From the NCBI GenBank assembly GCA_043817155.1, contig JBDRHE010000087.1, positions 983-64,982 on the forward strand: a DNA stretch of 64,000 nucleotides. Direction: 5' to 3'. This DNA is from Candidatus Omnitrophota bacterium. Lineage in GTDB: Bacteria; Omnitrophota; Gorgyraeia; JABMRN01; RBG-13-46-9. The notes under the pieces were generated by a model that searched no databases, had not been told where the DNA came from, and worked only from the letters and a program-made list of their open reading frames with translations. Position numbers and translations under genes: made by a program. Below are positions 1 through 64,000 of the stretch, piece after piece (the first letter of the stretch is position 1; the number at the start of each line of letters is the position of its first letter).

Positions 1-59
1 CGGGCCTCGGAGAGATTGCTTCGGCACGCTCCGGATAACAAGGTGCCTCGCAAAGACGA
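1..59. repeat. Family-A modular repeat, partial copy cut by the window edge (R-arm GAGATTGCTTCGGCACGCTC...GGTGCCTCGCAAAGACGA)
   Basis: Near-identical to the R-arms at 23757-23803, 27115-27156, 28934-28978, 47791-47896. Confidence 0.7.
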
Positions 60-80
60 ATAATTGAACTCAGAATAGTA

Positions 81-109
81 TTGACATATAGAAGACCCTG
101 TGTTTAAAT
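81..109 (+). promoter_or_regulatory. Sigma70-like promoter, TTGACA-N17-TTAAAT, upstream of thi4
   Basis: Hexamers 81-86 and 104-109; RBS AAGGAGGTG at 116-125. Confidence 0.4.
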
Positions 110-133
110 ACGAAATCAAGGAGGTGCGTTATC

Positions 134-961
134 ATGTTTAAGAAAGTAAGCGAAGCGAGCATAAGTAGAGCAATTGTAAGGGATTTTTCAAAGTGGTTTG
201 ATGATTATATTACCTCAGATGTTATTGTAGTAGGCGGAGGGCCGAGTGGGCTTATTGCTGCCAGGGAGCTTGCAAAGAAGAATCTAAAGACTCTCGTAAT
301 CGAGAGCAATAATTATCTCGGTGGAGGTTTCTGGATCGGTGGATATTTAATGAACACCTTAACTTTCAGATCTCCCGCGGAGAGTGTGCTTGATGAACTT
401 GGGATACAGTACGAAGAGGCCGAAGAAGGACTCTTCACAGCGATGGGTCCCAATGCCTGTTCAAAACTCATTTCAGCAGCTTGTGATGCCGGGGTTAAGA
501 TACTCAATATGACCAAGTTCGATGACGTAGTATACAGAAATAATAAGGTTGAGGGCGTGGTTGTTAACTGGACGCCCGTATCCGCTCTCCCAAGGCAGAT
601 CACCTGTGTGGATCCTATCGCGCTTGAAAGCAAGATCGTTATTGATGCAACAGGCCACGACGCGTGCGTATGCAAGAGCCTTGCGAAGAGGAATATTATT
701 AAGCTAGCGGATTTCGGTCCCATGGATGTTCAGACTTCGGAAGACCTTGTAGTAGAGAAGACAGGCCAGATCCATCCGGGTCTTGTAGTTATGGGCATGG
801 CAGTCTCTACGGCTTATGGTATACCACGTATGGGCCCGACCTTCGGCGGAATGCTACTTTCCGGGAAGAAGGGCGCAAAGGTTGTAAGCGACATACTGTC
901 AAATGGTGGCGCTCAGCCTAAGCCGCATTGTGTTCCCACAAGAGAGACAGCAGCAGTATAA
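134..961 (+). CDS. thi4: Thi4-family thiazole synthase (archaeal-type, sulfide-dependent)
   Basis: GGGPSGL dinucleotide-binding motif and the conserved PRMGPTFGGM region. Confidence 0.85.
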   Translation: MFKKVSEASISRAIVRDFSKWFDDYITSDVIVVGGGPSGLIAARELAKKNLKTLVIESNNYLGGGFWIGGYLMNTLTFRSPAESVLDELGIQYEEAEEGLFTAMGPNACSKLISAACDAGVKILNMTKFDDVVYRNNKVEGVVVNWTPVSALPRQITCVDPIALESKIVIDATGHDACVCKSLAKRNIIKLADFGPMDVQTSEDLVVEKTGQIHPGLVVMGMAVSTAYGIPRMGPTFGGMLLSGKKGAKVVSDILSNGGAQPKPHCVPTRETAAV

Positions 962-1003
962 ATTAGAAGCAATCCGGACACAGAAGACATTTCAATGCAA
1001 GAA

Positions 1004-1045
1004 GTAGGGGAGGTTTAAACCTCCCCTACTTTGTCCTGCTTTTGC
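1004..1045 (+). terminator. Rho-independent terminator after thi4
   Basis: Perfect 10-bp stem GTAGGGGAGG/CCTCCCCTAC with loop TTTAAA, followed by TTTGTCCTGCTTTT. Confidence 0.7.
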
Positions 1046-1083
1046 GTTCTTCGCGGCATTTTTGCTGGCCGCAACCGAACAAT

Positions 1084-1243
1084 AATCAAGTCCCGGGCTT
1101 GATTAAAGAGGTTTACCTAGAAAGCCCGGGACTTGATTCGGGTAAATGTGTTTGCATTACAGCCCCGGGCTTTTTATCAGCAGAAGCTTATCAAGCTTCT
1201 GTTGCTTACACGATAACCTCTGTTATCCAAGCACGGGGCTGGA
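1084..1243. repeat. Family-C nested palindromes (CAAGTCCCGGGCTTG arms; central CAGCAGAAGCTTATCAAGCTTCTG palindrome)
   Basis: Inverted arms around TAAAGAGGTTTACCTAG; related copies at 2659-2848, 9598-9652, 61727-61810. Confidence 0.7.
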
Positions 1244-1259
1244 ATGCCTTTAAAAAATT

Positions 1260-2654
1260 ATGAAAAAATATATCTTTACAACATTCCAAACCACACAAGC
1301 GGTTATGGAAGCAAAAGACGCGCTGGATGAAGAGCGCGTAAAGTGTGAACTCATTTCAAAACCCGTTGGACTTGGCGCCGGATGCGGTATCGCATTAAAA
1401 TACGAGAGCTGTGACAGTGGGAAGGTTATGGATTTACTTAAGGAGAAGACAGCTGGCGCTATGAACACTTATCCTTTTCCTTATCCCGAGGGGGAGACCT
1501 ACGGGAATGTCACAAAGCGCATATATCTGGATCATAACGCTACTACACCCGTGGATCCAAGAGTGCTGGAAGCGATGCTACCGTTCTACAGAGACACATA
1601 TGGGAATCCATCGAGCATACACTCTTTTGGTCGTGATGCAAAGGTGGCTATGGAAGAAGCCAGGTTGACAGTAGCAAATATTATCGGCGCAACCTCAGGC
1701 GAGATAGTATTTACTTCCGGGGGAACGGAATCGAACAATCTGGCTATAAAGGGTGTAGCCAAGGCGCTCCGGGATAAAGGGAAGCATATTATTACCTCTT
1801 CGATCGAGCACCACGCGGTATTAAATGTATGCCAGGATCTTGAACGAGAAGGTTTCAGTATAACCTATATACCGGTCGACAGGTTTGGCATGGTGGATCC
1901 GGAAGACGTAAAGAAGGCTATACGTAAGGACACGATCTTAATAACTGTGATGCATGCAAACAATGAGGTAGGTACCATCGAGCCTGTATCCGATATAGGC
2001 AGGATCGCCAGGGAGCGGATGGTAATATTCCATACAGACGCAGCGCAATCAATAGGCAAGATACAGGTCAATGTGGATAGGATGAATGTAGACCTGCTAT
2101 CTTTATCGAGCCACAAATTCTATGGACCCAAGGGCGCGGGGGCACTCTATGTACGAAAAGGCGTAAAGATCGCGCCTATTGTCCTGGGGGGTGAACATGA
2201 GAGGCGCCTCAGGGCAGGAACGGAGAACGCGCCCGGGATAGTTGGGTTGGGAAAGGCTATAGAGGTGGCTGTTTCGGAAATGAAAGAGACGAGCGAGCTA
2301 TCCGCCGCTTTGAGAAATAGGCTTGAAGATGGTATAAGGAGAAGCATAAGCAAGGTACAGATAAACGGACATCCTGAAAAAAGGCTTCCGAATACATCGA
2401 GCATAAGTTTTGAATCTATAGATAGCGAATCTGCGATCCTTTATCTGGATAGCCAGGGGATCGCTCTTTCCACGGGAAGCGCTTGCAGCTCAGGATCCAT
2501 CGAACCCTCTCATGTTTTAACGGCCATGGATGTGTCCGGGTCACTGGCTAAAGGGACTTTGAGGTTCTCTCTCGGCAGGGGTAACACCGAAAAAGAGATA
2601 GATAAAACTGTTGCCGAGCTTGTAAAGGTCGTTTCGAAGTTGAGGAAACTCTAA
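1260..2654 (+). CDS. nifS: Cysteine desulfurase NifS with an N-terminal DUF3343-like (putative S/Se carrier) domain fused
   Basis: N-terminal ~75 aa (KPVGLGAGCGIAL) resembles DUF3343; remainder is class-I NifS with the PLP lysine in SSHKFYGPKG. Confidence 0.8.
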   Translation: MKKYIFTTFQTTQAVMEAKDALDEERVKCELISKPVGLGAGCGIALKYESCDSGKVMDLLKEKTAGAMNTYPFPYPEGETYGNVTKRIYLDHNATTPVDPRVLEAMLPFYRDTYGNPSSIHSFGRDAKVAMEEARLTVANIIGATSGEIVFTSGGTESNNLAIKGVAKALRDKGKHIITSSIEHHAVLNVCQDLEREGFSITYIPVDRFGMVDPEDVKKAIRKDTILITVMHANNEVGTIEPVSDIGRIARERMVIFHTDAAQSIGKIQVNVDRMNVDLLSLSSHKFYGPKGAGALYVRKGVKIAPIVLGGEHERRLRAGTENAPGIVGLGKAIEVAVSEMKETSELSAALRNRLEDGIRRSISKVQINGHPEKRLPNTSSISFESIDSESAILYLDSQGIALSTGSACSSGSIEPSHVLTAMDVSGSLAKGTLRFSLGRGNTEKEIDKTVAELVKVVSKLRKL

Positions 2655-2658
2655 TGCA

Positions 2659-2848
2659 TTCAAGCCCCGAGCTTAGATAAAAGAGGTTATCGTAAGAAGC
2701 CCGGGGCTTGAATGTCGACAAATTTGACAAAATCATGTCCCGGGCTTTCTATCAGCAGAAGCTTATCAAGCTTCTGCTGCTTACAGGACAACCTCTTTAA
2801 TCAAGCCCGGGACATGATCTGCAATCTAAGCCGGGGCTTGAATACCGG
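2659..2848. repeat. Family-C nested palindromes, second copy
   Basis: Outer arms TTCAAGCCCCGAGCTTAG/CTAAGCCGGGGCTTGAA, inner ATCATGTCCCGGGCTTTC/AAGCCCGGGACATGAT, central perfect palindrome CAGCAGAAGCTTATCAAGCTTCTGCTG. Confidence 0.7.
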
Positions 2849-2871
2849 CACATTAATAAACGGAGTAATTA

Positions 2872-3873
2872 ATGACTAAAGCAATAGCATTACTTTCAGG
2901 TGGATTGGACAGCATATTGGCTGTGAGATTAATGAGGGAGCAGGGGATAGATGTCGAAGCCCTGAACTTCCTTACCGTATTTTGCAACTGCACCTCCAAA
3001 GGGAAGACCTGCCTTGCCAGTAAATCCGCCGCGGATCAGCTCGGGGTAAAACTTAAAGTTTTTGAGATCTCGGAGGAATATCTCGACATAATAAAGAGAC
3101 CGAAACACGGCTATGGACGTAATATGAATCCGTGCCTGGATTGCAGGATACTCATATTTAAGAAAGCCGGTGAATATATGAAAGAGACAGGGGCATCTTT
3201 TATAATAACAGGCGAAGTTCTGGGCGAACGTCCAATGTCTCAAAGAATGGATGCCATGATGCTCATAGAGAAGGAGAGCGGGCTTGACGGCCTTATCTTA
3301 AGACCGCTCTCTGCTAAGCTAATGGAGCCGTCCATACCCGAAAAGGAGGGTCTTGTCGATAGAGAGAAGCTCCTTGAAATTAAGGGACGTTCGAGGAAAC
3401 CACAGATCGCTCTTGCAAAGGAATTCGGTATTAACGATTATCCCTGCCCGGCCGGTGGGTGCCTGTTAACAGATATCGGTTTTGGCAATAGGATGCGGGA
3501 TCTTCTTTTGCATGAGCCAAATTTCACGCTGAATGATGTGCAATTCTTGAAGACGGGAAGGCATTTCAGGTTGATGCCAAACGCCAAACTTATCGTAGGG
3601 CGGGATGAAAAGGAGAACGAGAGGTTGGGGAGTCTATCGAAGAGAGGCGACTTATGCTTCTACCCCGAAGATACTAACGGGCCAACAGGCATAGGTAGGG
3701 GCGATTTTGACAAGGACCTGATCCTCAGGGCCGCGGGCATAATAGCCAGGTATAGCGACAAAACAGGCCGTGATCTTCTCAAGATCGGATACAAGAAGAG
3801 TGGCGATGAAGAGACATCATACGTGGATGCTGCGCCTATAGAAGATGAACATCTGACAGGACTCAGGCTTTGA
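2872..3873 (+). CDS. PP-loop ATPase, probable sulfurtransferase (ThiI-like family without THUMP domain)
   Basis: SGGLDS PP-loop; ITGEVLGERPMSQ resembles the ThiI GESLGQVASQ motif; Cys-rich (CNC, CLDC, CPAGGC). Confidence 0.5.
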   Translation: MTKAIALLSGGLDSILAVRLMREQGIDVEALNFLTVFCNCTSKGKTCLASKSAADQLGVKLKVFEISEEYLDIIKRPKHGYGRNMNPCLDCRILIFKKAGEYMKETGASFIITGEVLGERPMSQRMDAMMLIEKESGLDGLILRPLSAKLMEPSIPEKEGLVDREKLLEIKGRSRKPQIALAKEFGINDYPCPAGGCLLTDIGFGNRMRDLLLHEPNFTLNDVQFLKTGRHFRLMPNAKLIVGRDEKENERLGSLSKRGDLCFYPEDTNGPTGIGRGDFDKDLILRAAGIIARYSDKTGRDLLKIGYKKSGDEETSYVDAAPIEDEHLTGLRL

Positions 3874-3952
3874 TACTGCAAATTTGCTTGCCAGACACCT
3901 TTTTATATGCTATAAAAATCATGATAGTAAAGCATTTGCTGTAGGGGAGCTA

Positions 3953-4267
3953 ATGAAACAGAAGCACAGGGATCCCGTTTATACAATAGGCATTGCAGCC
4001 AAGCTGCTTAAGGTGTGCTCTGCTACGCTCAGGATATGGGAGAAGAAGGGGCTCATCAAGCCGACACGCCTGGGCAAAAACAGATTCTATTCTCAATATG
4101 ACATTGAGCAGCTGGAATATATAAAGATGCTGCTTCAGGAGAAGAGACTGAATATAGAGGGCGTAAGGGAGATACTCAAAAGCTCCAAAAAATGCTGGAA
4201 AATCAAAAAATGCAAAATGGAAGAGAGAAAAGCGTGTCCGGTATATCTTGAGTACGGAAACGCTTGA
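3953..4267 (+). CDS. MerR-family transcriptional regulator with a Cys-rich C-terminus
   Basis: MerR HTH (YTIGIAAKLLKVCSATLRIWEKKGLIKP); C-terminal CWKIKKCKMEERKACPVY; first ATG after the track's upstream start. Confidence 0.75.
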   Translation: MKQKHRDPVYTIGIAAKLLKVCSATLRIWEKKGLIKPTRLGKNRFYSQYDIEQLEYIKMLLQEKRLNIEGVREILKSSKKCWKIKKCKMEERKACPVYLEYGNA

Positions 4268-4287
4268 TCTAGACGATTGGAGATAGC

Positions 4288-5142
4288 ATGTGGGAATACA
4301 CTGATAAGGTAAGAGAGCACTTTAAGGATCCAAAGAATGTCGGAGAGATAAAGGATCCCGATGCTGTCGGTGAAATAGGCAATATAATTTGCGGGGACGC
4401 CCTGCGTCTCACCTTGCGGATAGAGAAGAAGACGGAAAAAATTCTGGATGCCAAATTCAAGACATTCGGTTGCGCAAGTGCGATCGCATCATCATCGGCC
4501 CTTACAGAGATGATAAAAGGCATGACAATAGAGGAAGCCTCAAAGGTGACAAATGAGGACATAGCAAAATTTCTGGGTGGCCTTCCGGAAGAGAAGATGC
4601 ATTGCTCGGTTATGGGTATGGAGGCGCTCGAGAAGGCTCTCGAGAATTACAAAGGAGCCCCGCTAACAAAGAAGATGGTAGGCGAAGAGAGAATAATCTG
4701 TAAGTGCTTTAGCGTAACGGATAAGAAGATCATCCGGGCGATAAAAGAGAATAACCTAAGGACCCTTGAAGAGGTAACCAATTATACTAAAGCTGGTGGG
4801 GGCTGTGGTAAATGCAAACCGGAGATCGAGAAACTGCTTAACGAATTCTGGAAGAAAGAGATCACGAGGGGGACCAAACCGAAGACCCGCCCGACTAAGA
4901 AACTTACCAATCTCGAAAGAATATCACTGATCCAGAATACTATCGACAGGGAGATCCGTCCTAGCCTCAAGGCTGACGGGGGAGACATAGAGGTCGTAGA
5001 TATAGACCGTAAGAAGGTTTATGTGAGGCTTCTGGGAACGTGCCTCGGTTGCCCTTCAACCGACATTACATTAAAGGCATTCGTAGAGTCCAAATTGAAA
5101 GAGTTTGTGGAAGAGGATATCGTTGTCGAGGAGGTCAAATGA
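4288..5142 (+). CDS. nifU: NifU Fe-S cluster scaffold (IscU-like, BFD-like [2Fe-2S] and NifU C-terminal domains)
   Basis: N-terminal GDALRLTL...GCASAIASSSA (IscU); central CKCF...GGGCGKC (BFD); C-terminal LGTCLGCPS (Nfu). Confidence 0.9.
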   Translation: MWEYTDKVREHFKDPKNVGEIKDPDAVGEIGNIICGDALRLTLRIEKKTEKILDAKFKTFGCASAIASSSALTEMIKGMTIEEASKVTNEDIAKFLGGLPEEKMHCSVMGMEALEKALENYKGAPLTKKMVGEERIICKCFSVTDKKIIRAIKENNLRTLEEVTNYTKAGGGCGKCKPEIEKLLNEFWKKEITRGTKPKTRPTKKLTNLERISLIQNTIDREIRPSLKADGGDIEVVDIDRKKVYVRLLGTCLGCPSTDITLKAFVESKLKEFVEEDIVVEEVK

Positions 5143-6302
5143 CCAAGGTCATTTACGCTGATAATAACGCTACTTCAAAAGTTGCCCCGGAAGTATTTGA
5201 AGCGATGAGACCGTATCTGACCGAAGATTACGGAAATCCATCGAGCATGCATACTTTTGGCGGAAAGATACATAGCGCAATTGAAAAGGCGAGGGCTCGT
5301 GTGGCAGACCTACTCGGAGCAAATGACCCGAGTGAGATAATATTTACCAGCTGTGGCACAGAGAGTGACAACGCCGCGATCATAAGTACTCTAAGATCAT
5401 ATCCCGAGAAGAGGCATATTATTACTACAAAGGTGGAGCACCCGGCGGTGCTAAATCTATGTAAATACCTGGAGACGGTAGGGTACCGGGTTACATATCT
5501 TGGGGTAGACGGTGAGGGCATGCTGGACCTAAACGAACTTAAGAATGCCATAGATCACGATACTGCCGTTATATCTATAATGTACGCCAATAATGAGACG
5601 GGAGCGATATTTCCGGTAGAAGAGATCGCCGAAATTGCCAGAGTAAGAGAGGTCGTATTTCATACGGATGCGGTGCAGGCTCTCGGGAAGATACCGTTTA
5701 GATTGACCGAACTGCCGGTAGACCTTTTATCCATATCGGGCCACAAGATACACGCGCCGAAGGGCGTGGGGGCGCTCTATGTGCGCAAGGGTACGAAGTT
5801 TACGCCTTTTATCATTGGTGGTCATCAGGAGCATGGCAGAAGAGGCGGTACGGAGAATGTGGCATCCATAGCGGGTTTGGGAGAGGCGTGTGTCCTGGCG
5901 AAGAAGGGTATCGAAGAAGAGGATGGCCGGGTCAGTAGAATGCGTGATAAATTAGAGAACTCTATCTTAAAGAACGTGCCAAACACAAGGGTTAACGGAA
6001 GCAAGAAGAATAGGCTTCCGAATACAACGAATATAGGATTCGAATATATAGAAGGAGAGGCAATTCTTCTAATGCTCGATGAGAAGGGGATAGCCGCTTC
6101 GTCAGGTTCGGCCTGCACATCAGGGTCACTTGCGCCTTCCCATGTGTTAAGAGCGATGGGGATCCCTTTTACATTTATTCAAGGATCTTTGCGCCTTAGT
6201 CTGAGCCGTTATAATACGGCCGAGGATATAGATTATATATTAAAAGAACTTCCCGGGATCATAAGCCGCTTAAGAGAGATATCGCCTTACGGGAGTAAAT
6301 AA
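5139..6302 (+). CDS. nifS: Cysteine desulfurase NifS (second copy)
   Basis: MTKVIYADNNATS start overlaps the nifU stop (ATGA); PLP lysine in SGHKIHAPKG; active-site SSGSACTS. Confidence 0.9.
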   Translation: MTKVIYADNNATSKVAPEVFEAMRPYLTEDYGNPSSMHTFGGKIHSAIEKARARVADLLGANDPSEIIFTSCGTESDNAAIISTLRSYPEKRHIITTKVEHPAVLNLCKYLETVGYRVTYLGVDGEGMLDLNELKNAIDHDTAVISIMYANNETGAIFPVEEIAEIARVREVVFHTDAVQALGKIPFRLTELPVDLLSISGHKIHAPKGVGALYVRKGTKFTPFIIGGHQEHGRRGGTENVASIAGLGEACVLAKKGIEEEDGRVSRMRDKLENSILKNVPNTRVNGSKKNRLPNTTNIGFEYIEGEAILLMLDEKGIAASSGSACTSGSLAPSHVLRAMGIPFTFIQGSLRLSLSRYNTAEDIDYILKELPGIISRLREISPYGSK

Positions 6303-6367
6303 AAGTTCGAACGGAGCCAAAAGCGACAGGCGCGTTACCTAAGTAACTGTCTTTTTTTGTTTGCACC

Positions 6368-6397
6368 TTGACATACCATAGGGGGGTATGGTATACT
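6368..6397 (+). promoter_or_regulatory. Promoter TTGACA-N18-TATACT containing the CsoR-type operator palindrome ATACCATA-GGGGGG-TATGGTAT
   Basis: Perfect 8-bp inverted repeat around a G6 tract (6373-6394) between the -35 and -10 hexamers, directly upstream of csoR. Confidence 0.65.
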
Positions 6398-6414
6398 TCA
6401 TTTAAGAGGTAAGC

Positions 6415-6699
6415 ATGAAACAGGGTATGGTTCATAAAGATCAGATCATATTTCTAAAACGAATTGAGGGACAAGTGCGGGGCGTCCTGAAGATGATCGA
6501 AGAGAGGAGATACTGCGTTGATATCTTAACGCAGCTTCACTCGATCGTTGGAGCGATATTACGGGTAGAGGATAAGGTCATGAGAAAGCATCTTGAAGGC
6601 TGCGTTTCCCAATCCCTTAAAAGCAAGTCAGCGCTCGAAAGAAATGCCAAGATCGATGAGGTTATGGGGCTTATAAAAAGATTTAGAAGAGGCATGTAA
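6415..6699 (+). CDS. csoR: CsoR/RcnR-family metal-sensing transcriptional repressor
   Basis: RIEGQVRGVLKMIEERRYCVDILTQ core with conserved Cys/His positions. Confidence 0.75.
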   Translation: MKQGMVHKDQIIFLKRIEGQVRGVLKMIEERRYCVDILTQLHSIVGAILRVEDKVMRKHLEGCVSQSLKSKSALERNAKIDEVMGLIKRFRRGM

Positions 6700-6700
6700 A

Positions 6701-7963
6701 ATGAGTGTTAAAAAAGCATCAATAGTCGTTTCTCTTCTCTTTATATTACATGCGGCATGCGCATATTCTGAGGAGGGCATGGGTACAAGGCTGGGGTCGC
6801 TTATAGATGAAGCTTTGCTTAATAATCCGAAAGTGAAAGCAGAATATGATAAGTATAGCGCTAAGAGGTCAGAAGCAATACAGGTCGGCGCGCTGCCTGA
6901 CCCGAAACTCAGTTATTCATATTTCGGAGAGAGTGTCGAGACGAGAGTGGGGCCGCAAGAGAACAAGTATGGCGCATCCCAAACCATTCCTTTCCCGGGC
7001 AAGCTAATTCTTAAACGGCAGGCCGTTAAGAAGGAAGCGGCTATCCTGAAAGAGCGATATGAGGCGCAGAAGAGGGAACTCGAAAAGAATGTACGTTTCA
7101 CCTACTATGATATCTTCTGGATGGATAGGGCTATAGATATCACTCAGCAGGAGAAGAGCATTATCGATAATCTCGAAAAGGTGGCAAAGAAAAAATACGA
7201 AACTGCAATGTCCCCACAGCAGGATGTTATCAAGGCGCAGGTGGAGATTTCGAAACTTATCGATAAGCTATTTATGCTGAAGGCCCATAGGAAGAGTCTC
7301 GAGGCCAAGATGAATAGTCTTCTCTCCAGGCCAAAGGCGACACCGTTTGACAAGGTACAGGAGATAGATATAGAAGAGTTTGATTATTCACTTGCGGATC
7401 TGCACAAAATGGCAGGCAGAACCAGGCATGAATTGATCGCCGCGAATCTGGATATAGAGAGGGCAGAATATCAAAGGTCTCTGGCGAACCTCGACTTTCT
7501 GCCGGATTTCAGCTTCGGTTTCGATTATATAGATGTAGGAGATGGCAAGACAATGCAAGCTGATGACGGAAAGGACGCGTGGATGACCACATTTACTGTT
7601 AGCGTCCCGATCTGGCTAGATAAGCAGGTAGCCGGAGTAGAGGAGAAACAGGCAGTCTTGCGGTCAAGTAAAAGTAATTACGAAGATATTAAGAATACGG
7701 TCATCTACGAGGTAGAGGATATCTATTATAAGATAATTGCATATAGGGATATAGTCGGCCTGTATGAGACGGCCCTGGTTCCCCAGACAGAGCAGGCGTT
7801 TGAGGCGTCCAGGACAGCGTATGAAGCGGGAAAGGTAGACTTTTTAAATTGGCTTGACGCCGAGAGGGTGCTTTTGCAGACAAAGTTGGCGTATTATAAA
7901 TCGATAGTTGATTACGAGAAATCGATCGCATATCTTGAGCGCGTTGTCGGTCAGGATCTCTAA
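6701..7963 (+). CDS. Outer-membrane efflux protein (TolC/CusC family)
   Basis: Signal peptide; two OEP repeats; sits next to the RND and MFP genes. Confidence 0.8.
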   Translation: MSVKKASIVVSLLFILHAACAYSEEGMGTRLGSLIDEALLNNPKVKAEYDKYSAKRSEAIQVGALPDPKLSYSYFGESVETRVGPQENKYGASQTIPFPGKLILKRQAVKKEAAILKERYEAQKRELEKNVRFTYYDIFWMDRAIDITQQEKSIIDNLEKVAKKKYETAMSPQQDVIKAQVEISKLIDKLFMLKAHRKSLEAKMNSLLSRPKATPFDKVQEIDIEEFDYSLADLHKMAGRTRHELIAANLDIERAEYQRSLANLDFLPDFSFGFDYIDVGDGKTMQADDGKDAWMTTFTVSVPIWLDKQVAGVEEKQAVLRSSKSNYEDIKNTVIYEVEDIYYKIIAYRDIVGLYETALVPQTEQAFEASRTAYEAGKVDFLNWLDAERVLLQTKLAYYKSIVDYEKSIAYLERVVGQDL

Positions 7964-8028
7964 CTAGATTCTTGGTTTGCGGCTTTCGGTCTAGACAACA
8001 GACTGCTGAATCTACATTTTCGTACCTC

Positions 8029-8107
8029 TGTCATTCCCGCGTAAGCGGGAATCCAGAGTAGGGGGGCTCGTCTGAATCCCCGCTTTCGCGGGGATGACAT
8101 GTGGGAG
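8029..8107. repeat. Family-B REP-like element (TGTCATTCCCGCG-TAAG-CGGGAATCCAG ... CTGAATCCCCGC-TTTC-GCGGGGATGACATGTGGGAG)
   Basis: Two hairpins arranged as a larger inverted repeat; copies at 12939-13027, 26995-27074, 27764-27853, 27962-27997. Confidence 0.75.
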
Positions 8108-8127
8108 AAGCGGGGTGACACGAAAGA

Positions 8128-9588
8128 ATGGAGAAAATGATGAGAAAGAGTATACGTTCTATTATAATAGCTATCCTAGTTATCTTAATCGGCTTTTTTG
8201 CCTTCAGACATTTGTTTGGAAATAAGCCAACCGAGAACCGAGAACCGAGAACCGAGAACCGAGTAGAGTATTACACCTGTGGAATGCATCCGAGTGTAAA
8301 GATCTCACCGGAGGCTTACGACAAGGGCAGCGTAAATTGCCCGATATGTAATATGAAATTAGTGCCCGTATATTCCGCCGAAGGCGGATCCGCCTATGAC
8401 GGAAAGGAGGCCAAAACGAACGGGGCATCTAGAGAAAAAAAGATACTCTTTTATCGTAATCCCATGAATCCGAACATTACATCAAAAGAATCGGCCAAGG
8501 ATGAGATGGGCATGGAGTATATTCCTGTATATGAAGAGGCTGAAGAAGGCGGCGAGTATTATGGATGCGGCATGGAGGGCGAAGAACATCAATTCCTGAT
8601 GAAAGATGTTGAAGCCATGGACTGCCCTATATGCGGTATGCCCCTTAAGAAATTATCAAAAGAAGAAGCGGACAAATTAAAAGGCGTAGTTAGCAGGGTG
8701 AAGTTAGGCGAAAAATTGGCGGCATCAACAGGGGTGAGGACAGGGCTTGTTAGAAAGCTACGATTATATAAAGTAATCCGCACGGTAGGCAGTGTCGCAT
8801 ATGATCCTGAGCTTGCGATTACTCAAGAAGAATTTATATCCAGCCTTCGAGCGTTAGATGAAATGAAGGAAGGCAATATTCCAGAAATCAAGGAAAGAGC
8901 TCTTAAGCTTGTAGAATCATCCAAGAGGAAACTGAGGCTTTTAGGTTTAAGCATTGAGCAGATAGAGAAACTGGAGAGCAAAAGAGAGGTACAGACGAAC
9001 CTAATACTTCCGGAAGAGAAGATGTGGATTTACGGTGACGTATATGAATATGAACTTTCCTGGGTAAAGAAAGATGCGAAGGTAAAAGTTACTACCTCAA
9101 GCCTCCCGGGGGAAGAATTTAATGGGATCATTTCATCGTTAAATCCTGTATTAGACCGAAAGACGCGCACAGTACGATTTCGGGCCGAGGTTGACAATCC
9201 GGGCTTAAGACTAATACCTGAGATGTATGTCGATGTAGCCATTACGAGCATGTACAAAGGACCGGAAGACGAAGATATGGTCTTAGCTATCCCTAAGGAA
9301 GCTATCCTGGATACAGGTGTACGGAGAATTGTGTGGATTGATAAGGGGAATGGAGAATACGAAGGCAGAAGAGTCGAAATAGGTCCAGAGGCTACTTCCT
9401 CTATAAGCGGAGAAGAAGCCAAGTTCTACCCTGTGTTAAAAGGTCTAAAAGAGGGCGATCTTGTAGTAACAAAAGCGAACTTTTTGGTAGATTCCCAGAG
9501 CCAGCTTACAGGGGCAGCGGCCGTGGCATACGGAGGGGCGATAGGAGTAGACGAGGACAAAGAACCGAAGGGATCGCATTCACATTAA
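8128..9588 (+). CDS. Efflux RND periplasmic adaptor (CusB/CzcB family) with N-terminal heavy-metal-binding CxxC/MHP motifs
   Basis: YYTCGMHPSV...CPICNMKL and YYGCGM...CPICGMPL motifs; MFP beta-barrel/lipoyl region; contains the (AACCGAG)5 tract at 8229-8263. Confidence 0.8.
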   Translation: MEKMMRKSIRSIIIAILVILIGFFAFRHLFGNKPTENREPRTENRVEYYTCGMHPSVKISPEAYDKGSVNCPICNMKLVPVYSAEGGSAYDGKEAKTNGASREKKILFYRNPMNPNITSKESAKDEMGMEYIPVYEEAEEGGEYYGCGMEGEEHQFLMKDVEAMDCPICGMPLKKLSKEEADKLKGVVSRVKLGEKLAASTGVRTGLVRKLRLYKVIRTVGSVAYDPELAITQEEFISSLRALDEMKEGNIPEIKERALKLVESSKRKLRLLGLSIEQIEKLESKREVQTNLILPEEKMWIYGDVYEYELSWVKKDAKVKVTTSSLPGEEFNGIISSLNPVLDRKTRTVRFRAEVDNPGLRLIPEMYVDVAITSMYKGPEDEDMVLAIPKEAILDTGVRRIVWIDKGNGEYEGRRVEIGPEATSSISGEEAKFYPVLKGLKEGDLVVTKANFLVDSQSQLTGAAAVAYGGAIGVDEDKEPKGSHSH

Positions 9589-9597
9589 TGCGTTGCA

Positions 9598-9652
9598 TTC
9601 AAGTCCCGGGCTTGTTTAAAGTGGTTTACCTAGAAAGCCCGGGACTTGAATG
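9598..9652. repeat. Family-C palindrome, third copy
   Basis: TTCAAGTCCCGGGCTTG...AAGCCCGGGACTTGAATG; followed by two GGGGACAGTCCCC hairpins at 9685-9697 and 9714-9727. Confidence 0.7.
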
Positions 9653-9760
9653 TGAGCAAGCTCGGGATTATCGTTAATGTGAGAGGGGACAGTCCCCAGA
9701 GAAGGATTCCGGAGGGGGGACAGTCCCTATAGTGTTCGCAAAGACGAGTAAAAGGTAAAC

Positions 9761-12700
9761 ATGATCAACAAAATCATCGAAACATGTCTTAAAAATAGAT
9801 TTCTAGTTATAGCGGTATTTGTTTTTATTGTTGTATGGGGCTTCTCTTCCATGCAAGATATCCCTATTGACGCCATTCCTGATATAGGCGAACTGCAGGT
9901 CATAGTTTACGCAGATTGGCCAGGAAGGAGTCCCAGGGACGTGGAAGACCAGGTGATATACCCCTTGACAACAGGACTTATGGGTACTCCGGGTGTAAAA
10001 GTGGTGCGCTCTACATCGGCTTTTGGTTTTGGTATAGTTAATATGATCTTCAAAGACGGAACCGACTTCTATTGGGCAAGAACGCGTGTTTTGGAAAGGT
10101 TGGATTTCGCCAAAAAAGATGTGCCTAAGGATGTTAGTGTTACTTTAGGCCCCGATGCCACTGCATTAGGGCAGATATTCTGGTATACAGTTGAAGGCGA
10201 AGGATATGATCTGGCCCAGCTTCGCTCTATACAGGACTGGTATATACGTTATCAGTTAAATGCCGTAGAAGGAGTTTCGGAAGTAGCCTCCGTGGGCGGA
10301 TATGTTAAGCAGTATCAAATAGACGTAGATCCGAATAAGCTGCTTGCTTATGATATCAAGATCCATAAAGTTATGAGCGCTGTTCGGAGTTCTAATATCG
10401 ACGTAGGCGCTAAGGTCTTTGAGGAGGGCGGAGCGGAGTTTATTGTGCGGGGAATAGGGTTTATTAAAAATACGGAAGACATAGAAGACATAGTCATAGG
10501 TTCAAAAGAGGGTGTTCCTATTTATATCAAGAATGTAGCGAATGTAATAATAGGCGCGGATTTCAGGAGAGGCGCACTTGATAAAGCGGGAAAAGAGGTT
10601 ACGGGCGGTGTTATACTTATGCGTTATGGAGAAAACCCTCTTAAGGTAATAGAGCGCATAAAGAATAAAATGGGAGAACTATCAGTTGGATTGCCGAAAG
10701 GCGTAAAGATCATACCCTTTTACGATAGGACAGGTCTCATCTTACGGTCCATAGATACGCTAAAAGACGCCCTTATCCAGGAGATAATAATTACCGTACT
10801 AGTAATTATCATATTTTTACTCCATTTCTGGGGCAGTGTAGTTATAGCTATAGTTTTACCTATAGGGGTATTGATCTCCTTTATTCTGATGAAGCAGTAT
10901 GGTATAGACGCGAATATTATGTCTTTAGGAGGTATCGCGATAGCGATAGGTGTTATGGTAGATTCCGGCTGTGTTTTGGTTGAAAATATCTACAGAAGGA
11001 TTACGACCAGACGACTGGAACTGGGAGTAGAGCGTCTTAAACCCGATGAAAGATTAAATGTATGCATATCAGGAGCACAGGAAGTGGGAAAGCCTGTCTT
11101 ATTCGCATTGCTTACCACCATTATAGGATTTATGCCTGTTTTTGTCTTAACCGGCCAGGCAGGCAAGCTCTTCAGGCCTCTTGCCTTTACAAAGACATTC
11201 GCTATGATGGGGGCCGCTATGATCGCGCTTATGCTCCTTCCGACGCTCTGTTATTATTTTTTAAAAGGCAGGATGCGGCATGTTGACGATAATAAGACAG
11301 CCCAATTTCTATATAAAATATATAAACCTGCTATTAATTGGTCGCTAAAGCGCAAAAATATAGTAGTTTTTATTTCTATAGGAATTATAATAGCCGGACT
11401 ATTCTGCGCCTCTTTAATGAAACAAGAATTTATGCCTCCTCTAAACGAAGGCGATCTTTTATTTATGCCCGTCCTTCTGCCGGGCGCGTCGCTTACTCAG
11501 GTAATGGAGGTTATGAAAAAGCAGGATATTACAATTAAAAGTGAGTTTCCTGAGGTCGAATGGGCTGTCGGCAAACTCGGTCGTGCCGAAACATCTACAG
11601 ATCCCGCCCCTGTAACCATGATTGAGACGATTATTCATCTAAAGGATAAGAAGTTTTGGCGTAAAGGCATGACTAGAGAAAAACTTATTCGCCAGATACA
11701 AGAGAAGACCAAGATAGCCGGAGTTAGCCCCATAATGACGCAGCCTATAAGAAACAGGATCGATATGCTGGCTACGGGAATACAGACGCCGGTGGGCATA
11801 AAAGTTTTCGGAAAAGATTTAAGTACGATTGTTGAGGTGGCCACAGAGATAGAAAAAATTGTAAGCGGAGTGGAAGGAGCCGTGAGCCCATATGCCGAAC
11901 GCACGTCTAACAGGCCATACTTTGAGATCGAGATTGACAGAAAACAGGCGGCCAGGTACGGTGTTGAGATAGGTGACATACAGCATATTATTATGACCGC
12001 GATAGGAGGTATGAACCTAACCACAACTGTTGAAGGCAGAGAACGCTATCCGGTAAGGGTGAGATACTTAAGAGAATTGCGGGATAGTCCTGAAGCATTA
12101 AATAGGATATTTGTTCCCACGCCGCAAGGAGAGCATATTCCGTTAACCCAGGTTGCTCGGCTCAAGAAAGTCCCAGGTCCGGCCGTCATAAACTCCGAAA
12201 ATACACTTACATACGCAAGGATATTTGTTAACGTTGATCAAGATATTGTTGGATTGATAGATTTTGTTAACAATGCTCAAAATGCGGTAAAAGAGAAGAT
12301 AGACAGCGGTGAACTAAAACTTCCTCCGGGCTATTTTATCAGTTGGTCGGGACAGTTTGAGAGTGAGATGGAATCGAGAAAGAAGCTAATCCCATCGCTT
12401 ATAATTGCTTTATTCGTAATCATGATATTGCTTTACGTGGCATTTAAGAACTTTAGTACTCTTCTTATTCTAGCAACCGGCCTTCCCGTAGGACTTATGG
12501 GAGGCATAATTCTGCTGTTCTTCCTCAATTTTAAATTTTCCACAGCCGTATGGGTAGGCTTTATCGCTTTGTTCGGCGTAGCCACGGACAACGCAGTAGT
12601 ATTACTCTCTACGCTAGAAGACCTATTTAAGAAGAAGGTGCCCAAGTCCGTGGAAGATATACGTAAGACAGTTATAGAGGGTGGACTCTTACGAGTAAGA

Positions 12701-12895
12701 CCCGCTATGATGACCACAGTCACGACGATCATAGCGCTTATGCCTGTTATGCTATCGACCGGCACCGGCTCGGAGATCATGAAGCCTATGGCTGCTCCCA
12801 CGGTAGGCGGCCTAATAACAGCTACGCTGTCTAATCTGATTTTAGTTCCGGTTTTATACTGCTGGATGAAAGAGAGGCAGATAAGAAGCGGGTAA
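9761..12895 (+). CDS. Heavy-metal efflux RND transporter (CusA/CzcA HME family)
   Basis: 1044 aa, 12 TM RND architecture, HME-family N-terminus. Confidence 0.9.
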   Translation: MINKIIETCLKNRFLVIAVFVFIVVWGFSSMQDIPIDAIPDIGELQVIVYADWPGRSPRDVEDQVIYPLTTGLMGTPGVKVVRSTSAFGFGIVNMIFKDGTDFYWARTRVLERLDFAKKDVPKDVSVTLGPDATALGQIFWYTVEGEGYDLAQLRSIQDWYIRYQLNAVEGVSEVASVGGYVKQYQIDVDPNKLLAYDIKIHKVMSAVRSSNIDVGAKVFEEGGAEFIVRGIGFIKNTEDIEDIVIGSKEGVPIYIKNVANVIIGADFRRGALDKAGKEVTGGVILMRYGENPLKVIERIKNKMGELSVGLPKGVKIIPFYDRTGLILRSIDTLKDALIQEIIITVLVIIIFLLHFWGSVVIAIVLPIGVLISFILMKQYGIDANIMSLGGIAIAIGVMVDSGCVLVENIYRRITTRRLELGVERLKPDERLNVCISGAQEVGKPVLFALLTTIIGFMPVFVLTGQAGKLFRPLAFTKTFAMMGAAMIALMLLPTLCYYFLKGRMRHVDDNKTAQFLYKIYKPAINWSLKRKNIVVFISIGIIIAGLFCASLMKQEFMPPLNEGDLLFMPVLLPGASLTQVMEVMKKQDITIKSEFPEVEWAVGKLGRAETSTDPAPVTMIETIIHLKDKKFWRKGMTREKLIRQIQEKTKIAGVSPIMTQPIRNRIDMLATGIQTPVGIKVFGKDLSTIVEVATEIEKIVSGVEGAVSPYAERTSNRPYFEIEIDRKQAARYGVEIGDIQHIIMTAIGGMNLTTTVEGRERYPVRVRYLRELRDSPEALNRIFVPTPQGEHIPLTQVARLKKVPGPAVINSENTLTYARIFVNVDQDIVGLIDFVNNAQNAVKEKIDSGELKLPPGYFISWSGQFESEMESRKKLIPSLIIALFVIMILLYVAFKNFSTLLILATGLPVGLMGGIILLFFLNFKFSTAVWVGFIALFGVATDNAVVLLSTLEDLFKKKVPKSVEDIRKTVIEGGLLRVRPAMMTTVTTIIALMPVMLSTGTGSEIMKPMAAPTVGGLITATLSNLILVPVLYCWMKERQIRSG

Positions 12896-12938
12896 TGCCT
12901 ATGTCAAAAGAGTTATCTCTCATTTTCGCACCCAACTC

Positions 12939-13027
12939 TGTCATTCCCATGAAAATGGGAATCCAGAGGTGAGTTTTCGAAGAGTTTACCCTGGATCCCC
13001 GCTTACGCGAGGATGACATGTGGGAAA
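12939..13027. repeat. Family-B REP-like element
   Basis: TGTCATTCCCATGAAAATGGGAATCCAG ... CTGGATCCCCGCTTACGCGAGGATGACATGTGGGAA. Confidence 0.75.
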
Positions 13028-13052
13028 ATGTGTAAAAAAAAGGAAAAAAGAC

Positions 13053-13081
13053 TTGACATAATGATACTAATGTAGTATCAT
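13053..13081 (+). promoter_or_regulatory. Sigma70-like promoter, TTGACA-N17-TATCAT
   Basis: Consensus -35 with good spacing; heads a ~450-nt structured leader. Confidence 0.5.
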
Positions 13082-13269
13082 TAAGGTGGATAAAGGTCCT
13101 TCGGCCTTTTGGGCCTAGGGATCTCCCGCCAATACTTACGTGTGGCGGGACCCCGCCATACGATAGTAACGGCGGGGAATTCGACCCTTCAAAGAAGAAG
13201 TTCACGGAAGATGGACTTACAAAAATTAGAGATTTTTGTAAGTCCAGGTCTCATTGAAAGGAGGTCAAT

Positions 13270-13353
13270 ATGTGGATTAGAACAAAATACATGTTAAGAG
13301 CAGTCGCGCATTGCAAAGAAGGCTGCAGTATGAGGTCCCTGGCACGACCTTAA
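13270..13353 (+). CDS. Candidate 27-aa leader or small protein (MWIRTKYMLRAVAHCKEGCSMRSLARP)
   Basis: Strong SD GAAAGGAGGT 5 nt upstream; inside the long leader before the Fe-S gene. Confidence 0.25.
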   Translation: MWIRTKYMLRAVAHCKEGCSMRSLARP

Positions 13354-13533
13354 ACTGCCAATAGGCTAACGCGAAGGGAGGCTGCTTGGTAATATCTAGC
13401 CTCCCTTCGGCATCTTAACCCGCCTACGTCCGCCGCGAAGAGCGGTGAGACTTCGGCGCGGTTTGCGCTTCACTGAAGTAAGAATAAAAATTATACAGGC
13501 GTAAGTCAGCGAAGCTTCAATATTGGAGGAGAC

Positions 13534-14394
13534 ATGGCTAAACGGAAGATAATAAAGATCGATGCGGATAAGTGTACAGGATGTAGCGAGTGCATACCCA
13601 ATTGTCCCGAGGGGGCGCTACAGATGATAGACGGTAAAGCATGCCTTGTAAGCGACCTCTTCTGCGACGGCCTGGGTGCATGCATAGGTCATTGTCCGCA
13701 AGGGGCCATTACAATCGAACAGAGAGATGCTGAAGCCTATGACGAAAAGAAGGTTATGGAGAATATTATAAAACAGGGTAAGAATGTTATAAAGGCGCAT
13801 CTGGAGCATCTAAAAGACCACAACCAAATGGAATTCTTGAGTCAAGCCATTGCGGTACTGGATGCCAAGGGGATAGATAACCCACTTAAGGCTAGCATGT
13901 GTCATGGGCCGGAAAAGCGTGGACAGTCAGGATGCCCGGGATCCAGGATGATGGACTTTACAAGAGCACAAGAGCACAAGAGCACAAGAGCACACGACAC
14001 AAAGCCAGAAGATACAAGGACCGGTTCGGGGTCGCAATTAGGGCAATGGCCCATACAGCTTATGCTCGTTCCGCCATTTGCACCCTATCTCGATAATGCC
14101 GACCTTCTTATCGCAGCCGATTGTGTTCCATTTGCATATGCAGATTTTCATAGTACCTTACTAAGGGGCAAGGTACTTATAATAGGTTGCCCGAAGCTCG
14201 ATGATTCGGCGTTCTACAAAGAGAAGATCGCAGAGATCATAAAGAACAATAATATGAAGTCTATTACATGCGCGCATATGGAAGTGCCTTGTTGTTTCGG
14301 CCTGGTGAATATTGTCAAATCGGCAATAGCGGATTCAGGAAAGGCTGTACCTTTTGAAGAGGTAACGATAACGGTAAAAGGGGATAAGATCTAA
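13534..14394 (+). CDS. 4Fe-4S ferredoxin-domain protein with an uncharacterized Cys-rich C-terminal domain
   Basis: CTGCSECIPNCP and CDGLGACIGHCP cluster motifs; C-terminal GCPKLDD...CAHMEVPCCFGL; in-frame (CAAGAGCAC)3 repeat at 13963-13990. Confidence 0.55.
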   Translation: MAKRKIIKIDADKCTGCSECIPNCPEGALQMIDGKACLVSDLFCDGLGACIGHCPQGAITIEQRDAEAYDEKKVMENIIKQGKNVIKAHLEHLKDHNQMEFLSQAIAVLDAKGIDNPLKASMCHGPEKRGQSGCPGSRMMDFTRAQEHKSTRAHDTKPEDTRTGSGSQLGQWPIQLMLVPPFAPYLDNADLLIAADCVPFAYADFHSTLLRGKVLIIGCPKLDDSAFYKEKIAEIIKNNNMKSITCAHMEVPCCFGLVNIVKSAIADSGKAVPFEEVTITVKGDKI

Positions 14395-15116
14395 TGTCCT
14401 TTAAGAAGTGCCCGGGATCTCAAAAATTTAACCAGCCGCAACCGGAGATCATCGCCTGCGAATTTTGCAGGGCGGAGGTGGAGATATGGACGGACGAAGC
14501 GAAGGCGACCTGCCCAAAATGCAAAAAGACCATAATACGGGAAGGCGGGGCGAGCTGTCTTGACTGGTGCAAATATGCCAAGGAGTGCGTTGGGGATTCG
14601 ATTTATTCTAAATATATGAAGAATAAGGTGGCTACGTTAAAGGAGCTCCTTACAAAAGAGATGGAAGCCCATTTCGGAGAGGATGGGAAGAGGATAAATC
14701 ACGCAAAGTCGGTGCTAAGTTTCGCCGAAGAGTTGCTTACAAAGGAGAAGGCGGACTGGCATATCGTTGTTCCGGCAAGTATTCTGCATGATGTCGGGAT
14801 AAAAGCGGCTGAAGCCAAGTACAGTTCGGCAGCAGGCCACCATCAGGAGAAGGAAGGACCGGCCATCGCGAAGAAGATCCTTCTTAAGTTCGGATTCAAG
14901 AAGGAAGACATAGAAGAGATATGCGATATAATTGCGCGCCACCATACGCCCGGCAAGATAACGAGCATGAACTTTAAGGTTCTATATGATGCAGACTGGC
15001 TCGTTAATATAAAAGACGAAGTAGGCATAAAGGATAAGGATAAATCAAGAAGAGCCATAGATGCTGTATTTCTTACCAGGGCCGGGAAAGATATGGCAAA
15101 AGATCTTTATTTGTAG
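14394..15116 (+). CDS. HD-domain phosphohydrolase with N-terminal zinc ribbon
   Basis: CEFC...CPKCKK ribbon; HD motif ILHDVG with H...HH...D residues. Confidence 0.65.
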   Translation: MSFKKCPGSQKFNQPQPEIIACEFCRAEVEIWTDEAKATCPKCKKTIIREGGASCLDWCKYAKECVGDSIYSKYMKNKVATLKELLTKEMEAHFGEDGKRINHAKSVLSFAEELLTKEKADWHIVVPASILHDVGIKAAEAKYSSAAGHHQEKEGPAIAKKILLKFGFKKEDIEEICDIIARHHTPGKITSMNFKVLYDADWLVNIKDEVGIKDKDKSRRAIDAVFLTRAGKDMAKDLYL

Positions 15117-15159
15117 TAAGATAAATTGTTCCTAAAAGACATACAACGCACAGGTGGGC

Positions 15160-15232
15160 AGTAAGTAGCGAGTAGCAAGTAGAGAGTAGAGAGAGACTTT
15201 CTTGCTACTTGCTACTCTCTACTCGCTACTTA
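15160..15232. repeat. Family-D AGTAG/CTACT hairpin element (purine-rich arm then complementary pyrimidine-rich arm)
   Basis: Near-identical 70-bp copy at 46131-46200; followed by an A/T tract. Confidence 0.7.
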
Positions 15233-15279
15233 AAAGATTTGTGCCAAGCTGTTAAAAAAAATAACATAGGAGGGGAGAT

Positions 15280-15792
15280 ATGATAAGTAAGAAGATGACC
15301 AAGAGCATTAACGACCAAATAAACAAAGAACTCTATTCTGCCTACCTGTATCTGGGAATGGCTACCTTTGCGGCCGGGAAGGGCTTTCCGGGAGCCGCAA
15401 ACTGGTTCTCCGTTCAGGTGAAGGAAGAGATGACGCATGCAGAGAAGTTCTTCAATTACGTGAACCAGCAGGGTGAGCGTGTCCTGCTCGATGCAATAGA
15501 AAAGCCGCCCCAAGACTTTAAGTCGTTACTCAATTGTTTCGAAGAGACGCTAAAACATGAGAAGAAGGTAACAGGCCTCATTAACGACCTTGTAGATATC
15601 GCGAAGAAGGAGAAGGACCATGCGACAGAAGCGGCTCTGCAGTGGTTTGTATCAGAACAGGTGGAGGAAGAGTCGAGCGCCCAGGAGATCATTCAAAAAT
15701 TTAAGCTTATTGGTAACGACGGCAGTGGGCTTCCTACCATAGATAGTCAGCTAGCAACCAGGGTATTTACACCCTCGGTTGCAGGGGCATAG
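15280..15792 (+). CDS. ftn: Ferritin (non-heme, Ftn-like)
   Basis: Ferritin diiron ligand pattern (E..Y..E..H..E..QE). Confidence 0.85.
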
Positions 15793-15833
15793 GGAGAGAC
15801 TTTCGAACCGACGAACTAAAATGGAGGTTAACA

Positions 15834-16055
15834 ATGAAGGAGAGAATAGAAGCTGCTTTAAATAAGGTAAGACCATCACTTCAAGCGGATGGCGGGAATG
15901 TAGAGCTTGTAGACGTTACAGCGGACGGGGTTGTTAAAGTTAAACTGACAGGGGCTTGCGGGAGCTGTCCCATGAGTCAGATGACACTTAAGATGGGGAT
16001 AGAGAAGGCCATTAAGAAAGAGGTTCCGGAGGTTAAAGAGGTTACAGCGGTATAA
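15834..16055 (+). CDS. NifU C-terminal-domain (Nfu-type) Fe-S carrier
   Basis: [15 protein letters not shown] CxxC motif. Confidence 0.85.
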
Positions 16056-16075
16056 ATATAATAAAAGCAAGGGTG

Positions 16076-16522
16076 ATGAGATTGAAGAAGAAAGAAGGAT
16101 TCTTAAAGAAACTTTCGCAGGCGATCGACGCGGAGAACACCTCCGCGATCTGTTACTGGCACCTTTCAGCATTGATCAAGAACGGAAAGAGCAAGAGTAA
16201 GCTTAAAGCATTCTCCACTACGTCCAAGGAGAACAAGGCATTGTTGCTTGAACGCCTTAAAGGTGAAGGTAAGGGAGATTTTGCCCTGGAGAAGGGATGT
16301 GAATTCTGCAAGATGGATCCCCAGGATCTATCCGTCATAGGAAGTGTCAACCTTGGACTCGAAATGACGAAGATCGCGGCAAAACTTTATAAGGATCTCC
16401 TGGCTTCAAGCAGGACAGGGGGCGATAGGTCTCTATTTAAAAGAATATTAAATACCAAGACAGATCAAAACAGGTTCCTGAGACGAGAGAAGAGTTTTGC
16501 TCCGGAAGCCCAAGAGGCTTAG
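16076..16522 (+). CDS. Hypothetical protein
   Basis: Intact ORF with RBS; no recognisable family (possibly a helical bundle). Confidence 0.4.
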   Translation: MRLKKKEGFLKKLSQAIDAENTSAICYWHLSALIKNGKSKSKLKAFSTTSKENKALLLERLKGEGKGDFALEKGCEFCKMDPQDLSVIGSVNLGLEMTKIAAKLYKDLLASSRTGGDRSLFKRILNTKTDQNRFLRREKSFAPEAQEA

Positions 16523-16583
16523 CTTCTTAAGGGAAAAGAATAGACTTGTACTAAATAAGAGCCCGGAAAGAGAGGCGCTAATA

Positions 16584-17771
16584 ATGTCAGCTATAAGGAT
16601 ATTGCCGGATGTATATTGGGTAGGCGCTGTCGACTGGAACATCAGAAATTTTCACGGACATACATATTCAACCAGGAGAGGCACAACCTATAATGCTTAT
16701 CTGATTATCGATGAAAAGATAACGCTTGTGGACACTGTACATGCACCTTTCAAGCAGGAACTTATCAACAATATAAAAGATGTGATCGATCCGTCAAAGA
16801 TCGAACATATTATTGTAAACCACGTAGAGCCGGACCATTCCGGCGCCCTTCCCGATATACTTAAGTACTCTCCGAAAGCCAAAGTTTTCGGCACGTCCAA
16901 GTGCAAGGATGGGCTCAAGAAACACTATTATGCTGATTGGGATTTCAACATAGTCAAGACAGGGGACAGGCTTAAGCTGGGCAAGAGGACGTTAAGTTTT
17001 ATTGAGGCACCCATGCTGCACTGGCCGGACAGCATGTTCAGTTATATTATAGAGGACGCTCTGCTCTTCCCGAATGACGCTTTCGGGCAACATTATGCTA
17101 CAAGCGAAAAATTCGATGACGAGGTGGATCAGGCAATATTGATGGATGAGGCTGCTAAATATTACGGCAATATTCTATGGCCCTTAAGTTCCCTGGTAGT
17201 AAGAAAGATAGTCGAAATACAGAATATGAATATTCCCATAAGGATGATAGCCCCCAGTCACGGGCTTATATGGAGAAGGGATCCAGGGTCGATCATAGGC
17301 GCGTATCTCTCCTGGGCGAAGAACGAGACCGCGAAGAAGGTTGTGATAGTATATGAGACGATGTGGAGGTCGACCGAGAAGATGGCCAGGTCGATCGCTG
17401 ATGGGCTGATCGATTCAGGGATCTCGGTCAAATTATTCGACATAAGCCAATCGGATCGAACTGAGATAATAAGGGAGATGCTTGACAGCAAGGGCTATAT
17501 AATAGGATCGTCAACCCACGATAACGGCATGCTTTCCAATATTGCGGGTTTCCTGGAGTTTTTTAAGGGGTTGAAACCGAAGAATAGGCTCGCAGGCGCA
17601 TTCGGTTCTTATGGTTGGGCAGGCGGGGCGGTAAAGTCTATAGAGAAGATATTAGAGGGTTTGGCGCTTGAGATCGCTGTGCCCTCTTTGAGCGTGAGAT
17701 ACGTCCCGGATGAGTCCGAAACAAGGCGCTCTTATGAATACGGAAAAGAGTTTGCGGAGAAGATAAAGTAA
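16584..17771 (+). CDS. Flavodiiron protein (FprA / rubredoxin:oxygen oxidoreductase type)
   Basis: Metallo-beta-lactamase diiron motif HVEPDHSG plus C-terminal flavodoxin domain; true ATG at 16584 inside the track ORF. Confidence 0.85.
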   Translation: MSAIRILPDVYWVGAVDWNIRNFHGHTYSTRRGTTYNAYLIIDEKITLVDTVHAPFKQELINNIKDVIDPSKIEHIIVNHVEPDHSGALPDILKYSPKAKVFGTSKCKDGLKKHYYADWDFNIVKTGDRLKLGKRTLSFIEAPMLHWPDSMFSYIIEDALLFPNDAFGQHYATSEKFDDEVDQAILMDEAAKYYGNILWPLSSLVVRKIVEIQNMNIPIRMIAPSHGLIWRRDPGSIIGAYLSWAKNETAKKVVIVYETMWRSTEKMARSIADGLIDSGISVKLFDISQSDRTEIIREMLDSKGYIIGSSTHDNGMLSNIAGFLEFFKGLKPKNRLAGAFGSYGWAGGAVKSIEKILEGLALEIAVPSLSVRYVPDESETRRSYEYGKEFAEKIK

Positions 17772-17814
17772 TGGGTCCGGCTTCGATATTGCACATATAT
17801 ATTTCGATTACCCA

Positions 17815-17925
17815 TCACTTATAAGAGGCGGGTACAATTTCGCCGTTATAAGGGCTTCCCAAAACAGGAGCGCCGCACATACCAAAAGAGTAGATCTTCT
17901 TTTGTAAATACTGCTTTACGGACAT
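17815..17925 (-). CDS. Candidate 36-aa small ORF (MSVKQYLQKKIYSFGMCGAPVLGSPYNGEIVPASYK); the only minus-strand candidate
   Basis: ATG with a weak GAAGG SD in an otherwise empty 240-bp spacer. Confidence 0.15.
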   Translation of the reverse strand: MSVKQYLQKKIYSFGMCGAPVLGSPYNGEIVPASYK

Positions 17926-18012
17926 GGGGCCTTCAGGGCGATTAAACAGGGATCCTGTTCGGGATCTCAACAGGCGCTTTAGGGGGAATGTACAAGGATG
18001 TGAGGTAGAGAT

Positions 18013-19689
18013 ATGAATATCGCAAGCTTGGCTTTAAAGACTTTAGCTATTAACGCTCTGGCATTCGAAGAATCTACCAAGGCCCCCATTAGGGTCCAAA
18101 GACAGCTCCTTCTAGATTATCTTAAGCGTAACGGCAATACAAAATATGGCAAAGAGTGCAATTTTTCCGAGATTAAAACTATAGAAACGTTCCAGAAGAA
18201 GGTACCCCTGAGCAACCCGGAAACAGTAGCCCCATACACCGATCGGATGACCAGGGGTGAGGCAAATGTCTTAACTTCCGACAAGCCGATATTTTTCGGG
18301 CTAACAAGCGGCACTACCAGTCATCCCAAGTTCATCCCCGTGACGAAATTCTCCCGTTCCAAGAAAGCTGATGTAACCAATTTATGGGCATACTATATCT
18401 ACAAGGACCATCCCCGCGTTCTGGATGGGAAGATACTGGCCATAGTTAATAGCGAAATAAAGGGATATACCGAGTGCGGGATACCATACGGTGCGGAGAC
18501 AGGCCACGGCTATAAGAGCATGCCTGATGTAATAAAGCATTTTTATGCCATACCTTACGAGGTATTCGATATCAAAGATTACGACGCCAGATACTATTGT
18601 ATACTGAGGATCGCGATGGAGCAGGATATCACTACGATAGCGACTCCCAATCCCGGAATAATAGTTCTACTGTGCCAAAAACTTGGGAACTGGCAAGATA
18701 GGATAATAGAGGATATCGAAAACGGAACCATCTACCACGGAATGAGTATCGAAGAGGACAAGAGAAAGAGAATAGAAGAGTGCTTGAGGCCAAATTCTGA
18801 CAGAGCTAACTTCTTGAAAACTATCCTAAAAGAGAAGAAGACGCTTCTGCCTAAATATTGCTGGCCAAACCTCGAGCTTATTGAATGCTGGAAGGGAGGC
18901 ACTCTTAAGATGCATCTTAAGGAGCTGTCGAGATATTTCGGGGATATTAAAGTGAGAGACTTTGGATACCTGTCAACGGAGGCACGTTGCTCGATACCCA
19001 TGACGGATGAAGGTGCGGGAGGCGTTCTTGCGATAAATACGAATTTCTATGAATTCATCCCCAGGGAGGATCTGGAGAGAGGGGATAAACGCTTTCTTTT
19101 ATGCGATCAGTTAAAGGAAGGGATGGAATACTCGCTTGTGCTCACGACCCCGGGTGGGCTCTATAGGTATGATATAGGAGACATTATACGCATAAACGGC
19201 TTTTTTAACAAGACGCCTATTGTTGAATTTGTACAGAGAGGCCAAAGCGTAACAAATCTGGCCGGCGAGAAACTTTACGGGTCCCAGGTTAACGAAGCGG
19301 TAAACCGGGCTTTGGATAAGCACAAACTATTGATACAGTTCTATTCGGCATCCATACAATGGGGGGATATCCCGAGATACATATTTCTGATAGAGTTTAA
19401 CAGCAATCCGCCCTCCCATACCAAAGAGTCTCTGTTGGTTTCCATTGAAGAGGAGCTTTGCCAGCAGAACATAATGTATGAGGACAAGAGAAGGGCGTGC
19501 CTATTGGCCCCGCCCATTCTTAAGGTCGTAAAGAAAGGCGGTTTCGAGAAGTACCGCGCCAAAAAGGTGAGCGAAGGCGCCAATGACAGTCAGTTCAAGG
19601 TTCCGGAACTCATTCCCGACCTTAACTTCCAGAAGAATTTCAATATAAACGAGGAGATATCCCTTCCCGAAGATGATATTGGGATATAA
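18013..19689 (+). CDS. GH3-family acyl-acid amido synthetase (auxin-responsive GH3-like)
   Basis: TSGTTSHPKFIP adenylation motif and C-terminal LYRYDIGDIIRINGF (GH3 YRYRxGD motif). Confidence 0.75.
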   Translation: MNIASLALKTLAINALAFEESTKAPIRVQRQLLLDYLKRNGNTKYGKECNFSEIKTIETFQKKVPLSNPETVAPYTDRMTRGEANVLTSDKPIFFGLTSGTTSHPKFIPVTKFSRSKKADVTNLWAYYIYKDHPRVLDGKILAIVNSEIKGYTECGIPYGAETGHGYKSMPDVIKHFYAIPYEVFDIKDYDARYYCILRIAMEQDITTIATPNPGIIVLLCQKLGNWQDRIIEDIENGTIYHGMSIEEDKRKRIEECLRPNSDRANFLKTILKEKKTLLPKYCWPNLELIECWKGGTLKMHLKELSRYFGDIKVRDFGYLSTEARCSIPMTDEGAGGVLAINTNFYEFIPREDLERGDKRFLLCDQLKEGMEYSLVLTTPGGLYRYDIGDIIRINGFFNKTPIVEFVQRGQSVTNLAGEKLYGSQVNEAVNRALDKHKLLIQFYSASIQWGDIPRYIFLIEFNSNPPSHTKESLLVSIEEELCQQNIMYEDKRRACLLAPPILKVVKKGGFEKYRAKKVSEGANDSQFKVPELIPDLNFQKNFNINEEISLPEDDIGI

Positions 19690-19698
19690 ATTCAGGAT

Positions 19699-21357
19699 AT
19701 GGCCATGTTAAAGAAGATAGATCCGTCCAAGACGAGAGCCTGGAAGAAGCTTAAGGCCCATTATGAGAAGATGAAGAAGGCTGATATGTCAGAAATGTTC
19801 AATCAGGATCCAGGTAGATTTAAGAAGTTTTCAATCTCTTTCGAGGCGATCCTTCTCGATTATTCAAAGAACATCATAACGGATGAAACTATGCGGCTTC
19901 TTCTGGAGCTTGCCTCTGAGGCAGGGGTTAAGGACGCGATCGAATGTATGTTCAAAGGAGAACCGATAAATGAGACGGAGGATAGGTCTGTTCTCCACGT
20001 AGCCCTCCGGAACCGTTCTAATGAGCCGATATATGTAGGCGGTAGAGATGTTATGCCCGAGGTAAATGATGCGTTAAACAAGATGAAAGAATTCTCTCAT
20101 AAAGTTATTTCGGGAAGTTGGAAGGGATATACAGGGAAGCCTATCGCAGATATCGTAAACATAGGCATCGGCGGTTCGGATCTCGGACCCGTCATGGTGA
20201 CCGAGGCGCTTAAACCTTACAAGGAGCCCAACATAGATGCCCATTTTATTTCAAATGTAGACGGTACACATGTAGTCGAAACCCTTAAGACTCTGAGTCC
20301 GGAAACGACCCTCTTCATGATCGCGTCGAAAACCTTCACCACCGAGGAGACCATGGCCAATGCTCAGACCGCGCGGAAATGGTTTCTTGACTCCGCAAAG
20401 AAAGAGAGCCATATCAAGAAACATTTTGTCGCAATATCTACTAACGCATCCAGGGTAAAAGAATTCGGCATAGACCCGGGTAACATGTTTACCTTCTGGG
20501 ACTGGGTAGGCGGGCGGTTCTCTCTGTGGTCCAGCATAGGGCTCTCTATCGCTACGACCATAGGCTATGAGAACTTTGTGCAGTTGCTTGAAGGCGCACA
20601 TGCGATGGATAATCACACAAGAAGAGCGTCCCTTCCGGAGAATATGCCTGCGATACTCGCTCTTATCGGCGTCTGGTACAATAACTTCTTTGGCGCCCAG
20701 TCCCACGCGGTTCTTCCGTACGATCAGTACATGCATAGATTCCCGGCTTATTTACAGCAAGGCGATATGGAGAGTAACGGTAAATGCGTTGACAGGTCCG
20801 GTATCGCAATCACCCACCAGACCGGTCCCATTATTTGGGGAGAACCCGGAACGAACGGCCAGCATGCCTTCTACCAGCTCATGCATCAGGGTACGAAGCT
20901 GATACCCTGTGACTTTTTAGCGCCAATTTCAAGTCACAACCCGATCGGCGATCATCACAAGATCCTGCTTTCGAACTTCTTTGCCCAGACAGAGGCCCTG
21001 ATGAAGGGGAGATCGGAAGCCGATGTGAGAGAGGAACTCAAGGATTCGGGCAAAGGCGCCCCGGAGGTCGAGAGACTTCTTCCGTTTAAGATGTTTAAGG
21101 GTAACAAGCCCACAAATTCTATTATATTTGAGAAGCTTACCCCCAGAACCCTCGGCTCTCTCATTGCGCTATATGAGCATAAGATATTCATACAAGGGGT
21201 GATCTGGAATATATTCAGTTTCGATCAATGGGGAGTTGAACTGGGGAAAGAGCTTGCCAAAAAGATACTTTTGGAGTTAAATGTTAAAAGATCGGTAGAT
21301 TCTCACGACTCATCTACAAATGCTTTAATTAATTTCTACATAAAGAAACGGAAATAG
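19699..21357 (+). CDS. pgi: Glucose-6-phosphate isomerase
   Basis: PGI signatures [15 protein letters not shown] and PCDFLAP. Confidence 0.9.
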
Positions 21358-21382
21358 ACCAAACCTGAAAGGGGGCTCTCTA

Positions 21383-21568
21383 ATGTCGATAGACTTTATC
21401 TGTCCCACGTGCAATATGCAGATGGCCAGAGATCTATTTGTAGTTGTGCCGCATACCGAAAAGGACATAGTGGCTGCTATAAAGAAGGAACACCCAAAAT
21501 GGGCAACTGATGACGGTCTATGCATGAGATGCTACGAATATTATAAGAAAGAGATGAGCCGGGTCTAA
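21383..21568 (+). CDS. Small zinc-ribbon protein
   Basis: CPTC...CMRC pair; 61 aa. Confidence 0.35.
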   Translation: MSIDFICPTCNMQMARDLFVVVPHTEKDIVAAIKKEHPKWATDDGLCMRCYEYYKKEMSRV

Positions 21569-21640
21569 AGAAAGATAGAAAATATTTTACTTGATTTAAA
21601 GATACTAAAAGAGTATCATTATCACTAAGAGGAGGAGCGC

Positions 21641-22786
21641 ATGAAGAAGACCGCGATCCAGAGGCTAAATATATTCGGTCAGAGTATTTGGCTGGACAAC
21701 ATTAACCGTGCGATGATTGAGTCAGGACAACTTGAAAAGATGATCGGTTTGGGTTTAATGGGCATGACCTCCAACCCTACGATATTCGATAACGCCATAG
21801 GCTCCAGCAGCGATTATGATAATGAGATCGCGAAACTGAGTAAGGCCGGGAGATCAGCTTTTGAAATATATGATGATCTGACCGTAAGAGACGTGCAGGA
21901 CGCAGCAGATCTCTTCTTACCAGTACATAATAAGAGCAAAGGCATGGATGGATACGTGAGCCTGGAGATAAATCCGCTCCTGTCGTACAGGACGGAGGAT
22001 ACGATAAAGGAAGGCAAGAGGCTCCATGAGAAGGTTGATCGCCCGAACGTAATGCTCAAGGTCCCGGCCACTGAGCAAGGATTTGCAGCTGTTGAGAAAC
22101 TGATAGCATGCGGAATAAACATCAATGTAACGCTTATCTTTTCCGTGGAGCAGTACCTTAACACAGCCGTCGCTTATATAAAGGGACTCGAGAATTTTTT
22201 GGAAAGCGGCGGCGACGTAAGCTCAGTGCGGTCCGTAGCAAGCGTTTTTGTAAGCAGGGTAGATAGTGTTTGTGATAAAAGGCTCGAAGAAGTTATTGCC
22301 ACAGAAGAGAACGAAGATTTCGTAAAGGAATGTGAATTTCTAAAAGGAAGAGCTGCCGTTGCAAATGCCAATCTTATATACAAAGAGTATCAAAACATCA
22401 TCTCTTCAACAAGGTTCTACAGGCTTCGCCAGAAAGGGGGAAGCATCCAGAGGGTCCTCTGGGGATCAACGAGCACCAAGAACCCCGCGTATAGCGACAT
22501 CAAGTATGTCGAAGAACTTATAGGCAAAAGCACTGTAAATACGATACCCGATAAGACATTCGAAGCGGTTTTGGATCACGGGAAGGTTAAAGAGGCATTG
22601 ACCGCCGATGACAGTGAGGCGCAGAAGATAATCGTCGGTCTTAAAAAACACCAGATAGACATAAAAGAGGTATGTCGCGAGCTTCTTGAAGCCGGTGTTT
22701 CGTCCTTTGAGTCGTCGTTCGAGTCGCTCTTAAGAACCATTGAGACAAAGAGGGGGCGGCTTTCTTCTGTCCGGCAATTGAAATAG
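21641..22786 (+). CDS. tal: Transaldolase
   Basis: GMTSNPTIF motif, TIM-barrel transaldolase family. Confidence 0.85.
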   Translation: MKKTAIQRLNIFGQSIWLDNINRAMIESGQLEKMIGLGLMGMTSNPTIFDNAIGSSSDYDNEIAKLSKAGRSAFEIYDDLTVRDVQDAADLFLPVHNKSKGMDGYVSLEINPLLSYRTEDTIKEGKRLHEKVDRPNVMLKVPATEQGFAAVEKLIACGININVTLIFSVEQYLNTAVAYIKGLENFLESGGDVSSVRSVASVFVSRVDSVCDKRLEEVIATEENEDFVKECEFLKGRAAVANANLIYKEYQNIISSTRFYRLRQKGGSIQRVLWGSTSTKNPAYSDIKYVEELIGKSTVNTIPDKTFEAVLDHGKVKEALTADDSEAQKIIVGLKKHQIDIKEVCRELLEAGVSSFESSFESLLRTIETKRGRLSSVRQLK

Positions 22787-22818
22787 ACAGGCGGATCTTT
22801 TTCTACGGAAGGCAGGCG

Positions 22819-23568
22819 ATGGAAGATTTGGGTGTTGTAGGCAACAGAAAGAAGATCTACGCATTTGACGGTCCCGAAGATGCCGCCGGCGCCGCTTCAA
22901 GAGAATGGAATAGATTGACTCAAAAGGCGATAGAGGCCAGAGGCAGATCCGTTATAGCGGTGTCCGGGGGGAGGTCTCCCGTGGGGTTATTTAAAAAATT
23001 GTCTAACTATAAAGAGGGTATGCGCTGGAAGAAGACGCATATCTTCCTGGTAGACGAAAGATTTGCGCCTTTGGACGATAGCGCTAGTAACTATCGCATG
23101 ATAAAGGAGAATCTCTTAGATATGGTGGATATCCCTAAAACCAATATCCACCCTGTTCAAATCGAAGAGAGTGTAGAGATTTCAGCCAACGCCTACGAGA
23201 AGGAGATCGCCAATTTTTTTGATCTAAAAAAAAACGAGATTCCCAGGTTTGATATGATTCTACTCGGGCTGGGGGAAGACGGACACATCGCATCTCTTTT
23301 TCCGGGAGATAATGCGGTTAGTGAAAGAAAGAGTCTTGCCATTCCGATCACTCTCGATAGGCTCCAGCACAGCCGTGTGACACTTACATTGCCCGTAATC
23401 AATAATGCCAGGAAGATCATATTCTTTATAACGGGAGAGAAGAAAGCTTTTGCGGTAAAGGGGTTGTTGGAAGATGATGGGAAAATGCCCGCTCAATTGG
23501 TAAAACCCGTAAATGGGGAGATGCTCTTTTTTCTGGATGCGCTAGCAAGTTCTCTTTTAAGTAAATAG
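22819..23568 (+). CDS. pgl: 6-phosphogluconolactonase
   Basis: LGLGEDGHIASLFPG motif. Confidence 0.85.
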   Translation: MEDLGVVGNRKKIYAFDGPEDAAGAASREWNRLTQKAIEARGRSVIAVSGGRSPVGLFKKLSNYKEGMRWKKTHIFLVDERFAPLDDSASNYRMIKENLLDMVDIPKTNIHPVQIEESVEISANAYEKEIANFFDLKKNEIPRFDMILLGLGEDGHIASLFPGDNAVSERKSLAIPITLDRLQHSRVTLTLPVINNARKIIFFITGEKKAFAVKGLLEDDGKMPAQLVKPVNGEMLFFLDALASSLLSK

Positions 23569-23803
23569 GAAATACATTGAAATACGATTGAGATACATTG
23601 AAATGCAATTGACATACGTAGATGAGCGCGGATACACAACTCGTCTTTGCGAGGTGTCGTAAATAGGTTAGCGCACCGAAGCAATTTGCTAAGTCCGTCT
23701 TTGCGAAGTGCCGTAATATAACGAGCGCACTGAAGCAATCGCAAACTAGCTCGAATGAGATTGCTTCGGCACGTTCGAATATTCCGGTGCCTCGCAAAGA
23801 CGA
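23569..23803. repeat. Family-A modular repeat, full copy (module 1 ATACGATTGAGATACATTGAAATGCAATTGA; two forward hairpin units; spacer; reverse R-arm)
   Basis: Units TCGTCTTTGCGAGGTG-C-GTAA...AGCGCACCGAAGCAAT and reverse GAGATTGCTTCGGCACG...CCTCGCAAAGACGA form ~48-bp TIR-like ends. Confidence 0.8.
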
Positions 23804-23819
23804 GAGGGAAGATGCTAAG

Positions 23820-24374
23820 ATGGAATATAAAACAGCGCTTGCAAAGGCATGGTTGGAATTGACCAATCTGTCGAAGGATAAGAGATATACCGTTCGGTTT
23901 CTAAGCGATAAGTATGATGTTGATCTTGAAAGCGGTCAGATCCTTTCCCTGTCCTGTAATATACCGGTTAAAGAGTATGCCGCTATTCTCATTTTGCACT
24001 ACTTGATCAAGAAGCTAAAAGGTTTACCATCTTTAAGGGAGGAGTGGGTCTCCTTTAAAGAGTTTGTGGGCGGACAGGGGTATTACCCCGCTTTTAAGAA
24101 GAGGGTTATAGGCACCATAAGGAAAAAGTACGGCCAGAAACCCGAAGGGCTCTATGGCCTGGCTGAACGGTTTCGCGCAAAGAAAGCTCAGCTGGCGGAC
24201 GTTAGCGTTGTCCTTGACACATTTGAAACTATCGTACCTATATTAATAACCTTCTGGCGGAAAGACGAAGAGTTCGGACCTGAGGCCAATGTACTTTTTG
24301 ATAAGAGTATCACCGATATCTTTTGCACAGAAGATATCGCTGTCTTGTCGGAGATCGTAGCTCATAGCATATAG
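23820..24374 (+). CDS. Hypothetical protein (possibly DUF3786-like)
   Basis: First ATG outside the repeat; the track's GTG start at 23787 lies inside repeat sequence. Confidence 0.5.
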   Translation: MEYKTALAKAWLELTNLSKDKRYTVRFLSDKYDVDLESGQILSLSCNIPVKEYAAILILHYLIKKLKGLPSLREEWVSFKEFVGGQGYYPAFKKRVIGTIRKKYGQKPEGLYGLAERFRAKKAQLADVSVVLDTFETIVPILITFWRKDEEFGPEANVLFDKSITDIFCTEDIAVLSEIVAHSI

Positions 24375-24454
24375 CGACACAATGGAGCATAGTCTCCTAC
24401 GCTCATCAAGCGCATAATGCGTGATATTATTATATAGCTCTAGAGAGGTCAAAA

Positions 24455-24871
24455 GTGAAACTCATTACAAGGGATACCGACTACGCGATACGCGCTCTTT
24501 GCTACATGGCAAAAGAGGAAGAGCGCGTTATCTCTGTAAAAGAGTTGGTTAGTACTCTTAGCATCCCGAAACCTTTCCTACGAAAGATACTCCAGACGCT
24601 AAATAGCGCAAAGCTTCTTAAGTCGTACAAGGGTAAAGGTGGTGGTTTTAAATTATCGCGTAAACCCAAAAATATATTTGTTATCGATATCATTAAAATA
24701 TTTCAGGGTCAGGTAAAACTTAGCGAACACATCTTCAAGAAGGGTATCTGTCCGCATTTGAAGACGTGTATTCTGAAGAGAAGATTGGATAGAATAGAAG
24801 GGTTGGTGATTGTGGAGCTGAAAAGAATTACAATAGAATCCCTGCTGTCGGATGTGGAGAGAGACCTATGA
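24455..24871 (+). CDS. Rrf2-family transcriptional regulator
   Basis: N-terminal HTH DYAIRALCYMA...ISVKELV; C-terminal CPHLKTC cysteines. Confidence 0.85.
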   Translation: MKLITRDTDYAIRALCYMAKEEERVISVKELVSTLSIPKPFLRKILQTLNSAKLLKSYKGKGGGFKLSRKPKNIFVIDIIKIFQGQVKLSEHIFKKGICPHLKTCILKRRLDRIEGLVIVELKRITIESLLSDVERDL

Positions 24872-25581
24872 AGGAGATCGAAACCAGCGTCACCGACATA
24901 ATCACCAGAACCCCGGATATCAGAAGCATCAGATTCAGCGCAGATAGCGATATGGAATTCGATGCAGGGCAGTTTTTTTTGCTAACGATAAATTCCCGCG
25001 GTACGGAAATGTCGAAGTACTTCTCTTTTTCAAATTCGCCTACAGAGAATGGGTATGTGGAATTTACCAAGAGGATGACCGGGAGCGATTTTTCAAAGGC
25101 TTTAAAGGAATTGAAGATAGGCGATCCGGCAAAAATAAAAATGCCCCTGGGATCTTTTAAGCTTAAAGAAGAATACAAGAAAGTAGCGTTCATCTCAGGG
25201 GGTATCGGCATTACCCCCGTAAGGAGTATCTGTAAGTTTGCCACCGACAAGAAGCTGCCTACAGACATAGTCGTACTTTATGGGAATAAGACAGAGGAGG
25301 ACATTGTCTTTAGACAGGATTTCGACGATATGAAAAAGAATAATCCTAATCTGCGGGTCGTTTATACGCTTACGCAGGAGAGTATAGACAAGGGGGGATG
25401 GGGCGGAAGAAGAGGCTATATAGATAAGGGCTTCATAATAGAAGAGATCCCGGATTATGAAAAAAGGGTGTTCTATATATGCGGTCCGCCTGCGATGGTT
25501 GCGCACCTTGTAGCGGTCTTAAAAGATGAACTTCGCGTCGGAGACGAAAAGATAAGACTTGAGAATTTTACGGGTTATTGA
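24868..25581 (+). CDS. Ferredoxin-NADP reductase-like FAD/NAD(P)-binding oxidoreductase
   Basis: Flavin motif FSFSNSP, NAD-binding ISGGIGITP, C-terminal YICGPPAM; overlaps the Rrf2 stop. Confidence 0.7.
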   Translation: MKEIETSVTDIITRTPDIRSIRFSADSDMEFDAGQFFLLTINSRGTEMSKYFSFSNSPTENGYVEFTKRMTGSDFSKALKELKIGDPAKIKMPLGSFKLKEEYKKVAFISGGIGITPVRSICKFATDKKLPTDIVVLYGNKTEEDIVFRQDFDDMKKNNPNLRVVYTLTQESIDKGGWGGRRGYIDKGFIIEEIPDYEKRVFYICGPPAMVAHLVAVLKDELRVGDEKIRLENFTGY

Positions 25582-25653
25582 TTAGAGAGGCCGGACCGGA
25601 TTACACAATCGATAATATTGAAGAGCTTAAGGAGATCATAGAATAACACGTTC

Positions 25654-26076
25654 ATGATGGGTAAAGATAGATGTTTAACATGCAGTGAATACAGGAATTG
25701 CAAAGATTCCGTTGCGTCCTGGATATTCTTTATCGTAGGGCTTATTGCAACGATCGCGCTCCGTGTCGTCACAGTGTTGATACATGTAAACCCAATATAC
25801 GGGAAGGTTGCCTGGTATGTCGGAGTGACGGGTTTCTTCGCGTTCTTCATCTACAAATACAACATAATACAGAATAGGGCTCGGACTATAAAGGAACATA
25901 ATCTTCTGAACAGAGTAAATAATAGAGAAGAATTGAAAGAGGAGGATTACAGGTTGATAAGCGCGCTTCTATGCGGTATAAGCTCGAAGAAAGAGAGGAT
26001 AAACTATATATTCATATTCGGGCTTTCGGCAGTAGCGCTGCTTTTGGCAATATATATGGATTTTCTTAAAAATTGA
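25654..26076 (+). CDS. Hypothetical membrane protein with N-terminal CxxC..C motif
   Basis: Three predicted TM helices; [10 protein letters not shown]. Confidence 0.45.
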
Positions 26077-26093
26077 TCAAGAAGGAGGGGGAT

Positions 26094-26219
26094 ATGGCAG
26101 TGGAAAAAGAAGGGGAGAAGTACAGATGTAATGTTTGCGGAAACGAAGTGAAGGTTACAAAGGTTGGCGGAGGGGAGCTTGTTTGCTGCGGCCAGCCGAT
26201 GGAGAAAATCGAAGGTTAA
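26094..26219 (+). CDS. dsr: Desulforedoxin (41 aa, Fe(Cys)4)
   Basis: [27 protein letters not shown] matches the desulforedoxin CxxC...CC pattern; below the ORF-track size cut-off. Confidence 0.75.
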
Positions 26220-26226
26220 TAAAATC

Positions 26227-26826
26227 ATGAAAGGGATCAGGGAAACAATGGAAAAATCAATTAAAGGAACGAAAACCGAAAAGAATCTACTTGCGTCATT
26301 TGCTGGAGAATCTCAGGCGAGAAATCGCTATACATACTTCGCAAGCGCTGCAAAGAAGGCGGGCTATGAGCAGATAGCAGCGATCTTCCAGGAGACCGCC
26401 GACAATGAAAAGGAGCACGCCAAGAGGTTCTTTAAGCTTCTGGGAGGCGGTGAAGCCGAGATAACAGCTTCATATCCAGCGGGCGTAATAGGAGATACCG
26501 CCGCAAATCTTGATGGCGCAGCCCGGGGTGAGCATCATGAATGGACAAAGTTATACAAGGAAGCGGAAGACGTTGCAAGAGCTGAGGGTTTTGAAAAAGT
26601 CGCGGTTCAATTTAAAGAGATAGCAGAAGTGGAAGAGGAGCACGAGAAGCGGTACAAAAAACTTCTTAAGAACCTGAAAGAGGGTAAGGTATTCAAGCGA
26701 GATTCTGTAGTTAAATGGAAATGCCGAAACTGTGGCTATGTGCATGAAGGCAAAGAAGCCCCGGATAAATGCCCTGCATGTACGCACCCCCAGGCTTATT
26801 TCGAACTTTTGTGTGAGAATTACTAA
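26227..26826 (+). CDS. rbr: Rubrerythrin (diiron domain plus C-terminal rubredoxin-like domain)
   Basis: ExxH motifs in the four-helix bundle; C-terminal CRNCGY...CPAC. Confidence 0.9.
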   Translation: MKGIRETMEKSIKGTKTEKNLLASFAGESQARNRYTYFASAAKKAGYEQIAAIFQETADNEKEHAKRFFKLLGGGEAEITASYPAGVIGDTAANLDGAARGEHHEWTKLYKEAEDVARAEGFEKVAVQFKEIAEVEEEHEKRYKKLLKNLKEGKVFKRDSVVKWKCRNCGYVHEGKEAPDKCPACTHPQAYFELLCENY

Positions 26827-26834
26827 TAAACACA

Positions 26835-27156
26835 GATGAACGCAGATGGGTAAGCAACGATGAACGATGGACGATTCGAAAATAGTGGAAATACGATTGA
26901 AATGCAATTGAAATACATTGATGAGCGCGGATGCATGCCTCGTCTTTGCGAGGTGCCGTAATACACTAAGCGCACCGAAGCAATCTCAGACTTCTGTCAT
27001 CCCCGCGCAAGCGGGGATCCAGAGGGAACTCGTCGAGAGTACATCCATGGATTCCCGCTTCCGCGGGAATGACAACTTTAGATTGCCTGCCTGCCAGTAT
27101 ATTTCGGGCAGGCAGGCTTCGGCACGCTCGAATATTCCGGTGCCTCGCAAAGACGA
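26835..27156. repeat. Family-A modular repeat carrying a nested Family-B REP pair and the CCTGCCTGCC...GGCAGGCAGG palindrome
   Basis: Module 1 at 26835-26939, hairpin unit 26940-26987, REP hairpins 26995-27074, palindrome 27085-27118 inside the R-arm. Confidence 0.8.
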
Positions 27157-27201
27157 AGGCTAAGATCTGTGCCAATCTGTGCATAGAAAAGGGAGGCAAT
27201 C

Positions 27202-27642
27202 ATGAAAGGTTATGTCTGCAAAACGTGTGGTTATATTTCGATAAACGGAAGCGCACCCGAGAAGTGTCCGGTATGTCACGCACCAAAGTCTGCTTTTGAA
27301 GAGAGAGACGCTATAAAGATACCCCAGGATCCTGGCAATCTGAACGAATTGGAAAAGAAACATGTTCCGGTCATAACGGTTGTAAAGAAATGCGGACTGA
27401 TCCCGGAAGGATGCCAGGATGTCCATGTAAAGATGGGCCAGATACAGCATCCGATGGTAAAAGAACACTACATAACACATATCGACCTCTATGTCGATAA
27501 AGAGCTCATATCTCGGATAATGCTCACTCCCGAGAAACTTAACCCCGCAGCTGCTTTACATCTAAAGGTGGGGAGCGGCAAGCTCATCGCTATCGAGAAC
27601 TGCAACCAGCATGGAAATTGGATAAGCGAGGTAGATCTTTAA
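27202..27642 (+). CDS. Superoxide reductase (desulfoferrodoxin-like; N-terminal rubredoxin-like CxxC domain plus SOR domain)
   Basis: N-terminal CKTCGY...CPVC; catalytic EKKHVPV motif with C-terminal His/Cys ligands. Confidence 0.8.
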   Translation: MKGYVCKTCGYISINGSAPEKCPVCHAPKSAFEERDAIKIPQDPGNLNELEKKHVPVITVVKKCGLIPEGCQDVHVKMGQIQHPMVKEHYITHIDLYVDKELISRIMLTPEKLNPAAALHLKVGSGKLIAIENCNQHGNWISEVDL

Positions 27643-27710
27643 ATAGCGGATAGCGTTTAGCGAATAGCGGATAGGTAATTATGCACAAGTACACTAGCTC
27701 AATACTTCCC

Positions 27711-27997
27711 TCGTCTTTGCGAGGTGCCGTAATATACTAAGCGCACCGAAGGTTAAAACATCTTGTCATTCCCGCGCAAGCGGGAATCCAGGCGGAAATG
27801 ACAAATACATTAGAAAGATACACTTCTGGATCCCCGCTTTCGCGGGGATGACAGAATAACGGAGATTGTGCCACCGCTACTTTCGCATGGTGGGGTCCCG
27901 CAATGCATAAGCAACGGCGGGAAAAGCGGGAATCCATGGATGTGCTCTCAATGAGCTCACTCTGGATCCCCGCTTACGCGGGGATGACATGTGGGAA
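27711..27997. repeat. Cluster: one Family-A hairpin unit (27711-27752) followed by Family-B REP hairpins (27764-27853, 27962-27997) and a related two-hairpin motif (27866-27925)
   Basis: The 27866-27925 motif is homologous to 13133-13190 with compensatory stem changes. Confidence 0.7.
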
Positions 27998-28030
27998 GAT
28001 AGGGAGGTGACAGAGTACGAAAGGAGTCAT

Positions 28031-28511
28031 ATGGCAAATATCTTTTCCGGTAGTGAGATAGTTGAACTCGGAGTCCAGATAGAGATAAACGGCAGGGACT
28101 TTTACAGGATCCTTGCGGAGAAATATAGGGATAAAAAGGTAAGGGAGATATTCAAGTTCCTGGAAGATGCCGAAGAGCATCATATTGGCGCGTTCCGGAA
28201 TATCCTGGAATCCGTAGAGAAATACGAACCTAAGGAGGCGTATCCCGAGGAGTATTTTGCGTACATGAATTCATTAGCCGGTGATCACGTCTTCACGCAG
28301 AAGGGGGAAAGGCGAGGAGATCGCAAAAGCCGTAAAGAGCCAGGAGCGCGCCCTGGATATCGGGATAAATTTCGAAAAGGATTCTATTGTATTCTACGAA
28401 GGCATGAAGAAGGTCGTTCCGCCGGAAGGCTTGTCCGTAATAGAGAAGCTCATAAAGGAGGAGGAGAAGCATCTAAAACAGCTAAACGATCTAAAAGGGA
28501 GGGCTAAATGA
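28031..28511 (+). pseudogene. Erythrin/rubrerythrin-like diiron four-helix-bundle protein, frameshifted at a G5 homopolymer (28303-28307)
   Basis: Half one (28031 onward, EDAEEHH) and half two (frame +1, EEEKHL) are contiguous if one G is removed. Confidence 0.6.
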
Positions 28512-28744
28512 GTAAGAAGGTTATGGTGTATAGCACACCGACATGCCCCTATTGCATTAGGGCCAAACAGTTCCTAAAGGATAATAATGTACCGTTCTCC
28601 GATATAGATGTTGCGGCCGATCCGGATAAGGGCCAGGAGATGGTAAAGAAGTCCGGACAGATGGGCGTCCCCGTTTTCGATATAGAAGGCGAGATCATAG
28701 TGGGGTTCGATAAGGATAAGATTGGTAAAACGTTAGGGATCTAG
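28508..28744 (+). CDS. grx: Glutaredoxin (CPYC)
   Basis: YSTPTCPYCIRAKQFL thioredoxin-fold motif. Confidence 0.85.
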   Translation: MSKKVMVYSTPTCPYCIRAKQFLKDNNVPFSDIDVAADPDKGQEMVKKSGQMGVPVFDIEGEIIVGFDKDKIGKTLGI

Positions 28745-29036
28745 CGTTCACGCTACGATGGACGACGGACGTAGGACAATGGACGATTCGAAGATAGCGG
28801 AAATACGATTGAGATACATCGAAATGCAGTTGAAATGCAATTGAAATACATTGATGAGCGCAGACACACAACTCGTCTTTGCGAGGTGCCGTAAATAGTT
28901 GAGCGTACCGAAGCAATCTCTCCGAGCTAGTATGAGATTGCTTCGGCACACTCGAATTTTACGGTGCCTCGCAAAGACTAGGAAAGATGAGATTACTTCG
29001 ACACGTATTAAAAATGAAGGTGCCTCGCGATGGCGA
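28745..29036. repeat. Family-A modular repeat, running into the annotated 5' end of trxB
   Basis: Module 1, forward unit 28873-28920, R-arm 28934-28978, degenerate R-arm copy 28987-29036. Confidence 0.8.
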
Positions 29037-29049
29037 AGAAGATAAAAAT

Positions 29050-29952
29050 ATGTACGATTTAATAATAATTGGAGCAGGGCCTGCGGGTATAACAGCAAGC
29101 GTATATGCTGCTCGCAAAAGAATGAATTTTATTGTGATCGCCGAATTTCTCGGAGGGCAGACCGCCCTTAGCGGCGACATAGAAAATTATACGGGTTACC
29201 AGTTTATTACAGGGCCTGAACTTGCTCAGAAGTTCGAAGAGCATATAAAGAAGTACGGGATCGGTGTAAGGGAGAATGAGCGGGTTATCGAAGTTACAAA
29301 AAGAGGGGATGAGGTAAGCGTTAAGACTGAAAAAGGCGAGTATATTTCCAGGACCGCGATAATCGCTTCCGGAACAAGATGGCGGGAGCTTGGCGTTCCG
29401 GGAGAAAAGGAATATAAGAATAGGGGTGTCACATACTGCGTTACATGCGATGGGCCTCTCTTCTCCGGAAAGAACGTCGCTGTTATAGGAGGCGGCAATT
29501 CCGGCCTTGAGGCGGCTCTTCAGCTTATAAAGATCGCTAAACACGTGTATCTTATCAATATCGCACCTGACCTTACGGGAGATGCGGTATTGCAGGAGAA
29601 GGTAATGGGAAGCGATAAGGCTTCGATCTTAAATTCGACAAGTGTAACCGAAATTACCGGAGATAAGATGGCCGGCGCCATAAAGATAAATAGCCGGGGT
29701 AAAGAACGATCCATCCCGGTAGAAGGCATCTTTGTTGAGATAGGGCTCATACCCAATTCCGAATTTGTTAAAGGGATCGAAAAGAACGAGCGTAACGAGA
29801 TTAAGGTCAATTCGAAGAATGAAACGGATGTGCCGGGGATATTCGCCGCCGGAGACGTGACCGATGCGCCTGAGAAGCAGATCATAGTCGCAGCCGGCGA
29901 AGGGTCGAAAGCGGCTCTCAGCGCATTTAGATACCTGGCGCATAGGAGATGA
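29050..29952 (+). CDS. trxB: Thioredoxin-disulfide reductase
   Basis: GAGPAG FAD motif, redox CVTC, NADPH motif GGGNSG; start taken as MYDLIIIGAG rather than the repeat-encoded upstream ATG. Confidence 0.85.
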   Translation: MYDLIIIGAGPAGITASVYAARKRMNFIVIAEFLGGQTALSGDIENYTGYQFITGPELAQKFEEHIKKYGIGVRENERVIEVTKRGDEVSVKTEKGEYISRTAIIASGTRWRELGVPGEKEYKNRGVTYCVTCDGPLFSGKNVAVIGGGNSGLEAALQLIKIAKHVYLINIAPDLTGDAVLQEKVMGSDKASILNSTSVTEITGDKMAGAIKINSRGKERSIPVEGIFVEIGLIPNSEFVKGIEKNERNEIKVNSKNETDVPGIFAAGDVTDAPEKQIIVAAGEGSKAALSAFRYLAHRR

Positions 29953-30170
29953 CACGCGAATTTAATAGTAAACTTACGATGGATGATGGAAGATGGACGA
30001 AGGACGATTCGAAGATAACGGAAATACGATTGAGATACATCGAAATGCAATTGAAATACATGGATGAGCCCATATACACAACTCGTCTTTGCGAGGCACC
30101 GAAATATTCGAGCGTGCCGAAGCCTGCCTGCCCGCCCGCCAGAATTTCTTACTGGCAGGCAGGCAATCTC
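29953..30170. repeat. Family-A modular repeat with the CCTGCCTGCC palindrome inserted into the hairpin unit
   Basis: Module 1 then unit 30083-30170 carrying the palindrome at 30123-30164; a TATAAT at 30192-30197 lies downstream. Confidence 0.8.
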
Positions 30171-30231
30171 AAGCTAGCCCGGAGAGACGCGTATAATCTT
30201 GTGTCTATGTGTCCCGAGAGTACTTGAAGCT

Positions 30232-30864
30232 ATGAAAACGCTAATCTCAAAATATAAAGGCAAGAAAAGTGAGATCAAGAACAGATTGCAGGAGTTCAAG
30301 AAAGTAGGAACCGGGTGCGATGAGGACCTCTTCGCGGAACTCTGCTTCTGTCTCTTAACCCCTCAGTCGAAAGCAGTATCCTGCGACAGGGCAATAAAGG
30401 ATCTGAAGAAGAAGGGTCTCCTGGTTAAAGGCAGCCCGGAAAGAATAGCCAATTGCATAAAGGGCTATGCCCGTTTTCATAACAAGAAGAGCGAATACCT
30501 TGTAAATGCCAGGGAGATCTTTACAGCTGATCGTAAGATTAATCTGAAACGCAGGCTGGATGGAAAAGATGCGCTAAAAACGCGCGAATGGTTAATCGAG
30601 AATATCAAGGGATTGGGATATAAGGAGGCCAGTCATTTTTTGAGAAATATAGGTTTAGGTCAGGACATGGCCATACTCGATACCCATATACTGAAGAATC
30701 TTAAGAGGATGGGCGCGATCGATGAGATACCGCGCTCCATGAGTAAAAAGAACTATGTAGAGCTGGAAGAGAAGATGAGGCAGTTTGCAAGGAAAGTAGG
30801 TATCCCGCTCGAAGAACTTGACCTTCTCTTCTGGTCGAACGAGACAGGTTTCGTCTTTAAATGA
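30232..30864 (+). CDS. ogg: 8-oxoguanine DNA glycosylase / AP lyase (Ogg2-type HhH)
   Basis: HhH-GPD region KEASHFLRNIGLGQDMAILDTHIL with catalytic Lys/Asp pattern. Confidence 0.65.
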   Translation: MKTLISKYKGKKSEIKNRLQEFKKVGTGCDEDLFAELCFCLLTPQSKAVSCDRAIKDLKKKGLLVKGSPERIANCIKGYARFHNKKSEYLVNAREIFTADRKINLKRRLDGKDALKTREWLIENIKGLGYKEASHFLRNIGLGQDMAILDTHILKNLKRMGAIDEIPRSMSKKNYVELEEKMRQFARKVGIPLEELDLLFWSNETGFVFK

Positions 30865-31157
30865 ACCTGTATTTAACATGGTTAGAATAGCCAGATTATC
30901 CACCAAGGCCAGCACAGGCTCAAGCGATCCGGGATGCTCAGCATAAAATATTATGCCAAGATTCTCTCCTCTTGCCTCTTTATAAGGTGATCGTCGGTTT
31001 TGTAGAAATTTACCGTTTGTTTGTTAAGATAAATTTCTGCAGGGCAAGCGGAAGAATTGTCCCACAGCCAGAAGCATCGTGATTGATGCGAAATCCAGCA
31101 GTCTAATTTAATTACACTTTTGTTCTTGACTTACATTGTGAAAAATGGTACAAAGTC

Positions 31158-31174
31158 TGTGAACACTATTACAA
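31158..31174 (+). promoter_or_regulatory. Candidate Rex operator (TGTGAACACTATTACAA) abutting the rex start codon
   Basis: Approximately 12 of 14 match to the Rex consensus TTGTGAA-N4-TTCACAA; a second half-site TTGTGAAAAATGGTACAA at 31136-31153. Confidence 0.35.
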
Positions 31175-31804
31175 ATGCCAAATAAGAAGATATCCGAGGC
31201 GACCATCTCACGGCTGTTTATGTTATTGCGGGAGATCACGAAACTCGTAAACATGAATATCAGAACGATATCATCGTCGGAACTTGGCGATAGGTTAAAT
31301 TTAAGCGATGCTCAAGTTCGCAAAGATCTCGGATATTTCGGGCAGTTCGGTATTAGCGGATCCGGCTACGATACCTGGGAGCTCAAATCGGCTTTAGAGA
31401 AGATACTTGGCAAGGATAAGAACTGGAACGTAGTGGTTGTCGGAGCGGGTGACCTTGGATCAGCACTTTTAGCATATCCGGGATTTAAAAAGCATGGTTT
31501 GGAGATAGTCGCGGCGTTTGATATCGATGTTCGCAAAATCGGTAAACGCATAAAAGATGTGATTGTACAATCCGTGAATGATATGCCGAAGGTGATCAAG
31601 GATACGAAGGCGTCAATCGGTATCGTAACCGTTCCCGCGAAGAACGCGCAGGAAGTGGCGGATATGCTGATAAAGTCAAAGATCGAATGCATTCTTAATT
31701 TTGCACCGGTGTCGCTAGCGGTACCCGAAGATACGAAGGTAAAGGACGTAGATCTTTCAAGAGAGCTGGAGACGCTCTCTTATTTTTTGGCCAACAAGAA
31801 GTAA
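31175..31804 (+). CDS. rex: Redox-sensing transcriptional repressor Rex
   Basis: N-terminal winged helix plus Rossmann fold GAGDLGSAL. Confidence 0.9.
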   Translation: MPNKKISEATISRLFMLLREITKLVNMNIRTISSSELGDRLNLSDAQVRKDLGYFGQFGISGSGYDTWELKSALEKILGKDKNWNVVVVGAGDLGSALLAYPGFKKHGLEIVAAFDIDVRKIGKRIKDVIVQSVNDMPKVIKDTKASIGIVTVPAKNAQEVADMLIKSKIECILNFAPVSLAVPEDTKVKDVDLSRELETLSYFLANKK

Positions 31805-31805
31805 T

Positions 31806-32831
31806 ATGCAATTCATCTCCCAAGACAAGTTCTTCGAACTCTTGACCGCCTTGAAGAGTGACTATGAAGTTTACTTACCTGTGAAGAAGGGTGAGCAGCG
31901 CTTCTTCGTCAAATATGAGGCCCCGGCCGATGATATATTGTTTGGAGAAGTAAGGGCATTCGAGCCGCTTAAAGCATTCTTTACGAAATCCAGAGAGATC
32001 GTAGCGGAGGACTTCAAAGATAATATACCCGGGGAAAGTAGTAAGCCATTTGCTATAGTGGGAGTGAAGGCATGCGATTTAAAGGGATTCAAAATCCAGG
32101 ACCACGTCTTTAGGGACGGTGATCTTAAGGATCCTTTCTATATAAAGAACCGTGAAGAGAACCTGATAATAAGCGCGGATTGTACATGCGCAATCGATAC
32201 CTGTTTCTGCATGGCCCTTGGAATCAAACCTCACCCTACCGCCAACTTCGATATAAATATTTCCGAGGCCGAAAACGGTTTTGTCGTGGAGACCGGTTCA
32301 GAGAAAGGCAAAACCCTTGTCAGCAAATACGCATCCTTCTTTCAGGATGCTGACGGAAGCAGCATTACAAATAGAGATAAGGCCAGGTCCGAGGTCATAA
32401 AAGCGGTCGAGAAGAATATCGAAGAGCACAATATACCCTGTGAAGAGAAGTTTGTTGGTATTATAGAGAGGAATTACGAGTCGGGCATCTGGGAGGACGA
32501 AGCTAAGGCATGCGTAGAATGCGGAGCCTGCACAACAATCTGTCCGACGTGCCACTGTTTCTTCTTATACGATCAAAAGAACGAAGAGAAGATGGCGCGT
32601 CTTCGTATCTGGGATTCGTGCATGCTGAAGAGCTATGCGAGGGTTGCCGGAGGCGCTAACCCCAGACCGCAACTAGCTATGAGATTAAGGAATAGGTTTG
32701 AGAAGAAGTTCGATTTCTTCCCTAAAGTAGCAACGGTATATGCCTGCACAGGATGCGGCCGTTGCGTATCCGCATGTCCGGCAAAGATAGATATAAGAAA
32801 GGTTCTTGGAAAGCTTACGAAGAATGCATAA
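31806..32831 (+). CDS. AsrA-like / sulfhydrogenase beta-like Fe-S subunit
   Basis: Two 4Fe-4S ferredoxin motifs (CVECGACTTICPTCHC; CTGCGRCVSACP); ~340 aa AsrA/HydB architecture. Confidence 0.7.
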   Translation: MQFISQDKFFELLTALKSDYEVYLPVKKGEQRFFVKYEAPADDILFGEVRAFEPLKAFFTKSREIVAEDFKDNIPGESSKPFAIVGVKACDLKGFKIQDHVFRDGDLKDPFYIKNREENLIISADCTCAIDTCFCMALGIKPHPTANFDINISEAENGFVVETGSEKGKTLVSKYASFFQDADGSSITNRDKARSEVIKAVEKNIEEHNIPCEEKFVGIIERNYESGIWEDEAKACVECGACTTICPTCHCFFLYDQKNEEKMARLRIWDSCMLKSYARVAGGANPRPQLAMRLRNRFEKKFDFFPKVATVYACTGCGRCVSACPAKIDIRKVLGKLTKNA

Positions 32832-33645
32832 TTCAAATCCATACAGGCCAATAAGGGCAGAGGTGCTCGACATCATAACGGAGACGCCTACCATCAAAAC
32901 GATAAAGTTTAAGCCTGATGAGGTAATAACATTTAGAACGGGACAGTTCGTTGAGATTACCATACCCGGCGTCGGCGAGGCGCCTTTTACGCCCTCCTCA
33001 AAGCCGTCGGTCAAAGAGACGCTGGAAGTGAGCGTCATGAGGGTTGGCAAAGTGACCGAGAAGGTGCATGAATTAAAGAAGGGCGACGTTATAGGTGTAC
33101 GCGGTCCTTTCGGAAATGGTTATCCGATGGATGAATTTAAGGGAAAAGAGGTTCTGGTTGTTGGAGGCGGGTGTGGCTTCGCGCCACTCAGGAGCCTGAT
33201 GTATTCTTTCTTCGATTTGACCGGCCAGTTTAAGAAGCTATACTTCAGAGGCGGTTGTAAGAACCCAAATGAATTTCTATACAGAAAAGAGATTGAAGAA
33301 TGGGGCAAGAGGAGTGACCTCAATTTAGAGCTTACGGTCGACAAGGGCGATCAAGGATGGAAAGGTAAAGTGGGTGTTGTACCCACGATCCTGGATGATG
33401 TAGAGATGGATTATAAGACCGGCATAGCGATTGTTTGCGGCCCTCCTATAATGATGAAATTTACGACACAGAAATTGCTGGATATGGGCTTTGGAGAGGA
33501 TAATCTGTACCTTTCGATGGAGAAGAATATGTCTTGCGGTATAGGTAAATGCGGCCATTGCAGAATAGGTACATATTACGCATGCAAAGATGGCCCGGTC
33601 TTTCCGTTCAGTAAGATAAAGGGATTCACCGAGATATGGGCTTAA
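32824..33645 (+). CDS. AsrB-like / sulfhydrogenase gamma-like FAD/NAD(P)-binding subunit with C-terminal [2Fe-2S]
   Basis: FNR-like fold plus CGIGKCGHC-x-C-x-G cluster motif; overlaps the upstream stop. Confidence 0.75.
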   Translation: MHNSNPYRPIRAEVLDIITETPTIKTIKFKPDEVITFRTGQFVEITIPGVGEAPFTPSSKPSVKETLEVSVMRVGKVTEKVHELKKGDVIGVRGPFGNGYPMDEFKGKEVLVVGGGCGFAPLRSLMYSFFDLTGQFKKLYFRGGCKNPNEFLYRKEIEEWGKRSDLNLELTVDKGDQGWKGKVGVVPTILDDVEMDYKTGIAIVCGPPIMMKFTTQKLLDMGFGEDNLYLSMEKNMSCGIGKCGHCRIGTYYACKDGPVFPFSKIKGFTEIWA

Positions 33646-33669
33646 CGATGACCTAAAAAGGGCATACAT

Positions 33670-33738
33670 GATTACGCGGATTTTGTGAACTATTTAGCGT
33701 TTTGATTACACGGATTATAGAAAGAGATTACACGGATG
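33670..33738 (+). promoter_or_regulatory. Three direct copies of GATTACRCGGAT(G) upstream of the first gene of the mbh operon
   Basis: Copies at 33670-33681, 33704-33715, 33726-33738 (last overlaps the ATG); same motif at 45024/45044, 49853/49872/49895/49956, 50744/50764. Confidence 0.5.
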
Positions 33739-34293
33739 AGCACGAGTGCAGAACAGATACATCACGGAGAGATCAATACCAAGCCTGGCAAAGGCAAGGA
33801 TAAGAGGCTGTTTATAGATCTCGATATTTGCGCTACCGGGAAATGCGAGAAGTGCGACATAGAATGCAGCTACTTCTATCATCCCGACAACATGGGCATT
33901 ATTTCGGTTGCGGAACTAGCTACATATGCGCTCGTCTGTCGTAGGTGTGAATCACCGCATTGTGTACTTTCTTGTCCGGTAGATGCTCTCGAGCAACAGA
34001 AAGATAAAGATAAGCTCTTAATGCGTCATAATATGCGGTGTGTAAGTTGCAAAACATGTTCACATGCCTGTCCATACGGTACGATCTATCCGGAGCTGGT
34101 ACCTCTTTTAATTCACAACTGTGATTTCTGTTTGGATAGGCGAAATCGGAAGAGTGAACCACTCTGCATAAAGACCTGTTCCCACGGGGCGCTTAGCTTG
34201 AGAGATGATAGTGAGAAACTCGGCGAGAAGATGTTCCGCGTTGGAGATAATATTGTAGTACATTCAACACATTGGCAGCAGGAGAAGGCGTGA
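33736..34293 (+). CDS. Polyferredoxin-type 4Fe-4S protein (first gene of the mbh operon)
   Basis: Multiple CxxCxxCxxxCP motifs. Confidence 0.7.
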   Translation: MSTSAEQIHHGEINTKPGKGKDKRLFIDLDICATGKCEKCDIECSYFYHPDNMGIISVAELATYALVCRRCESPHCVLSCPVDALEQQKDKDKLLMRHNMRCVSCKTCSHACPYGTIYPELVPLLIHNCDFCLDRRNRKSEPLCIKTCSHGALSLRDDSEKLGEKMFRVGDNIVVHSTHWQQEKA

Positions 34294-35213
34294 TTTACAT
34301 ATTCTACTTTATATTCTTCGGGTTCATATTAACGGCTTTCATGGGGCTTCTGGCCAGTTGGATAGACAGGAAGGTTACGGCGCGCGTTCAATACCGCGTA
34401 GGACCTCCGATTTTGCAGCCGCTTATCGATATCATAAAGCTTCTGGGGAAAGAGACACTGATCCCGGTAGGGGCTTCGAAGATTATGTTCTTAAGTATAC
34501 CTTTAATAGGCATGGCGAGCGTCATGCTGGTATCCACCATATTGTGGCTTAGCAATATAAATCAGGGCAATACCTTTGTAGGGGACCTTATTGTCGTGAT
34601 ATATCTTTTGACAATTCCGGCAATAAGTATTATCATGGGCGGGTTCGTATCCGGGAATCCATACGCCAGTTTGGGCGCATCCCGCGAGATGAAGCTTATC
34701 TTAGGTTATGAATTGCCATTTGTACTTGCGATATTCGTACCTATAATAAAGTCCGGATTTACAATCAAGCTTGGTGAGATCCTGGCGTTTCAGGCAGAAA
34801 ACGGCGTTATCATAGGAAGCTGGTCAGGAATCCTCGCGGTACTCGTCTCTATAATGTGTATGCAGGCAAAGCTCGGACTCGTTCCCTTTGACATAGCTGA
34901 AGCCGAAACCGAGATTACAAGCGGCCCGTTGATAGAATACTCCGGCGCCGGCCTTGCAGCCTATAAACTTATGAAGAACATGCTGCTCTTCGTGCTACCG
35001 TTCTTTTTGATGATCCTCTTTATGGGAGGCTTGCGGCTTGACGGTATACACCTTGTGTATGGTTTATTGAAATATGTCGGATTAGTTGCTATTGTAACGG
35101 TTATAAGGAACACGAATCCGCGCGTAAGGATCGATCAGGCGGTCAGATTCTTCTGGGGTCCGATGACTATTATTGCAATAATAGCGGTTGTATTAGCTTT
35201 TAGAGGCTTGTAA
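34272..35213 (+). CDS. mbhM: Membrane-bound hydrogenase subunit, NuoH/HycD/MbhM-like
   Basis: NuoH-family motif RVQYRVGPP...LQPLIDIIKLLGKE; polytopic; TTG/GTG start. Confidence 0.8.
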   Translation: MAAGEGVIYIFYFIFFGFILTAFMGLLASWIDRKVTARVQYRVGPPILQPLIDIIKLLGKETLIPVGASKIMFLSIPLIGMASVMLVSTILWLSNINQGNTFVGDLIVVIYLLTIPAISIIMGGFVSGNPYASLGASREMKLILGYELPFVLAIFVPIIKSGFTIKLGEILAFQAENGVIIGSWSGILAVLVSIMCMQAKLGLVPFDIAEAETEITSGPLIEYSGAGLAAYKLMKNMLLFVLPFFLMILFMGGLRLDGIHLVYGLLKYVGLVAIVTVIRNTNPRVRIDQAVRFFWGPMTIIAIIAVVLAFRGL

Positions 35214-35639
35214 ATGGGTATTAAATTAAACGCGTTATTAAAGTCACCCTGGGTTTTTCATCTATCCACGGGAAGCTGCAATAATTGCGACATAGAGATA
35301 TTGGACTGTCTTACCCCAAGGTTTGATATTGAGCGGTTCGGAATGCTCTTAGTCGGCAGCATTAAGCACGCGGACGTGCTGCTTGTGACCGGATCCGCTA
35401 ACAGGCAATCGATGGAGAGGGTTAAACGGGTTTACGAACAGATGCCGAAGCCCTGCCTTGTGGTTGCAATAGGCGAGTGCTGCATGTCGAGAGGAATGTT
35501 TATTCATAGTTATAATTGTCCGGTACCTTTCGATAAGGTAATACCGGTAGATGTTTATATACCCGGATGTCCGCCAAAACCGGAAGCTATAATTGCAGGG
35601 GTAGTCAAGCTTATAGAGAAGGTAAAAGGCAAGAAATAG
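35214..35639 (+). CDS. mbhJ: [NiFe] hydrogenase small subunit, NuoB/MbhJ-like
   Basis: CNNCDIE...GECCMSRG...GCPPKPE cluster motifs. Confidence 0.9.
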   Translation: MGIKLNALLKSPWVFHLSTGSCNNCDIEILDCLTPRFDIERFGMLLVGSIKHADVLLVTGSANRQSMERVKRVYEQMPKPCLVVAIGECCMSRGMFIHSYNCPVPFDKVIPVDVYIPGCPPKPEAIIAGVVKLIEKVKGKK

Positions 35640-35646
35640 GTTGCTG

Positions 35647-36120
35647 ATGAAAAGAGAAGAGATCCTGAAAGACTTAAAAGAGAGATTCAAAGGCGATATA
35701 ATAGATGTCTTTGACAAGACTATAAAGAGGGTATATATCGAAATCTACCCGAAATCCATAAGAAGGGTTGCCACCTATGTCTTTAAGGATCTTGGCGCCA
35801 GATTCAATATTGCCTCAGGCGTAGATGTACGCGACCATATGGAGATTCTCTATCATTTTACAATCGAAGAGATAAATCTCCTGATATCCTTGAGGGTGAA
35901 GCTCGATAAGTCAAAGCTGGAGATAGACTCTATTGCTCCTATTTTTGAAGGAGCCAATTGGATAGAGAGGGAGATTCACGAAATGTTCGGAATAGACTTT
36001 AAGGGGCACCCGGATATGAGGAGACTCCTCCTACCCGACGGGTGGCCGGAAGGCGTATATCCTTTGCGGCGAGATTACAAGGAATGGGATAAGGGCGCGA
36101 TAAGGGATAGAGGGGTATAA
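35647..36120 (+). CDS. mbhK: NuoC/MbhK-like subunit
   Basis: NuoC-family fold; operon position. Confidence 0.8.
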   Translation: MKREEILKDLKERFKGDIIDVFDKTIKRVYIEIYPKSIRRVATYVFKDLGARFNIASGVDVRDHMEILYHFTIEEINLLISLRVKLDKSKLEIDSIAPIFEGANWIEREIHEMFGIDFKGHPDMRRLLLPDGWPEGVYPLRRDYKEWDKGAIRDRGV

Positions 36121-36123
36121 TAA

Positions 36124-36252
36124 AATGTTTCTTAAGGTTACTTGAGGTTTCTTGAGGTTGCACTTCGTTTGCAAAATCCCGAAACTTTAAGAAACATTCC
36201 GAAACCTGAAGAAGCCTCAAGTAACGTTAAGCAACCTAAGGAAAGAAACATA
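36124..36252. repeat. Family-E imperfect inverted repeat (GTTTCTTAAGGTT / GAGGTTTCTTGAGGTTGCA), inside the operon upstream of mbhL
   Basis: Second copy at 43506-43612 upstream of mbhN. Confidence 0.7.
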
Positions 36253-36260
36253 TAAATAAT

Positions 36261-37442
36261 ATGGCGAAGACAATAGTTCCCATAGGTCCGTATCACCCGC
36301 TTCAGGAAGAACCGGAATTCTTTACGCTTACTGTTGAGGGTGAGAGGGTAGTAGATATAGATGTAAAGGTCGGATATAACCACAGAGGCATAGAGAAGCT
36401 GTCCGAGATGAAGACATTTGATCAGTCCACCTTTGTTATCGAGAGGATCTGCGGCATATGCTCTACGAGCCATCCCTTTGCCTATACAAGGGCGGTAGAG
36501 GACATTATTTCCGTTGAAGTACCGGAGAGAGCAAAGTTTATAAGGACTATCATCGCAGAAGGCGAAAGAATACATTCGCATCTTTTATGGGTCGGCCTTG
36601 CCGGCCATTTTCTGGGATACAACACCGTCTACATGTGGGCATGGAAGCTCCGGGAAGAGATACTGGACGTAATGGAGATACTATCCGGTAACCGCAATAA
36701 TTATGCTATGTTTAAACCCGGTGGCGTTAGAAGAGATATAAAGTCCGGGGATATACCGGGTGTCATAAAGAAGATAGATTCTATTATTCCGACATGCGTT
36801 ATGCTTAAGAAGGCCGTTATAGACGACCCTGTATTACACGCCCGGACCAAAGGTATAGGCATTCTAACCAAAGAGGAAGCTATAGATTATTGCGCCCTCG
36901 GTCCGACATCAAGGGCCTCCGGGGTAGAAAGGGATTTAAGGAAGGACTGTCCTTACGGAGCCTATGATAGAATGGAGTGGAATATGATCGTGACACAGAA
37001 CGGCGATGTATTCGATAAGGCGGTTGTGAGGATCCTGGAGACTTTTGAGTCTATCAAGATCATCAAGTATTGCCTCTTGAATCTGCCGGGTGGTGAAATC
37101 GATCTGAATATAAAGAGCATTCCTCCCGGAGAAGGCATAGGCCACATAGAGGCGCCGAGGGGCGAGACGTTCCATTATGTAAGAAGTGACGGGACAAACA
37201 GACCCGCGCGTCATAAGGTAAGGGCCCCGACATTTATGAATCTCCCGACATACAAAGCGACCGTTATAGGTGAGACAATATCGGACGCTACGATAATTCT
37301 GGCCGCCATAGATCCCTGCTATTGTTGCACAGAGAGAATAGCCGTGCGCAATACCGAGGGGAACAAGATATATAGCGGTGAGGAACTGGTGCGTCTTTCC
37401 CAAAAGAAGACCGAGGACTTGAGAAGGAAGAAGGTTTTTTAG
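36261..37442 (+). CDS. mbhL: Group-4 [NiFe] hydrogenase large subunit (NuoD/HycE/MbhL-like)
   Basis: N-terminal RICGICSTSH and C-terminal DPCYCCTER Ni-Fe ligand motifs both intact. Confidence 0.9.
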   Translation: MAKTIVPIGPYHPLQEEPEFFTLTVEGERVVDIDVKVGYNHRGIEKLSEMKTFDQSTFVIERICGICSTSHPFAYTRAVEDIISVEVPERAKFIRTIIAEGERIHSHLLWVGLAGHFLGYNTVYMWAWKLREEILDVMEILSGNRNNYAMFKPGGVRRDIKSGDIPGVIKKIDSIIPTCVMLKKAVIDDPVLHARTKGIGILTKEEAIDYCALGPTSRASGVERDLRKDCPYGAYDRMEWNMIVTQNGDVFDKAVVRILETFESIKIIKYCLLNLPGGEIDLNIKSIPPGEGIGHIEAPRGETFHYVRSDGTNRPARHKVRAPTFMNLPTYKATVIGETISDATIILAAIDPCYCCTERIAVRNTEGNKIYSGEELVRLSQKKTEDLRRKKVF

Positions 37443-37446
37443 ATTT

Positions 37447-39108
37447 ATGAATATAAGCGCGCAACTTTTCAGATTTGATAACCTGTCAATCTTTGTAGGT
37501 ATATTCATTGCCTTCTTCTCCGCGCTTACTATATTCTATTCTTTCGGATTCATGCGTAAGAGGGGCGGTCAGATCGGTTATTACCTATGTATAATTCTTA
37601 CTCTGGCAACATCGCTTGGGGCGGTCTTCTCTAACAATCTTATACTTTTTGTTGTCTTCTGGGGTTTTTTGGGATTTCTTTTATATCTTTTAATCGGGTA
37701 CGGCCAAAAAGAGAGAACGTCATATACTGCCAAGAAGGCGTTTATAATAATTGGCGGGACGGATGCTTTCATGTTGCTGGGTTTAGCATTTGTCTGGCAT
37801 ATTGCAGGATCATTCGATATGGACAAGCTGAGCATTGCTCTGGATAGCCGCCTTGCTACTTCGGCATATCTCTGCCTCGCTGTTGGCGCATTTGCCAAGG
37901 CGGGGGCAATGCCATTCCATACCTGGGTTCCGGATATGGCGGAAGACGCACCTACATCGGTTACAGCTTTCTTGCCGGCATCTTTGGACAAACTCCTAGG
38001 CATATATCTGCTTGTAAGAATTTCATTAGATATATTCGTGATGAATCAGACAATGAATACGTTTCTGCTTGCCATAGGCAGTATAACAATAGTCGCGGCT
38101 GTCATGATGGCCCTTGTGCAACATGATCTAAAGAGGCTCTTGGGGTATCATGCGGTAAGCCAGGTAGGGTACATGGTTCTTGGAATAGGCACCGGAAACC
38201 CGATAGGTATCGCAGGGGGGCTCTTCCACATGTTGAACAACGCGGTTTATAAGTCGTGCTTATTCATGTCAGGTGGGGCGATTGAAAAGAAGGCCGAGAC
38301 GACCGATCTCGGAAAGCTGGGTGGATTTGCCAGAATTATGCCCATCACCTTCGTAACCTTCTTAATTGCGTCGCTGGCGATATCAGGGGTACCGCCATTT
38401 AACGGTTTTACCTCTAAATGGATGATTTATCAGGGCATAATAGAGACAGCCAAAGGCGGAGGCCGACTCTGGGTTATATGGCTTATCGCGGCGATGTTCG
38501 GCAGCGCTCTAACGCTGGCCAGTTTTATGAAATTGATTCATACTATTTTTTTGGGACAACCGTCGAAAGAACAGAAGAGCAAAATAGAAAAAGGGGGGCG
38601 TCAGGAGACCGGGCCGACAATGTGGATACCACCCGTTATATTGGCCGCTCTGTGCGTCCTTTTTGGTGTATTTGCATTCAGAATACCGCTTAAGTTATTT
38701 ATATTACCCAGTCTGAGCATGAAGGTTCTTTTTACGGGGGTATGGAGCGCGCCGCTTGCGACAATTCTGATATTTATAGGAATAGGAGTCGGTTTTGTGG
38801 TCTACCTTTTTGGTACGGTCATTAAGACAAGATCGACCGAGCCATTTATTGGCGGCGAAATCTTGGGAGCGCATTCATCCATCCGGGTTTCCGGAACGGA
38901 ATTCTATACTTCAATACAGGATATAGGTATTTTAAGATTTATATACAATCTTGCGCAGAAGAAAGTATTTGACTTATATGAGGTTGGAACCAAGATCACA
39001 TTTGCCTTTAACAAACTTTTACGTTATCTTCATAATGGCGTGCTTTCAACGTACCTGGCATGGTGTCTTCTCGGAATGCTGATACTGTTCATTACGTTGC
39101 TTAAATAA
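37447..39108 (+). CDS. mrpA: Mrp antiporter subunit A-like (NuoL/MbhH family), N-terminal portion
   Basis: NuoL/MrpA proton-pumping antiporter fold, 553 aa. Confidence 0.8.
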   Translation: MNISAQLFRFDNLSIFVGIFIAFFSALTIFYSFGFMRKRGGQIGYYLCIILTLATSLGAVFSNNLILFVVFWGFLGFLLYLLIGYGQKERTSYTAKKAFIIIGGTDAFMLLGLAFVWHIAGSFDMDKLSIALDSRLATSAYLCLAVGAFAKAGAMPFHTWVPDMAEDAPTSVTAFLPASLDKLLGIYLLVRISLDIFVMNQTMNTFLLAIGSITIVAAVMMALVQHDLKRLLGYHAVSQVGYMVLGIGTGNPIGIAGGLFHMLNNAVYKSCLFMSGGAIEKKAETTDLGKLGGFARIMPITFVTFLIASLAISGVPPFNGFTSKWMIYQGIIETAKGGGRLWVIWLIAAMFGSALTLASFMKLIHTIFLGQPSKEQKSKIEKGGRQETGPTMWIPPVILAALCVLFGVFAFRIPLKLFILPSLSMKVLFTGVWSAPLATILIFIGIGVGFVVYLFGTVIKTRSTEPFIGGEILGAHSSIRVSGTEFYTSIQDIGILRFIYNLAQKKVFDLYEVGTKITFAFNKLLRYLHNGVLSTYLAWCLLGMLILFITLLK

Positions 39109-39109
39109 G

Positions 39110-39658
39110 ATGGTTGAACTATACATATTATTAATTCTGATGATCATGGGCGCGATAATCGCCGTTGAGGTTAAGGACATGCTCTCTTCGGTTGTAGCGG
39201 TAGGAGCGGTGGGCCTCATTCTCTCAATAGCCTTTTTGATACTAAAAGCACCCGATGTTGCTATTACCCAGCTCGTTGTTGAGATATTGGCCCTCATTAT
39301 CTTAATCAGGGCAACACTTAAGAAGGATCTGCCTTTTTCAACATCCGGAAGATGGGTACTAAATACCGTAATTACTTTTGCGTTCATAGGCGTGCTGCTA
39401 CTTGTCGCGCGCAAATGTTTCGCTGACTTGCCGGAATTTGGCTATCCTATAATGAGAGTGGCGGATACCTATATAAAGGACGGGCTCTTGAAGACAGGCG
39501 CAACCAACGTTGTGTCATCCGTTATACTGGATTTCAGGGCTTTCGATACACTTGGTGAGGCGACGGTCCTGTTTACAGCAGTTATAGGTGTATTGGCTAT
39601 TGTCAGGCGTACCGGAAGAAAGACGGAAGGTCAGAAGATAGAGGAAGAGGAAGAATAA
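39110..39658 (+). CDS. MrpA C-terminal / MnhB-domain protein (DUF4040-like)
   Basis: VILDFRAFDTLGE motif typical of the MrpA C-terminal/MnhB domain. Confidence 0.7.
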   Translation: MVELYILLILMIMGAIIAVEVKDMLSSVVAVGAVGLILSIAFLILKAPDVAITQLVVEILALIILIRATLKKDLPFSTSGRWVLNTVITFAFIGVLLLVARKCFADLPEFGYPIMRVADTYIKDGLLKTGATNVVSSVILDFRAFDTLGEATVLFTAVIGVLAIVRRTGRKTEGQKIEEEEE

Positions 39659-39930
39659 TGAGCCCCGTTAGACCTCTATATTTTACATATGTTTTAGAAA
39701 GTGAGAAGACAGGTGAATTCTATACTGGTGCTACATCCGATTTAAAGAAAAGAATAGTGAAACATAATAAAGGTTTGGTTGCTTCTACAAAATGTAGAGT
39801 TCCATTATATTTAGTATATTTTGAAGCATGCTTTAACAAAGAAGATGCTTTTCGCAGAGAAAAATATCTGAAATCTGGAATGGGTAAACGATATATCAAA
39901 AATCGATTAAGAGGAGATCTAACGGGGTGA
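39658..39930 (+). CDS. GIY-YIG nuclease-superfamily protein (YhbQ/UPF0213-like) inserted inside the mrp module
   Basis: LYFTYVLESEKTGEFYTGATSDLKKRIVKH matches the GIY-YIG core; markedly AT-rich; 1-nt and 4-nt overlaps with flanking genes. Confidence 0.7.
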   Translation: MSPVRPLYFTYVLESEKTGEFYTGATSDLKKRIVKHNKGLVASTKCRVPLYLVYFEACFNKEDAFRREKYLKSGMGKRYIKNRLRGDLTG

Positions 39931-40379
39931 GCAGAGAACACGAAAAGGGAATGTCTCTTATCGTTAAGACCGTTACGAGGCTTACAGTGGGTCTCATTAT
40001 ATTGTATGGTGTATACATTGTTCTTCACGGCCACGTTTCACCGGGTGGGGGTTTTGCAGGCGGCGTCATAATAGCCCTCTCCATTGTTCATCTTATGCTT
40101 GCTTATGGCAAAGACGTTGCTCTGGCGAAGCTTTCACGGGGCGCTGCACACTTCTTTGAGAGCACAGGTGCGCTCCTTTTCCTGGTTATAGCGATACTCG
40201 GATTCACCGGCGGGTACTTCTTTCTCAATTTTATATCTAAGGGAGAGCCCTTCCACCTCTTTAGCGCCGGCATAATTCCTCTTTGCAATATAGCCATAAG
40301 CATGAAGGTTGGAGCCGGGCTCTTTGCGATCTTCATTGCGCTCGTTCTCTTAGATCTGGAATCCGGGAGAAAGTCATGA
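39927..40379 (+). CDS. mrpB: Mrp antiporter subunit B
   Basis: HGHVSPGGGFAGGVI motif. Confidence 0.8.
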   Translation: MSREHEKGMSLIVKTVTRLTVGLIILYGVYIVLHGHVSPGGGFAGGVIIALSIVHLMLAYGKDVALAKLSRGAAHFFESTGALLFLVIAILGFTGGYFFLNFISKGEPFHLFSAGIIPLCNIAISMKVGAGLFAIFIALVLLDLESGRKS

Positions 40380-40714
40380 CTTTATATTTACTCTGTTTAA
40401 CGCTCTTCTCGATAGGCATATATTGCGTATTAAGAAAACGAAACATTATAAAAATAATTGTAGGGATCATCATATCCGAGTATGCGGTCAATCTTTTCTT
40501 TATTTTAGTGGCATATCGCATAAATGGGCGGGCGCCGATATTATCCCCAGATGTAAATATAACGAACATGGTCGATCCCTTGCCACAGGCTCTGGTTTTA
40601 ACCTCCATCGTCATAGGGCTTGCGACGACAGCATTACTTATAGCAATTGCAATGCGAATTTATGAGAAATACGGTACTTTCGATATAACAAAGATAAAGG
40701 AGCTGAGAGGTTAA
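40376..40714 (+). CDS. mrpC: Mrp antiporter subunit C (NuoK-like)
   Basis: 113 aa with three TM helices; ATG overlaps the upstream stop. Confidence 0.8.
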   Translation: MTLYLLCLTLFSIGIYCVLRKRNIIKIIVGIIISEYAVNLFFILVAYRINGRAPILSPDVNITNMVDPLPQALVLTSIVIGLATTALLIAIAMRIYEKYGTFDITKIKELRG

Positions 40715-42216
40715 TGCAGGGCGCGAATATTTTACCACTCTTCATAATAATACCGCTTGCCGGCGCATTTCTTAACTCACTTATCGGGAAGAGAATAAAG
40801 TGGGTGCCGGACCTTTTGGGTAACGTAGCAACACTGGGCCTCTTCATTGTTTCGCTTCTGGCCGTTTGCCTGGTTAATGCGCAGGGCGTGTTGTCATATA
40901 GCGTCGGGGCATGGAAGATGCCGCTCGGTATAGCGATGGTCCTGGACGGTTTCACCGTATTCATGCTGGTTACGGTCAATCTCGTAGCATTTGCCATCTC
41001 GGTCTATTCGATAAATTACATGGAGAAGTATACCTCTAAATGGAAATTCTACACACTATTTTTATTGATGCTCGCGGGCATGAATGGAGTCGTTATAACG
41101 GGCGATATGTTCAATCTGTTTGTGTTCCTGGAGATAGCATCCGTTGCCAGTTACGCCCTGGTTGCTTTCGGAACGGAGCGCCACGAATTGGAAGCCGCGT
41201 TCAAGTATGCAGTAATGAGCAGCATAGGGTCGCTCTTTGTTCTTCTGGGAATCGTCTTCTTATACAGCCTTACATCGACACTTAATATGGCGGACATGTC
41301 AAACGTCCTGGCCCAAAAGGGAGCAAACAATATTACACTTATGGTCAGCGTTCTGTTCATAATGGGATTCGGTCTGAAAGCGGCTTTAGTTCCTTTTCAC
41401 GCATGGCTTCCGGACGCCCACCCGTCGGCACCCGCTCCGATATCCGCGATGTTGTCCGGAGTCCTCATTAAATCACTTGGTATCTACGCACTATGCAGAA
41501 TATTCTATAATGTTATAGGGATAACCCCGGCCATATCATCGGTACTGATGTTCTTAGGTACGCTCTCTATGGTCGTGGGGGTGTTCCTGGCTATAGGGCA
41601 ATGGGATCTGAAGCGGCTTTTGGCCTATCATTCGATAAGTCAGATAGGCTACGTTATTCTTGGTGTGGGGCTTGGGACACCGCTGGGCATACTTGGAGGA
41701 CTCTTCCATCTATTCAATCATTCCGTCTTCAAATCACTCTTATTTTTGAATTCCGGAGCCATCGATTACGCAACGGGCAACCGTGACTTACAGAAGATGG
41801 GTGGCTTGATGGGAAAGATGCCGGTTACAGGCTGTACAGGCTTAATAGCGTCTATGTCGATAGCCGGTGTGCCGCCCTTCAACGGCTTTTGGAGCAAGCT
41901 TATAATCATTTTAGCAGCTGTCCAGGCGGGCCGATTCGGGTATGCATTCTGGGCGGTACTCGCAAGCTTGCTTACCCTTGCATCGTTTACCAAGGTCATG
42001 AAGTACGCATTTTTCGGGAACCTCAAATCCAGGTGGACGAAGGTCAAAGAGGTGCCAATCGCAATGAAGTTATCGATGGTGTCACTGGCAATAATCTGCG
42101 TTTTAGGAGGAGTTCTTATTATCTCCTCTGTGAGTGACGTCTTCTTAAAGAGCGCAAGCGATGTGATTTCGTCCGGAACCGACTATGCGCGTTTAGTCTT
42201 TAAAAGTATACGGTAA
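40714..42216 (+). CDS. mrpD: Mrp antiporter subunit D (NuoM/N-like)
   Basis: NuoM/MrpD family, 500 aa. Confidence 0.85.
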   Translation: MQGANILPLFIIIPLAGAFLNSLIGKRIKWVPDLLGNVATLGLFIVSLLAVCLVNAQGVLSYSVGAWKMPLGIAMVLDGFTVFMLVTVNLVAFAISVYSINYMEKYTSKWKFYTLFLLMLAGMNGVVITGDMFNLFVFLEIASVASYALVAFGTERHELEAAFKYAVMSSIGSLFVLLGIVFLYSLTSTLNMADMSNVLAQKGANNITLMVSVLFIMGFGLKAALVPFHAWLPDAHPSAPAPISAMLSGVLIKSLGIYALCRIFYNVIGITPAISSVLMFLGTLSMVVGVFLAIGQWDLKRLLAYHSISQIGYVILGVGLGTPLGILGGLFHLFNHSVFKSLLFLNSGAIDYATGNRDLQKMGGLMGKMPVTGCTGLIASMSIAGVPPFNGFWSKLIIILAAVQAGRFGYAFWAVLASLLTLASFTKVMKYAFFGNLKSRWTKVKEVPIAMKLSMVSLAIICVLGGVLIISSVSDVFLKSASDVISSGTDYARLVFKSIR

Positions 42217-42217
42217 T

Positions 42218-42715
42218 ATGAAGAAGAGAATAGTTCTATTCATAACGGCTTTTATTGTATGGTGCCTATTGAATTGGGTGCCTGACATGCAACACATCTT
42301 AGTTGGTATCTTCGTATCTCTTTTTGTTGCGTATATGACAGGCGACCTCTTTGTGCAGAGACCCCATATCCTGACGCACCCCATGAGGTACCTCTATTTT
42401 ATCTTCCAATATTTACCGGTATTTCTATGGGAGATCATAAAGGCGAATATAGATGTCGCATATCGGGTTGTGCATCCCGGATTACCTATAAATCCGGGGA
42501 TCGTAAAGGTAAAGACGACCCTTAAATCTGATATTGCGCTGACATTTTTGTCTAACTCAATTACGCTTACTCCGGGAACGCTGACCGTAGACATCGATAA
42601 GGATAACGCTGTTCTCTATGTACACTGGATCGATGTCAAGGCCAAAGATGTCAATACCGCGACTAAGATAATAGTAGAACGGTTTGAAAGGATCTTGAGA
42701 AAGATTTTTGATTAG
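42218..42715 (+). CDS. mrpE: Mrp antiporter subunit E
   Basis: MnhE family. Confidence 0.8.
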   Translation: MKKRIVLFITAFIVWCLLNWVPDMQHILVGIFVSLFVAYMTGDLFVQRPHILTHPMRYLYFIFQYLPVFLWEIIKANIDVAYRVVHPGLPINPGIVKVKTTLKSDIALTFLSNSITLTPGTLTVDIDKDNAVLYVHWIDVKAKDVNTATKIIVERFERILRKIFD

Positions 42716-42772
42716 AAAAATAGGTGAGATGAACCCCGTTAGAACTCTATCGGGGTGAAGAAAGTTGCGAAG

Positions 42773-43177
42773 ATGAATAATTCTAATGGGCTTGGCAAAA
42801 CCGACGGGGTGAAGGTTGTTAAGTGGCTGGTAGGGGCGGTCGTTTTAACGGGCATAGCAACTCTCATCGTATTGCGTCCCTTCCCATGCCTTATCTGTCC
42901 CGGTTTTGCGTATTCGGGATTCTTCAGCCGCGCACTCTATATAGTCATCTTAGCATCTGCGCTATGTCTCTACCGCGTGTGGAAAGGACCGACCGGAGCC
43001 GACAGGATAGTGGCTGTAGACATACTTGGAATCATGATAATAGGATTGTGCGCGGTACTTACGGTTTGTACGGGCAGGTCCTGGTATATCGATATCGGAA
43101 TTGCGTGGGCCCTGCAAAGCTTTATAAGCACGTTAGCGCTTTCCAAATATCTAGAAGGCAGAGGATTTGATGAATGA
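42773..43177 (+). CDS. mrpF: Mrp antiporter subunit F
   Basis: MnhF-like TM helices; start uncertain (GTG at 42755 or ATG at 42773). Confidence 0.65.
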   Translation: MNNSNGLGKTDGVKVVKWLVGAVVLTGIATLIVLRPFPCLICPGFAYSGFFSRALYIVILASALCLYRVWKGPTGADRIVAVDILGIMIIGLCAVLTVCTGRSWYIDIGIAWALQSFISTLALSKYLEGRGFDE

Positions 43178-43505
43178 TATTATTGGGTTGGTATTTATTG
43201 GCATTGGGCTGGCATTCGATGTTTTCGGGTGTCTGGGTCTTGTAAGGCTTCCAGATGTGTATAATCGTCTGCAAGCTGCGACAAAGTGCGTGACACTCGG
43301 CACCTGCAGCATTCTATTCGGAACGTTTCTCATAGTTGGACTTACGGCTGCAGGAGTAAAATCGCTACTTTGCATAGTGTTTCTCATATTGACCTCTCCT
43401 GTTGCGGCACATGCGATAGCCAGGGGCGCCCACAGGGCGGGTGTCAAGCTCTGTGACGAAAGCGTGATAGATAAATATAAAGAAGATAAAGAAGGGGAAG
43501 CATAA
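43170..43505 (+). CDS. mrpG: Mrp antiporter subunit G
   Basis: MnhG family (LVRLPDVYNRLQAATK). Confidence 0.8.
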   Translation: MNDIIGLVFIGIGLAFDVFGCLGLVRLPDVYNRLQAATKCVTLGTCSILFGTFLIVGLTAAGVKSLLCIVFLILTSPVAAHAIARGAHRAGVKLCDESVIDKYKEDKEGEA

Positions 43506-43612
43506 GAGGTTTCTTAAGGTTTCGGAATGTTACTTAAGGTTTCTTGAGGTTGCAACAACTTAAATGCAACATAAAGAAACTTCCCGGAACCTAAAGAAAC
43601 ATTAAGAAACAT
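43506..43612. repeat. Family-E imperfect inverted repeat, second copy
   Basis: GAGGTTTCTTAAGGTTTCGGAATGTTACTTAAGGTTTCTTGAGGTTGCA ... GAAACATTAAGAAACAT. Confidence 0.7.
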
Positions 43613-43621
43613 AAAATATAT

Positions 43622-44233
43622 ATGAGATTACCAAAGATAAGGGAAGTTATCGAGGCGGTAAAAGCGCTTATCAAGGGCCCATATACATCGAAGTTCCCTG
43701 CGGAACCTCACGTTCCACATCCCAATTTCAGGGGTCAACCCAAGTTTAACGATAAGAGGTGTGTAGGGTGCCTGGCGTGCGAAGAGGTTTGCCCGGTAAA
43801 CGCCATAGATCATAAGGACCGGATGGATGATAAGCCGGACGCGAAGCGTATCATGATCCATTACACCGATACGTGCATTTTCTGCGGTCAATGTGAGGCC
43901 GCATGTATAGCCGATCATGAGGGCATCAAGCTTTCGAACGACTGGGAGCTCTCATTCTTCGACAGAAAAGAGGCCCAGGAGTCTATCGAAAAGAAGCTGG
44001 AGCTTTGTGAAATTTGCGGCTCGGTAATTGCCTGCAAAGACCATTTAAAGTGGATCTCTCTTAAATTGGGCGAACTTACATATTCAAGTCCTACCTTGTA
44101 CCTCTCCCGCCTTAAGAGCCTCGGAATTATAGATAATAACATCATATCCGCATTGAAAGATAACGGTCGCTCTGACAGGGTGAAGATCTTGTGTGCCCGT
44201 TGCAGAAGAGAGACTACTCTTACCACGAAATAG
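43622..44233 (+). CDS. mbhN: NuoI/HycF/MbhN-like 2x[4Fe-4S] subunit
   Basis: CVGCLACEEVCP and CIFCGQCEAAC motifs. Confidence 0.8.
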   Translation: MRLPKIREVIEAVKALIKGPYTSKFPAEPHVPHPNFRGQPKFNDKRCVGCLACEEVCPVNAIDHKDRMDDKPDAKRIMIHYTDTCIFCGQCEAACIADHEGIKLSNDWELSFFDRKEAQESIEKKLELCEICGSVIACKDHLKWISLKLGELTYSSPTLYLSRLKSLGIIDNNIISALKDNGRSDRVKILCARCRRETTLTTK

Positions 44234-44323
44234 CCTTAAGCTTTAAGCCATAAGCCTTAAATGTATCTTCTCTAACGAGCGCAGATGATGAGACTTACGG
44301 CTTATAGCTTATAGCTTACAGCT
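44234..44323. repeat. Family-F ATAAGCT/AGCTTAT-rich inverted repeat directly after a stop codon
   Basis: AAGCCATAAGCC...GGCTTATAGCTTATAGCTT; copies at 46503-46577 and 52117-52212. Confidence 0.7.
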
Positions 44324-44325
44324 AT

Positions 44326-44817
44326 ATGAAGAAAGAATTAAAAGATATACTAAAAGGCAAGGTCGTTATCGTTGGCATCGGGAATGTTTTAAAAGGTGAT
44401 GATGGATTCGGCCCTGCGCTTATAGAGAGATTGAATACTACGGGTGTTGACGCGACCTGTATAGATGCCGGAACATCCCTGGAGAATTATTTTGGCAAGA
44501 TCGCGAAAGAGGATCCCGATGTTATCTTAATAGTTGATGCGGCTCATTTAGAGCTTAACCCGGGAGAGTGTGCCATCCTGGAATCGGAAGATATTCTGAG
44601 GAGCGGTCTCACCACGCATGATATATCGCCTAAGATGTTTATAGATTATTTGAAGGATCATACAAGAGCATCCGTATATATGCTGGGTGTTCAACCGGAG
44701 AGTATTTCACTGGGTGATGAGATGTCCGCAACCCTTGGTAGAAGTCTAGGTAATATCGCGAAAGATATGGAGGAGATACTGAATGCACGAGACACATCTG
44801 ATAGAACCCATAATTAA
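44326..44817 (+). CDS. hycI: Hydrogenase maturation endopeptidase (HycI/HyaD family)
   Basis: VVIVGIGNVLKGDDGFGP motif. Confidence 0.85.
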   Translation: MKKELKDILKGKVVIVGIGNVLKGDDGFGPALIERLNTTGVDATCIDAGTSLENYFGKIAKEDPDVILIVDAAHLELNPGECAILESEDILRSGLTTHDISPKMFIDYLKDHTRASVYMLGVQPESISLGDEMSATLGRSLGNIAKDMEEILNARDTSDRTHN

Positions 44818-45025
44818 AGGAATTTCCGAACACGCGAGGAAAGAGGGCGCCAAGAGCGTATCCAGGGTGAGGCTTAAGATAGGGGAATTTACGGGTATCA
44901 AAGAAGAGTCATTCCGGGAGACTTTTAGAGTATTGGCTAAAGGTACAGTATTGGAAGGAACTAAACTCGAACTTTCGTATTTTTTAGCTTCACGGATCGA
45001 GGTAGTGTCTTTCGATATAGAGTGA
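44783..45025 (+). CDS. hypA: HypA-like Ni metallochaperone, N-terminal domain only (no zinc finger)
   Basis: MHE Ni-binding N-terminus and core alignable to E. coli HypA; lacks the C-terminal CxxC...CxxC. Confidence 0.65.
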   Translation: MHETHLIEPIIKGISEHARKEGAKSVSRVRLKIGEFTGIKEESFRETFRVLAKGTVLEGTKLELSYFLASRIEVVSFDIE

Positions 45026-45041
45026 TTACACAGATTAGGGA

Positions 45042-46139
45042 GTGATTACACAGATGAGCAAGGGTTCGAACATACTGGCTCTCGGGGCCGATATGAAGAG
45101 CAGGTATCTGGTCGCAAGCGGCAGCAAGCTCGAGTTCGGTCCGGAGATAGGGGATCTCGGCGAGGCCAGGAACTTCGCATTCTTCAAGAGGAAAGTACAA
45201 CAGGTCGTCAAAAGGACAAAGCCGGCTATTATAACGCATGACCTGCATCCCGGTTATTTTTCCACCCGATTGGCCAGGAGAATAGGCGCCGAACATCCTG
45301 CTGCCAGTCTACTGCCGGTCCAACACCACTATGCTCACATAGCAAGCGTGATGGCCGAATTTGGATTAAAAGGACCCGCTATAGGGGTTGCGCTTGACGG
45401 AACAGGTTTGGGTACTGACGGAAATATATGGGGTGGCGAATTTATTGTGGTGAGAAACCGGAACTTCAACCGTGTGGGGCATTTCAAATATATCAGGATG
45501 CCGGGCGGGGAGAAGGTTATAAGCGAGATCTGGAGAATGGTTATTAGCATACTGGGCAGAGTCGGGTGTCCGTTCCTAAAAGATGTTGAGGAGATAGCGA
45601 AAGAGATGCTCATATCCATGATGGAGAAGGGTATCAATTCGCCGTTAACCTCAAGTGTCGGCAGGATCTTCGACGCTGCCGCGTCGCTTACAGGCGTCTG
45701 TCGGGAAGCCGCATATGAAGCGGAAGGACCGATAAAGCTCGAGAAACTATGTGATTACAAGATCAAGGAAAGTTATAATTTCACGATATCAAAAAATAAG
45801 GGCACATTTACAATCGATGTAAGGCCAATTTTTTTTGAATTGATTAAAGATCTCAAGAAAAGAACGAAGAGATCGGTTATTGCTACGAAATTCCACAATT
45901 CAATGGTTATGGCGGTCTTTAAAATGGTAAAGAAGATAACGGAAGAAACCGGGATAAAGGATGTTCTGCTCTCGGGAGGGGTGTTCCAGAACAGTTTTTT
46001 GAGAAGGAGGCTCATGGAGAAGTTGTCCAAAGCCGGGTTCAAGGTTTTTATAAATGAAAAGACGCCGGTAAATGACCATAATATAGCACTTGGGCAGTAT
46101 TATATCGCGAAGAATTATCCACAAACGAACAGTAAGTAG
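45042..46139 (+). CDS. hypF: HypF-like carbamoyltransferase, Kae1-like C-terminal domain only
   Basis: PVQHHYAHIASV and VALDGTGLGTDGNIWGGEF match the HypF C-terminal domain; no acylphosphatase, Zn-finger or YrdC domains; begins MITQM at a GATTACACAGATG motif. Confidence 0.75.
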   Translation: MITQMSKGSNILALGADMKSRYLVASGSKLEFGPEIGDLGEARNFAFFKRKVQQVVKRTKPAIITHDLHPGYFSTRLARRIGAEHPAASLLPVQHHYAHIASVMAEFGLKGPAIGVALDGTGLGTDGNIWGGEFIVVRNRNFNRVGHFKYIRMPGGEKVISEIWRMVISILGRVGCPFLKDVEEIAKEMLISMMEKGINSPLTSSVGRIFDAAASLTGVCREAAYEAEGPIKLEKLCDYKIKESYNFTISKNKGTFTIDVRPIFFELIKDLKKRTKRSVIATKFHNSMVMAVFKMVKKITEETGIKDVLLSGGVFQNSFLRRRLMEKLSKAGFKVFINEKTPVNDHNIALGQYYIAKNYPQTNSK

Positions 46140-46200
46140 CGAGTAGCAAGTAGAGAGTAGAGAGAGCTTCTCGCTACTTGCTACTCTCTACTCGCCACTT
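46131..46200. repeat. Family-D AGTAG/CTACT hairpin element, second copy, overlapping the hypF stop
   Basis: Approximately 95% identical to 15160-15232. Confidence 0.7.
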
Positions 46201-46234
46201 AAAAAAATTTGTGTCTAATAGAACTAGGTAAAGT

Positions 46235-46513
46235 ATGTGTTTAGCCACACCCGCGAAGATAAAGAAAATAGAGGAGACCGTCGATAGCGGGAAGACCGCC
46301 ATTGTTGATTTCGGTGGCGTTCAAAGAAGGATCTCTCTTGGTATCCTGAATAATGCTAAAATAGGCGACTACGTTCTTGTGCACGCCGGTTTTGCGATAG
46401 GCAAGGTTAGTAAGCTTGAAGCAGAGAATACAAAAAGGGCGTTAGAGGAGCTGCGGAGAACATACGAAGGGGCGCAAATGTATGTTGAAGATATAGATAT
46501 CCATAAGCTATAA
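46235..46513 (+). CDS. hypC: Hydrogenase maturation factor HypC
   Basis: MCLATP N-terminus (Cys2). Confidence 0.9.
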   Translation: MCLATPAKIKKIEETVDSGKTAIVDFGGVQRRISLGILNNAKIGDYVLVHAGFAIGKVSKLEAENTKRALEELRRTYEGAQMYVEDIDIHKL

Positions 46514-46577
46514 GCCGTAAGCTATAAGCTTAGACCGTTTTGAGCTTATAGCTTAAAACTTAAGGCTTAAAGCTTTG
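46503..46577. repeat. Family-F inverted repeat overlapping the hypC stop
   Basis: ATAAGCTATAAGCCGTAAGCTATAAGCTT...GAGCTTATAGCTT. Confidence 0.7.
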
Positions 46578-46597
46578 GTCAATTTAAGGAAATTGTT

Positions 46598-47608
46598 GTG
46601 AAGCAGATTAAGCTCATGGAAGTATGCGGAACGCATACAATGGCGATTGCGAGAGCAGGAATAAAGAAGGTCTTACCCAAAGGCATTAAGCTTGTATCGG
46701 GCCCGGGATGCCCTGTGTGCGTAACGGACCAGACGAATATCGATTATGCTATAGAGGTATCGCGTATTAAGGACGTTATCATGGCTACGTTCGGCGATAT
46801 GTTGCGTGTTCCCGGTTCTCAAGGTAGCCTGGATGATATAAGAAGAGAGGGTTACGACGTTCGAGTAGTGTATTCCTGTATCGATGCCCTTAAGATCGCG
46901 AAGGTTAACCCGGGCCATAGAGTTGTATTTATGGGCGTTGGTTTTGAAACTACCGCTCCTACAGTAGCAGCCAGCGTTTTGGAGGCGGAGCGAAAGGGGA
47001 TAAGCAACTTTTTTGTCTTATCGAATTTTAAACTTGTATTCCCGGCGCTCGAGATTATCTCAAGCTCGAAGAGAGTCCAGATCGACGGTTTTATATGCCC
47101 GGGGCATGTTAGCGTTATTACTGGCAGCAAACCTTACGAAAAGATCGCAAATAAATATAAGAGACCGTGTGTCATTATGGGTTTTGAACCCTCAGAGATA
47201 TTGAGTGGCATAAGCAGACTGGTCAAGCAGGTCAGGAACGGGGAGCATAAGGTCGAGATCGATTATAAGAGAGCCGTAAAAAGGTCCGGCAATGTTACTG
47301 CGCGAAATGTCCTCAATTCAGTTTTTGAAGCGGATGACGCAGAATGGAGAGGTATAGGCCAGATCAAGAAGAGTGGTTTAAGTATAAGAAGAGAATACAA
47401 GAAGTTCGACGGAAAGAGAGAATTTAATCTCATCGTCCCCCGGGCGCCGAAACCCCGTGGGTGCATATGTGGCGACGTATTACAAGGTATATATTCACCC
47501 CAGGACTGCAAATTATTTAAGAGGTTTTGTACGCCCCAGCGGCCGGTTGGGCCTTGCATGGTCTCTTCCGAGGGGACATGCGCGGCATACTTTAAGTACG
47601 GGGGGTAA
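46598..47608 (+). CDS. hypD: Hydrogenase maturation factor HypD
   Basis: CGTHT, GPGCPVC and C-terminal CPVC motifs. Confidence 0.9.
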   Translation: MKQIKLMEVCGTHTMAIARAGIKKVLPKGIKLVSGPGCPVCVTDQTNIDYAIEVSRIKDVIMATFGDMLRVPGSQGSLDDIRREGYDVRVVYSCIDALKIAKVNPGHRVVFMGVGFETTAPTVAASVLEAERKGISNFFVLSNFKLVFPALEIISSSKRVQIDGFICPGHVSVITGSKPYEKIANKYKRPCVIMGFEPSEILSGISRLVKQVRNGEHKVEIDYKRAVKRSGNVTARNVLNSVFEADDAEWRGIGQIKKSGLSIRREYKKFDGKREFNLIVPRAPKPRGCICGDVLQGIYSPQDCKLFKRFCTPQRPVGPCMVSSEGTCAAYFKYGG

Positions 47609-47896
47609 CACGGAACGCATGACACGTGAATTTAATAGTAAACTTACGATGGACGAAAGACGATGGACGGCTTTTGACTCGTCTTTGCGAGGTGCCGCAA
47701 TAGACTGAGCGCACCGAAGCAATCTCGCTAAGTCTGTCTTTGCGAAGTGCCTTAATATACTAAGCGCACTGAAGCAATCAAACTAGCTCGATGAGATTGC
47801 TTCGGCACGCTCGAATATTCCGGTGCCTCGCAAAGACGAGGAAAGCTTGAGATTGCTTCGGCACGCTCGAATATTCCGGTGCCTCGCAAAGACGAG
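47609..47896. repeat. Family-A modular repeat with the R-arm tandemly duplicated
   Basis: Forward units 47679-47726 and 47733-47779; R-arm copies 47791-47839 and 47848-47896 are 100% identical; a degenerate third start supplies the track's ATG at 47902. Confidence 0.85.
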
Positions 47897-47934
47897 AAAA
47901 GATGAGATTGATTTGGCACAAGAAAGTGAAGGGA

Positions 47935-48930
47935 ATGGTGAAGAGCGAAATAGTAACACTGGCGCACGGCAATGGCGGCAGGTTAATGCATGAACTTATT
48001 GAGAGGCTGCGCCGCATGTTTTCCAATAAGATCCTGGACGAGATGGCGGATGCCGCGCGAATTCATGTGAATAGAAAGGATATAGCATTCAGTACGGACT
48101 CCTATGTTGTCAAGCCCCTATTCTTCCCGGGAGGGGATATAGGGAAGCTCGCGGTCTGCGGAACAGTTAATGATATATCAATGAAGGGCGCAAGACCGCT
48201 CTTTATATCGCTCGCCTTAATTATCGAGGAAGGATTCGAAATGCATACCCTCGACAGGATCGCGCAATCTATAAAGGTTGCCTCAAGAAAGGCCGGAGTC
48301 AGAATTGTAACAGGCGACATAAAGGTTGTTGAAAATGGATCGGCCGACGGACTTTTTATAAACACATCAGGGATAGGTGTGCTGATAGATCCCGATAGAC
48401 ATATAGGCGCAAAGGCAAGAGTGGATGATGTTATAATCATAAATGGCGGCATAGCGGAACATGGCATGGCCATTCTGAATGCAAGGGAGAGACTTGGATT
48501 TGTTGCCGGCATTAAGAGTGACTGTAAAAATCTTAATGCAGATATTGCAAAAATTATTAAGACCTCAAAGAATGTCAGTGTTTTGCGCGATCCTACAAGG
48601 GGTGGGCTTGCTACAGCATTGAACGAGATAGCTTCTGCATCTAATCTGGGAATAGAGATCGATGAAGGGAGCGTACCGGTAAGAAAGAATGTAAGAAAGA
48701 TGTGTGACATATTGGGGTTCGATCCGATGTATATTGCCAATGAAGGCAAATTCTTATGTTTCGTAAACCGCTCGGATGCTTCGAAAGTCCGACGGGTTAT
48801 GGGCAAGGATGCCTCTATAATCGGAGAGGTCGTGTCACGTCACAAAAGTGAGGTCCATTTGAGGATAGGGATCGGTTCAAGTCGCATTCTACCTATGCTT
48901 GAAAGCGATCAGCTCCCGCGCATCTGCTAA
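47935..48930 (+). CDS. hypE: Hydrogenase maturation factor HypE
   Basis: TLAHGNGG N-terminus, AIR-synthase-like fold, C-terminal PRIC. Confidence 0.9.
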   Translation: MVKSEIVTLAHGNGGRLMHELIERLRRMFSNKILDEMADAARIHVNRKDIAFSTDSYVVKPLFFPGGDIGKLAVCGTVNDISMKGARPLFISLALIIEEGFEMHTLDRIAQSIKVASRKAGVRIVTGDIKVVENGSADGLFINTSGIGVLIDPDRHIGAKARVDDVIIINGGIAEHGMAILNARERLGFVAGIKSDCKNLNADIAKIIKTSKNVSVLRDPTRGGLATALNEIASASNLGIEIDEGSVPVRKNVRKMCDILGFDPMYIANEGKFLCFVNRSDASKVRRVMGKDASIIGEVVSRHKSEVHLRIGIGSSRILPMLESDQLPRIC

Positions 48931-48938
48931 GAGAGGGA

Positions 48939-49835
48939 ATGCTAGTAAAATACATGAAAGAGAGTCTGCAAGTTTTATATATTACGGCAGCATCGCTTGG
49001 ATTTGTCCATACAGTCTTTGGACCGGACCACTACCTACCTTTTATCGTAATGGGCCGGGCCAGAGAATGGTCACTCGCGAAGACATTGTGGATAACATTT
49101 CTCTGCGGCATCGGACATATATTAGGCTCTGTTCTTCTTGGCATGATGGGTATAGCCTTTGGCATAGGGGTAATGCGGCTAGAAGCTCTGGAGGAGATTC
49201 GGGGAAATCTTGCAGCGTGGGTCTTGATTGGATTTGGGCTCGCCTATTTTGTGTGGGGGCTTCGAAGGGCAATAAGATATAGATCGCATCGTCACAAACA
49301 TCTTCATCCGCCTCCGCAGGAAACCCCAGCTTTGGCCGGGGAAGAATGTGGCAGTTCTGCTTCCGCCTTCGCTGAATGGCATTCGCGTTCAGCTTCGGCG
49401 GACAAGTCGGCGAGATGTCGCCTCGAAGATGGCGGGCGGATGCCGCGCCGAAGCTCGAAGAGCGAAGGCGGGCTCCACAGTGGTGATGACCGCCATGCCC
49501 ACGGCCATGTACATACAGGTGGGCACTCACACGTCCACGACAAGAATGGAAAAAACATAACCCCGTGGATACTTTTTACAATCTTCGTCCTTGGGCCGTG
49601 CGAACCGCTCATACCGCTTCTTATGTACCCGGCATCGAAAAGCAGCATGACGGGACTCGTCTGGGTAACGGCCATATTCGGTGTAGTGACGGTCCTGACA
49701 ATGATTTCGATCGTGCTTTTAATGTCTTTAGGGGTTAACCTCATTCCGCTCGGAAAACTGGAACGCTATACCCACGCTCTAGCCGGTGCCACGATACTCC
49801 TTTCCGGCCTCGCTATACAATTCCTTGGTTTATAA
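48939..49835 (+). CDS. NicO/RcnA-family nickel/cobalt transporter with His-rich loop
   Basis: TM motifs VHTVFGPDH and GPCEPLIP (compare RcnA LHGLEPGH / LIPCP); central HAHGHVHTGGHSHVH loop; follows the hyp genes. Confidence 0.65.
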   Translation: MLVKYMKESLQVLYITAASLGFVHTVFGPDHYLPFIVMGRAREWSLAKTLWITFLCGIGHILGSVLLGMMGIAFGIGVMRLEALEEIRGNLAAWVLIGFGLAYFVWGLRRAIRYRSHRHKHLHPPPQETPALAGEECGSSASAFAEWHSRSASADKSARCRLEDGGRMPRRSSKSEGGLHSGDDRHAHGHVHTGGHSHVHDKNGKNITPWILFTIFVLGPCEPLIPLLMYPASKSSMTGLVWVTAIFGVVTVLTMISIVLLMSLGVNLIPLGKLERYTHALAGATILLSGLAIQFLGL

Positions 49836-49852
49836 TAACTTCTATTGACAGA

Positions 49853-49997
49853 GATTACACAGATTAAGGAGGATTACACAGATGGTTGCCTCGTATCTGT
49901 GTAATCAAAACGTTGCATACTTCACAGAATCAAGTTTTATCAATCTGAATAAAAAATCTGTGTAATCATTGAGAAAATATGTTATTTAGTATATAAT
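49853..49997 (+). promoter_or_regulatory. GATTACACAGAT motif cluster (two direct, two inverted) plus TTGAGA-N17-TATAAT promoter for nadE
   Basis: Motifs at 49853-64, 49872-83, 49895-906 (RC), 49956-67 (RC); -35 at 49969-74 and -10 at 49992-97. Confidence 0.5.
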
Positions 49998-50022
49998 CAG
50001 AACCTATAAGGAAGGGGAGAAG

Positions 50023-50745
50023 ATGATGGATCTCAGCGCAAAGATAGCAGATTGGATTAAGAAGCAGGTCCGTGATGCCGGGAAAAAAGGAATCATTGTG
50101 GGACTCAGCGGCGGCATAGATTCAAGTGTTGTGGCAGCGCTTTCGAAGCGCGCCGTGGGGGATAATGTGCGTGGTCTTATACTTCCCTGCAAGAGTAATT
50201 CGGAAGATGTTGAGTTAGCTTATAAGGTATCGAAGAGATTTAACATTAAAACGGAAGAGGTTGTGCTGGATAAGCTATTCGACCAGATGGTTAACGTATA
50301 TCCGGCAGCAAGGGATCTGGCGAAATCGAACCTGAAACCTCGCCTACGCATGACAACCCTCTATTACTTCGCGAATGCACTCGATTATCTTGTGGCCGGA
50401 ACCGGTAACAGGACCGAGCTGGTTATCGGTTACTTTACGAAATACGGGGATGGGGGTGTAGATATTCTACCTATAGGAGGACTGCTTAAATCGGGAGTAA
50501 GGAAATTGGCCAAAAAACTCGATGTGCCAGGAGAGATCATCGCAAGGCCGCCTTCTGCGGGTCTCTGGCACGGTCAGACCGATGAAGGCGAGATAGGTAT
50601 AACCTATGATGAGCTTGACAGGACGATCAATGCCATAAATAATGGTAAGACCAGCGATATAGACAAGGAGATCTTGGCAAAGGTCAACGGCATGATTAAG
50701 AATTCAGAACACAAGAGATGCGCCGTACCAATATTCGAAGAATGA
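50023..50745 (+). CDS. nadE: NH3-dependent NAD+ synthetase
   Basis: GLSGGIDSSVVAAL PP-loop. Confidence 0.9.
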   Translation: MMDLSAKIADWIKKQVRDAGKKGIIVGLSGGIDSSVVAALSKRAVGDNVRGLILPCKSNSEDVELAYKVSKRFNIKTEEVVLDKLFDQMVNVYPAARDLAKSNLKPRLRMTTLYYFANALDYLVAGTGNRTELVIGYFTKYGDGGVDILPIGGLLKSGVRKLAKKLDVPGEIIARPPSAGLWHGQTDEGEIGITYDELDRTINAINNGKTSDIDKEILAKVNGMIKNSEHKRCAVPIFEE

Positions 50746-50761
50746 CTACACGGATTGGGGA

Positions 50762-52132
50762 ATGATTACACAGATGAAAAGAGATTCGAGTAGATGTATC
50801 CGCGATATCGAGGAGATGTTCGAGCTCTCTCCAGGCGAAATTCGGCGGATAGTAAAGGATTTCCATTCGGAGATGCGAAGAGGTCTTTCGGGACGGGGAA
50901 GCTCGCTCAAGATGATACCCTCTTACGCCGGAAGACCAAGCGGTACCGAGAAGGGCAGGTTTCTTGCTCTTGATCTCGGTGGAACGAATTTCAGGCTTCA
51001 GTTGATAAGGTTGGAAGGTAATAGACGGATACGGTCTTGCATGTCAGAGAGTTATGTTTTGAAGAAGAGACTTTTGAGAGGCACAGGCAAGAAGTTTTTC
51101 GATTTCATAGCCGGCCGCGTAGAAAAATTCATTGATAAAAATGGAAAGGCCGGAGATGAAGACTGTAAAATAGGATTTACCTTCTCATTCCCTGTTAAGC
51201 AGACCAGGGTAGACAACGGTATCCTGATCAGGTGGACAAAAGGGTTCCAGATAAGTGGTGTAGAGGGTAAGGACGTGGTCAAATTGCTTAATGAATCTCT
51301 GAAAGGTAGAGGATTGGGATATGTAAGTGTCGTCGCTCTTGCAAATGATACGGTAAGTACGGTCGCTGCTAAAAGCTATGAAGATAAGAACTGCGACATC
51401 GGCGTAATCTTGGGGACCGGTACGAACGCCTGTTATTGCGAAAAGCGCTCCAATGTATTAAAGGTAAGAAAAGAGGCGATCTTGCCCAGAGGCGTCTTTA
51501 TAAATATGGAGTGGGGCAACTTTAGTAAAATAAGATCTACGGCATATGACAGGGAGTTGGACGCATCATCGGTCAATCCCGGAGAACAGTTACTCGAAAA
51601 GATGGTGTCAGGCAGATATCTTGGAGAGATCGCAAGATTAGTTTTAAGAGATTTAAAAAGAAGGAGAGCGATTTTCATAAATAGACCCATCTCCATATTG
51701 GACATGCCGTATCGATTCAAATCAGAATATATGTCGATGGCCGAGAGCGATAATTCTAAAATGATGACGCGAACAGATAGATTGCTAAAGAAGCTGGGCA
51801 TAAATAAATCATCTGCTGCCGACAGGAGGCTTCTCAAGAGAGTGTGCATGGCGATCTCTAAGAGAGCTGCATGTATCAGCGCAGCGGCCATATTTTCGGT
51901 GGTTACCAAAATAGATAGCCGCGTGTCCAGGCGACATACGATAGCTGTAGATGGTTCTGTTTATGAAAAGTATTGCGGATTCCCGAAGAAGATGAGAGAT
52001 GCGCTTAAAGAGAATTTCAGACTGATAGATCAAAACAGAGGCGTTTCCAGAGTAAGGCTGAGCCTCACTAAGAATGCGTCCGGCAAGGGCGCCGCTGTTA
52101 TAGCGGCGATGAGTAGAGCTTTAGCTTCCTAG
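50762..52132 (+). CDS. Hexokinase-family sugar kinase (eukaryote-type)
   Basis: LDLGGTNFRL signature and two-domain actin-fold kinase; begins MITQM at a GATTACACAGATG motif. Confidence 0.75.
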   Translation: MITQMKRDSSRCIRDIEEMFELSPGEIRRIVKDFHSEMRRGLSGRGSSLKMIPSYAGRPSGTEKGRFLALDLGGTNFRLQLIRLEGNRRIRSCMSESYVLKKRLLRGTGKKFFDFIAGRVEKFIDKNGKAGDEDCKIGFTFSFPVKQTRVDNGILIRWTKGFQISGVEGKDVVKLLNESLKGRGLGYVSVVALANDTVSTVAAKSYEDKNCDIGVILGTGTNACYCEKRSNVLKVRKEAILPRGVFINMEWGNFSKIRSTAYDRELDASSVNPGEQLLEKMVSGRYLGEIARLVLRDLKRRRAIFINRPISILDMPYRFKSEYMSMAESDNSKMMTRTDRLLKKLGINKSSAADRRLLKRVCMAISKRAACISAAAIFSVVTKIDSRVSRRHTIAVDGSVYEKYCGFPKKMRDALKENFRLIDQNRGVSRVRLSLTKNASGKGAAVIAAMSRALAS

Positions 52133-52212
52133 CTTATTAGCTTCTTAGGAGATGTGAGAACTTGTTCGTACCTAAAAAGCTAGAAAGCTAATAAGCTAGA
52201 AAGCTAGAATAA
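52117..52212. repeat. Family-F inverted repeat overlapping the hexokinase stop
   Basis: AGCTTCCTAGCTTATTAGCTT...AAGCTAATAAGCTAGAAAGCTAG. Confidence 0.7.
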
Positions 52213-52224
52213 GGAGTTACGACA

Positions 52225-52959
52225 ATGACTTTATTGTATATCCTGGCGAGCGTCATCATAACAAGCGCGATTTCACTCATTGGAGTACTGACAATCGGGG
52301 TGAAGAACAACCTTTTTGAGAGGTTTTTGGTTCTGATCGTTGGATTTGCCGCAGGTGGAATGATCGGGGGCGCTTTTTTGCATCTTTTGCCGGAAGCTTT
52401 GGAACTGGGTGGAGGCGATAGGGTATTCCTCTATGCGCTTGTCGGCTTTACCGTCTTTTTCATAATGGAGAGATATTTTCACTGGAGACACTGTCATGAC
52501 GACAATTGTGAAGTGCACCCTTTTACCTATCTGAATTTGGCGGGTGACGGTCTGCACAACTTTACCGACGGCATAATCATAGCTGCCAGCTTTGTTACGG
52601 ATGTGAGGTTGGGAGTCGTTACAACCCTTGCGGTTATATTTCACGAGATTCCGCAGGAGATAGGTGATTTCGGAATTCTGGTATACGGTGGATTCAGTAA
52701 GAGAAAGGCTCTTCTTTTAAACTTCTTATGCGCGCTTTTCAGTGTTATAGGCGCGATTTTGGGATACGCGCTCTCCACTATGATGGAGAATACCGCATTC
52801 TTCTTCATCTCGTTTACCGCGGGTGGATTTATATACATAGCCGCATGCGATCTTATACCTGAACTTCACAGGCAGAAGAATGCAAAGAGATCGAACGCGG
52901 CGCTTGCAGCTTTTATCGCAGGTCTTGTATTTATGGCGTTGGCCAAGACTCTTTTATAG
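52225..52959 (+). CDS. zupT: ZIP-family zinc transporter
   Basis: HEIPQEIGDF and GGxxGGAFLHLLPEA motifs. Confidence 0.85.
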   Translation: MTLLYILASVIITSAISLIGVLTIGVKNNLFERFLVLIVGFAAGGMIGGAFLHLLPEALELGGGDRVFLYALVGFTVFFIMERYFHWRHCHDDNCEVHPFTYLNLAGDGLHNFTDGIIIAASFVTDVRLGVVTTLAVIFHEIPQEIGDFGILVYGGFSKRKALLLNFLCALFSVIGAILGYALSTMMENTAFFFISFTAGGFIYIAACDLIPELHRQKNAKRSNAALAAFIAGLVFMALAKTLL

Positions 52960-52983
52960 AGTATTTTTTTGTCTCTTTTTGCT

Positions 52984-53011
52984 TGATTGATAGTCTCTCG
53001 CGTAGTATTAT
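52984..53011 (+). promoter_or_regulatory. Sigma70-like promoter, TTGATT-N16-TATTAT, ahead of the coiled-coil gene array
   Basis: Hexamers at 52984-89 and 53006-11. Confidence 0.4.
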
Positions 53012-53081
53012 ACTAACATATTATTATTGTCAAAGGCTTTGCGTATATCAGCGCGTAACAAAAGTACGAAAACCATAAGGT

Positions 53082-53891
53082 ATGCAAGCTAAAAAACCCT
53101 TTTTTCTAGCAGTACTTGTATTCATAAGCATCTTCTTCGCATTTCTCACCTTTTCAATGTATCGCCACTTAAAGACGTCCGAGGCCGAATTCAACTTCAA
53201 GGAAGCCACCCTTACGAAGGAGAATCTGGGCTTGAGAGACGAAGCAAAGTCCATGCTGGAGGAGTTCGAGAAGAACATTGAAAAGCTTACTCTGTTTGAA
53301 GAAGAGAAGAGGTCGCTAAACCTGCAGCACTCCGAAGAGATCAAGGTACTGACAGAAGATAAAGCAAACCTCGAGAAGAAGATAAGAGAGTTGCAGAATA
53401 GATCTTTTATCCAGAACCTCAGGGATGCAATGCATAAAGAAGAGAACGAAAATGCAAAGAAATTCTTCGAAAGAATACTTTACGACATAGTTACTTTACG
53501 AAGCGTTAAAAATATTGAGCTTGAACCCATAATCGTGACCGAGAAGAAGAGCTCTTCCTTTGGCGGAAAGTCCGGGGATAAGCCGAATAGGAAAGGCGCG
53601 CAGGTTTCCAAAGAACCACTGCCAAAATCTACGGTCAACGTTTTTTCCGGCAAGAGAGGCAAGATAGTCTCGATCGATGATGCATACAACCTTGTGATCA
53701 TAGATCTGGGTCGCAAAGATGGTATAAACGGAGGCGAAGAGATCGCGATACTTAAAGGAGGAGAGGAGATAGCCCGCGCCCAAATAATAAACGTGCGCTA
53801 CAAAATATCGGCAGCGTTTATAAATAATATTGGGCAGAAATATAGTGTTCGTAGTATCACAAAGGGCTATGATGTTCTGATATCTGAGTAA
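53082..53891 (+). CDS. Membrane-anchored coiled-coil protein with a C-terminal beta-rich domain related to the N-domains of the three downstream giant proteins
   Basis: N-terminal TM FFLAVLVFISIFFAFLTF; central coiled coil; C-terminal GKIVSIDDAYNLVIIDLG...GEEIAILKG resembles the shared domain. Confidence 0.6.
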   Translation: MQAKKPFFLAVLVFISIFFAFLTFSMYRHLKTSEAEFNFKEATLTKENLGLRDEAKSMLEEFEKNIEKLTLFEEEKRSLNLQHSEEIKVLTEDKANLEKKIRELQNRSFIQNLRDAMHKEENENAKKFFERILYDIVTLRSVKNIELEPIIVTEKKSSSFGGKSGDKPNRKGAQVSKEPLPKSTVNVFSGKRGKIVSIDDAYNLVIIDLGRKDGINGGEEIAILKGGEEIARAQIINVRYKISAAFINNIGQKYSVRSITKGYDVLISE

Positions 53892-53946
53892 CAGTATGGA
53901 GGTCTCTTATAATTTGCAGGGCAATGTTTAGGGAGGTGAGCGCCCG

Positions 53947-56900
53947 ATGATTTCGATAATAATGCACAAGATGAACCGTTCAGCCGTTAAAAAGATGATA
54001 GTTTGTATGGCAATTATGCTAATTTGCGTTCCGCGTATATTGGATGCACAGAATATGGGGGGGAAAGAGGGGAGTGTCCTATATGTGAGCGATGCAGGGG
54101 ATTTTGTTTTTATCGATTTAAGCCAGATCGATGTCAAGCAAGGTGATTTTGTGGAAATTTACAGGGGTTCGAAACAGATCGCTTCCGGATCAATTAAGGC
54201 GCCGATGGAAAAGATGTCCGAAGCCACCGTTTTAGAGAAGAATACAGAGGTAATTATTGGCGATCGAATAGTAATAACAGCATCCCCGAAAAGGCTACCC
54301 CCTGCTACTGAAAAGATCGTAATTGAAGAAGATGAACAAGATCTGGTCGAGGTTGAAGAAGAGATAGGACGCTTACCTGCGTCGGGGGAAGTAATCAGGG
54401 AAGATCCGGAGTACGGAGAACTAAATAGAAGATTTGTTTTACTCCAGGATGAAAAAGCGAAGGTATTCGCTGAATTAAACAGGGAGATAGCATCGCTTAA
54501 GAGCAGCAAGAGAAGTCTTGAACAACAGCTCGAGTCCGCAGAGAGGACCGAAGGTTCAGAGGAAAAGGATCTTCTGGTCAAGATAGAGGACTTAGAGCAA
54601 TCGAAAAAAGATATAATGGCGCTCTTAAATAAGAAGATAGTTTCGATACAAGAGGAGAGCGCAAAAACAGAATCCATGTTACGATCGGAGATAGTCGCCC
54701 TTAAAAGGGAGAAGAAGGTCTCAGAAGATGACTTTGGGATCAAAAGCAAATCTTCAAAAAGCGCAATTGTAAAATCTCTTGAAAAAGAACTGAGAGAGCT
54801 TAAGGAGTCTAAGAGAGATGAGATAGCAAAACTGGAAAAGAAGATTGCGCAATTGGAAATGTCAAATAAAGAGAGTGAAGTTAAACTAAACAATCTTCTA
54901 GATGAAAAGAACGTTTCAACAGAAGGAGCAGAAGTTTCTAAACTCCAGAAAGAGCTCCGGGAGCTGAAAAGTGAGAAGAGCCAGACCGAATCGAAGCTAA
55001 AGAACGAAATAGAGTCACTTAAAGATGCCAAAGGTACTTTAAAGAATGAAACGGCGGAGCTTGAAAAGAGGTTGCTGGATTCAGAGAGGTCAAGGGAAGA
55101 GGCCATAACAGGATTGCAGAAATCTCTGGATAGCAGCAATGCTTCAAAAGATAGTGAAGTTGCGAAGCTGCATAAAGAGCTCCAGGCTCTGAAAAGTGAG
55201 AAGAGCCAGACCGAATCGAAGCTGAATAACGAAATACAGTCTCTCAAAAATGCCGGAGAGAGCCTGAGGGTAACAATAGCTAATATGGAGAAGTCCGCAG
55301 CAGAGAATGCGGCAAAATTAGAAAATGAGCACCGCACTTTCAAAAAATACTCAGAATATGAAATAGTAAACCTCAAAGATGAATCGAAGAATCTGTCAAG
55401 AGAGAAAGAGAACATGGAATCTCTGCTGAAGGCCAATGACCAGGCGCATAAGAATCAATTAAAGGAGCTGGAAGAGGCCAGAAGAGAGGCCATTGCAGAC
55501 CTGGAAAATAAGATGCTGGATCTGAAGAGCTCGAAAGACGAGGCCATAGCAGGATTGCAGAAATCCCTGGATAGCAGCAATGCTTCAAAAGATAGTGAAG
55601 TTGCGAAGCTGCATAAAGAGCTCCAGACTCTGATAGGCGAGAGGAGCCAGACCGAATCGAAGCTGAATAACGAAATACAGTCACTTAAAGATGCCAAAGT
55701 TAGTTTAAAGAATGAAACGGCGGAGCGCGAAAAGAGGTTGCTGGATTCAGAGAGGTCAAGGGAAGAGGCCATAGCAGAATTGCAGAAATCCCTGAATAGT
55801 AGCAATGCTTCAAAAGATAGTGAAGTTGCGAAGCTGCATAAAGAGCTCCAGACGCTGGTAGCGGAGAAGAGGGAGACCGAATCGAAGCTGAATAATGAAA
55901 TACAGTCTCTCAAAAATGCCGGAGAGAGCCTGAGGGTAACAATAGCTAATATGGAGAAGTCCGCAGCAGAGAATATTGCAAAGACAAAAGGCGAACACCA
56001 GACTTTTAGGAAATACTCAGAATACGAAATAGCAAATCTTAAGAATGACCTGGAAAATCTGTCAAGCGAGAAAGAGAATACGGAAGCTATGCTGAAGGCC
56101 AATGCCGAGACTCTTAAAAATCAACTAAACGCGCTGGAAGAGGCCAGAAGAGAGGCCATTGCGGATCTGGAAAATAAGACGCTGGATCTGAAGAGCTCGA
56201 AAGACGAGGCCATAGCGAGTCTTCAAAAAGCCCTTGATAGCAGCAATGCTTCAAAACAACTTGAGACGGCTAAGTTGCAGGATGAGCTCCAGGTCTTGAG
56301 GGCAGAGAAGAACGAGAGCGAATCTAAGCTGAATAGCAAGATACAGGTTCTTGTCAACATCGAAAGCAACCTGAAGGCCAGGATCGCCGATATGGAAAGA
56401 TCCGAAGTCGAGAAGATAGAAGAATTAAGAAAGGAATATGGCACTTTTAAGAAGATCGCGGAAGATGGGGTATCAAAGCTTAAAGGTAGTATTGAGGATC
56501 TGTCCAGGGATAAGATGAGCATGGAATCTACATTGAGGGGGGAAATTGAAGCTCTTAATAAACAACTGGACGAGCTGGAAGAGGCCAAAAGAGAGGCGAT
56601 AGCGGATCTGGGAGAGAAGATGCTGGATCTAAAAAAATCGAATGAATATACAACGGCCAGATTACAGGATGTCGTAGATAACAGAGATGTTAAAATAGAG
56701 GCAGAGGTTTCGAAAGTAGAGGATAAGTTCCAGGCTTTAAGGATGGAGAAGAGAGAGAGTGAGTCTAAGCTAAAGAACGAGATACAGGCCCTTGCCAATA
56801 TCGAAAGCAATCTTAAGGACAAAATAGCTGATATGGAGAGATCCAACGAGGAGATTATAGCGAAATTTAAAAGTGAACGATTCGCTTTAGAAAAGACCGC

Positions 56901-58596
56901 GGAGAGCAAGATAGCAATGCTTGAAGCTGAATTACAGGCTCTATCCATAGAGAAGGAGAATGCGGGATCAACATTGAATGCCCAGCTCGAGTCAATACAG
57001 ACGGCCCACAGGGCATTGCAGGCGTCCAAGGTATCTCTCGATAACGAAATGAAGGCTTTAAAAGAGTCCCATGCTAACACCGTATCCTATTTGGAGGATA
57101 GGCTAAAGGCTCTTAACGAGTCTAAAGACGAAAAGATAGTGAAGTTAGAAGCCAAGTTGGTAGAGGCCGAAGAAGATAAGATGGCTGCTATCACAAAACA
57201 AAAGAATGAATTTATCGCTCTTGACAAATTTAAAGATGAGGCGCGCATAAAACTTGATAACGAATTCCAGGAGTTGCGCGATCAAAAGAAGAATTCAGAG
57301 TTCAAATTAAACGCCGAAATAATTGCATTGAGAGAGACCGAGCAGGCATTGCGCACTGAGCTGGCAAATATTAACGAATCCAGTGAAGAGACCATTTCAA
57401 AATTGAAGGATGAACTTGGGAAGGTAAACAATGAGTACGCCAAGACCGAATCGGCGCTGGGGGATAGGGTTAAGGCCCTGGAAGAGGAGAATGATGGGCT
57501 GAAAGCCGAGTCTGCTTCGCTTAAGAAATCTAAAGAGGAGACTGTATCGATGCTTGAGGGCGAATTGCTTTCAAGGGACAAGGTCATAAATGTACTAAAG
57601 GGCGGCCTGGCTTCCCTGGAGAGCAGGCATGCCAAGAAAGAGTCGGTTCTACTTAGAGAAGTCGAATCGCTTAAAGCAAGACAGAAGGTTACGGAGGCGA
57701 AGAGCGCTACTTTTGAGGAGGCGGCAAATAACGCTCAAGAGACTCTTCATACTCAGCTTGTCATACTTTCCGAAGGAAGAGAAGATGAATCTATCGAACA
57801 GCTTAAGACCGACCTTAAGTACCTGGGTGTTGGCAAGAAGGAGATAGAAGCGAAGATGAGCGTTGAAATCGCCGCCCTGAGAAAGGCGGAGGTTGTTCTC
57901 AGCAACAGACTCGCTGAACTGGAGAAGTCTAAGGCCGAGGAAGTAATGCTATTGCAAAACAAGCTTTATGAGCTTGAAAAGTCCAAAGAGGAGACTATAG
58001 CAGAACTGAAGAATCGACTTGGTAACATGGATAGAGTTAGTTCAACGGCAGAGACGACATTAGCAGATCAGACAGCTTATCTGGAAGAGACTGAAGCGAA
58101 GCTGAGAAGAGAAGTCGCCGACATCAAGAGATCCCATGACCAGACAGTTGCCGAGTTAAACTCGGAGCTCATCGCGTTACGTGACGAAAAGAGAAGGAAG
58201 GGAACCGATTTGAATAAAGAGATGACTCTGCAAATAGAGAAGGAGAGGCTCCTGAAGACGAGATTAGCAGACGCTGAAGAGGTGAAAAGGTCTCAAGAAA
58301 CCAGACTGACCGCTATGGTATCCAAGATCGCCGACCTGAACAAGGAGAAGGATCTCATTGAAACCGCGCTAAAGGATCAGCTCGCGGTGCTTAAAGCAGA
58401 AAACGCTGAAATAAAGAAGGTGCTGGCAAGCGGATTAAAGGGGTTAAAGAGCGAAATCGAAGCTGCGCAAGAAGAAAATAATAGAATAACAAAGTTGCTT
58501 GCTGTGCTTAAAGAGGATTTAAGGAAATCTAATGAGGAGAAGATGATGCTGAAGAGCATAGTCGATGAGTCTATTGGCAAGCCTGATGGGATATAG
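53947..58596 (+). CDS. Giant coiled-coil protein (1549 aa) with signal peptide or anchor and a conserved ~70-aa N-terminal beta-rich domain
   Basis: N-terminal hydrophobic segment then GKEGSVLYVSDAGDFVFIDLSQIDVKQGDFVEIYRG...IGDRIVI, followed by ~1400 aa K/E-rich heptad repeats with near-identical internal tandem repeats. Confidence 0.8.
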   Translation: MISIIMHKMNRSAVKKMIVCMAIMLICVPRILDAQNMGGKEGSVLYVSDAGDFVFIDLSQIDVKQGDFVEIYRGSKQIASGSIKAPMEKMSEATVLEKNTEVIIGDRIVITASPKRLPPATEKIVIEEDEQDLVEVEEEIGRLPASGEVIREDPEYGELNRRFVLLQDEKAKVFAELNREIASLKSSKRSLEQQLESAERTEGSEEKDLLVKIEDLEQSKKDIMALLNKKIVSIQEESAKTESMLRSEIVALKREKKVSEDDFGIKSKSSKSAIVKSLEKELRELKESKRDEIAKLEKKIAQLEMSNKESEVKLNNLLDEKNVSTEGAEVSKLQKELRELKSEKSQTESKLKNEIESLKDAKGTLKNETAELEKRLLDSERSREEAITGLQKSLDSSNASKDSEVAKLHKELQALKSEKSQTESKLNNEIQSLKNAGESLRVTIANMEKSAAENAAKLENEHRTFKKYSEYEIVNLKDESKNLSREKENMESLLKANDQAHKNQLKELEEARREAIADLENKMLDLKSSKDEAIAGLQKSLDSSNASKDSEVAKLHKELQTLIGERSQTESKLNNEIQSLKDAKVSLKNETAEREKRLLDSERSREEAIAELQKSLNSSNASKDSEVAKLHKELQTLVAEKRETESKLNNEIQSLKNAGESLRVTIANMEKSAAENIAKTKGEHQTFRKYSEYEIANLKNDLENLSSEKENTEAMLKANAETLKNQLNALEEARREAIADLENKTLDLKSSKDEAIASLQKALDSSNASKQLETAKLQDELQVLRAEKNESESKLNSKIQVLVNIESNLKARIADMERSEVEKIEELRKEYGTFKKIAEDGVSKLKGSIEDLSRDKMSMESTLRGEIEALNKQLDELEEAKREAIADLGEKMLDLKKSNEYTTARLQDVVDNRDVKIEAEVSKVEDKFQALRMEKRESESKLKNEIQALANIESNLKDKIADMERSNEEIIAKFKSERFALEKTAESKIAMLEAELQALSIEKENAGSTLNAQLESIQTAHRALQASKVSLDNEMKALKESHANTVSYLEDRLKALNESKDEKIVKLEAKLVEAEEDKMAAITKQKNEFIALDKFKDEARIKLDNEFQELRDQKKNSEFKLNAEIIALRETEQALRTELANINESSEETISKLKDELGKVNNEYAKTESALGDRVKALEEENDGLKAESASLKKSKEETVSMLEGELLSRDKVINVLKGGLASLESRHAKKESVLLREVESLKARQKVTEAKSATFEEAANNAQETLHTQLVILSEGREDESIEQLKTDLKYLGVGKKEIEAKMSVEIAALRKAEVVLSNRLAELEKSKAEEVMLLQNKLYELEKSKEETIAELKNRLGNMDRVSSTAETTLADQTAYLEETEAKLRREVADIKRSHDQTVAELNSELIALRDEKRRKGTDLNKEMTLQIEKERLLKTRLADAEEVKRSQETRLTAMVSKIADLNKEKDLIETALKDQLAVLKAENAEIKKVLASGLKGLKSEIEAAQEENNRITKLLAVLKEDLRKSNEEKMMLKSIVDESIGKPDGI

Positions 58597-58644
58597 GGAG
58601 ATGTCGGTTTTAATATATTTACGAACACCGGAGATGAGAGCTCA

Positions 58645-61600
58645 ATGATTTCAACGCTGACAAAGAGAAGGGTGCCTGTCAAAGCGATGCGCGCGGTGCT
58701 TTGTATAGGGATCATAGTACTTTGTGTTTCGCATATTTCAGGCGCACAGGATATGTCTGCAAAAGAGGGCAGCATACTGTATGTCAGCGACGCGGGTGAT
58801 TTCGTATTTATCGATTTAAGTCAAATTGATGTTGGCTACGGTGATTTTGTAGAGGTTTACAGAGGAAAGGAGCGCATAGCAACCGGGGCAATAAGGGTGG
58901 TTATGGAGGAGATGTCGGAGGCCGTTCTTACGGAGAGCAAGGCAGAGGTCAATATAGGCGATCGTATCGTAATCCCAAAATCTACGAGGAGGTCGCGTGG
59001 CAAAGTTCGTGAGGTCAGAGTCGGAGGAGATACGACTATGGCTAGTGAGAGGCAGGCTCGCCCAGTTGAACCTGAGACGCTTTCCGGTGAAGATTACTTA
59101 ATCGGAGAACAGTATGATGAGGCCTCTCTTCTTCAGGATCAAATGAGTTCGATGGAATCTGAACTGACAAGAGAGATAGAAACCCTCAAGCGCGAAAAAA
59201 CGGAACTTATGCGTAAACTTCAATCTAAGGAAGAACCCGGAAGCGCCAGAGAGATAGAGAAGCTCCGAAATGAGATCAATGAATTGAAGCGTTCCAGGAA
59301 AGAGGTAATGGGGATTTTGAATGACAAGATCGCTTCCACAGAAGATGCGAGAAAGAAGATCGAGAAGGCATTACGGGCGGAGATAGCGGCGCTTAAGATG
59401 AAGAAAGATGTTTCTTCGGAGCCCAAGCCTAAAGAGATAGAAAAAGGATCGTCCGCAAACTCTAAAGAGATTAAAACGTTAAAGGGACAACTTAAAGAAC
59501 TTGAAACATCCAAAAGTGACGCGATAGCCAGTCTCGAGGCAAGAATAGAAGAGTCAGAAAAATCTAGGAAGTATGCCCTGGCTGAACTAGAGAGAAAACA
59601 TGTCGATAAGGAAAGAGAGAGCGTAGCGCAGATATCAAAGTTGAAAGACGAGATCCGGGCGTTCAATAAGGAGAAGAGCGATGCGGGGTTGAAGGTCGAA
59701 GATGAGATCGAATCGTTAAAGAAGAACGAAGAACGCCTCCTTAATAAGGTATCCGCTCTTGAGAAGATCAAGGAGGAGCTCATTTTGCAGCAGAGGATGA
59801 GTTCTAAAAAAGAAAATAGAGAAGCAGGGCTTGAAACAAAAATTGCATCTCTCGAGGGTGAAAACAGGTCTCTTCAGAAAGAGCTTACGACCCTTAAAGA
59901 ATCTCAGGAGAATACACTCTCTTACCTCGAAAGCAAACTTGAAAATGCTAAGAGATCAGGGGACGGGGCTGTTATGCAATTGCAGCAGCAGCTGGACCTG
60001 GAGAGAAAATCCGGGAGAGAGACTGCTGAAAAGATCAAAAATGAGTTTGCAGCTCTTGACAGATCGAAGGAGGAGACGATCGTAAATCTGAGGGACGAAC
60101 TTCAGGGCCTACGCATCCAAAAAGAGAACTCAGAATTTAAGCTCAGCACCGAGATAAATTCTCTGAAAGAGACAGAGCAGGTTTTGAGGAGTGAGCTGGC
60201 GAAAATTAATGAATCGAGCGAAGAGACTATAGAGAAGTTGAAGAATGAGCTCGGAAGGATAAACAACGATTATGCCAAGACCGAATCCGTCTTAGAGGAT
60301 AAGGTAGCGGTTCAGGACCAGACCAATGAGAGATTAAGGATTGAGCTTACCGCGCTTAAGAAGTCTAAAGAAGAGTCCATTGCCAGACTTGCCGGTGAGG
60401 TGCGCACGAAAGAAAAGGCCATAAACGCGCTAAAGGGCGGATATGATGCGTTACAGAACGGGCAGTCAAATAAGGAGGCAATGTTACGCGCAGAAGTCGA
60501 CTCACTTAAGAACAGAGAGAAGGTTTTGCAGGAGAAGATAACTGCTCTTGAGGAGTCTACGCAGAGCGCCCATGAGGCTCTTCGAAGCCAACTTGATATA
60601 TTCGCAAAGGGTAGAACCGACGGATCCATAGAGAAGCTGAAAAAGGATCTCGAAGTCATCGATGAAGAAAAAAGAGTTTTGGAATCGCGTACGAGCGCTG
60701 AAATCGCCGCTTTAAGGAAGACTGAACTTGCCCTACGGACGGAACTGGCTAAATTAGAAAAGACGAGCAACGAGACAATATCAAAGTTGCAGGCCGATAT
60801 TAATAACCTTGGACAATCCAAAACAGAGAATCTGGATCAGCTAAAGAATCAGCTCCGCGATTTGAATAGGATAAGTGTTAAAGCCGAATCTGCTTTGGCC
60901 AATCAGAACTCTCTCTTAAAAGCAACCGTAGAGAAGCTCAAGCTTGAACTTACAGAGGCTAAGAAGACGAACGAAGATATCGTATCCAGAATGAATTCGG
61001 ACCTTGCATCGATGAGAGAAGTAAATATAGATAGCGAAACCGGACTAAAGAGAGAGGTAAACGCTGCAAGGGAGCAGGTGACGGATTTAAAGAGAAGGCT
61101 CAAAGAGGCCGAAGAGGGGAAAGCGGCGCTGGCTACAATGCAAGGAGATATCGAATCTAAACTTAGAGCGCTAAAAGATGAAAGGGATACAATGGATTTG
61201 GGATTGAAGGACAGGATCGCGGAACTCGTATTATTGTCAGAGCAAAAGGCAAAGAACGAAGTCGAGCTGAAGAGAACGGCAAGCGCTTTACAAACAGAGG
61301 TGATGGATCTAAAGCAGAAACTGAAAGAGGGTAGATCTTCAGAAGCACAGGTGATGGATTTGAGGGAGAAACTGAGAGAGGCTGAGAGGGAGAAGGCAAC
61401 GCTGGCTACCAGGCAGGGAGATATCGAATCTCAACTTAGAGAGCTCAAAGACGAAAGAGATGTGGTGGATTTGGGATTGAAGAATAGGATAGCGGAGATT
61501 AAGGCAGAGAATGCCGCTATTAAGAATGTATTGGCAGGCGAACTGCTGGTTGTAAAAGGTGAAATTGAAACCGCGCAGAAAGAGAATCGTGAAATGTCTA

Positions 61601-61704
61601 CACAGTTGCGCAAGCTAAAAGAGTCCCTGGCGGAATCGAATGAAGAGAAACGCATTCTGAAAAATATCGTCCAGAAGTCTCTGGGCATTGAAGATGAAAT
61701 ATAA
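58645..61704 (+). CDS. Giant coiled-coil protein paralog (1019 aa), same architecture
   Basis: N-domain AKEGSILYVSDAGDFVFIDLSQIDVGYGDFVEVYRG...IGDRIVI about 75% identical to the upstream gene; conserved C-terminal tail (EEK(M/R)(M/I)LK(S/N)IV...). Confidence 0.8.
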   Translation: MISTLTKRRVPVKAMRAVLCIGIIVLCVSHISGAQDMSAKEGSILYVSDAGDFVFIDLSQIDVGYGDFVEVYRGKERIATGAIRVVMEEMSEAVLTESKAEVNIGDRIVIPKSTRRSRGKVREVRVGGDTTMASERQARPVEPETLSGEDYLIGEQYDEASLLQDQMSSMESELTREIETLKREKTELMRKLQSKEEPGSAREIEKLRNEINELKRSRKEVMGILNDKIASTEDARKKIEKALRAEIAALKMKKDVSSEPKPKEIEKGSSANSKEIKTLKGQLKELETSKSDAIASLEARIEESEKSRKYALAELERKHVDKERESVAQISKLKDEIRAFNKEKSDAGLKVEDEIESLKKNEERLLNKVSALEKIKEELILQQRMSSKKENREAGLETKIASLEGENRSLQKELTTLKESQENTLSYLESKLENAKRSGDGAVMQLQQQLDLERKSGRETAEKIKNEFAALDRSKEETIVNLRDELQGLRIQKENSEFKLSTEINSLKETEQVLRSELAKINESSEETIEKLKNELGRINNDYAKTESVLEDKVAVQDQTNERLRIELTALKKSKEESIARLAGEVRTKEKAINALKGGYDALQNGQSNKEAMLRAEVDSLKNREKVLQEKITALEESTQSAHEALRSQLDIFAKGRTDGSIEKLKKDLEVIDEEKRVLESRTSAEIAALRKTELALRTELAKLEKTSNETISKLQADINNLGQSKTENLDQLKNQLRDLNRISVKAESALANQNSLLKATVEKLKLELTEAKKTNEDIVSRMNSDLASMREVNIDSETGLKREVNAAREQVTDLKRRLKEAEEGKAALATMQGDIESKLRALKDERDTMDLGLKDRIAELVLLSEQKAKNEVELKRTASALQTEVMDLKQKLKEGRSSEAQVMDLREKLREAEREKATLATRQGDIESQLRELKDERDVVDLGLKNRIAEIKAENAAIKNVLAGELLVVKGEIETAQKENREMSTQLRKLKESLAESNEEKRILKNIVQKSLGIEDEI

Positions 61705-61726
61705 GGCCGCATCAAAGTTAGCGGAG

Positions 61727-61810
61727 TCCCCCGGACTAAAGTCCGGGGCTGCCTCCATCAAAAACACGTATCACCTGCCGTATTCATTCCCGGGCTCAAG
61801 CCCGGGGAAT
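61727..61810. repeat. Family-C-like CCCGGG-centred hairpins between the giant genes
   Basis: CCCCGGACTAAAGTCCGGGG and ATTCCCGGGCTCAAGCCCGGGGAAT. Confidence 0.6.
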
Positions 61811-61855
61811 CCTGCGGGCGGATCGAACCTACTTATTAAGGGGGTGAAGACCATA

Positions 61856-64000
61856 ATGCCAGTAAGTCCGGCACCGAGAAAAAATCGGAAGGCTGCGTTT
61901 TTTATCATTGCGATCATAGCGCTATCGGTAAATCTTTATGTTGCACAGCGTTGCATCGCCCAGCCGGCAGGCGGGAAAGAAGGGGTTGTCGTTCATGCGA
62001 ACAACAGAGATGATTTTGTATTTATAAATATCGGCTATAGTGAAGTGAACAAGGGTGATTTTGTAGAGATATACAAAGGGTCCAAACGTGTAGCCAATGG
62101 ATTGGTAAAGAACGCCCTCAATGAAGTCTCGGAGGTATCGATCCTTGACAGAAACCAGGCGGTGGATGTCGGGGATAGGATAGTTGTGACAGGTTCGGAA
62201 AGCGGTTTGGCTGCTGCCCCGGAGGGCGCGGATAGCATTTCCAAAGACGCTTCTTTACAGGTTTTGCCGGCAAGCGATAAGGATTTCGCAATTTCGGATG
62301 ATGAAACCGAAAAGGACGATCGGTCTTACGAAGTGCCGGCCGGCGAAGATCGCAGAAATTCGATGCATTCGTTCGAGCTTGGATCCGAAGTTGAATCTTT
62401 AAGAGATACCGAGAAATTATTACGTGAAAAGCTGTCAGATCTTAAGAAGACCAGCCAGTTATCCACTATTAAATTTGAAAACGAGATACGCGAACTTATA
62501 GGTCTGCAGAGATCCAAAGACAAGGCGATAAGCGATCTTGAGGGAGAGCTTGAGAAGTCGAGAAGGGAAAGAGAGGACGCAGAATCCGTTCTTAAGGCCG
62601 AAATAGCTTCTCTTAAAGATAGGGGAAAAAGTTTGGAAGGAAGACTGGAATATTTAGAGGAGTCCAAAGGGTATACAGAAAAGAGCTTGAAAGCGGAAAT
62701 GGATTCGCTTAAAGCGTCCAAAGAAGACGCTATAGGCATGCTCCAGGGAGAGATCACCCGGATCGAGGAGTCTAAAAAAGAATCTATAGCACAGCTTGAG
62801 GAAGAGCTCGAGAATCTCGATAAGTCGCTTTTCAGGTCCAAGGAAGACGCTATTGCCAAGCTCAATGCGAAGATGGGAGAAATAAACGAGGAACGGGCAA
62901 AAAATGAGACTGCTTTTACCGCGCAGATCACATACCTCAAGGATAACGAGATATTATTAAAGAAGGAGATCGAAGCTCTAAATAAATCTAGAGACGATAT
63001 TATTTCGAAACTTGGTGAAGAGCTGAAAACCTTGAGCGCATCCAAAAAGGAAGGTATCACTAGCTTAGATGAGAAGCTAAAGGTTTTAAGGCGGGAGAAG
63101 GCGGAGACCGAAATCTCCCTACAGACCGAGATAGCGTCTTTAAAGGCTACTGAAAAGGCGCTGAAGGAAGCGCTTCTCGATCTCAAGAAGTCTAAGATGG
63201 CCGCACTCACAAAAACCGAAGTTGAAACGCAGGAACTTATAAAGTCGAAAGATGGGATCATCGCAAAGCTAAAGGACGATCTCCTTGGATTGAAAAAGAA
63301 GAGCGAAGAAGAGATATCCGCTTTGAACCTCAGCCTTCTGTCCATGAATGACAAAGGGAAGGTAATGGAGGGGAAATTCGAATATCTTGAAGAGTCCAAA
63401 CAGTTTGCCGAGAAAGCGCACAGAGACGAGTTGCAAGCGCTTAAAGAGTCGCGGGACGCCTCAGTAGCTAAGCTCGAGAACGAACTTCTTACGCTACACG
63501 GGTCCAAAAAGAGTATAGTTCTGGAACTCGAGAATGAGCTGAAGGCAGCAAACCAGGCAAAGGTGGAAATAGAATCTGCCCTTAGCGCCAAGATCGCATC
63601 CCTCAAGGGATCGGAGCTATCACTCCAAAGAGAACTCGCAAATCTCAAGACGTCCAAAGCGGATGCCGTAACCAGTCTCGAAAAAGAGATATTCGATCTT
63701 ACAGCCGCTAAGGACGAAAAGATAGCCTTAATGGAGAAGGAGCTGGCAAGTTTGGGTAGCAATAAGGATGAGCTGGAGTCGAAGCTGAATACCGAAATCG
63801 CGTCACTTAAGAACGTTTCGGCAGCGCAGATAAGTGAATTAGAGAGTGTGAAGAGATCCAGGGACGATGCTATAGTGAATCTTCAAAAAGAGATCGAGGT
63901 GCTGAACAAATCCAAGAACGATATTATGGCGAATTTTGAGAAAGAACTGGCCACTATAACCAAAACCAAGGCTGGTTCGATCGCGAGGCTCGATGAAGAG
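61856..64000 (+). CDS. Third coiled-coil paralog, 5' partial (>715 aa, continues past the window edge)
   Basis: Hydrophobic N-terminus then GKEGVVVHANNRDDFVFINIGYSEVNKGDFVEIYKG...VGDRIVV; open frame with heptad-repeat composition to 64000; the track's minus-strand ORF 62326-63762 is its antisense shadow. Confidence 0.75.
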   Translation, partial: MPVSPAPRKNRKAAFFIIAIIALSVNLYVAQRCIAQPAGGKEGVVVHANNRDDFVFINIGYSEVNKGDFVEIYKGSKRVANGLVKNALNEVSEVSILDRNQAVDVGDRIVVTGSESGLAAAPEGADSISKDASLQVLPASDKDFAISDDETEKDDRSYEVPAGEDRRNSMHSFELGSEVESLRDTEKLLREKLSDLKKTSQLSTIKFENEIRELIGLQRSKDKAISDLEGELEKSRREREDAESVLKAEIASLKDRGKSLEGRLEYLEESKGYTEKSLKAEMDSLKASKEDAIGMLQGEITRIEESKKESIAQLEEELENLDKSLFRSKEDAIAKLNAKMGEINEERAKNETAFTAQITYLKDNEILLKKEIEALNKSRDDIISKLGEELKTLSASKKEGITSLDEKLKVLRREKAETEISLQTEIASLKATEKALKEALLDLKKSKMAALTKTEVETQELIKSKDGIIAKLKDDLLGLKKKSEEEISALNLSLLSMNDKGKVMEGKFEYLEESKQFAEKAHRDELQALKESRDASVAKLENELLTLHGSKKSIVLELENELKAANQAKVEIESALSAKIASLKGSELSLQRELANLKTSKADAVTSLEKEIFDLTAAKDEKIALMEKELASLGSNKDELESKLNTEIASLKNVSAAQISELESVKRSRDDAIVNLQKEIEVLNKSKNDIMANFEKELATITKTKAGSIARLDEE

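Follow-up and report, generated by a model that had tools for sequence, protein, structure and literature searches.

The window analysed here is a 64-kb stretch of a single contig from one uncultured Omnitrophota MAG. Every sizeable ORF up to ~62 kb lies on the + strand, and nearly all genes of the first 50 kb have redox, metal or Fe-S functions. A family of palindromic repeats, which we call family A, occupies 7 of the 33 intergenic regions that measure 40 nt or more, upstream of thi4, a DUF3786 gene, SOR, an erythrin-like gene, trxB, ogg and hypE. Five of these seven loci lie within 7 kb. The 18-mer TCGTCTTTGCGAGGYRCC, allowing at most three mismatches, matched the window 15 times (0.06 matches are expected by chance), and a covariance model made from the units recovered the same 15 (50-73 bits, E <= 6e-11), with the next match at E 0.21. 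None of the 15 units lies in coding sequence. A preliminary description of this DNA had proposed a dispersed family with inverted arms at seven loci; the family is genuine by both pattern and covariance model, and each locus is where it had been placed. The strict family A motif has no match in the GTDB genomes and one partial match in the JGI metagenomes. Other repeat families are present in several further intergenic regions of the window. The window contains no transposase gene, and tblastn retrieved no Y1_Tnp or Y1/HUH gene from it.

Each unit is ~48 nt long. An unpaired (T)CGTC head is followed by a basal stem of 4 bp (TTGC/GCAA), an internal loop that is conserved and asymmetric, with GA 5' and GAA 3', and a distal stem of 5 bp, between the arms of which 15 nt (15 alignment columns) are unpaired; the unit ends in a TCTC tail. 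The head is CGTC in 12 of the 15 units, TGTC in one, and AGTC or CGCC in two degenerate units. The distal stem has two compensatory versions, GGTGC/GCACC and GGCAC/GTGCC, which define two subtypes. Type 1 (GGTGCC..GCGCACC) has seven copies, all on the + strand, and type 2 (GGCACC..GCGTGCC) has eight, seven on the - strand and one on the + strand. In the alignment, 98.3% of the cells are paired (100% in the distal helix) and three stem pairs are altered on both sides. The compensatory changes between forward and reverse units that had been noticed earlier are therefore real.

The two subtypes combine into doublets, in which a type 1 unit is joined to an inverted type 2 unit by a short spacer that contains GCTAGC or CTAGCT, with the heads pointing outward. 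There are four complete doublets, upstream of DUF3786, SOR, trxB and hypE, all in the same orientation within the 64-kb window; this uniformity could reflect function rather than history. When single-stranded, a doublet is predicted to form two separate hairpins or a single long one. The long hairpins predicted for the heterodimers have energies of -82 to -136 kcal/mol, with z-scores of -4.65, -6.6 and -9.4. The type 2 arm (R) lies 13-74 nt from the downstream start codon and the type 1 arm (F) 68-130 nt from the upstream stop codon. Direct repeats indicative of target-site duplication do not flank the outer heads of any doublet.

The composition of the loci varies. Upstream of thi4 there is one type 2 unit, an R arm (12..59, - strand, 65.6 bits), the partner of which is expected beyond the window edge. 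The DUF3786 locus starts directly after the 6PGL stop codon with an array of the 11-mer direct repeat GAAATRCAATT (23569..23630, + strand, period 10-11 nt). It continues with the type 1 unit F1 (23641..23688, + strand), retrieved by the 18-mer, the alignment and the covariance model, and with its variant F2 (23695..23742, + strand), which has a CCGTC head and an A-U instead of a G-C pair closing the distal stem. The type 2 unit R (23757..23803, - strand) is predicted to form a long hairpin with F2, and lies 16 nt before the DUF3786 ATG at 23820. Downstream of the rubrerythrin stop codon, ACGATGG heptads and then an 11-mer array (26856..26927, + strand) precede the type 1 unit F of the SOR locus (26940..26987, + strand, 73.3 bits). 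The spacer of this doublet contains another doublet, TGTCATYCCCGCG..GCGGGRATCCA, of a CGTC-1/dRS3-like family that we call B (26995..27074, without assigned strand). The tail of the type 2 unit that follows (27080..27156, - strand) is split at GAAGC^AATC by the palindrome CTGCCTGCC..GGCAGGCAG (about 27087-27115). At the erythrin-like gene, the covariance model identified a type 1 unit with a truncated tail (27711..27752, + strand), after which come family B doublets at 27764-27853 and 27924-27989; 27862-27907 may be a degenerate partner of this unit, below the detection of the model.

The trxB locus, downstream of the glutaredoxin stop codon, has heptads followed by an 11-mer array (28755..28862, + strand), then a type 1 unit F (28873..28920, + strand; 18-mer, alignment and covariance model) and a type 2 unit R (28934..28980, - strand) predicted to pair with it in a long hairpin. 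A degenerate second R unit stands in tandem (28989..29036, - strand) and carries the false trxB ATG at 28987. Between the trxB stop codon and ogg, the module GAATTTAATAGTAAACTTACGATGGA, heptads and an 11-mer array (29953..30070, + strand) precede the sole type 2 unit on the + strand (30083..30170), which lacks an R partner, contains a nested palindrome (about 30124-30164) and is followed by a TATAAT hexamer (30192-30197). Finally, downstream of the hypD stop codon, GAATTTAATAGTAAACTTACGATGGA and ACGATGG heptads (47617..47669, + strand) are followed by F1 (47679-47726) and F2 (47734-47781), the same tandem (47679..47781, + strand) as at 23641-23742. Next are R1 (47793-47839) and R2 (47849-47895), which the alignment shows to be identical (47793..47895, - strand), in line with the perfect duplication reported earlier, and the start of a degenerate third R (47899-47919, - strand), which contains the false hypE ATG at 47902. 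The whole F1-F2-R1-R2 series is predicted to fold as a single nested hairpin, and TRF gives a period of 56 nt with 2.3 copies.

Three modules had been attributed to all copies, which our data do not support: the 11-mer array is limited to four of the seven loci, and the 26-nt module GAATTTAATAGTAAACTTACGATGGA is common to ogg and hypE only. In a relative without family A, the ACGATGG heptads are found as well, immediately behind the stop codon that precedes trxB. Hence, they predate the hairpin units and can be separated from these. The nested palindrome CCTGCCTGCC...GGCAGGCAGG occupies the same tail point (GAAGC^AATC) in the units at 27116-27156 (- strand) and 30083-30123 (+ strand), and the two units carrying it are 98% complementary over 52 nt. 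This bears out the earlier observation of one palindrome at one site in opposite orientations. In two family A doublets the spacer hosts family B doublets, and the flanks and orientations of these nestings differ. Family B fits the description of CGTC-1 exactly, with a TGTC head, a stem of 8 bp that begins with AT, a loop of 4 nt and a CCA tail.

The single demonstrated effect of family A is the introduction of false start codons in gene calls. The trxB ATG at 28987 yields a repeat-encoded N-terminal extension of 21 residues that is carried by the NCBI TrxB protein but is absent from all four aligned homologues (300-301 aa); the true start is at 29050. The start of hypE is likely at 47936. R-arm sequence had been held to cause such extensions in three genes, and this stands for trxB and for hypE. 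The third, the 23787 ORF, starts at a GTG within the R arm and not at ATGAGATTG. Public annotation thus contains wrong starts, with a TrxB entry 21 residues too long; the same fault extends to the ORFs of hypE, DUF3786 and erythrin, and spurious small ORFs also arise. The unit model is simple, and annotators could use it to mask the repeats.

To place family A among known repeats, we scanned the GTDB species genomes with the generalised motif GATTGCTTCG-N6-36-CTCGCAAWGAC, which defines a superfamily ATTGCGAG..CGAAGCAAT. It matched at least 120 loci in many phyla. Among the matches listed, the majority of the 124 distinct units follow the folding pattern GTC-ATTGC-GA-(variable stem)-GAA-GCAAT-C, an inverted partner accompanies 108 of 149 units (median spacer 24 nt), the head is preceded by C in 60 and by T in 40, and C+CAG is the most frequent tail. 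Freely variable distal stems contrast with a basal stem and an internal loop that are strikingly constant. Family A belongs to this superfamily because it has the (T)CGTC head, the TTGC/GCAA stem, the GA/GAA loop and a variable distal stem. It also shares the G-C closing of the latter and an inverted partner at ~24 nt, and its sole departure is TTTGC in place of ATTGC. Superfamily units receive 28-46 bits from the family A model, which finds them in other Omnitrophota (L061, L090), which have TCT tails too, and in one metagenome contig (L001).

The closest published class is that of the CGTC-tagged REPs (Di Nocera, De Gregorio, Rocco 2013, BMC Genomics 14:522; PMC3733652). These have an unpaired CGTC tag (variants TGTC and CCTC), an uninterrupted stem of 8-9 bp with A-T first and T-A second, a loop of 4-5 nt and a three-nucleotide tail close to CCA. 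They are predominantly inverted dimers, often heterodimers with different stems, are intergenic between unidirectional or convergent ORFs, have no known transposase, and have repeat-encoded false N-termini on record (PMC3733652). The paper describes a superfamily of four families that includes Neisseria dRS3, linked to CGTC-1, and Rickettsia RPE-4/RPE-6, and reports it from five phyla with no mention of Omnitrophota. The head bases and tails of our superfamily agree with the CGTC/TGTC head and CCA tail described there. No protein family recurs beside the units at the 120 superfamily loci listed, which, together with the lack of a transposase gene in the window, agrees with the published lack of a dedicated transposase. 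Family A resembles these REPs in its unpaired head, its hairpin with a short tail, its inverted heterodimers, its location between unidirectional ORFs, the absence of a linked transposase in the window and its false N-termini. It differs in its 4 + 5 bp stem interrupted by GA/GAA, in the 15 nt between the distal-stem arms and in its TCTC tail. Moreover, the first stem pair is missing (T opposite T) because T replaces A there. The proximity of the R arm to start codons and the distance of the F arm from stop codons are the opposite of what is reported for typical REPs between unidirectional ORFs (PMC3733652).

Our results suggest that family A is probably a lineage-specific family of CGTC-tagged REPs, made of heterodimeric inverted doublets and of mosaics akin to BIMEs and REPINs. 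It represents a very widespread REP class in a local variant and is not a dedicated stress-gene switch. The family is new and recently expanded, of a kind (REP/BIME/REPIN-like mosaic) that is already known. REPINs reportedly consist of an inverted REP pair with a short spacer that folds into a long hairpin. They are non-autonomous, occur in many copies per genome and leave no target duplication; their GTAG/GTGG head is recognised by RAYT, encoded by a single-copy Y1 HUH gene that REPs flank. Family A shares the inverted pair, the short spacer, the long hairpin and the lack of target duplication, but its head is CGTC and the 64-kb window has no Y1/HUH gene. A Y1_Tnp gene does occur in one syntenic relative (L122), but the 14-nt arrays on either side of it are unrelated. 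BIMEs in E. coli and NIMEs in Neisseria are mosaics of alternating REPs and short motifs between the genes of operons, and BIMEs are characterised by the binding of IHF, gyrase or Pol I. Family A is likewise a mosaic of alternating REPs and variable motifs, nested or clustered between genes of one operon, although its accessory motifs (ACGATGG heptads, 11-mer arrays and the 26-nt module) are different. Correia elements are Neisseria MITEs with 26-bp terminal inverted repeats and TA target duplication that can sit 5' of genes, be transcribed together with them, give rise to promoters and provide substrates for RNase III. They are a functional analogy only, since their sequence is unrelated and family A has neither the 26-bp repeats nor the TA duplication.

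Could these repeats regulate the genes that they precede? The array, the hairpins and the R arm might form a portable promoter, operator or 5' leader, co-opted in this lineage to coordinate oxidative-stress genes (DUF3786, SOR, trxB, ogg) and also hypE and thi4. In four loci only 13-45 nt separate the last R arm from the start codon, which leaves no room for a separate promoter, so that the arm necessarily lies within or at the start of the transcript. R arms contain (A/T)TGAGA-17 nt-AATATT, which in one copy scores 9 of 12 as a weak sigma-70-like site. The 11-mer arrays, with a period of about one helical turn, are upstream of four neighbouring redox genes, and the cluster includes a gene for an Rrf2 regulator. 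However, this match does not exceed chance, as promoter scans over 400-7000 nt gave about as many sites as shuffled sequence, and better promoter-like hexamers lie downstream of the repeat at thi4 (TTGACA-17-TTAAAT, 81-109) and at ogg (the TATAAT above). The hypE copy sits between genes of the hypC-hypD-hypE operon. As for the proposed association with stress and redox genes in particular, it is not supported and reflects the base rate: nearly every gene of the window has redox, metal or Fe-S functions. It is true that each element ends upstream of a + strand gene, but this is uninformative, since with every sizeable ORF up to ~62 kb on one strand any intergenic element follows one gene and precedes another. 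Four Omnitrophota relatives (L122, L124, L125, L126) share much of the redox gene order, with trxB and ogg adjacent in all four, yet neither the pattern nor the covariance model (best E 0.19) reveals a family A unit in them, and they lack the 11-mer array. A conserved regulatory leader is therefore not supported, and the R arm may have a lineage-specific promoter or leader role. We regard the co-opted cassette as unlikely. Similarly doubtful is a broader version, in which the CGTC head, ATTGC/GCAAT stem and GA/GAA loop would be the site of a putative trans-acting enzyme or RNA-binding protein and the R arm a portable promoter or 5' leader, 13-45 nt before redox and hydrogenase-maturation genes.

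Another question is whether the copies moved at all. In place of any transposition mechanism, local segmental duplication and gene conversion may have spread the intergenic cassettes, chiefly within the 23.5-30.2 kb cluster. The concentration of five loci within 7 kb, the collinearity of neighbouring gaps (28754-28839 and 29975-30060 are 88% identical) and the tandem 56-nt duplication at hypE are consistent with this. Yet, the copies at position 12 and at 47.6 kb are distant from the cluster, the 30083 unit is inverted, module combinations vary by locus, nested insertions exist and the unit belongs to a dispersed multi-copy superfamily of many phyla, which makes a non-mobile origin quite improbable. 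The MITE-like reading advanced earlier, if taken as a classical MITE (a deletion derivative of a DDE-transposase IS moved by cut-and-paste through terminal inverted repeats), is very unlikely. It would account for inverted arms in multiple intergenic copies of 110-220 nt in total, but the flanks (..ACAAC|TCGTC and GACGA|GRRAAG) have no direct repeat, the arms are independent hairpins found singly and in tandem too, the window has no transposase gene, and the arm sequence is that of the REP-type CGTC superfamily. Finally, a structured cis-regulatory RNA under selection as RNA, for example a protein-binding or riboswitch-like leader, is hardly credible despite the compensatory distal-stem changes and the very stable predicted + strand folds, given that Rfam returns no match at gathering thresholds (noise only at E <= 5), the covariation amounts to the two or three events that separate the subtypes, the plain palindrome folds equally on both strands with a strand-symmetric heterodimer wobble/mismatch pattern, and the orthologous leaders of the four relatives do not conserve the element.

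Under the REP interpretation, family A units and their composites most likely multiplied recently within the genome. R1 and R2 at hypE do not differ, F1-F2-R recurs as a composite at two loci separated by 24 kb, and the unit with the nested insert is found in both orientations at 98%. These copy patterns have the look of mobile-element spread, as had been suggested, and it is from them that we infer mobility in these 64 kb of one MAG, where no empty site or polymorphism was seen. Copying would probably depend on hairpins or single strands, because no target duplication is left, and would involve a putative trans-acting enzyme; copies would have survived only in intergenic DNA. Those within co-directional arrays (grx-trxB-ogg, rbr-SOR, hypD-hypE) are probably transcribed, and their very stable RNA hairpins may act incidentally as elements of mRNA processing, stability or insulation.

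The orphan CGTC class of REPs thereby extends into Omnitrophota, and our superfamily search extends it to many phyla beyond the five of 2013. With its identical tandem copies, its nested insertions and its absence in syntenic relatives, family A looks young and expanding, and its genome would be a good place to seek the missing mobilising factor and to test the effects of giant intra-operonic hairpins on mRNA.

At all seven loci that the preliminary description had assigned to family A, a hairpin repeat of about 48 nt, the sequence matches what was reported. The core 18-mer TCGTCTTTGCGAGGYRCC occurs 15 times in the window (at most three mismatches), against 0.06 occurrences expected. We then carried out the covariance modelling that had been proposed as a check, aligning the 15 units and scanning the window with filters off. 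The model returned exactly 15 units (50–73 bits, E ≤ 6e-11), and the next match had an E-value of 0.21. All 15 units are intergenic; of the 33 intergenic regions that measure 40 nt or more, 7 carry them. From head to tail, the unit comprises a (T)CGTC head, a TTGC/GCAA basal stem, an internal loop made of GA (5') and GAA (3'), a distal stem of 5 bp, an unpaired segment of 15 alignment columns and a TCTC tail. Type 1 units (GGTGCC..GCGCACC) lie on the + strand in 7/7 copies; type 2 units (GGCACC..GCGTGCC, loop GGAATATTCGAGC) have eight copies, seven on the - strand and one on the + strand. The compensatory stem changes claimed for the two subtypes are present: two pair changes separate them, and a third (G-C to A-U) is found in the variants of the second forward unit (F2) at 23695 and 47734. 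Pairing holds in 98.3% of the alignment cells overall and in 100% of those of the distal helix. These changes, which amount to two or three evolutionary events only, show that the hairpin is maintained and nothing further.

The units are organized in heterodimeric doublets with the heads pointing outward: a type 1 unit (forward, or F, arm), a GCTAGC- or CTAGCT-containing spacer, and a type 2 unit in inverted orientation (reverse, or R, arm). The long hairpins have predicted folding energies of -100.2 kcal/mol upstream of trxB (z-score -6.6), -82.5 kcal/mol upstream of the DUF3786 gene (z-score -4.65) and -135.6 kcal/mol upstream of hypE (z-score -9.4), where F1-F2-R1-R2 are nested. The pattern of wobbles and mismatches of the heterodimer, worked out from the unit sequences, is symmetric on both strands, and therefore the structure by itself is no sign of selection at the RNA rather than the DNA level. 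The arrangement of the copies is mosaic. Modules had been thought common to all of them; this holds for the hairpin units, present at all seven loci, but the 11-mer array (GAAATRCAATT) is found in four loci only. ACGATGG heptads are found at four loci, a 26-nt module only at ogg and hypE, and the F1-F2-R arrangement is common to the DUF3786 and hypE loci, 24 kb apart. The R arm of hypE is perfectly duplicated, as had been noticed, both R units there being identical, and the units at 27156 (-) and 30083 (+) do carry the nested palindrome in opposite orientations at the same tail position (98% alike). No direct repeats flank any family A doublet. Two family A doublets have doublets of a second family, B, nested in their spacers; the family B doublets differ in flanks and orientation, which argues for independent insertions.

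These repeats supply false start codons. The 321-residue TrxB of the NCBI database (P0001), 100% identical to that of the window and with a native C-terminus, begins at the ATG of ATGAGATTA in a degenerate R unit (28987). Four homologues aligned with it are 300–301 residues long and start at MYDLIIIGAG, i.e. window position 29050, one of them with an extra N-terminal M and a V replacing the first M. The ORF start of hypE (47902) likewise falls in a degenerate third R copy, and M-V-K-S-E-I-V-T-L-A-H-G at 47936, read from the sequence, fits the usual HypE N-terminus. The start of the 23787 ORF does lie inside an R arm, where the codon is GTG. The erythrin-like ORF is affected likewise, by family B: it is called at 27989 from the ATG in GATGACATGTGGGA, and its true start is likely 28032.

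We searched for relatives of family A at two levels of stringency. The strict pattern had no match in GTDB species genomes and a single partial relative in JGI metagenomes (locus L001), which adjoins a unit of the form GAGATTGCTTCG...CTCGCAATGACG. The broader pattern GATTGCTTCG-N6-36-CTCGCAAWGAC revealed a superfamily with at least 120 loci, and the matches listed include Alpha-, Gamma- and Deltaproteobacteria, Chloroflexota, Patescibacteria, Planctomycetota, Bacteroidota, Cyanobacteria, Zixibacteria, Gemmatimonadetes, Omnitrophota and others. Among these matches, most of the 124 distinct units adopt the fold GTC-ATTGC-GA-[G-C-closed stem of free sequence]-GAA-GCAAT-C, and an inverted partner, with a median spacer of 24 nt, accompanies 108 of 149 units, even though the pattern did not impose partner arms. 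The head and tail positions of the partner arms are near-invariant in the matches listed, where C precedes the head in 60 and T in 40, and where the tail is most often C, then CAG. Superfamily units from L001 and two further loci (L061 and L090) score 28–46 bits with the family A model.

The superfamily features are those of the CGTC-tagged REPs, as described by Di Nocera et al. 2013 (PMC3733652). According to that paper, such repeats have an unpaired CGTC/TGTC head, a stem opening with A-T, T-A and a CCA tail, mostly form inverted dimers (often heterodimers), lie between unidirectional or convergent ORFs, encode false N-termini and 'apparently lack a dedicated transposase'. Against that description, family A is alike in head, basal stem, internal loop and dimer organization, and differs at four points: the first stem position is T instead of A, the stem is interrupted, the loop is large and the tail reads TCTC. 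TCT tails are also found on other Omnitrophota units. Family B (TGTCATYCCCGCG-NAA-GCGGGRATCCA; 8029–8099, 12939–13018, 26995–27074, 27764–27853 and 27924–27989) combines a TGTC head and an 8-bp stem opening with AT with a loop of 4 nt and the tail CCA, and exactly fits the CGTC-1 (dRS3-like) REP of that paper (PMC3733652), a textbook case. Its doublets are heterodimers (ATTCCC versus ATCCCC stems) with conserved outer flanks (..ATTTTCGYACC.. and TGTGGGARAA). Literature searches with the repeat sequence strings returned only primer noise.

The repeats had been proposed as leaders of stress and redox genes. The flanking genes are indeed those of Thi4, DUF3786, SOR, the erythrin-like protein, TrxB, Ogg and HypE, but this association has a high base rate, because nearly all genes of the first 50 kb have redox, metal or Fe-S functions (e.g. 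NifS/NifU, CsoR, a Cus-like efflux system, ferritin, flavodiiron protein, Rrf2, rubrerythrin, Rex, Mbh/Mrp hydrogenase and Hyp proteins). We compared the window with four relatives (L122, L124, L125 and L126, L123 being a second contig with the same protein as L122), with TrxB 71–72% identical. The closest overall is L125, from Omnitrophica RBG_13_46_9. Some of the gene order DUF3786-Rrf2 ... rubrerythrin/SOR, erythrin-like, Grx, TrxB-Ogg, Rex ... Mbh survives in each relative, and TrxB-Ogg adjacency is found in all four. Neither the patterns nor the covariance model detected family A or B units in these relatives (best E 0.19), and the 11-mer array is also absent from them. The region upstream of trxB in L125 starts with TTACGATGGACGATGG, i.e. 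ACGATGG heptads right behind the preceding stop codon. Since L125 is without family A, the heptads, found shortly past stop codons (window 26856–26875, 28755–28787, 29976–30008 and 47646–47669; L125 9859–9872), are older than and separate from it. They are followed in L125 by a different hairpin-forming family, GTTTCTTAAGGTTGCAA, also present in the window at 36.1 and 43.5 kb. The latter family, palindromic and built on decamers (GTTTCTTAAGGTT..), lies on either side of the Mbh/Mrp gene block of the window (36111–36235 and 43493–43612) and in L125 lies at ~7080–7180 and ~9880–9990, upstream of SOR and trxB, the slots of family A in the window. The same intergenic slot is filled by different palindromic families in different lineages. 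The absence of family A from four syntenic relatives and this swapping argue against a conserved leader and for recent, lineage-specific colonization of permissive intergenic DNA.

Regulatory co-option restricted to this lineage is possible, unproven and in our view improbable. The last R arm ends 16 (DUF3786), 45 (SOR), 13 (trxB) and 40 nt (hypE) before the start codon, so at these four loci it must be within the transcript or hold its start. R arms also contain (A/T)TGAGA-17 nt-AATATT, one copy reaching 9/12 in a sigma-70 scan. However, sigma-70-like matches occur at chance frequency, counts in the sigma-70 and terminator scans not exceeding those of shuffled sequence, and better hexamers can be read downstream of the repeat at thi4 (TTGACA-17-TTAAAT at 81–109) and ogg (TATAAT at 30192–30197). 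An Rrf2/NsrR-type operator was dropped because the 11-mer array, loosely similar to the NsrR half-site, is absent upstream of the same genes in the relatives.

Rfam contained nothing relevant at gathering thresholds for the window and 10 superfamily loci, nor at E ≤ 5 for 26.8–30.25 kb. A search for proteins carrying translations of the R or F arms, made to find further copies, gave no candidate. No protein family recurs beside superfamily units among the at least 120 loci listed: all-against-all clustering of ORFs within 1.5 kb, aimed at a dedicated enzyme, gave housekeeping families only (ABC transporter, DHDPS, SDR, periplasmic binding protein). The window has no Y1 transposase. L122 encodes one (IS200-like/RAYT-like; 15679–16167, - strand; Pfam E 1.3e-18), with tandem 14-nt arrays of TGTCCCAAAGTGCC and TGTCCCAAGGTGAC on both sides (15607–16381) that end in short inverted copies and are unrelated to family A. 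GIY-YIG genes of small size, which go with 'LLRFARND'-type repeats, were considered as partners and rejected, since no such gene lay close to the units in a motif scan of 121 loci. The sole GIY-YIG gene in that scan, at window 39658–39930 (+), has a position unrelated to the repeats. It encodes a stand-alone nuclease of 90 residues (Pfam E 1.2e-13) inside the Mbh/Mrp operon, its start sharing one base with the end of the MbhD/E gene and its stop overlapping the start of the MnhB-like gene.

The window holds further repeats. Family C consists of TCAAGYCCCGGGCTTGA palindromes in long inverted arrangements (1085–1250, 2653–2818 and 9599–9649), on both sides of the cysteine desulfurase gene and ahead of the AcrB-like gene. 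Many intergenic regions, some within the hyp operon, consist of two tandem arrays, the first of a 7–8-nt unit and the second of the reverse complement of that unit, e.g. (AGTAGAG)n..(GCTACTC)n and (ATAAGCT)n..(AGCTTAA)n (15163–15231, 27643–27674, 44232–44323, 46134–46199, 46503–46575 and 52121–52209); these pairs would form long hairpins of short tandem repeats. L125 has the same habit with other units (8433–8699). The HypF homologue (45042–46139, +; 365 residues) lies behind a gap of 224 nt and has the C-terminal Kae1-like domains only; this ORF does not contain the acylphosphatase, zinc-finger and YrdC parts that are usual at the N-terminus. Repeats of 225 and 441 nt and many diverged repeat copies of 38–50 nt lie within very large ORFs (1549 and 1019 residues) of the regions 53947–61704 (+) and 62326–63762 (-), suggesting proteins that are long, repetitive and possibly coiled-coil. 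The ORF at 62326–63762 is the sole sizeable one on the - strand; over ~62 kb (1–62000) all sizeable ORFs are on the + strand, and GC skew is positive throughout, with a monotonic rise of the cumulative skew.

Altogether, family A is real and probably belongs to the CGTC class of REP/BIME-like palindromic repeats, as a lineage-specific member that expanded recently. Its propagation would most likely depend on the hairpin, proceed without target duplication and rely on a trans-acting factor, copies being most likely kept only between genes. Because family A copies are probably co-transcribed within operons, they may have incidental effects on the folding, processing and stability of mRNA.

Follow-up and report, generated by a model that had tools for sequence, protein, structure and literature searches.

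Why do four gene boundaries, at the start of an mbh operon, between hypA and hypF, ahead of nadE, and between nadE and a hexokinase gene, share one short sequence? The 64,000-nucleotide stretch of a Candidatus Omnitrophota genome in which they lie (the window) was initially annotated as apparently carrying a shared operator there. The recurring motif on which that proposal was built (GATTACACAGAT) is real. Its exact form, GATTACRCRGAT, occurs 10 times in the window against 0.02 expected, a count attained in 0 of 100 shuffles, with sites at 33670, 33704, 33726, 45024, 45044, 49853, 49872, and 50764 on the + strand and at 49895 and 49956 on the − strand. The copy counts and orientations given for each locus agree with the sequence; the claim of eleven copies of a single consensus holds for ten, the copy at 50744 (GACTACACGGAT) being a near-copy that differs at position 3. 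All 11 are confined to the four loci, each at a gene boundary and all within the non-coding and gene-boundary sequence that makes up 8.7% of the window, and other window matches at up to two mismatches are no more numerous than chance. The 12-mer itself amounts to one and one-third units of a 9-nt repeat, GATTACRCR. Local alignment only also brings out two weak, possible degenerate pairs: a forward pair (ACACAGATGAACGCAGAT, 26829–26847, + strand) on the left margin of the intergenic mosaic that separates the rubrerythrin and desulfoferrodoxin genes, and a reverse pair (ATCTGTGCCAATCTGTG, 27177–27193, − strand) shortly before the Shine-Dalgarno sequence that serves the desulfoferrodoxin gene (27202).

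Three of the loci are forward arrays, or half-elements, on the + strand. Ahead of mbh lie exact copies at 33670–33681 (GATTACGCGGAT), 33704–33715, and 33726–33737 (both GATTACACGGAT), the first two parted by a long spacer (33682–33703) that falls inside a stretch homologous to the element upstream of nadE; the final two bases of the third copy plus G make ATG 33736–33738, the start of a 185-aa 4Fe-4S dicluster protein (mbh Fer4). At the hypA/hypF junction, the hypA stop TGA (45023–45025) takes its GA from an exact copy at 45024–45035, an 8-nt spacer (TAGGGAGT, 45036–45043) holds a Shine-Dalgarno-like GGGAG at 45038–45042, and the second copy (45044–45055) ends in ATG 45054–45056, where a C-terminal-type HypF of 361 aa begins. 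The nadE/hexokinase junction has the same form: the nadE stop TGA (50743–50745) takes its GA from the degenerate near-match at 50744–50755, the 8-nt spacer (TGGGGAAT, 50756–50763) holds a Shine-Dalgarno-like GGGGA, and the copy at 50764–50775 ends in ATG 50774–50776, the start of a 452-aa hexokinase.

The fourth locus, in the gap between a DsbD_2-like gene and nadE, is a full element. Its outer forward copy (49853–49864, +) is followed by the spacer TAAGGAG (49865–49871), Shine-Dalgarno-like as AAGGAGG when the next G is included, and by an inner forward copy (49872–49883, +) that ends in ATG 49882; this opens a 27-codon ORF (49882–49965) whose TAA lies within the last reverse copy. The inner reverse copy (49895–49906, −) would pair with 49872–49883 in a predicted helix of 12–13 bp with a loop of 9–11 nt, and the outer reverse copy (49956–49967, −) with 49853–49864, leaving the TAAGGAG spacer in an internal loop of the predicted two-tier hairpin. 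A sigma-70-like promoter (TTGAGA-17-TATAAT, 49969–49997, +) begins 2 nt past the last reverse copy and ends 26 nt before the ATG of nadE (50023).

Relatives and neighboring junctions bear directly on whether these copies are regulatory sites that evolved in place. The syntenic Omnitrophota relatives L147, L148, and L150/L151 share the hyp, nadE, and hexokinase genes but have no copy of the motif at the orthologous loci; in L147, hypA and hypF are set apart by 17 nt of plain spacer with GAAGGAG, and operon junctions of 28–293 nt in the window compare with 30 to −29 nt in that relative. In the window, repeats of one family or another occupy nearly every mbh/hyp operon junction; at least six families are present, GATTAC among them. 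The others include AGTAGCR, TAAGCYW, and GTTTCTTAAG, several of them tandem or hairpin types. Furthermore, a 37-nt stretch at mbh (33679–33715) is homologous (84%) to 49895–49931 at nadE in reverse complement, and because this homology takes in the spacer between copies, the two loci carry copies of a longer unit, not independently evolved sites.

Distribution across bacteria extends the picture. At least 120 genome blocks carry arrays of the 12-mer, either forward-forward or forward-forward-reverse-reverse, and among the array matches listed there are about 20 phylum-level groups, by record title; our own calculation, which assumes uniform base composition, gives a chance expectation of about 0.5 matches in 596 Gb. 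Since Pedobacter isolates and Mb-scale contigs are among the matches listed, mis-binning of contigs from one lineage is unlikely; a Thiomargarita MAG (L025) is also among them. No recurrent gene family lies beside the arrays, only generic signaling, ABC, and glycosyltransferase families. Full elements sit between co-directional genes in 35 of 40 cases against a background of 73% (p = 0.03).

Taken with the motif-free relatives, the repeats at window junctions, and the shared 37-nt stretch, these cross-phylum arrays make GATTAC(A/G)C(N)GAT, in our judgment, probably the conserved core of a family of small, non-coding, dispersed intergenic repeats. A dispersed repeat is what the first-pass annotation had set against its own operator reading, and a repeat element common to the four loci, rather than a regulon, would be why they share the motif. 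Control of mbh, hyp, nadE, and hexokinase by one transcription factor, bound to direct repeats two helical turns apart, is improbable, even though the 12-mer is conserved and the spacers are not, a phasing of 19–22 bp would bring the sites onto the same helical face, covariation between the arms is lacking (as would be expected of protein sites), and the full element adjoins the nadE −35 box. At three of the four loci, junctions of 28 or 90 nt in co-directional gene strings, the copies cover the Shine-Dalgarno sequence and start instead of a promoter, and the hexokinase junction itself has no promoter-like site. Comparison with known regulators found no Rex, CRP, FNR, or Fur palindrome at the loci. 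The spread over unrelated neighbor genes, the depletion in divergent promoter regions (2 of 40 full elements against an 11% background), the orthologous loci of three relatives that lack the motif, and the mbh/nadE spacer homology, which points to element duplication, together leave a shared operator for hydrogenase, maturation, NAD synthesis, and glycolysis unsupported.

What form does such a repeat take? In all 47 mixed clusters, forward copies precede reverse copies. Spacing within arms is 22 nt in 48 arms, 21 in 30, 20 in 17, 19 in 14, and 23 in 11, and full elements run from 77 to 115 nt, so the canonical form is likely to be two forward copies phased at about 21–22 nt, a short loop, and two reverse copies, some 80–90 nt altogether; terminal hairpins lengthen it to about 145 nt in some lineages. 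Folding gives full elements z-scores of −4.2 to −7.5 and half-elements values near 0, and the full form, when transcribed, is predicted to adopt a stable two-tier hairpin, which may affect translation or mRNA stability. The arms show no covariation: complementarity of paired arms at variable positions was 86 against 89.2 ± 2.5 on random re-pairing, and 0 of 37 informative pairs were compensatory. Arms without compensatory changes, together with the ~21–22 nt phasing, suggest a sequence-specific partner that recognizes the 12-mer. The 14 strict full elements examined have no target-site duplication, and about 1.1 Mb of flanking sequence yielded neither a transposase or RAYT gene nor any other partner candidate. 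Array matches were likewise absent from PLSDB plasmids and INPHARED phages, and IMG/VR has only 25 array-bearing contigs; we therefore infer mobility from distribution.

Three genes in this divergent Omnitrophota genome take their ribosome-binding site and start codon from copies of the motif. The half-elements there share sense orientation, a Shine-Dalgarno-like spacer, and a last copy that ends in ATG, which serves Fer4 (mbh), hypF, and hexokinase, as the inner forward copy does for the 27-codon ORF. The protein starts M-I-T-Q-M proposed earlier result from choosing the longest ORF (GTG 45042, ATG 50762). Because these upstream codons lie only 0–1 nt beyond the Shine-Dalgarno-like GGGAG and GGGGA, and because HypF of a syntenic relative begins VKSSLIVLAAGA where the window protein from ATG 45054 begins MSKGSNILALGA, the real starts are most likely the ATGs made from the motif's last two bases plus G, at 33736, 45054, and 50774. 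All 4 array-terminal copies in the window read GATG, and 3 open long genes; among 510 copies elsewhere, the next base is T in 78% and G in 7%, and almost none of those followed by G open a gene. Start-codon use is thus a feature specific to this genome. The suggestion of a conserved translation-initiation context describes the forward arrays of the window well, with their Shine-Dalgarno-like spacer and terminal ATG, and fails as to conservation, given the motif-free relatives and the rarity of G elsewhere.

It is possible, if unlikely, that this arrangement reflects an RNA-level translational operator, in which a CsrA-, S1-, or Csp-like protein binds forward copies flanking the Shine-Dalgarno sequence and AUG, so that Fer4/mbh, hypF, and hexokinase are co-repressed or co-activated at initiation. 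In a variant, the forward copies pair with two AUCUGUGUAAUC segments of the nadE-upstream element, which the A/G variants could still do through G-U pairs. Copies bracket the Shine-Dalgarno sequence and hold the start codon at three genes and the short ORF, and the window half-elements are all sense. Dual-site CsrA binding has an optimum spacing of roughly 18 nt, close to the 19–22 nt seen here, and the mbh copies (UUACACGGAUG) agree with the SELEX consensus for CsrA, RUACARGGAUGU, at 9 of 12 positions. The same idea has been put forward for TAACTGA repeats (PMC4679880). However, CsrA requires a GGA and 7 of 11 copies have AGA in its place, antisense copies in the window are limited to an element predicted to fold on itself, no csrA-like gene appeared among the small ORFs tested, and relatives lack the motif at the same genes. 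In other genomes, half-elements have no strand bias (16 sense, 19 antisense), and reverse rather than forward copies usually adjoin the Shine-Dalgarno sequence. Copies are also present in Bacteroidota, a group not known to have CsrA.

A neutral origin, with slippage-prone short tandem repeats and template-switch palindromes but no partner or function, and with start-codon use as an accident of very short intergenic gaps, is also doubtful. It would suit the 9-nt register of the 12-mer and the head-to-tail GATTACRCR arrays of many genomes, the variable copy number (2 vs 5 or more) in an orthologous Pedobacter intergenic region, the further tandem or hairpin families of the window, and the patchy abundance known for long simple-sequence repeats with 5–11-nt units (Mrazek 2007, as represented in PMC4679880). 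Slippage leaves unexplained the unit's recurrence in the phylum-level groups among the matches listed, the exclusive forward-then-reverse order, the non-contiguous 21–22-nt phasing, conservation of a 145-nt composite in 4 species-level MAGs, and the T-to-G change that makes ATG in the terminal window copies. That all three half-elements are sense and end in start codons is more order than a neutral repeat requires and leaves room for a translational role.

A dispersed intergenic repeat, MITE- or STRR-like, remains the account of the four loci that we favor. It would be copied as a unit into short gaps between co-directional genes, a reading to which the 145-nt composite and the shared mbh/nadE spacer lend support, and be propagated or maintained most likely through the putative partner that recognizes the 12-mer. 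The window would then carry one full element, placed where the hyp cluster ends and directly against the nadE promoter, and three sense-oriented half-elements co-opted as translation-initiation regions. In two of these, the first copy would have come to overlap the upstream TGA; the spacer would serve as a Shine-Dalgarno-like site, and T-to-G after the last copy would yield the downstream ATG.

Known systems share parts of this description. Like GATTAC, CsrA/RsmA targets have two or more short sites ~18–20 nt apart around the Shine-Dalgarno sequence and start codon, and the mbh copies resemble the SELEX consensus; the essential GGA is nevertheless missing from 7 of 11 copies, and the motif reaches phyla not known to have CsrA. 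The full element probably works like a MITE of the Correia/ERIC type: Correia/CREE of Neisseria and ERIC/IRU of enterobacteria are likewise ~80–150 nt, non-coding, bounded by terminal inverted repeats, and intergenic within operons, with co-transcribed hairpins able to carry promoters or processing sites. For GATTAC, unlike these, neither a target-site duplication nor a cognate insertion sequence was found, and its inverted repeats are each built from a phased pair of 12-mers in an IR/DR-like layout. At 95% identity, no bacterial MITE cluster is reported to span more than one phylum (PMC11602168), and plain MITE biology therefore fails to explain cross-phylum identity of the 12-mer. REP/BIME/REPIN sequences with RAYT transposases are similarly extragenic, high in copy number, arranged as inverted doublets, mosaicked with short modules between co-directional genes, and free of target-site duplications, but the REP unit is a species-specific palindrome of 20–40 nt, whereas the GATTAC 12-mer is non-palindromic with no RAYT gene seen. 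Mycobacterial interspersed repetitive units (MIRUs) recall the hypA/hypF and nadE/hexokinase junctions in being intercistronic, with ends overlapping the upstream stop and downstream start codons; they differ as 46–101-bp head-to-tail units with small ORFs inside, restricted to mycobacteria.

Short tandemly repeated repetitive (STRR) heptamers were reportedly described in heterocystous cyanobacteria by Mazel in 1990. These and the long simple-sequence repeats of 5–11-nt units (Mrazek 2007, as relayed by PMC4679880) resemble GATTAC as intergenic tandem short units that often form hairpins through inverted arrays and vary strongly in abundance with lineage. The other families of the window, and 9-mer arrays of GATTACGCA in other phyla, are STRR-like in appearance; STRR units are genus- or phylum-restricted, whereas the GATTAC 12-mer is cross-phylum and usually non-contiguous. 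The closest precedent is the TAACTGA heptamer, whose direct repeats occur in marine Beggiatoaceae, Cyanobacteria, and Bacteroidetes (MacGregor 2015, PMC4679880). Both consist of short intergenic units in sets of 2–6, mostly a few nt upstream of start codons and across the ribosome-binding region, with no functional pattern among downstream genes, patchy cross-phylum spread without an evident transfer mechanism, and a proposed binding partner (PMC4679880). Unlike TAACTGA, GATTAC is a 12-mer with a 9-nt register, spaced at 19–22 nt instead of head-to-tail, usually palindromic (forward-forward-reverse-reverse), and found in far more phyla, and in the window it includes the start codon itself.

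The 12-mer GATTAC(A/G)C(A/G)GAT (GATTAC below) is concentrated far beyond expectation in the window, where a search with GATTACRCRGAT gives 10 exact matches in 64 kb against 0.02 expected. Forward copies lie at 33670, 33704, 33726, 45024, 45044, 49853, 49872 and 50764 on the + strand, which carries all genes of the window; reverse copies lie at 49895 and 49956 on the - strand; and a near-copy, GACTACACGGAT, at 50744 (+), departs from the consensus at position 3. With up to two mismatches allowed there are 18 matches in the window against 5.1 expected, 11 of them at the start of the Fer4 gene of an mbh-like operon, the hypA/hypF junction, the region upstream of nadE and the nadE/hexokinase junction; the remainder are at chance level. 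Intergenic DNA and gene boundaries make up 8.7% of the window, and all four loci fall there. The first-pass annotation was thus correct in its count of eleven copies, in their positions and in placing them at gene boundaries. Pfam identifies the genes concerned as an FAD/NAD oxidoreductase, next to it the Fer4 protein and NADH-dehydrogenase-like subunits, and after these HycI, HypA, a HypF of C-terminal type, HypD, a DsbD_2-like protein, NAD synthase and hexokinase.

Distances between neighboring copies in the window range from 19 to 61 nt. Three of the four loci are half-elements, with forward copies only. The hypA/hypF and nadE/hexokinase junctions share one layout, in which copy 1 opens with the GA of the upstream TGA stop, an 8-nt spacer holds a Shine-Dalgarno-like GGGAG or GGGGA, and copy 2 lies 20 nt from copy 1, its last two bases and a following G forming the downstream ATG. 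Three copies, 34 and 22 nt from start to start, precede the 4Fe-4S protein, the first of the mbh-like operon, and the last of them likewise ends in its ATG. Upstream of nadE stands a full element, in which two forward copies, spaced 19 nt, enclose AAGGAGG and are followed after an 11-nt gap by two reverse copies 61 nt apart. The terminal ATG of its second forward copy opens a 27-codon ORF with a stop inside the last reverse copy, and a near-consensus promoter (TTGAGA-17-TATAAT, 49969-49997) starts 2 nt past the element, upstream of nadE. The predicted fold is a two-tier hairpin of -36.5 kcal/mol (z = -4.2), while the predicted structure of the half-elements in the window is no better than chance. 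Over 37 nt, spacer included, positions 33679-33715 are 84% identical to 49895-49931 read as the reverse complement, as would be expected of copies of one element but not of operator sites that evolved independently.

The motif is not confined to this organism. When one genome per GTDB species was scanned for pairs of 12-mer copies 5-12 nt apart, at least 120 blocks contained such a pair, against about 0.5 matches calculated for 596 Gb of uniform base composition. The matches listed come, by record titles, from about 20 phylum-level groups: Omnitrophota, Deltaproteobacteria/Thermodesulfobacteriota, Elusimicrobia/Endomicrobiales, Planctomycetota, Acidobacteriota, Gemmatimonadota, Chloroflexota, Clostridia, Nitrospirota, Verrucomicrobiota, Ignavibacteriota, Poribacteria, WOR-3/Stahlbacteria, Bacteroidota (including six Pedobacter isolate genomes), four candidate-phyla-radiation MAGs, Thiomargarita and others, with several copies of the element per MAG. 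Few IMG/VR contigs (25) carry the array, and it is absent from PLSDB plasmids and INPHARED phages, where BLAST returned chance-level matches only.

Two forms recur in other genomes. One is the full element as at nadE; in the other the 9-mer GATTACRCR is repeated head-to-tail, the 12-mer being equal to 1 1/3 of its units, and the matches listed include 28 clusters of this second form. In clusters with both orientations, forward copies precede reverse copies without exception (47/47 among the matches listed). Distances between copies within an arm are most often 22 nt (48 arms), followed by 21 (30), 20 (17), 19 (14) and 23 nt (11), a phasing of about two turns of B-DNA. Spacer sequences vary freely except for a tendency towards A/T-rich TTnnAAA, T is the usual base 5' of the motif, and the outer copy is often adjoined by a hairpin of variable stem with a TGAAAAAC loop. 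Full elements measure 77-115 nt and mostly occupy the entire gap between two genes, which are co-directional in 35 of 40 cases against a background of 73% (p=0.03) and divergent in 2 of 40.

Some copies belong to larger conserved units. A 145-nt composite, in which hairpin B (GAGnTTGTTGAAAAACTCAACAATCTC) and hairpin A (AAGGCTGTTGATGnCTTTTTCAACAGCCT) enclose two pairs of 12-mers with a loop between the pairs, is conserved in four species-level groundwater MAGs, at retrieved loci L003, L017, L059 (two copies), L081 (two copies) and L087; the MAGs are labeled Deltaproteobacteria, Nitrospirae and Nanoarchaeia, the last of which looks like mis-binning. Copy number can differ between species, as in an orthologous intergenic region of two Pedobacter species with two copies in one (L061, 2450-2660) and at least five in the other (L062, 3480-3830). 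Simple repeats in that region differ as well, (GGTTTAG)2 against (GTTTAGC)6, and the reverse copies there adjoin a Bacteroidetes-type TAnnTTTG promoter box. On a Gemmatimonadales contig (L022, 4150-6950), a tandem array has units of about 270 bp, each with forward 9-mer repeats (GATTACGCA) and reverse copies around a conserved internal sequence of about 110 nt.

In the window, array-terminal copies lie at predicted translation starts. The shared protein start M-I-T-Q-M proposed for HypF and hexokinase arises only if GTG 45042 and ATG 50762 are chosen, both just 0-1 nt past a Shine-Dalgarno-like sequence. In L147, a locus from the complete 1.43-Mb genome of a syntenic Omnitrophota relative, the HypF start VKSSLIVLAAGA aligns with MSKGSNILALGA read from ATG 45054, and the Hexokinase_1 domain begins at residue 9 when numbered from ATG 50774; in annotation, both starts belong at the motif-terminal ATG. 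The distance from the Shine-Dalgarno-like sequence to the ATG is 9 nt for the short ORF and 11-12 nt for hypF and hexokinase, spacings at the long end of a window distribution in which 5-9 nt is commonest. Array-terminal copies in the window are followed by G, giving GATG, in 4 of 4 cases, and three of these open long genes. Across 510 copies elsewhere, the base 3' of the 12-mer is T in 78% and G in 7%; hardly any of the copies that read GATG mark the start of a gene, one viral contig (L126) being an exception. A translation-initiation context, the other reading in the first-pass annotation, thus stands as a lineage-specific co-option in the window and fails as a general feature of the motif. 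The window clearly exemplifies housekeeping genes that owe their Shine-Dalgarno sequence and start codon to a repeat. In the simplest account, half-elements would have entered very short spacers between cistrons, or taken their place, and would afterwards have been fixed as initiation regions of the downstream genes.

The proteins at these junctions have features of their own. HypA (44783-45025) is about 80 aa long and covers Pfam profile positions 1-65 of 112, and HypF (45054-46139) has only the C-terminal Kae1-like domains, in 350-361 aa. A deletion scar at the hypA/hypF junction was considered and rejected, as L147 has equally short HypA (81 aa, 1403-1648) and HypF (350 aa, 1666-2718); with both forms conserved in another Omnitrophota genome, they are features of the lineage and not truncations. 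The hexokinase (50774-52132) is of eukaryote type, with Hexokinase_1 and Hexokinase_2 domains; Omnitrophota proteins match it best, at 50-57% identity, and vertebrate hexokinases come next at 34-41%.

Whether the four loci form a regulon under a shared operator, as had been suggested, can be tested directly against relatives. The source genome is a divergent member of the Omnitrophota, its hexokinase reaching at most 57% identity to anything in the database, and a metagenome scan with that protein found one locus, at 46% identity, in which the motif is absent. Three relatives were compared. The gene order in L147 is MnhG-Fer4-HycI-HypA-HypF (C-terminal type)-HypC-HypD-HypE, with NadE, a GATase_7 gene and hexokinase-Zip-Thi4 at some distance downstream; the other two, L148 and L150/L151, are syntenic for the nadE-hexokinase part, the hyp cluster being in L147. 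The regions concerned contain no 12-mer match at up to two mismatches in any of them, and in L147 hypA and hypF are separated by a simple 17-nt spacer that contains GAAGGAG. In the window, three of the four loci are short co-directional junctions where the copies lie over a Shine-Dalgarno sequence and start, not a promoter; the nadE element alone adjoins a promoter-like site. The comparison with Rex and CRP/FNR sites that had been proposed gives no match: no palindromic consensus of Rex, CRP, FNR or Fur appears at the four loci (2-5 mismatches). The 12-mer is itself non-palindromic. Clustering of all ORFs at 145 loci revealed no protein family specific to the neighborhood of arrays, only generic signaling, ABC, glycosyltransferase and SDR families and phage structural genes. 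Absence from syntenic relatives, unrelated neighbors and element-type homology of the spacers leave a shared operator unsupported, and the four loci should not be annotated as a regulon.

Both junctions of nadE (49836-50022 and 50746-50773) are also synteny breakpoints relative to L147, L148 and L150. In the relatives, AlaDh and ATP-grasp genes precede nadE, and GATase_7 lies between nadE and hexokinase, joined in L150 by a histidine kinase; the window lacks every one of these genes. This difference is compatible with putative deletions between dispersed copies.

Predicted folds of full elements are very stable (z = -4.2 to -7.5). At the two variable positions, however, complementarity of paired copies in 32 elements is 86, against 89.2 +/- 2.5 after random re-pairing, and none of 37 informative pairs is compensatory, which indicates that each copy keeps near one sequence independently and that maintenance of a helix is not the conserved property. 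Rfam gave no match at gathering scores at the elements in the window and 15 loci, and none at E<=1 at the four loci between 33 and 51 kb; overall these searches returned only tRNAs and sub-threshold miRNA-like matches on other hairpins. Inspection by eye for promoter-like hexamers within the motif, and for its pairing with conserved segments of 16S rRNA, turned up nothing convincing. Pairing in trans of the half-elements with the nadE reverse copies was considered and rejected, the half-elements being unstructured and the nadE element predicted to be self-paired. Half-elements elsewhere lie sense to genes in 16 cases and antisense in 19, without bias, and in most genomes it is the reverse copies that adjoin the downstream Shine-Dalgarno sequence; a general RNA-level cis-regulatory role is accordingly unlikely.

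Taken together, the lack of covariation, the two-turn phasing and the identity across phyla suggest that the 12-mer is recognized by a putative sequence-specific partner, which could be an enzyme that propagates the element or a host protein or RNA. In a set of 14, strict elements show no target-site duplication above chance (offsets 0-3, k = 2-9), about 1.1 Mb of flanks holds no transposase-like cluster, and the largest ORF clusters near elements include no Y1-transposase-like family. At L124, where forward and reverse arms are 4.7 kb apart, only small phage-like ORFs lie between them. A translational operator, through which a motif binder would place the mbh Fer4, hypF and hexokinase genes under common control, would accord with copies lying over their initiation regions, and seems improbable beside the absence of the motif from relatives. 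We likewise regard as doubtful the broader proposal that the 12-mer is the site of a sequence-specific factor (protein or RNA) spread over, or universal in, about 20 bacterial phylum-level groups and recruited here to gate translation initiation of hydrogenase, maturation and hexokinase genes. If true, GATTAC arrays would be a cosmopolitan cis-element family, beside TGTCATTCCCGCG...GCGGGAATCCAG and GTCATTGCGAR...CGAAGCAATC modules, and repeat dispersal would have made a regulon in this Omnitrophota lineage.

GATTAC shares the window with many other repeats. Junctions in the mbh/hyp gene string measure 28-293 nt, against 30 to -29 nt in L147, where the genes abut or overlap, and nearly every one holds repeats. 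The families are hairpins of GTTTCTTAAG, of TAAGCYW (at two junctions) and of AGTAGCR, the GATTAC element, and GATGGACGA alongside GAGATTGCTTCGG...CTCGCAAAGACG modules. Such repeat-filled junctions make GATTAC one of at least six families that colonize intercistronic gaps in this lineage. The arms of junction hairpins are tandem 7-11-nt units (GTTTCTTAAG, TAAGCYW, AGTAGCR, GATGGACGA and others), and several junctions outside the mbh/hyp string are filled in the same way; repeat-filled junctions lie at 15117-15279, 36121-36260, 43506-43621, 44234-44325, 46140-46234, 46514-46597, 47609-47901 and 52133-52224. A hairpin module, TGTCATYCCCGCG-n-GCGGGRATCCAG, occurs in the window at 8029-8106, 12939-13025, 26995-27081, 27764-27860 and 27961-27996 and also right beside GATTAC-type copies at L049 and L123/L146 (Ignavibacteriota, viral contigs), and looks like a second cross-phylum module. 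Another, GAGATTGCTTCGGCAC...GGTGCCTCGCAAAGACGA, lies in both orientations and often doubled at 6-59, 23630-23810, 26930-27160, 28866-29040, 30082-30134 and 47672-47905; the related GTCATTGCGAR...CGAAGCAATC is found at 8-11 fetched loci from several phyla (loci listed for the two: L002, L091, L092, L011, L023, L086, L094, L056 and L095). Intercistronic repeats are numerous enough that they should be masked ahead of motif discovery in this genome. Elsewhere in the window, 638 nt without genes (12896-13533) hold a near-consensus promoter (TTGACA-17-TATCAT) followed by GC-rich hairpins, with no Rfam match at gathering score, and 53947-64000 is taken up by three successive very large ORFs (1549 aa, 1019 aa and >770 aa) packed with internal 38-300-nt repeats of coiled-coil type, their sole Pfam match a sub-threshold DUF4200.

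GATTAC arrays are a new family among the dispersed short intergenic repeats, a known and poorly understood kind, and their phylogenetic breadth is unusual. A 12-mer identical in phased arrays over about 20 phylum-level groups among the matches listed, and several short modules that co-occur with it, appear undescribed; among the papers searched none contains the sequence, and queries for the 12-mer, its variants and the modules returned unrelated primer sequences only. MITEs and REPs are normally genus-specific, so a pattern that crosses phyla points to widely shared binding or copying machinery, for which the 12-mer offers a concrete bait sequence.

The element is not a REP or REPIN, as the 12-mer has no internal dyad and is not palindromic; nor is it a CsrA site, since a GGA core is present in 4 of the 11 window copies and missing in 7, the Shine-Dalgarno sequence lying between copies and not within one. 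Unlike structured cis-regulatory RNAs, it has neither covariation nor an Rfam family. With MITEs it shares terminal inverted repeats, small size, lack of coding capacity and many dispersed copies, and the full element probably works like one of Correia/ERIC type, though it has neither target-site duplications nor a known partner. Clusters of bacterial MITEs reportedly stay within single phyla (PMC11602168). Among precedents, TAACTGA direct repeats come closest; found in marine Beggiatoaceae, Cyanobacteria and Bacteroidetes, they are intergenic and lie just 5' of start codons, over the ribosome-binding region (PMC4679880). They follow no functional pattern and cross phyla by a transfer mechanism that is not evident, and S1, Csp or CsrA have been suggested as their binders (PMC4679880). 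Like TAACTGA, STRR and LSSR repeats, GATTAC arrays are intergenic, near start codons, without functional pattern and patchily distributed across phyla, and they belong to the wider phenomenon represented by STRR and long simple-sequence repeats.

Follow-up and report, generated by a model that had tools for sequence, protein, structure and literature searches.

Among the known systems closest to the elements described here are the intervening sequences (IVSs) found in bacterial 23S rRNA. In Coxiella, the IVS is a selfish element of 428 nt; it has a terminal stem of 28 bp and tandem heptamers on its 5' side, contains an ORF of the PF05635 protein family, and is excised by RNase III (PMC4990558). 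A 2016 paper still called it unclear where rRNA intervening sequences and their S23p (PF05635) protein come from, how they move and what purpose they serve (PMC4990558). Hairpins built from short tandem repeats, termed STRRs, occur in the hupS–hupL spacer of cyanobacteria, where roles in transcript stability or translational coupling have been proposed (PMC2670836). REP sequences are 20–40 bp long, GC-rich, and begin with a GTAG or CGTC head (PMC3733652, PMC2817692). And the transcripts of Correia repeat enclosed elements, from Neisseria, form hairpins that are bound or cut by RNase III, altering the expression of neighbouring genes (PMC2649163).

The two elements discussed here, E1 and E2, lie in the hydrogenase (mbh) operon of a Candidatus Omnitrophota bacterium, within a stretch of 64,000 nucleotides that was analysed as a whole (‘the window’). 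Like the 23S rRNA IVSs of Coxiella burnetii and Leptospira (PMC4990558), E1, E2 and their relatives have terminal inverted repeats that give a long stem, short tandem repeats in the 5' arm (units of 7 nt in Coxiella and of 10 nt here) and, in the full-length form (ten relatives here), an S23p/PF05635 ORF in the loop. Insertion in the sense direction of a host transcript, sporadic occurrence and the existence of gene-less versions are further likenesses. They differ in lying between the protein genes of operons rather than in helix 25 or 45 of 23S rRNA, in having both arms composed entirely of 10-nt units, and in that several of the MAGs sampled hold gene-carrying and gene-less copies together. 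STRRs, too, are short-tandem-unit hairpins in the intercistronic spacers of hydrogenase operons (PMC2670836), but their units, in heterocystous cyanobacteria, are usually 7 bp rather than the period of 10 seen here in Omnitrophota, and they have neither a described associated gene nor sequence similarity to E1 and E2. REPs, BIMEs and REPINs (PMC2817692, PMC3733652) are likewise palindromic multi-copy sequences that lie outside genes, are transcribed together with them, and occur in mosaics with other motifs. E1 and E2 are three to four times longer, however, AT-rich, with tandem-unit arms and no GTAG or CGTC head; no RAYT gene was found in the window or beside the copies, and the gene for a four-helix-bundle protein occurs instead. 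Correia elements (PMC2649163) are also inverted repeats of ∼100–150 bp beside or between genes. Unlike E1 and E2, for which neither property is evident, they can create promoters and bind IHF; they are unrelated in sequence, lack tandem-unit arms, and have no known gene-carrying form. Inverted repeats common to gene-less and longer gene-carrying elements, the relationship that characterizes MITEs, occur in the MAGs RBG_13_46_9 and DeMMO3_19.

The two elements and their operon setting

The first-pass annotation of this DNA described a pair of imperfect inverted repeats, ∼110–130 bp long and with common motifs, and both are where it placed them (Table 1). They are AT-rich, 107–129 bp in length, and without an ORF. 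The arms are made of tandem 10-nt units, GGTTNCTTRA, and form long imperfect hairpins: those of E1 are 33 nt each and 88% complementary, those of E2 46 nt each and 74% complementary, and every arm has a period of 10 (TRF). With up to two mismatches, GGTTTCTTRAGGTT matches the window 11 times where 0.75 are expected, and all 11 matches fall within E1 and E2, a number reached in none of 100 shuffles. The 17-mer GGTTTCTTGAGGTTGCA is present exactly in both (36146–36162 and 43538–43554), and 83 of 140 alignment columns are identical between the two elements. No further copy of this family, which we call family E, occurs elsewhere in the window. CGTC-headed, REP-like palindromes are also present there.

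Table 1. Features of the mbh cluster, in window coordinates; nhmmer E-values are inflated, because the arms are low-complexity tandem repeats
Feature	Position	Strand	Remarks
Rex-like regulator gene	31175–31804		First in hydrogenase cluster
Other cluster spacer	33646–33735		90 nt
mbhK (NuoC/30-kDa-like)	35641–36120	+	Pfam PF00329, E 3e-31
Ancestral mbhL Shine-Dalgarno	36109–36115		AGAGGGG; within mbhK 3' end
mbhK stop	36118–36120		TAA; 4–6 nt 5' of E1 stem
E1, gene-less hairpin element	36124–36252	+	nhmmer family-E profile match 36124–36217, E 2e-23
E1 outer pairing	36125–36133/36243–36251		ATGTTTCTT/AAGAAACAT
E1 5' arm	36127–36159		Tandem 10-nt units
E1 central part	36160–36202
E1 3' arm	36203–36235
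mbhL ([NiFe] large subunit, NuoD-like)	36261–37442	+	Pfam PF00346, PF00374
Other cluster spacer	42716–42808		93 nt
mnhG (Mrp antiporter subunit G)	43167–43505	+	Pfam PF03334
Ancestral mbhN Shine-Dalgarno	43491–43500		GAAGGGGAAG; in mnhG
mnhG stop	43503–43505		TAA
E2, gene-less hairpin element	43506–43612	+	Same family as E1; nhmmer E 2e-22
E2 arms	43509–43554/43565–43610		Loop 10 nt
mbhN (2x[4Fe-4S], NuoI-like)	43622–44233	+	Pfam Fer4 families; 3' of E2
Other cluster spacer	44234–44325		92 nt
Other cluster spacer	46140–46234		95 nt
Other cluster spacer	46514–46597		84 nt

RNA folding, a check suggested by the first-pass annotation, finds both elements far more stable than shuffled sequences. 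On the + strand, E1 folds at −45.0 kcal/mol (z = −6.1) and E2 at −35.2 kcal/mol (z = −5.6), values equalled in none of 200 shuffles; on the − strand they fold at −41.1 and −30.4, respectively. An internal promoter, one of the functions first proposed, finds no support, as the promoter scan detected sigma-70-like −35/−10 hexamers within neither element; the terminator scan likewise detected no intrinsic terminator-like site (GC-rich stem plus U-tract) in E1 or E2. No Rfam family reached its gathering threshold in the window. At an E-value threshold, only sub-threshold matches appeared, almost all of them to miRNA-precursor models (16–29 bits, where 79–140 are needed) and one to Phe_leader (19.5 bits, where 55 are needed). 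Among the ∼64 ORFs of the window, Pfam identified neither a transposase nor a PF05635 gene. A check for target-site duplication gave an ambiguous ATAA(A) on both sides, in flanks that are AT-rich.

Each element now separates an old Shine-Dalgarno sequence from the start codon downstream. The stem begins 3–6 nt past the upstream stop and finishes 9–25 nt short of the ATG. From the mbhK stop to the mbhL start is now 140 nt, with no good Shine-Dalgarno sequence in the 15 nt preceding mbhL, and between the E2 stem and mbhN lies an AU-rich leader of 10–20 nt. E1 and E2 are not the only sizeable spacers of the cluster, as had been thought; there are five others of 84–95 nt, three of which contain other tandem-unit hairpins. 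Nor does the suggestion that they decouple the hydrogenase module from the antiporter module suit E1, which parts mbhK from mbhL inside the catalytic module.

The same junctions in related operons

Homologues of MbhL, up to 92% identical, are all from Omnitrophota. In three orthologous operons (L001, L003 and L005; MbhL identity 89–92%), mbhK and mbhL overlap as TAATG, with the junction sequence GAGGAGTGTAATGGC, and the spacer between mnhG and mbhN is −4 to 40 nt. The median K|L spacer is −1 at 80 further loci, and a family-E profile search of 85 orthologous mbh loci found no copy. Since the genes overlap at K|L in these relatives, and overlap or nearly abut at G|N, E1 and E2 are lineage-specific; comparison at the sequence level shows them to be insertions placed exactly where, ancestrally, the stop of mbhK met the start of mbhL and the stop of mnhG the start of mbhN, in one lineage only. 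The regulator site suggested by the first-pass annotation finds no support as a conserved one, the elements being absent from these orthologous operons. L001 has a bare tandem 8-mer array at G|N.

Hairpins of other kinds are present at K|L in 9 of 80 relatives and at G|N in 5 of 31, and 8 of 10 independent K|L hairpins have no proximal Shine-Dalgarno sequence. That different hairpins recur at K|L might point to some benefit in this position. Comparable insertions occur at X2|M (7/50), M|J (11/59), J|K (7/73), H|DE (5/50) and N|I (6/24); in the same survey, F|G had a single small insertion, of 32 nt, and DE|B, C|D and I|A had none. We therefore rejected the idea that K|L and G|N are uniquely targeted, as most junctions take insertions. 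Where relatives have other large inserts at junctions, these hold no PF05635 gene; they consist of GIY-YIG genes or of ordinary genes (one encoding a TPR protein and, at L|H, an ORF of ∼205 aa). We also rejected a tie of family E to the GIY-YIG mini-gene, the sole observation being their co-occurrence in repeat-rich spacers.

Dispersed copies in other genomes

An exact 19-nt pattern from the family occurs in 113 stretches in 596 Gb of sequence, 26 of them from Omnitrophota, and a single MAG, RBG_13_46_9, supplies 16 of these 26, with nhmmer adding further copies there; loci were chosen by this pattern scan, and any estimate of density is biased accordingly. All 31 family-E sites are intergenic, in unrelated contexts. 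The next gene start is 2 to 745 nt away, and gene-less copies show no orientation bias with respect to flanking genes (9 sense, 12 antisense). In related genomes, then, many copies are scattered without relation to gene starts, an outcome that the first-pass annotation had itself named as one that would refute its reading. Hairpin-form copies in RBG_13_46_9 and DeMMO3_19 have the same loop and unit order as E1, and fold with z = −4.2 to −8.7. Some copies in RBG_13_46_9 form mosaics with other repeat modules, and loci of RS_11_35 contain direct-only arrays without an inverted arm. Among nine hairpin-form copies, both sides have changed in 1 of 18 pairs, and the core is conserved in sequence; with almost no compensatory changes, the family alignment does not demonstrate selection on RNA structure.

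From this distribution we infer that family E is mobile. An all-versus-all comparison of ORFs in 27 sequences (the 26 Omnitrophota loci and the window) revealed no recurrent transposase beside the copies. The only recurrent neighbour was an ORF of the PF05635 family.

The gene-carrying form

At ten loci, inverted arms of tandem 10-nt GGTTNC units enclose a gene of 135–150 aa belonging to PF05635, the family of the 23S rRNA intervening-sequence protein, a four-helix bundle. It is not a known transposase; we take it to be related to Avd, a protein of diversity-generating retroelements. Four of the ten (L046, L052, L095 and L206) have arms of family-E sequence around a PF05635/TIGR02436 gene (e.g. 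Pfam PF05635 E-values of 1e-15 for the L095 protein and 5e-18 for that of L046). The arms of L046, L052 and L095 match the family-E profile with nhmmer E-values of 2e-7 to 3e-11, inflated for the same reason as those of Table 1. The other six (L199, L200, L202, L204, L208 and L209) contain genes of the same subfamily within 10-nt GGTTNC-unit arms of variant sequence, the 5' arm of L200 being merely rudimentary. The full element is, then, a 5' arm of 3–5 tandem GGTTNCNNRA units, a PF05635 gene, and a 3' arm of inverted units.

All ten PF05635 genes have the orientation of the upstream host gene, and they sit between murB and ftsA, epsH and epsI, lepB and a pgsA-like gene, and others. Cassettes of this kind between ordinary genes occur in several Omnitrophota MAGs, one Edwardsbacteria MAG and one Alistipes MAG; gene-less derivatives of the family-E form were found in Omnitrophota MAGs. 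Three MAGs hold a cassette together with gene-less arrays or hairpins: RBG_13_46_9 (L046 with the gene; L022, L025, L041, L078 and L091 without), DeMMO3_19 (L095 with; L102 and L112 without) and RS_11_35. The database lists 476 proteins of this subfamily.

Probable origin of the elements and their possible effect on the operon

In the reading that we consider likely, E1 and E2 belong to a dispersed hairpin family, probably selfish and present in Omnitrophota and neighbouring phyla, as copies of it that lack the gene. The full element lies between co-directional host genes and would be read off the host transcript. E1 and E2 would be transcribed as part of the mbh polycistron, as imperfect stems of 30–45 bp, and by analogy with rRNA intervening sequences, RNase III probably cuts them. 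The mbh mRNA would then be split at K|L and G|N into mbhK and upstream, mbhL to mnhG, and mbhN and downstream, pieces whose stabilities could differ, and the AU-rich leader remaining past each stem would let translation of the next gene start. If the expression of the hydrogenase is affected, we infer this to be a by-product rather than a conserved control circuit. Of the functions first proposed, a role in RNA processing or stability alone survives, and it is probably a side-effect of selfish insertion and not that of a dedicated control device.

Other readings have something to recommend them. The elements might be cis-regulatory sites dedicated to the operon, whether attenuator, internal promoter or array of regulator-binding sites, that tune mbhL and mbhN: both lie immediately 5' of catalytic-module genes, a 10-bp period would align their motifs on the same side of the DNA helix, hairpins unrelated to them recur at K|L and G|N in relatives, and tandem-unit hairpins also occupy the hupS–hupL spacers of cyanobacteria (PMC2670836). 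The absence of E1 and E2 from the closest orthologous operons and from the 85 mbh loci makes this quite improbable, as do the lack of promoter- and terminator-like sites in them, the unrelated contexts and both orientations of copies elsewhere, the comparable insertions at many other junctions (e.g. M|J), and the Rex-like regulator gene that heads the cluster. The hairpins might, alternatively, be kept for translational coupling, the fold placing the stop and the old Shine-Dalgarno sequence beside the start so that ribosomes finishing one gene re-initiate on the next by crossing the foot of the stem. The separation of the old Shine-Dalgarno sequence from a start with no good one nearby, the close fit of the stem between stop and ATG, and the similar lack at most independent K|L hairpins of relatives would all agree with this. 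But such geometry is the trivial outcome of a pure hairpin entering an overlapping junction, the effective spacing of 18–36 nt is long, and an AU-rich, unstructured leader alone could support initiation; on balance we regard coupling as unlikely.

The remaining alternatives concern origin rather than function. Replication slippage could build tandem units in place, and fold-back template switching the inverted arm, yielding hairpins that do not move; the direct-only arrays of RS_11_35, the 8-mer array of L001, and the recurrence of the same architecture with many unrelated unit sequences fit such a course. E1, however, matches copies at other loci and in other genomes in its loop, the order of its units and the sequence of its 3' arm, which independent slippage would not yield, and a conserved gene is bounded by the same arms; we think this origin distinctly unlikely. 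That E1 and E2 are classical REP/BIME or REPIN sequences moved by a RAYT tyrosine transposase would accord with a family that is extragenic, palindromic and multi-copy, with the BIME-like mosaics of RBG_13_46_9, and with the CGTC-headed palindromes of the window. We find it extremely improbable, given the length, AT-richness, 10-nt tandem units and missing GTAG or CGTC head of the elements, the absence of a Y1 transposase from the window and of a recurrent transposase-like ORF beside copies in the 27 sequences, and the association of the family with PF05635 instead.

One may speculate further, though we hold this more doubtful than not, that cassettes of the IVS type make up a general class of selfish elements resident in operons. 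A cassette would consist of two inverted arms, built of tandem 10-nt units, with the gene for a PF05635 four-helix-bundle protein between them. Folding of the arms in the host mRNA would make the insertion non-polar, either through excision by RNase III or through a stem that bridges stop to start; the protein would recognize the repeated units and mediate spread or maintenance. The rRNA intervening sequences would represent cassettes that happened to insert in rRNA, a special case of the class, with E1 and E2 as gene-less riders of the system.

Implications

Rather than switches specific to the hydrogenase, the hairpins of the mbh operon look like a selfish element without its gene, related to the ‘intervening sequences’ of rRNA. 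For annotation, the caution is that conspicuous hairpins in Omnitrophota operons are usually lineage-specific insertions rather than conserved regulatory sites. Such elements probably also break metagenome assemblies, since most of the contigs that carry copies are ∼1 kb. The cassettes, with filled and empty sites both available, are a large natural sample for learning how elements of this kind move and how they avoid polar effects in operons. And for the hydrogenase itself, the analogy with rRNA predicts that the mbh transcript would be cut into three pieces.

Structure and setting of E1 and E2

E1 and E2, the two hairpin elements of family E, lie in the mbh hydrogenase operon of an Omnitrophota bacterium. 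Their 5′ arms comprise 3–5 tandem 10-nt units of consensus GGTTNCTTRA, a pattern that matches the window 11 times (≤2 mismatches), always inside E1 or E2 (11/11; 0.75 expected). As RNA they fold into long imperfect hairpins of −45.0 kcal/mol (E1; z = −6.1) and −35.2 kcal/mol (E2; z = −5.6), a little more stably on the transcribed (+) strand than on the complement. Unit pattern, inverted arms and stable folding bear out the two inverted-repeat elements of the first-pass annotation. Neither matches an Rfam family at the gathering threshold. A permissive Rfam scan gave sub-threshold matches only, nearly all to miRNA-precursor models, and so we read each element as a generic long hairpin.

The best MbhL homologues (85–92% identical) are from Omnitrophota wherever the source is named. 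The cluster starts with a Rex-like regulator (31175), a Fer4 protein, an FNR-like protein and a second Fer4 protein, followed by MbhM/NuoH, MbhJ/NuoB and MbhK/NuoC, and then E1. MbhL/NuoD, an MrpD-like protein, MbhD/E, a GIY-YIG ORF, MnhB, MnhC, MnhD, MnhE, MnhF and MnhG lie between E1 and E2; MbhN, HycI, HypA, HypF-C, HypC and HypD come after E2. E1 therefore separates two catalytic-module genes; it does not mark the border of that module, as the proposal that the elements decouple hydrogenase from antiporter would have it. Internal promoters, also proposed, fare no better: neither a sigma-70-like promoter nor an intrinsic-terminator-like site was found inside E1 or E2. Nor are these the cluster's only sizeable spacers, as had been thought, for there are five others of 84–95 nt, three of which hold hairpins of other tandem 7-mers (TAAGCYW, AGTAGNG and ATAAGCT). 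Hairpins with arms of other short tandem units occur five times in the window (Table), all in spacers between co-directional genes.

Insertion at stop/start junctions

In the closest operons (L001/L002, L003/L004 and L005; 89–92% MbhL identity), mbhK shares a single base with mbhL (…GGAGTGTAATGGC…), and mnhG and mbhN are 40, 5 and −4 nt apart, respectively. The median mbhK–mbhL (K–L) spacer in 80 further orthologous loci from metagenomes is −1, and a family-E profile search of 85 orthologous mbh loci found no copies. In the window, the ancestral Shine–Dalgarno sequences (AGAGGGG, 36109–36115, at K–L; GAAGGGGAAG, 43491–43500, at mnhG–mbhN, or G–N) and the stop codons stand directly upstream of the stems, and the start codons 9–25 nt downstream of them, in AU-rich sequence without a good Shine–Dalgarno motif. 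E1 and E2 are thus lineage-specific insertions at stop/start junctions. In L001, the 40-nt spacer (16871–16910) at G–N, the junction that E2 occupies in the window, contains just tandem 8-mers (TTCGGTTTG CCGGTTAG CCGGTTTAGG) and lacks an inverted arm; perhaps this is a tandem-unit element in the making, or what is left of one.

We considered K–L and G–N as special junctions, and rejected this because comparable insertions occur at many others. K–L spacers of at least 55 nt occur in 9/80 relatives, with a different hairpin in each, mostly of tandem-unit arms (e.g. CAGCTNT units in L119, CGAATGN in L177, CGTTANNT in L192; L184/L185 fold at −53.8 kcal/mol). Like insertions are found at X2–M (7/50), M–J (11/59), J–K (7/73), H–DE (5/50), G–N (5/31) and N–I (6/24); F–G has one small insertion only (32 nt), and none were seen among relatives at DE–B, C–D or I–A. 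Hairpins have colonized intercistronic junctions throughout the clade. Many related operons also carry a conserved ORF of 201–206 aa between mbhL and the MrpD-like gene (mbhL–mbhH); the window lacks it, and its spacer there is 4 nt.

At its 5′ end the 90-aa GIY-YIG ORF overlaps its neighbour in TAATG, at its 3′ end in GTGA, and a pair of 10-nt inverted repeats (CCCCGTTAGA / TCTAACGGGG) encloses it. None of the 46 orthologous operons has this ORF; their DE–B distance is −28 to +10 nt bar one alignment artefact. It has the look of a mobile mini-gene still translationally coupled to both neighbours. The mini-ORF between mnhE and mnhF appears, from its ends, to be an internally deleted copy of this gene; its GTGA supplies the GTG from which ORF calling starts a long MnhF. 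A like ORF-less hairpin, CCCCGTTAGAGAAC-TAC-GTTCTCTAACGG, occurs in two loci (L013 and L103) of the Omnitrophota MAG RS_11_35. In two related operons, the mbhJ–mbhK spacer has gained another small GIY-YIG-like ORF (79 aa, …YYGYTDNLERRLKEH…), with inverted repeats GACCCAGCACTAATTTTA / TAAAATTAGTGCTGGGTTC on its flanks.

A dispersed family

An exact scan with CTTRAGGTTNCTTRAGGTT of one genome per species (185,579 species) returned 113 stretches, 26 of them from Omnitrophota: 16 loci from the MAG RBG_13_46_9, five from RS_11_35, three from DeMMO3_19 and two from others, loci picked by the pattern itself, so that density estimates are biased. Profile search revealed further copies in the RBG_13_46_9 loci, with E-values that are optimistic given the low complexity of the arms. 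All sites (31/31) are intergenic, nine sense and 12 antisense relative to co-directional flanking genes, and 2 to 745 nt from the next gene start. In RBG_13_46_9 a second, unlike direct 10-mer array sometimes comes after the 5′ module, which lies amid further repeat modules in a mosaic like a BIME. Copies are thus scattered through related genomes without relation to gene starts, which speaks against a hydrogenase-related reading. Hairpin-form copies in RBG_13_46_9 and DeMMO3_19 have the unit order, loop and 3′ arm of E1 (z −4.2 to −8.7); their aligned sequences are conserved and compensatory change is almost absent, which fits recent copying, with no sign of selection on structure.

Cassettes that carry a gene

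A search for proteins recurring beside family-E copies found one. In DeMMO3_19 (L095) and RBG_13_46_9 (L046), an ORF of 142–149 aa replaces the short loop between two family-E arms. The two proteins are 63% identical and match PF05635 (23S rRNA-intervening sequence protein; 58 and 66 bits, cut-off 33.8) and TIGR02436 (four helix bundle protein); a third, between the same arms in L052, is 89% identical to that of L095. Database searches yielded 476 relatives (E ≤1e-5), the named ones mostly from Omnitrophota, and most on contigs of ~1 kb, as expected since repeats break assemblies.

The seven members inspected on long contigs (L199, L200, L202, L204, L206, L208 and L209) share one architecture: co-directional housekeeping genes flank the gene (e.g. 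murB–ftsA, epsH–epsI and lepB–pgsA-like), 3–5 tandem 10-nt GGTTNC units precede it—only a rudimentary 5′ arm in L200—and its 3′ end runs into inverted units. The last 5′ unit (GAGGTTAC / GAGGTTGC) is 5–9 nt before the ATG, a position from which it can serve as the Shine–Dalgarno sequence. Cassette orientation is that of the upstream host gene in 10/10 cases, and E1 and E2, 5′ arm first on the coding strand, have the same sense. Gene-less arrays or hairpins also occur in three gene-carrying MAGs (RBG_13_46_9, DeMMO3_19 and RS_11_35). Because they share arms with gene-carrying relatives, and gene-less copies occur in the same MAGs, E1 and E2 are the gene-less form of the PF05635 cassette. No reverse transcriptase gene adjoins the cassettes seen, and neither a transposase nor a clear target-site duplication was found for the elements.

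In an Alistipes MAG (L086), a PF05635 ORF is flanked by hairpins of CTTAAGG units. Hairpins of GGTTNCTTAAGG-type 10-nt units, which include the palindrome CTTAAG, occur outside Omnitrophota in this MAG, where several surround the PF05635 gene, and in a Planctomycetales MAG (L064).

Other repeats and ORFs

Most intergenic DNA of the source genome is a patchwork of repeat modules (Table). Reverse complements of the 11-mer/7-mer modules adjoin family-E copies in RBG_13_46_9. The 92-aa 'ORF' overlapping these arrays has no Pfam match and is probably not a gene; two adjoining giant ORFs have none at E ≤1e-5.

Table. Positions of elements, repeats and ORFs (in the window unless a locus is named)
Feature	Position	Strand	Remarks
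E1	36124-36252	+	5′ arm, short centre, 3′ arm of inverted units
E2	43506-43612	+	5′ arm, short centre, 3′ arm of inverted units
GIY-YIG ORF, 90 aa	39658-39930	+	PF01541, E 1e-13; exactly between mbhD/E and mnhB
Mini-ORF ATGAACCCCGTTAGAACTCTATCGGGGTGA (MNPVRTLSG*)	42729-42758	+	mnhE–mnhF spacer; 5′ and 3′ ends as in GIY-YIG gene
Other-unit hairpins	15162-15232; 44234-44325; 46135-46199; 46503-46575; 52121-52209		AGTAGNG 7-mers (twice), TAAGCYW and ATAAGCT 7-mers, TTAGCTTC 8-mers
Nested REP-like palindromes	1-60; 23640-23786; 26930-27160; 28870-28981; 47678-47896		CTCGTCTTTGCGAGGTGCCG… with inner GAGCGCACCGAAGCAATCTC…; CGTC motif near 5′ end; very stable composites, up to −164 kcal/mol per spacer; one a 56-nt tandem array (47790-47919)
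Two further palindromic families	7990-8110; 12930-13030; 26990-27090; 27760-27988; also 2655-2871, 9589-9660		TGTCATTCCCGCG.AAGCGGGAATCCAGAG… and GCATTCAAGCCCCGRGCTT… long hairpins
11-mer (GAAATACAATT) and 7-mer (ACGATGG) direct arrays	23569-23617; 26829-26921; 28755-28847; 29976-30061; 47646-47669		Ahead of REP-like clusters
92-aa 'ORF'	29949-30227
Motif GATTACACAGATT	33700-33735; 45020-45041; 49848-49990		Just before gene starts (Fer4 gene, hypF, nadE-like gene); the last a long inverted repeat
Giant ORFs	53947-58596; 58645-61704	+	1549 aa; 1019 aa
ORF of 201–206 aa	L119 9180-9774		Also L124, L126, L177, L183-L186, L190, L192
GIY-YIG-like ORF, 79 aa	L180 3645-4006; L182 7157-7518
GGTTNCTTAAGG-type hairpins	L064 7089-7198; L086 5820-7400

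Relation to known elements

The closest described relatives are the intervening sequences (IVSs) of 23S rRNA genes. That of Coxiella burnetii is a selfish element of 428 nt whose terminal stem measures 28 bp; it contains an ORF of the PF05635 family (S23p) and, at the 5′ end, tandem heptamers that vary in number between strains. RNase III excises it and also cuts the IVSs of Salmonella, Leptospira and alphaproteobacteria (PMC4990558). Avd, which serves diversity-generating retroelements as accessory protein, is a relative of PF05635 (PMC10053308). Other analogues are the cyanobacterial STRR hairpins of 7-bp units between hupS and hupL, proposed to act in transcript stability or translational coupling (PMC2670836), and the Correia elements of Neisseria, targets of RNase III binding or cleavage (PMC2649163). 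REP/BIME elements were rejected as an identity for E1 and E2, which differ from them in size, composition and the absence of a GTAG/CGTC head (PMC3733652, PMC2817692).

E1 and E2 would be transcribed within the mbh polycistron, given that its genes all run one way and leave little space between them. Their stems are putative RNase III substrates, and cleavage would split the mRNA at two junctions, K–L and G–N. Translation of mbhL and mbhN might begin from the remaining AU-rich leaders, or by re-initiation across the stem base. The elements have presumably spread. If they affect hydrogenase regulation at all, they would do so as a by-product. The first-pass observation is confirmed and its interpretation partly supported. 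The finding is one of IVS-like cassettes that live in operons, with gene-less derivatives. Confirmation of the cassette biology, with non-polar insertion and a part played by the PF05635 protein, would raise its interest.
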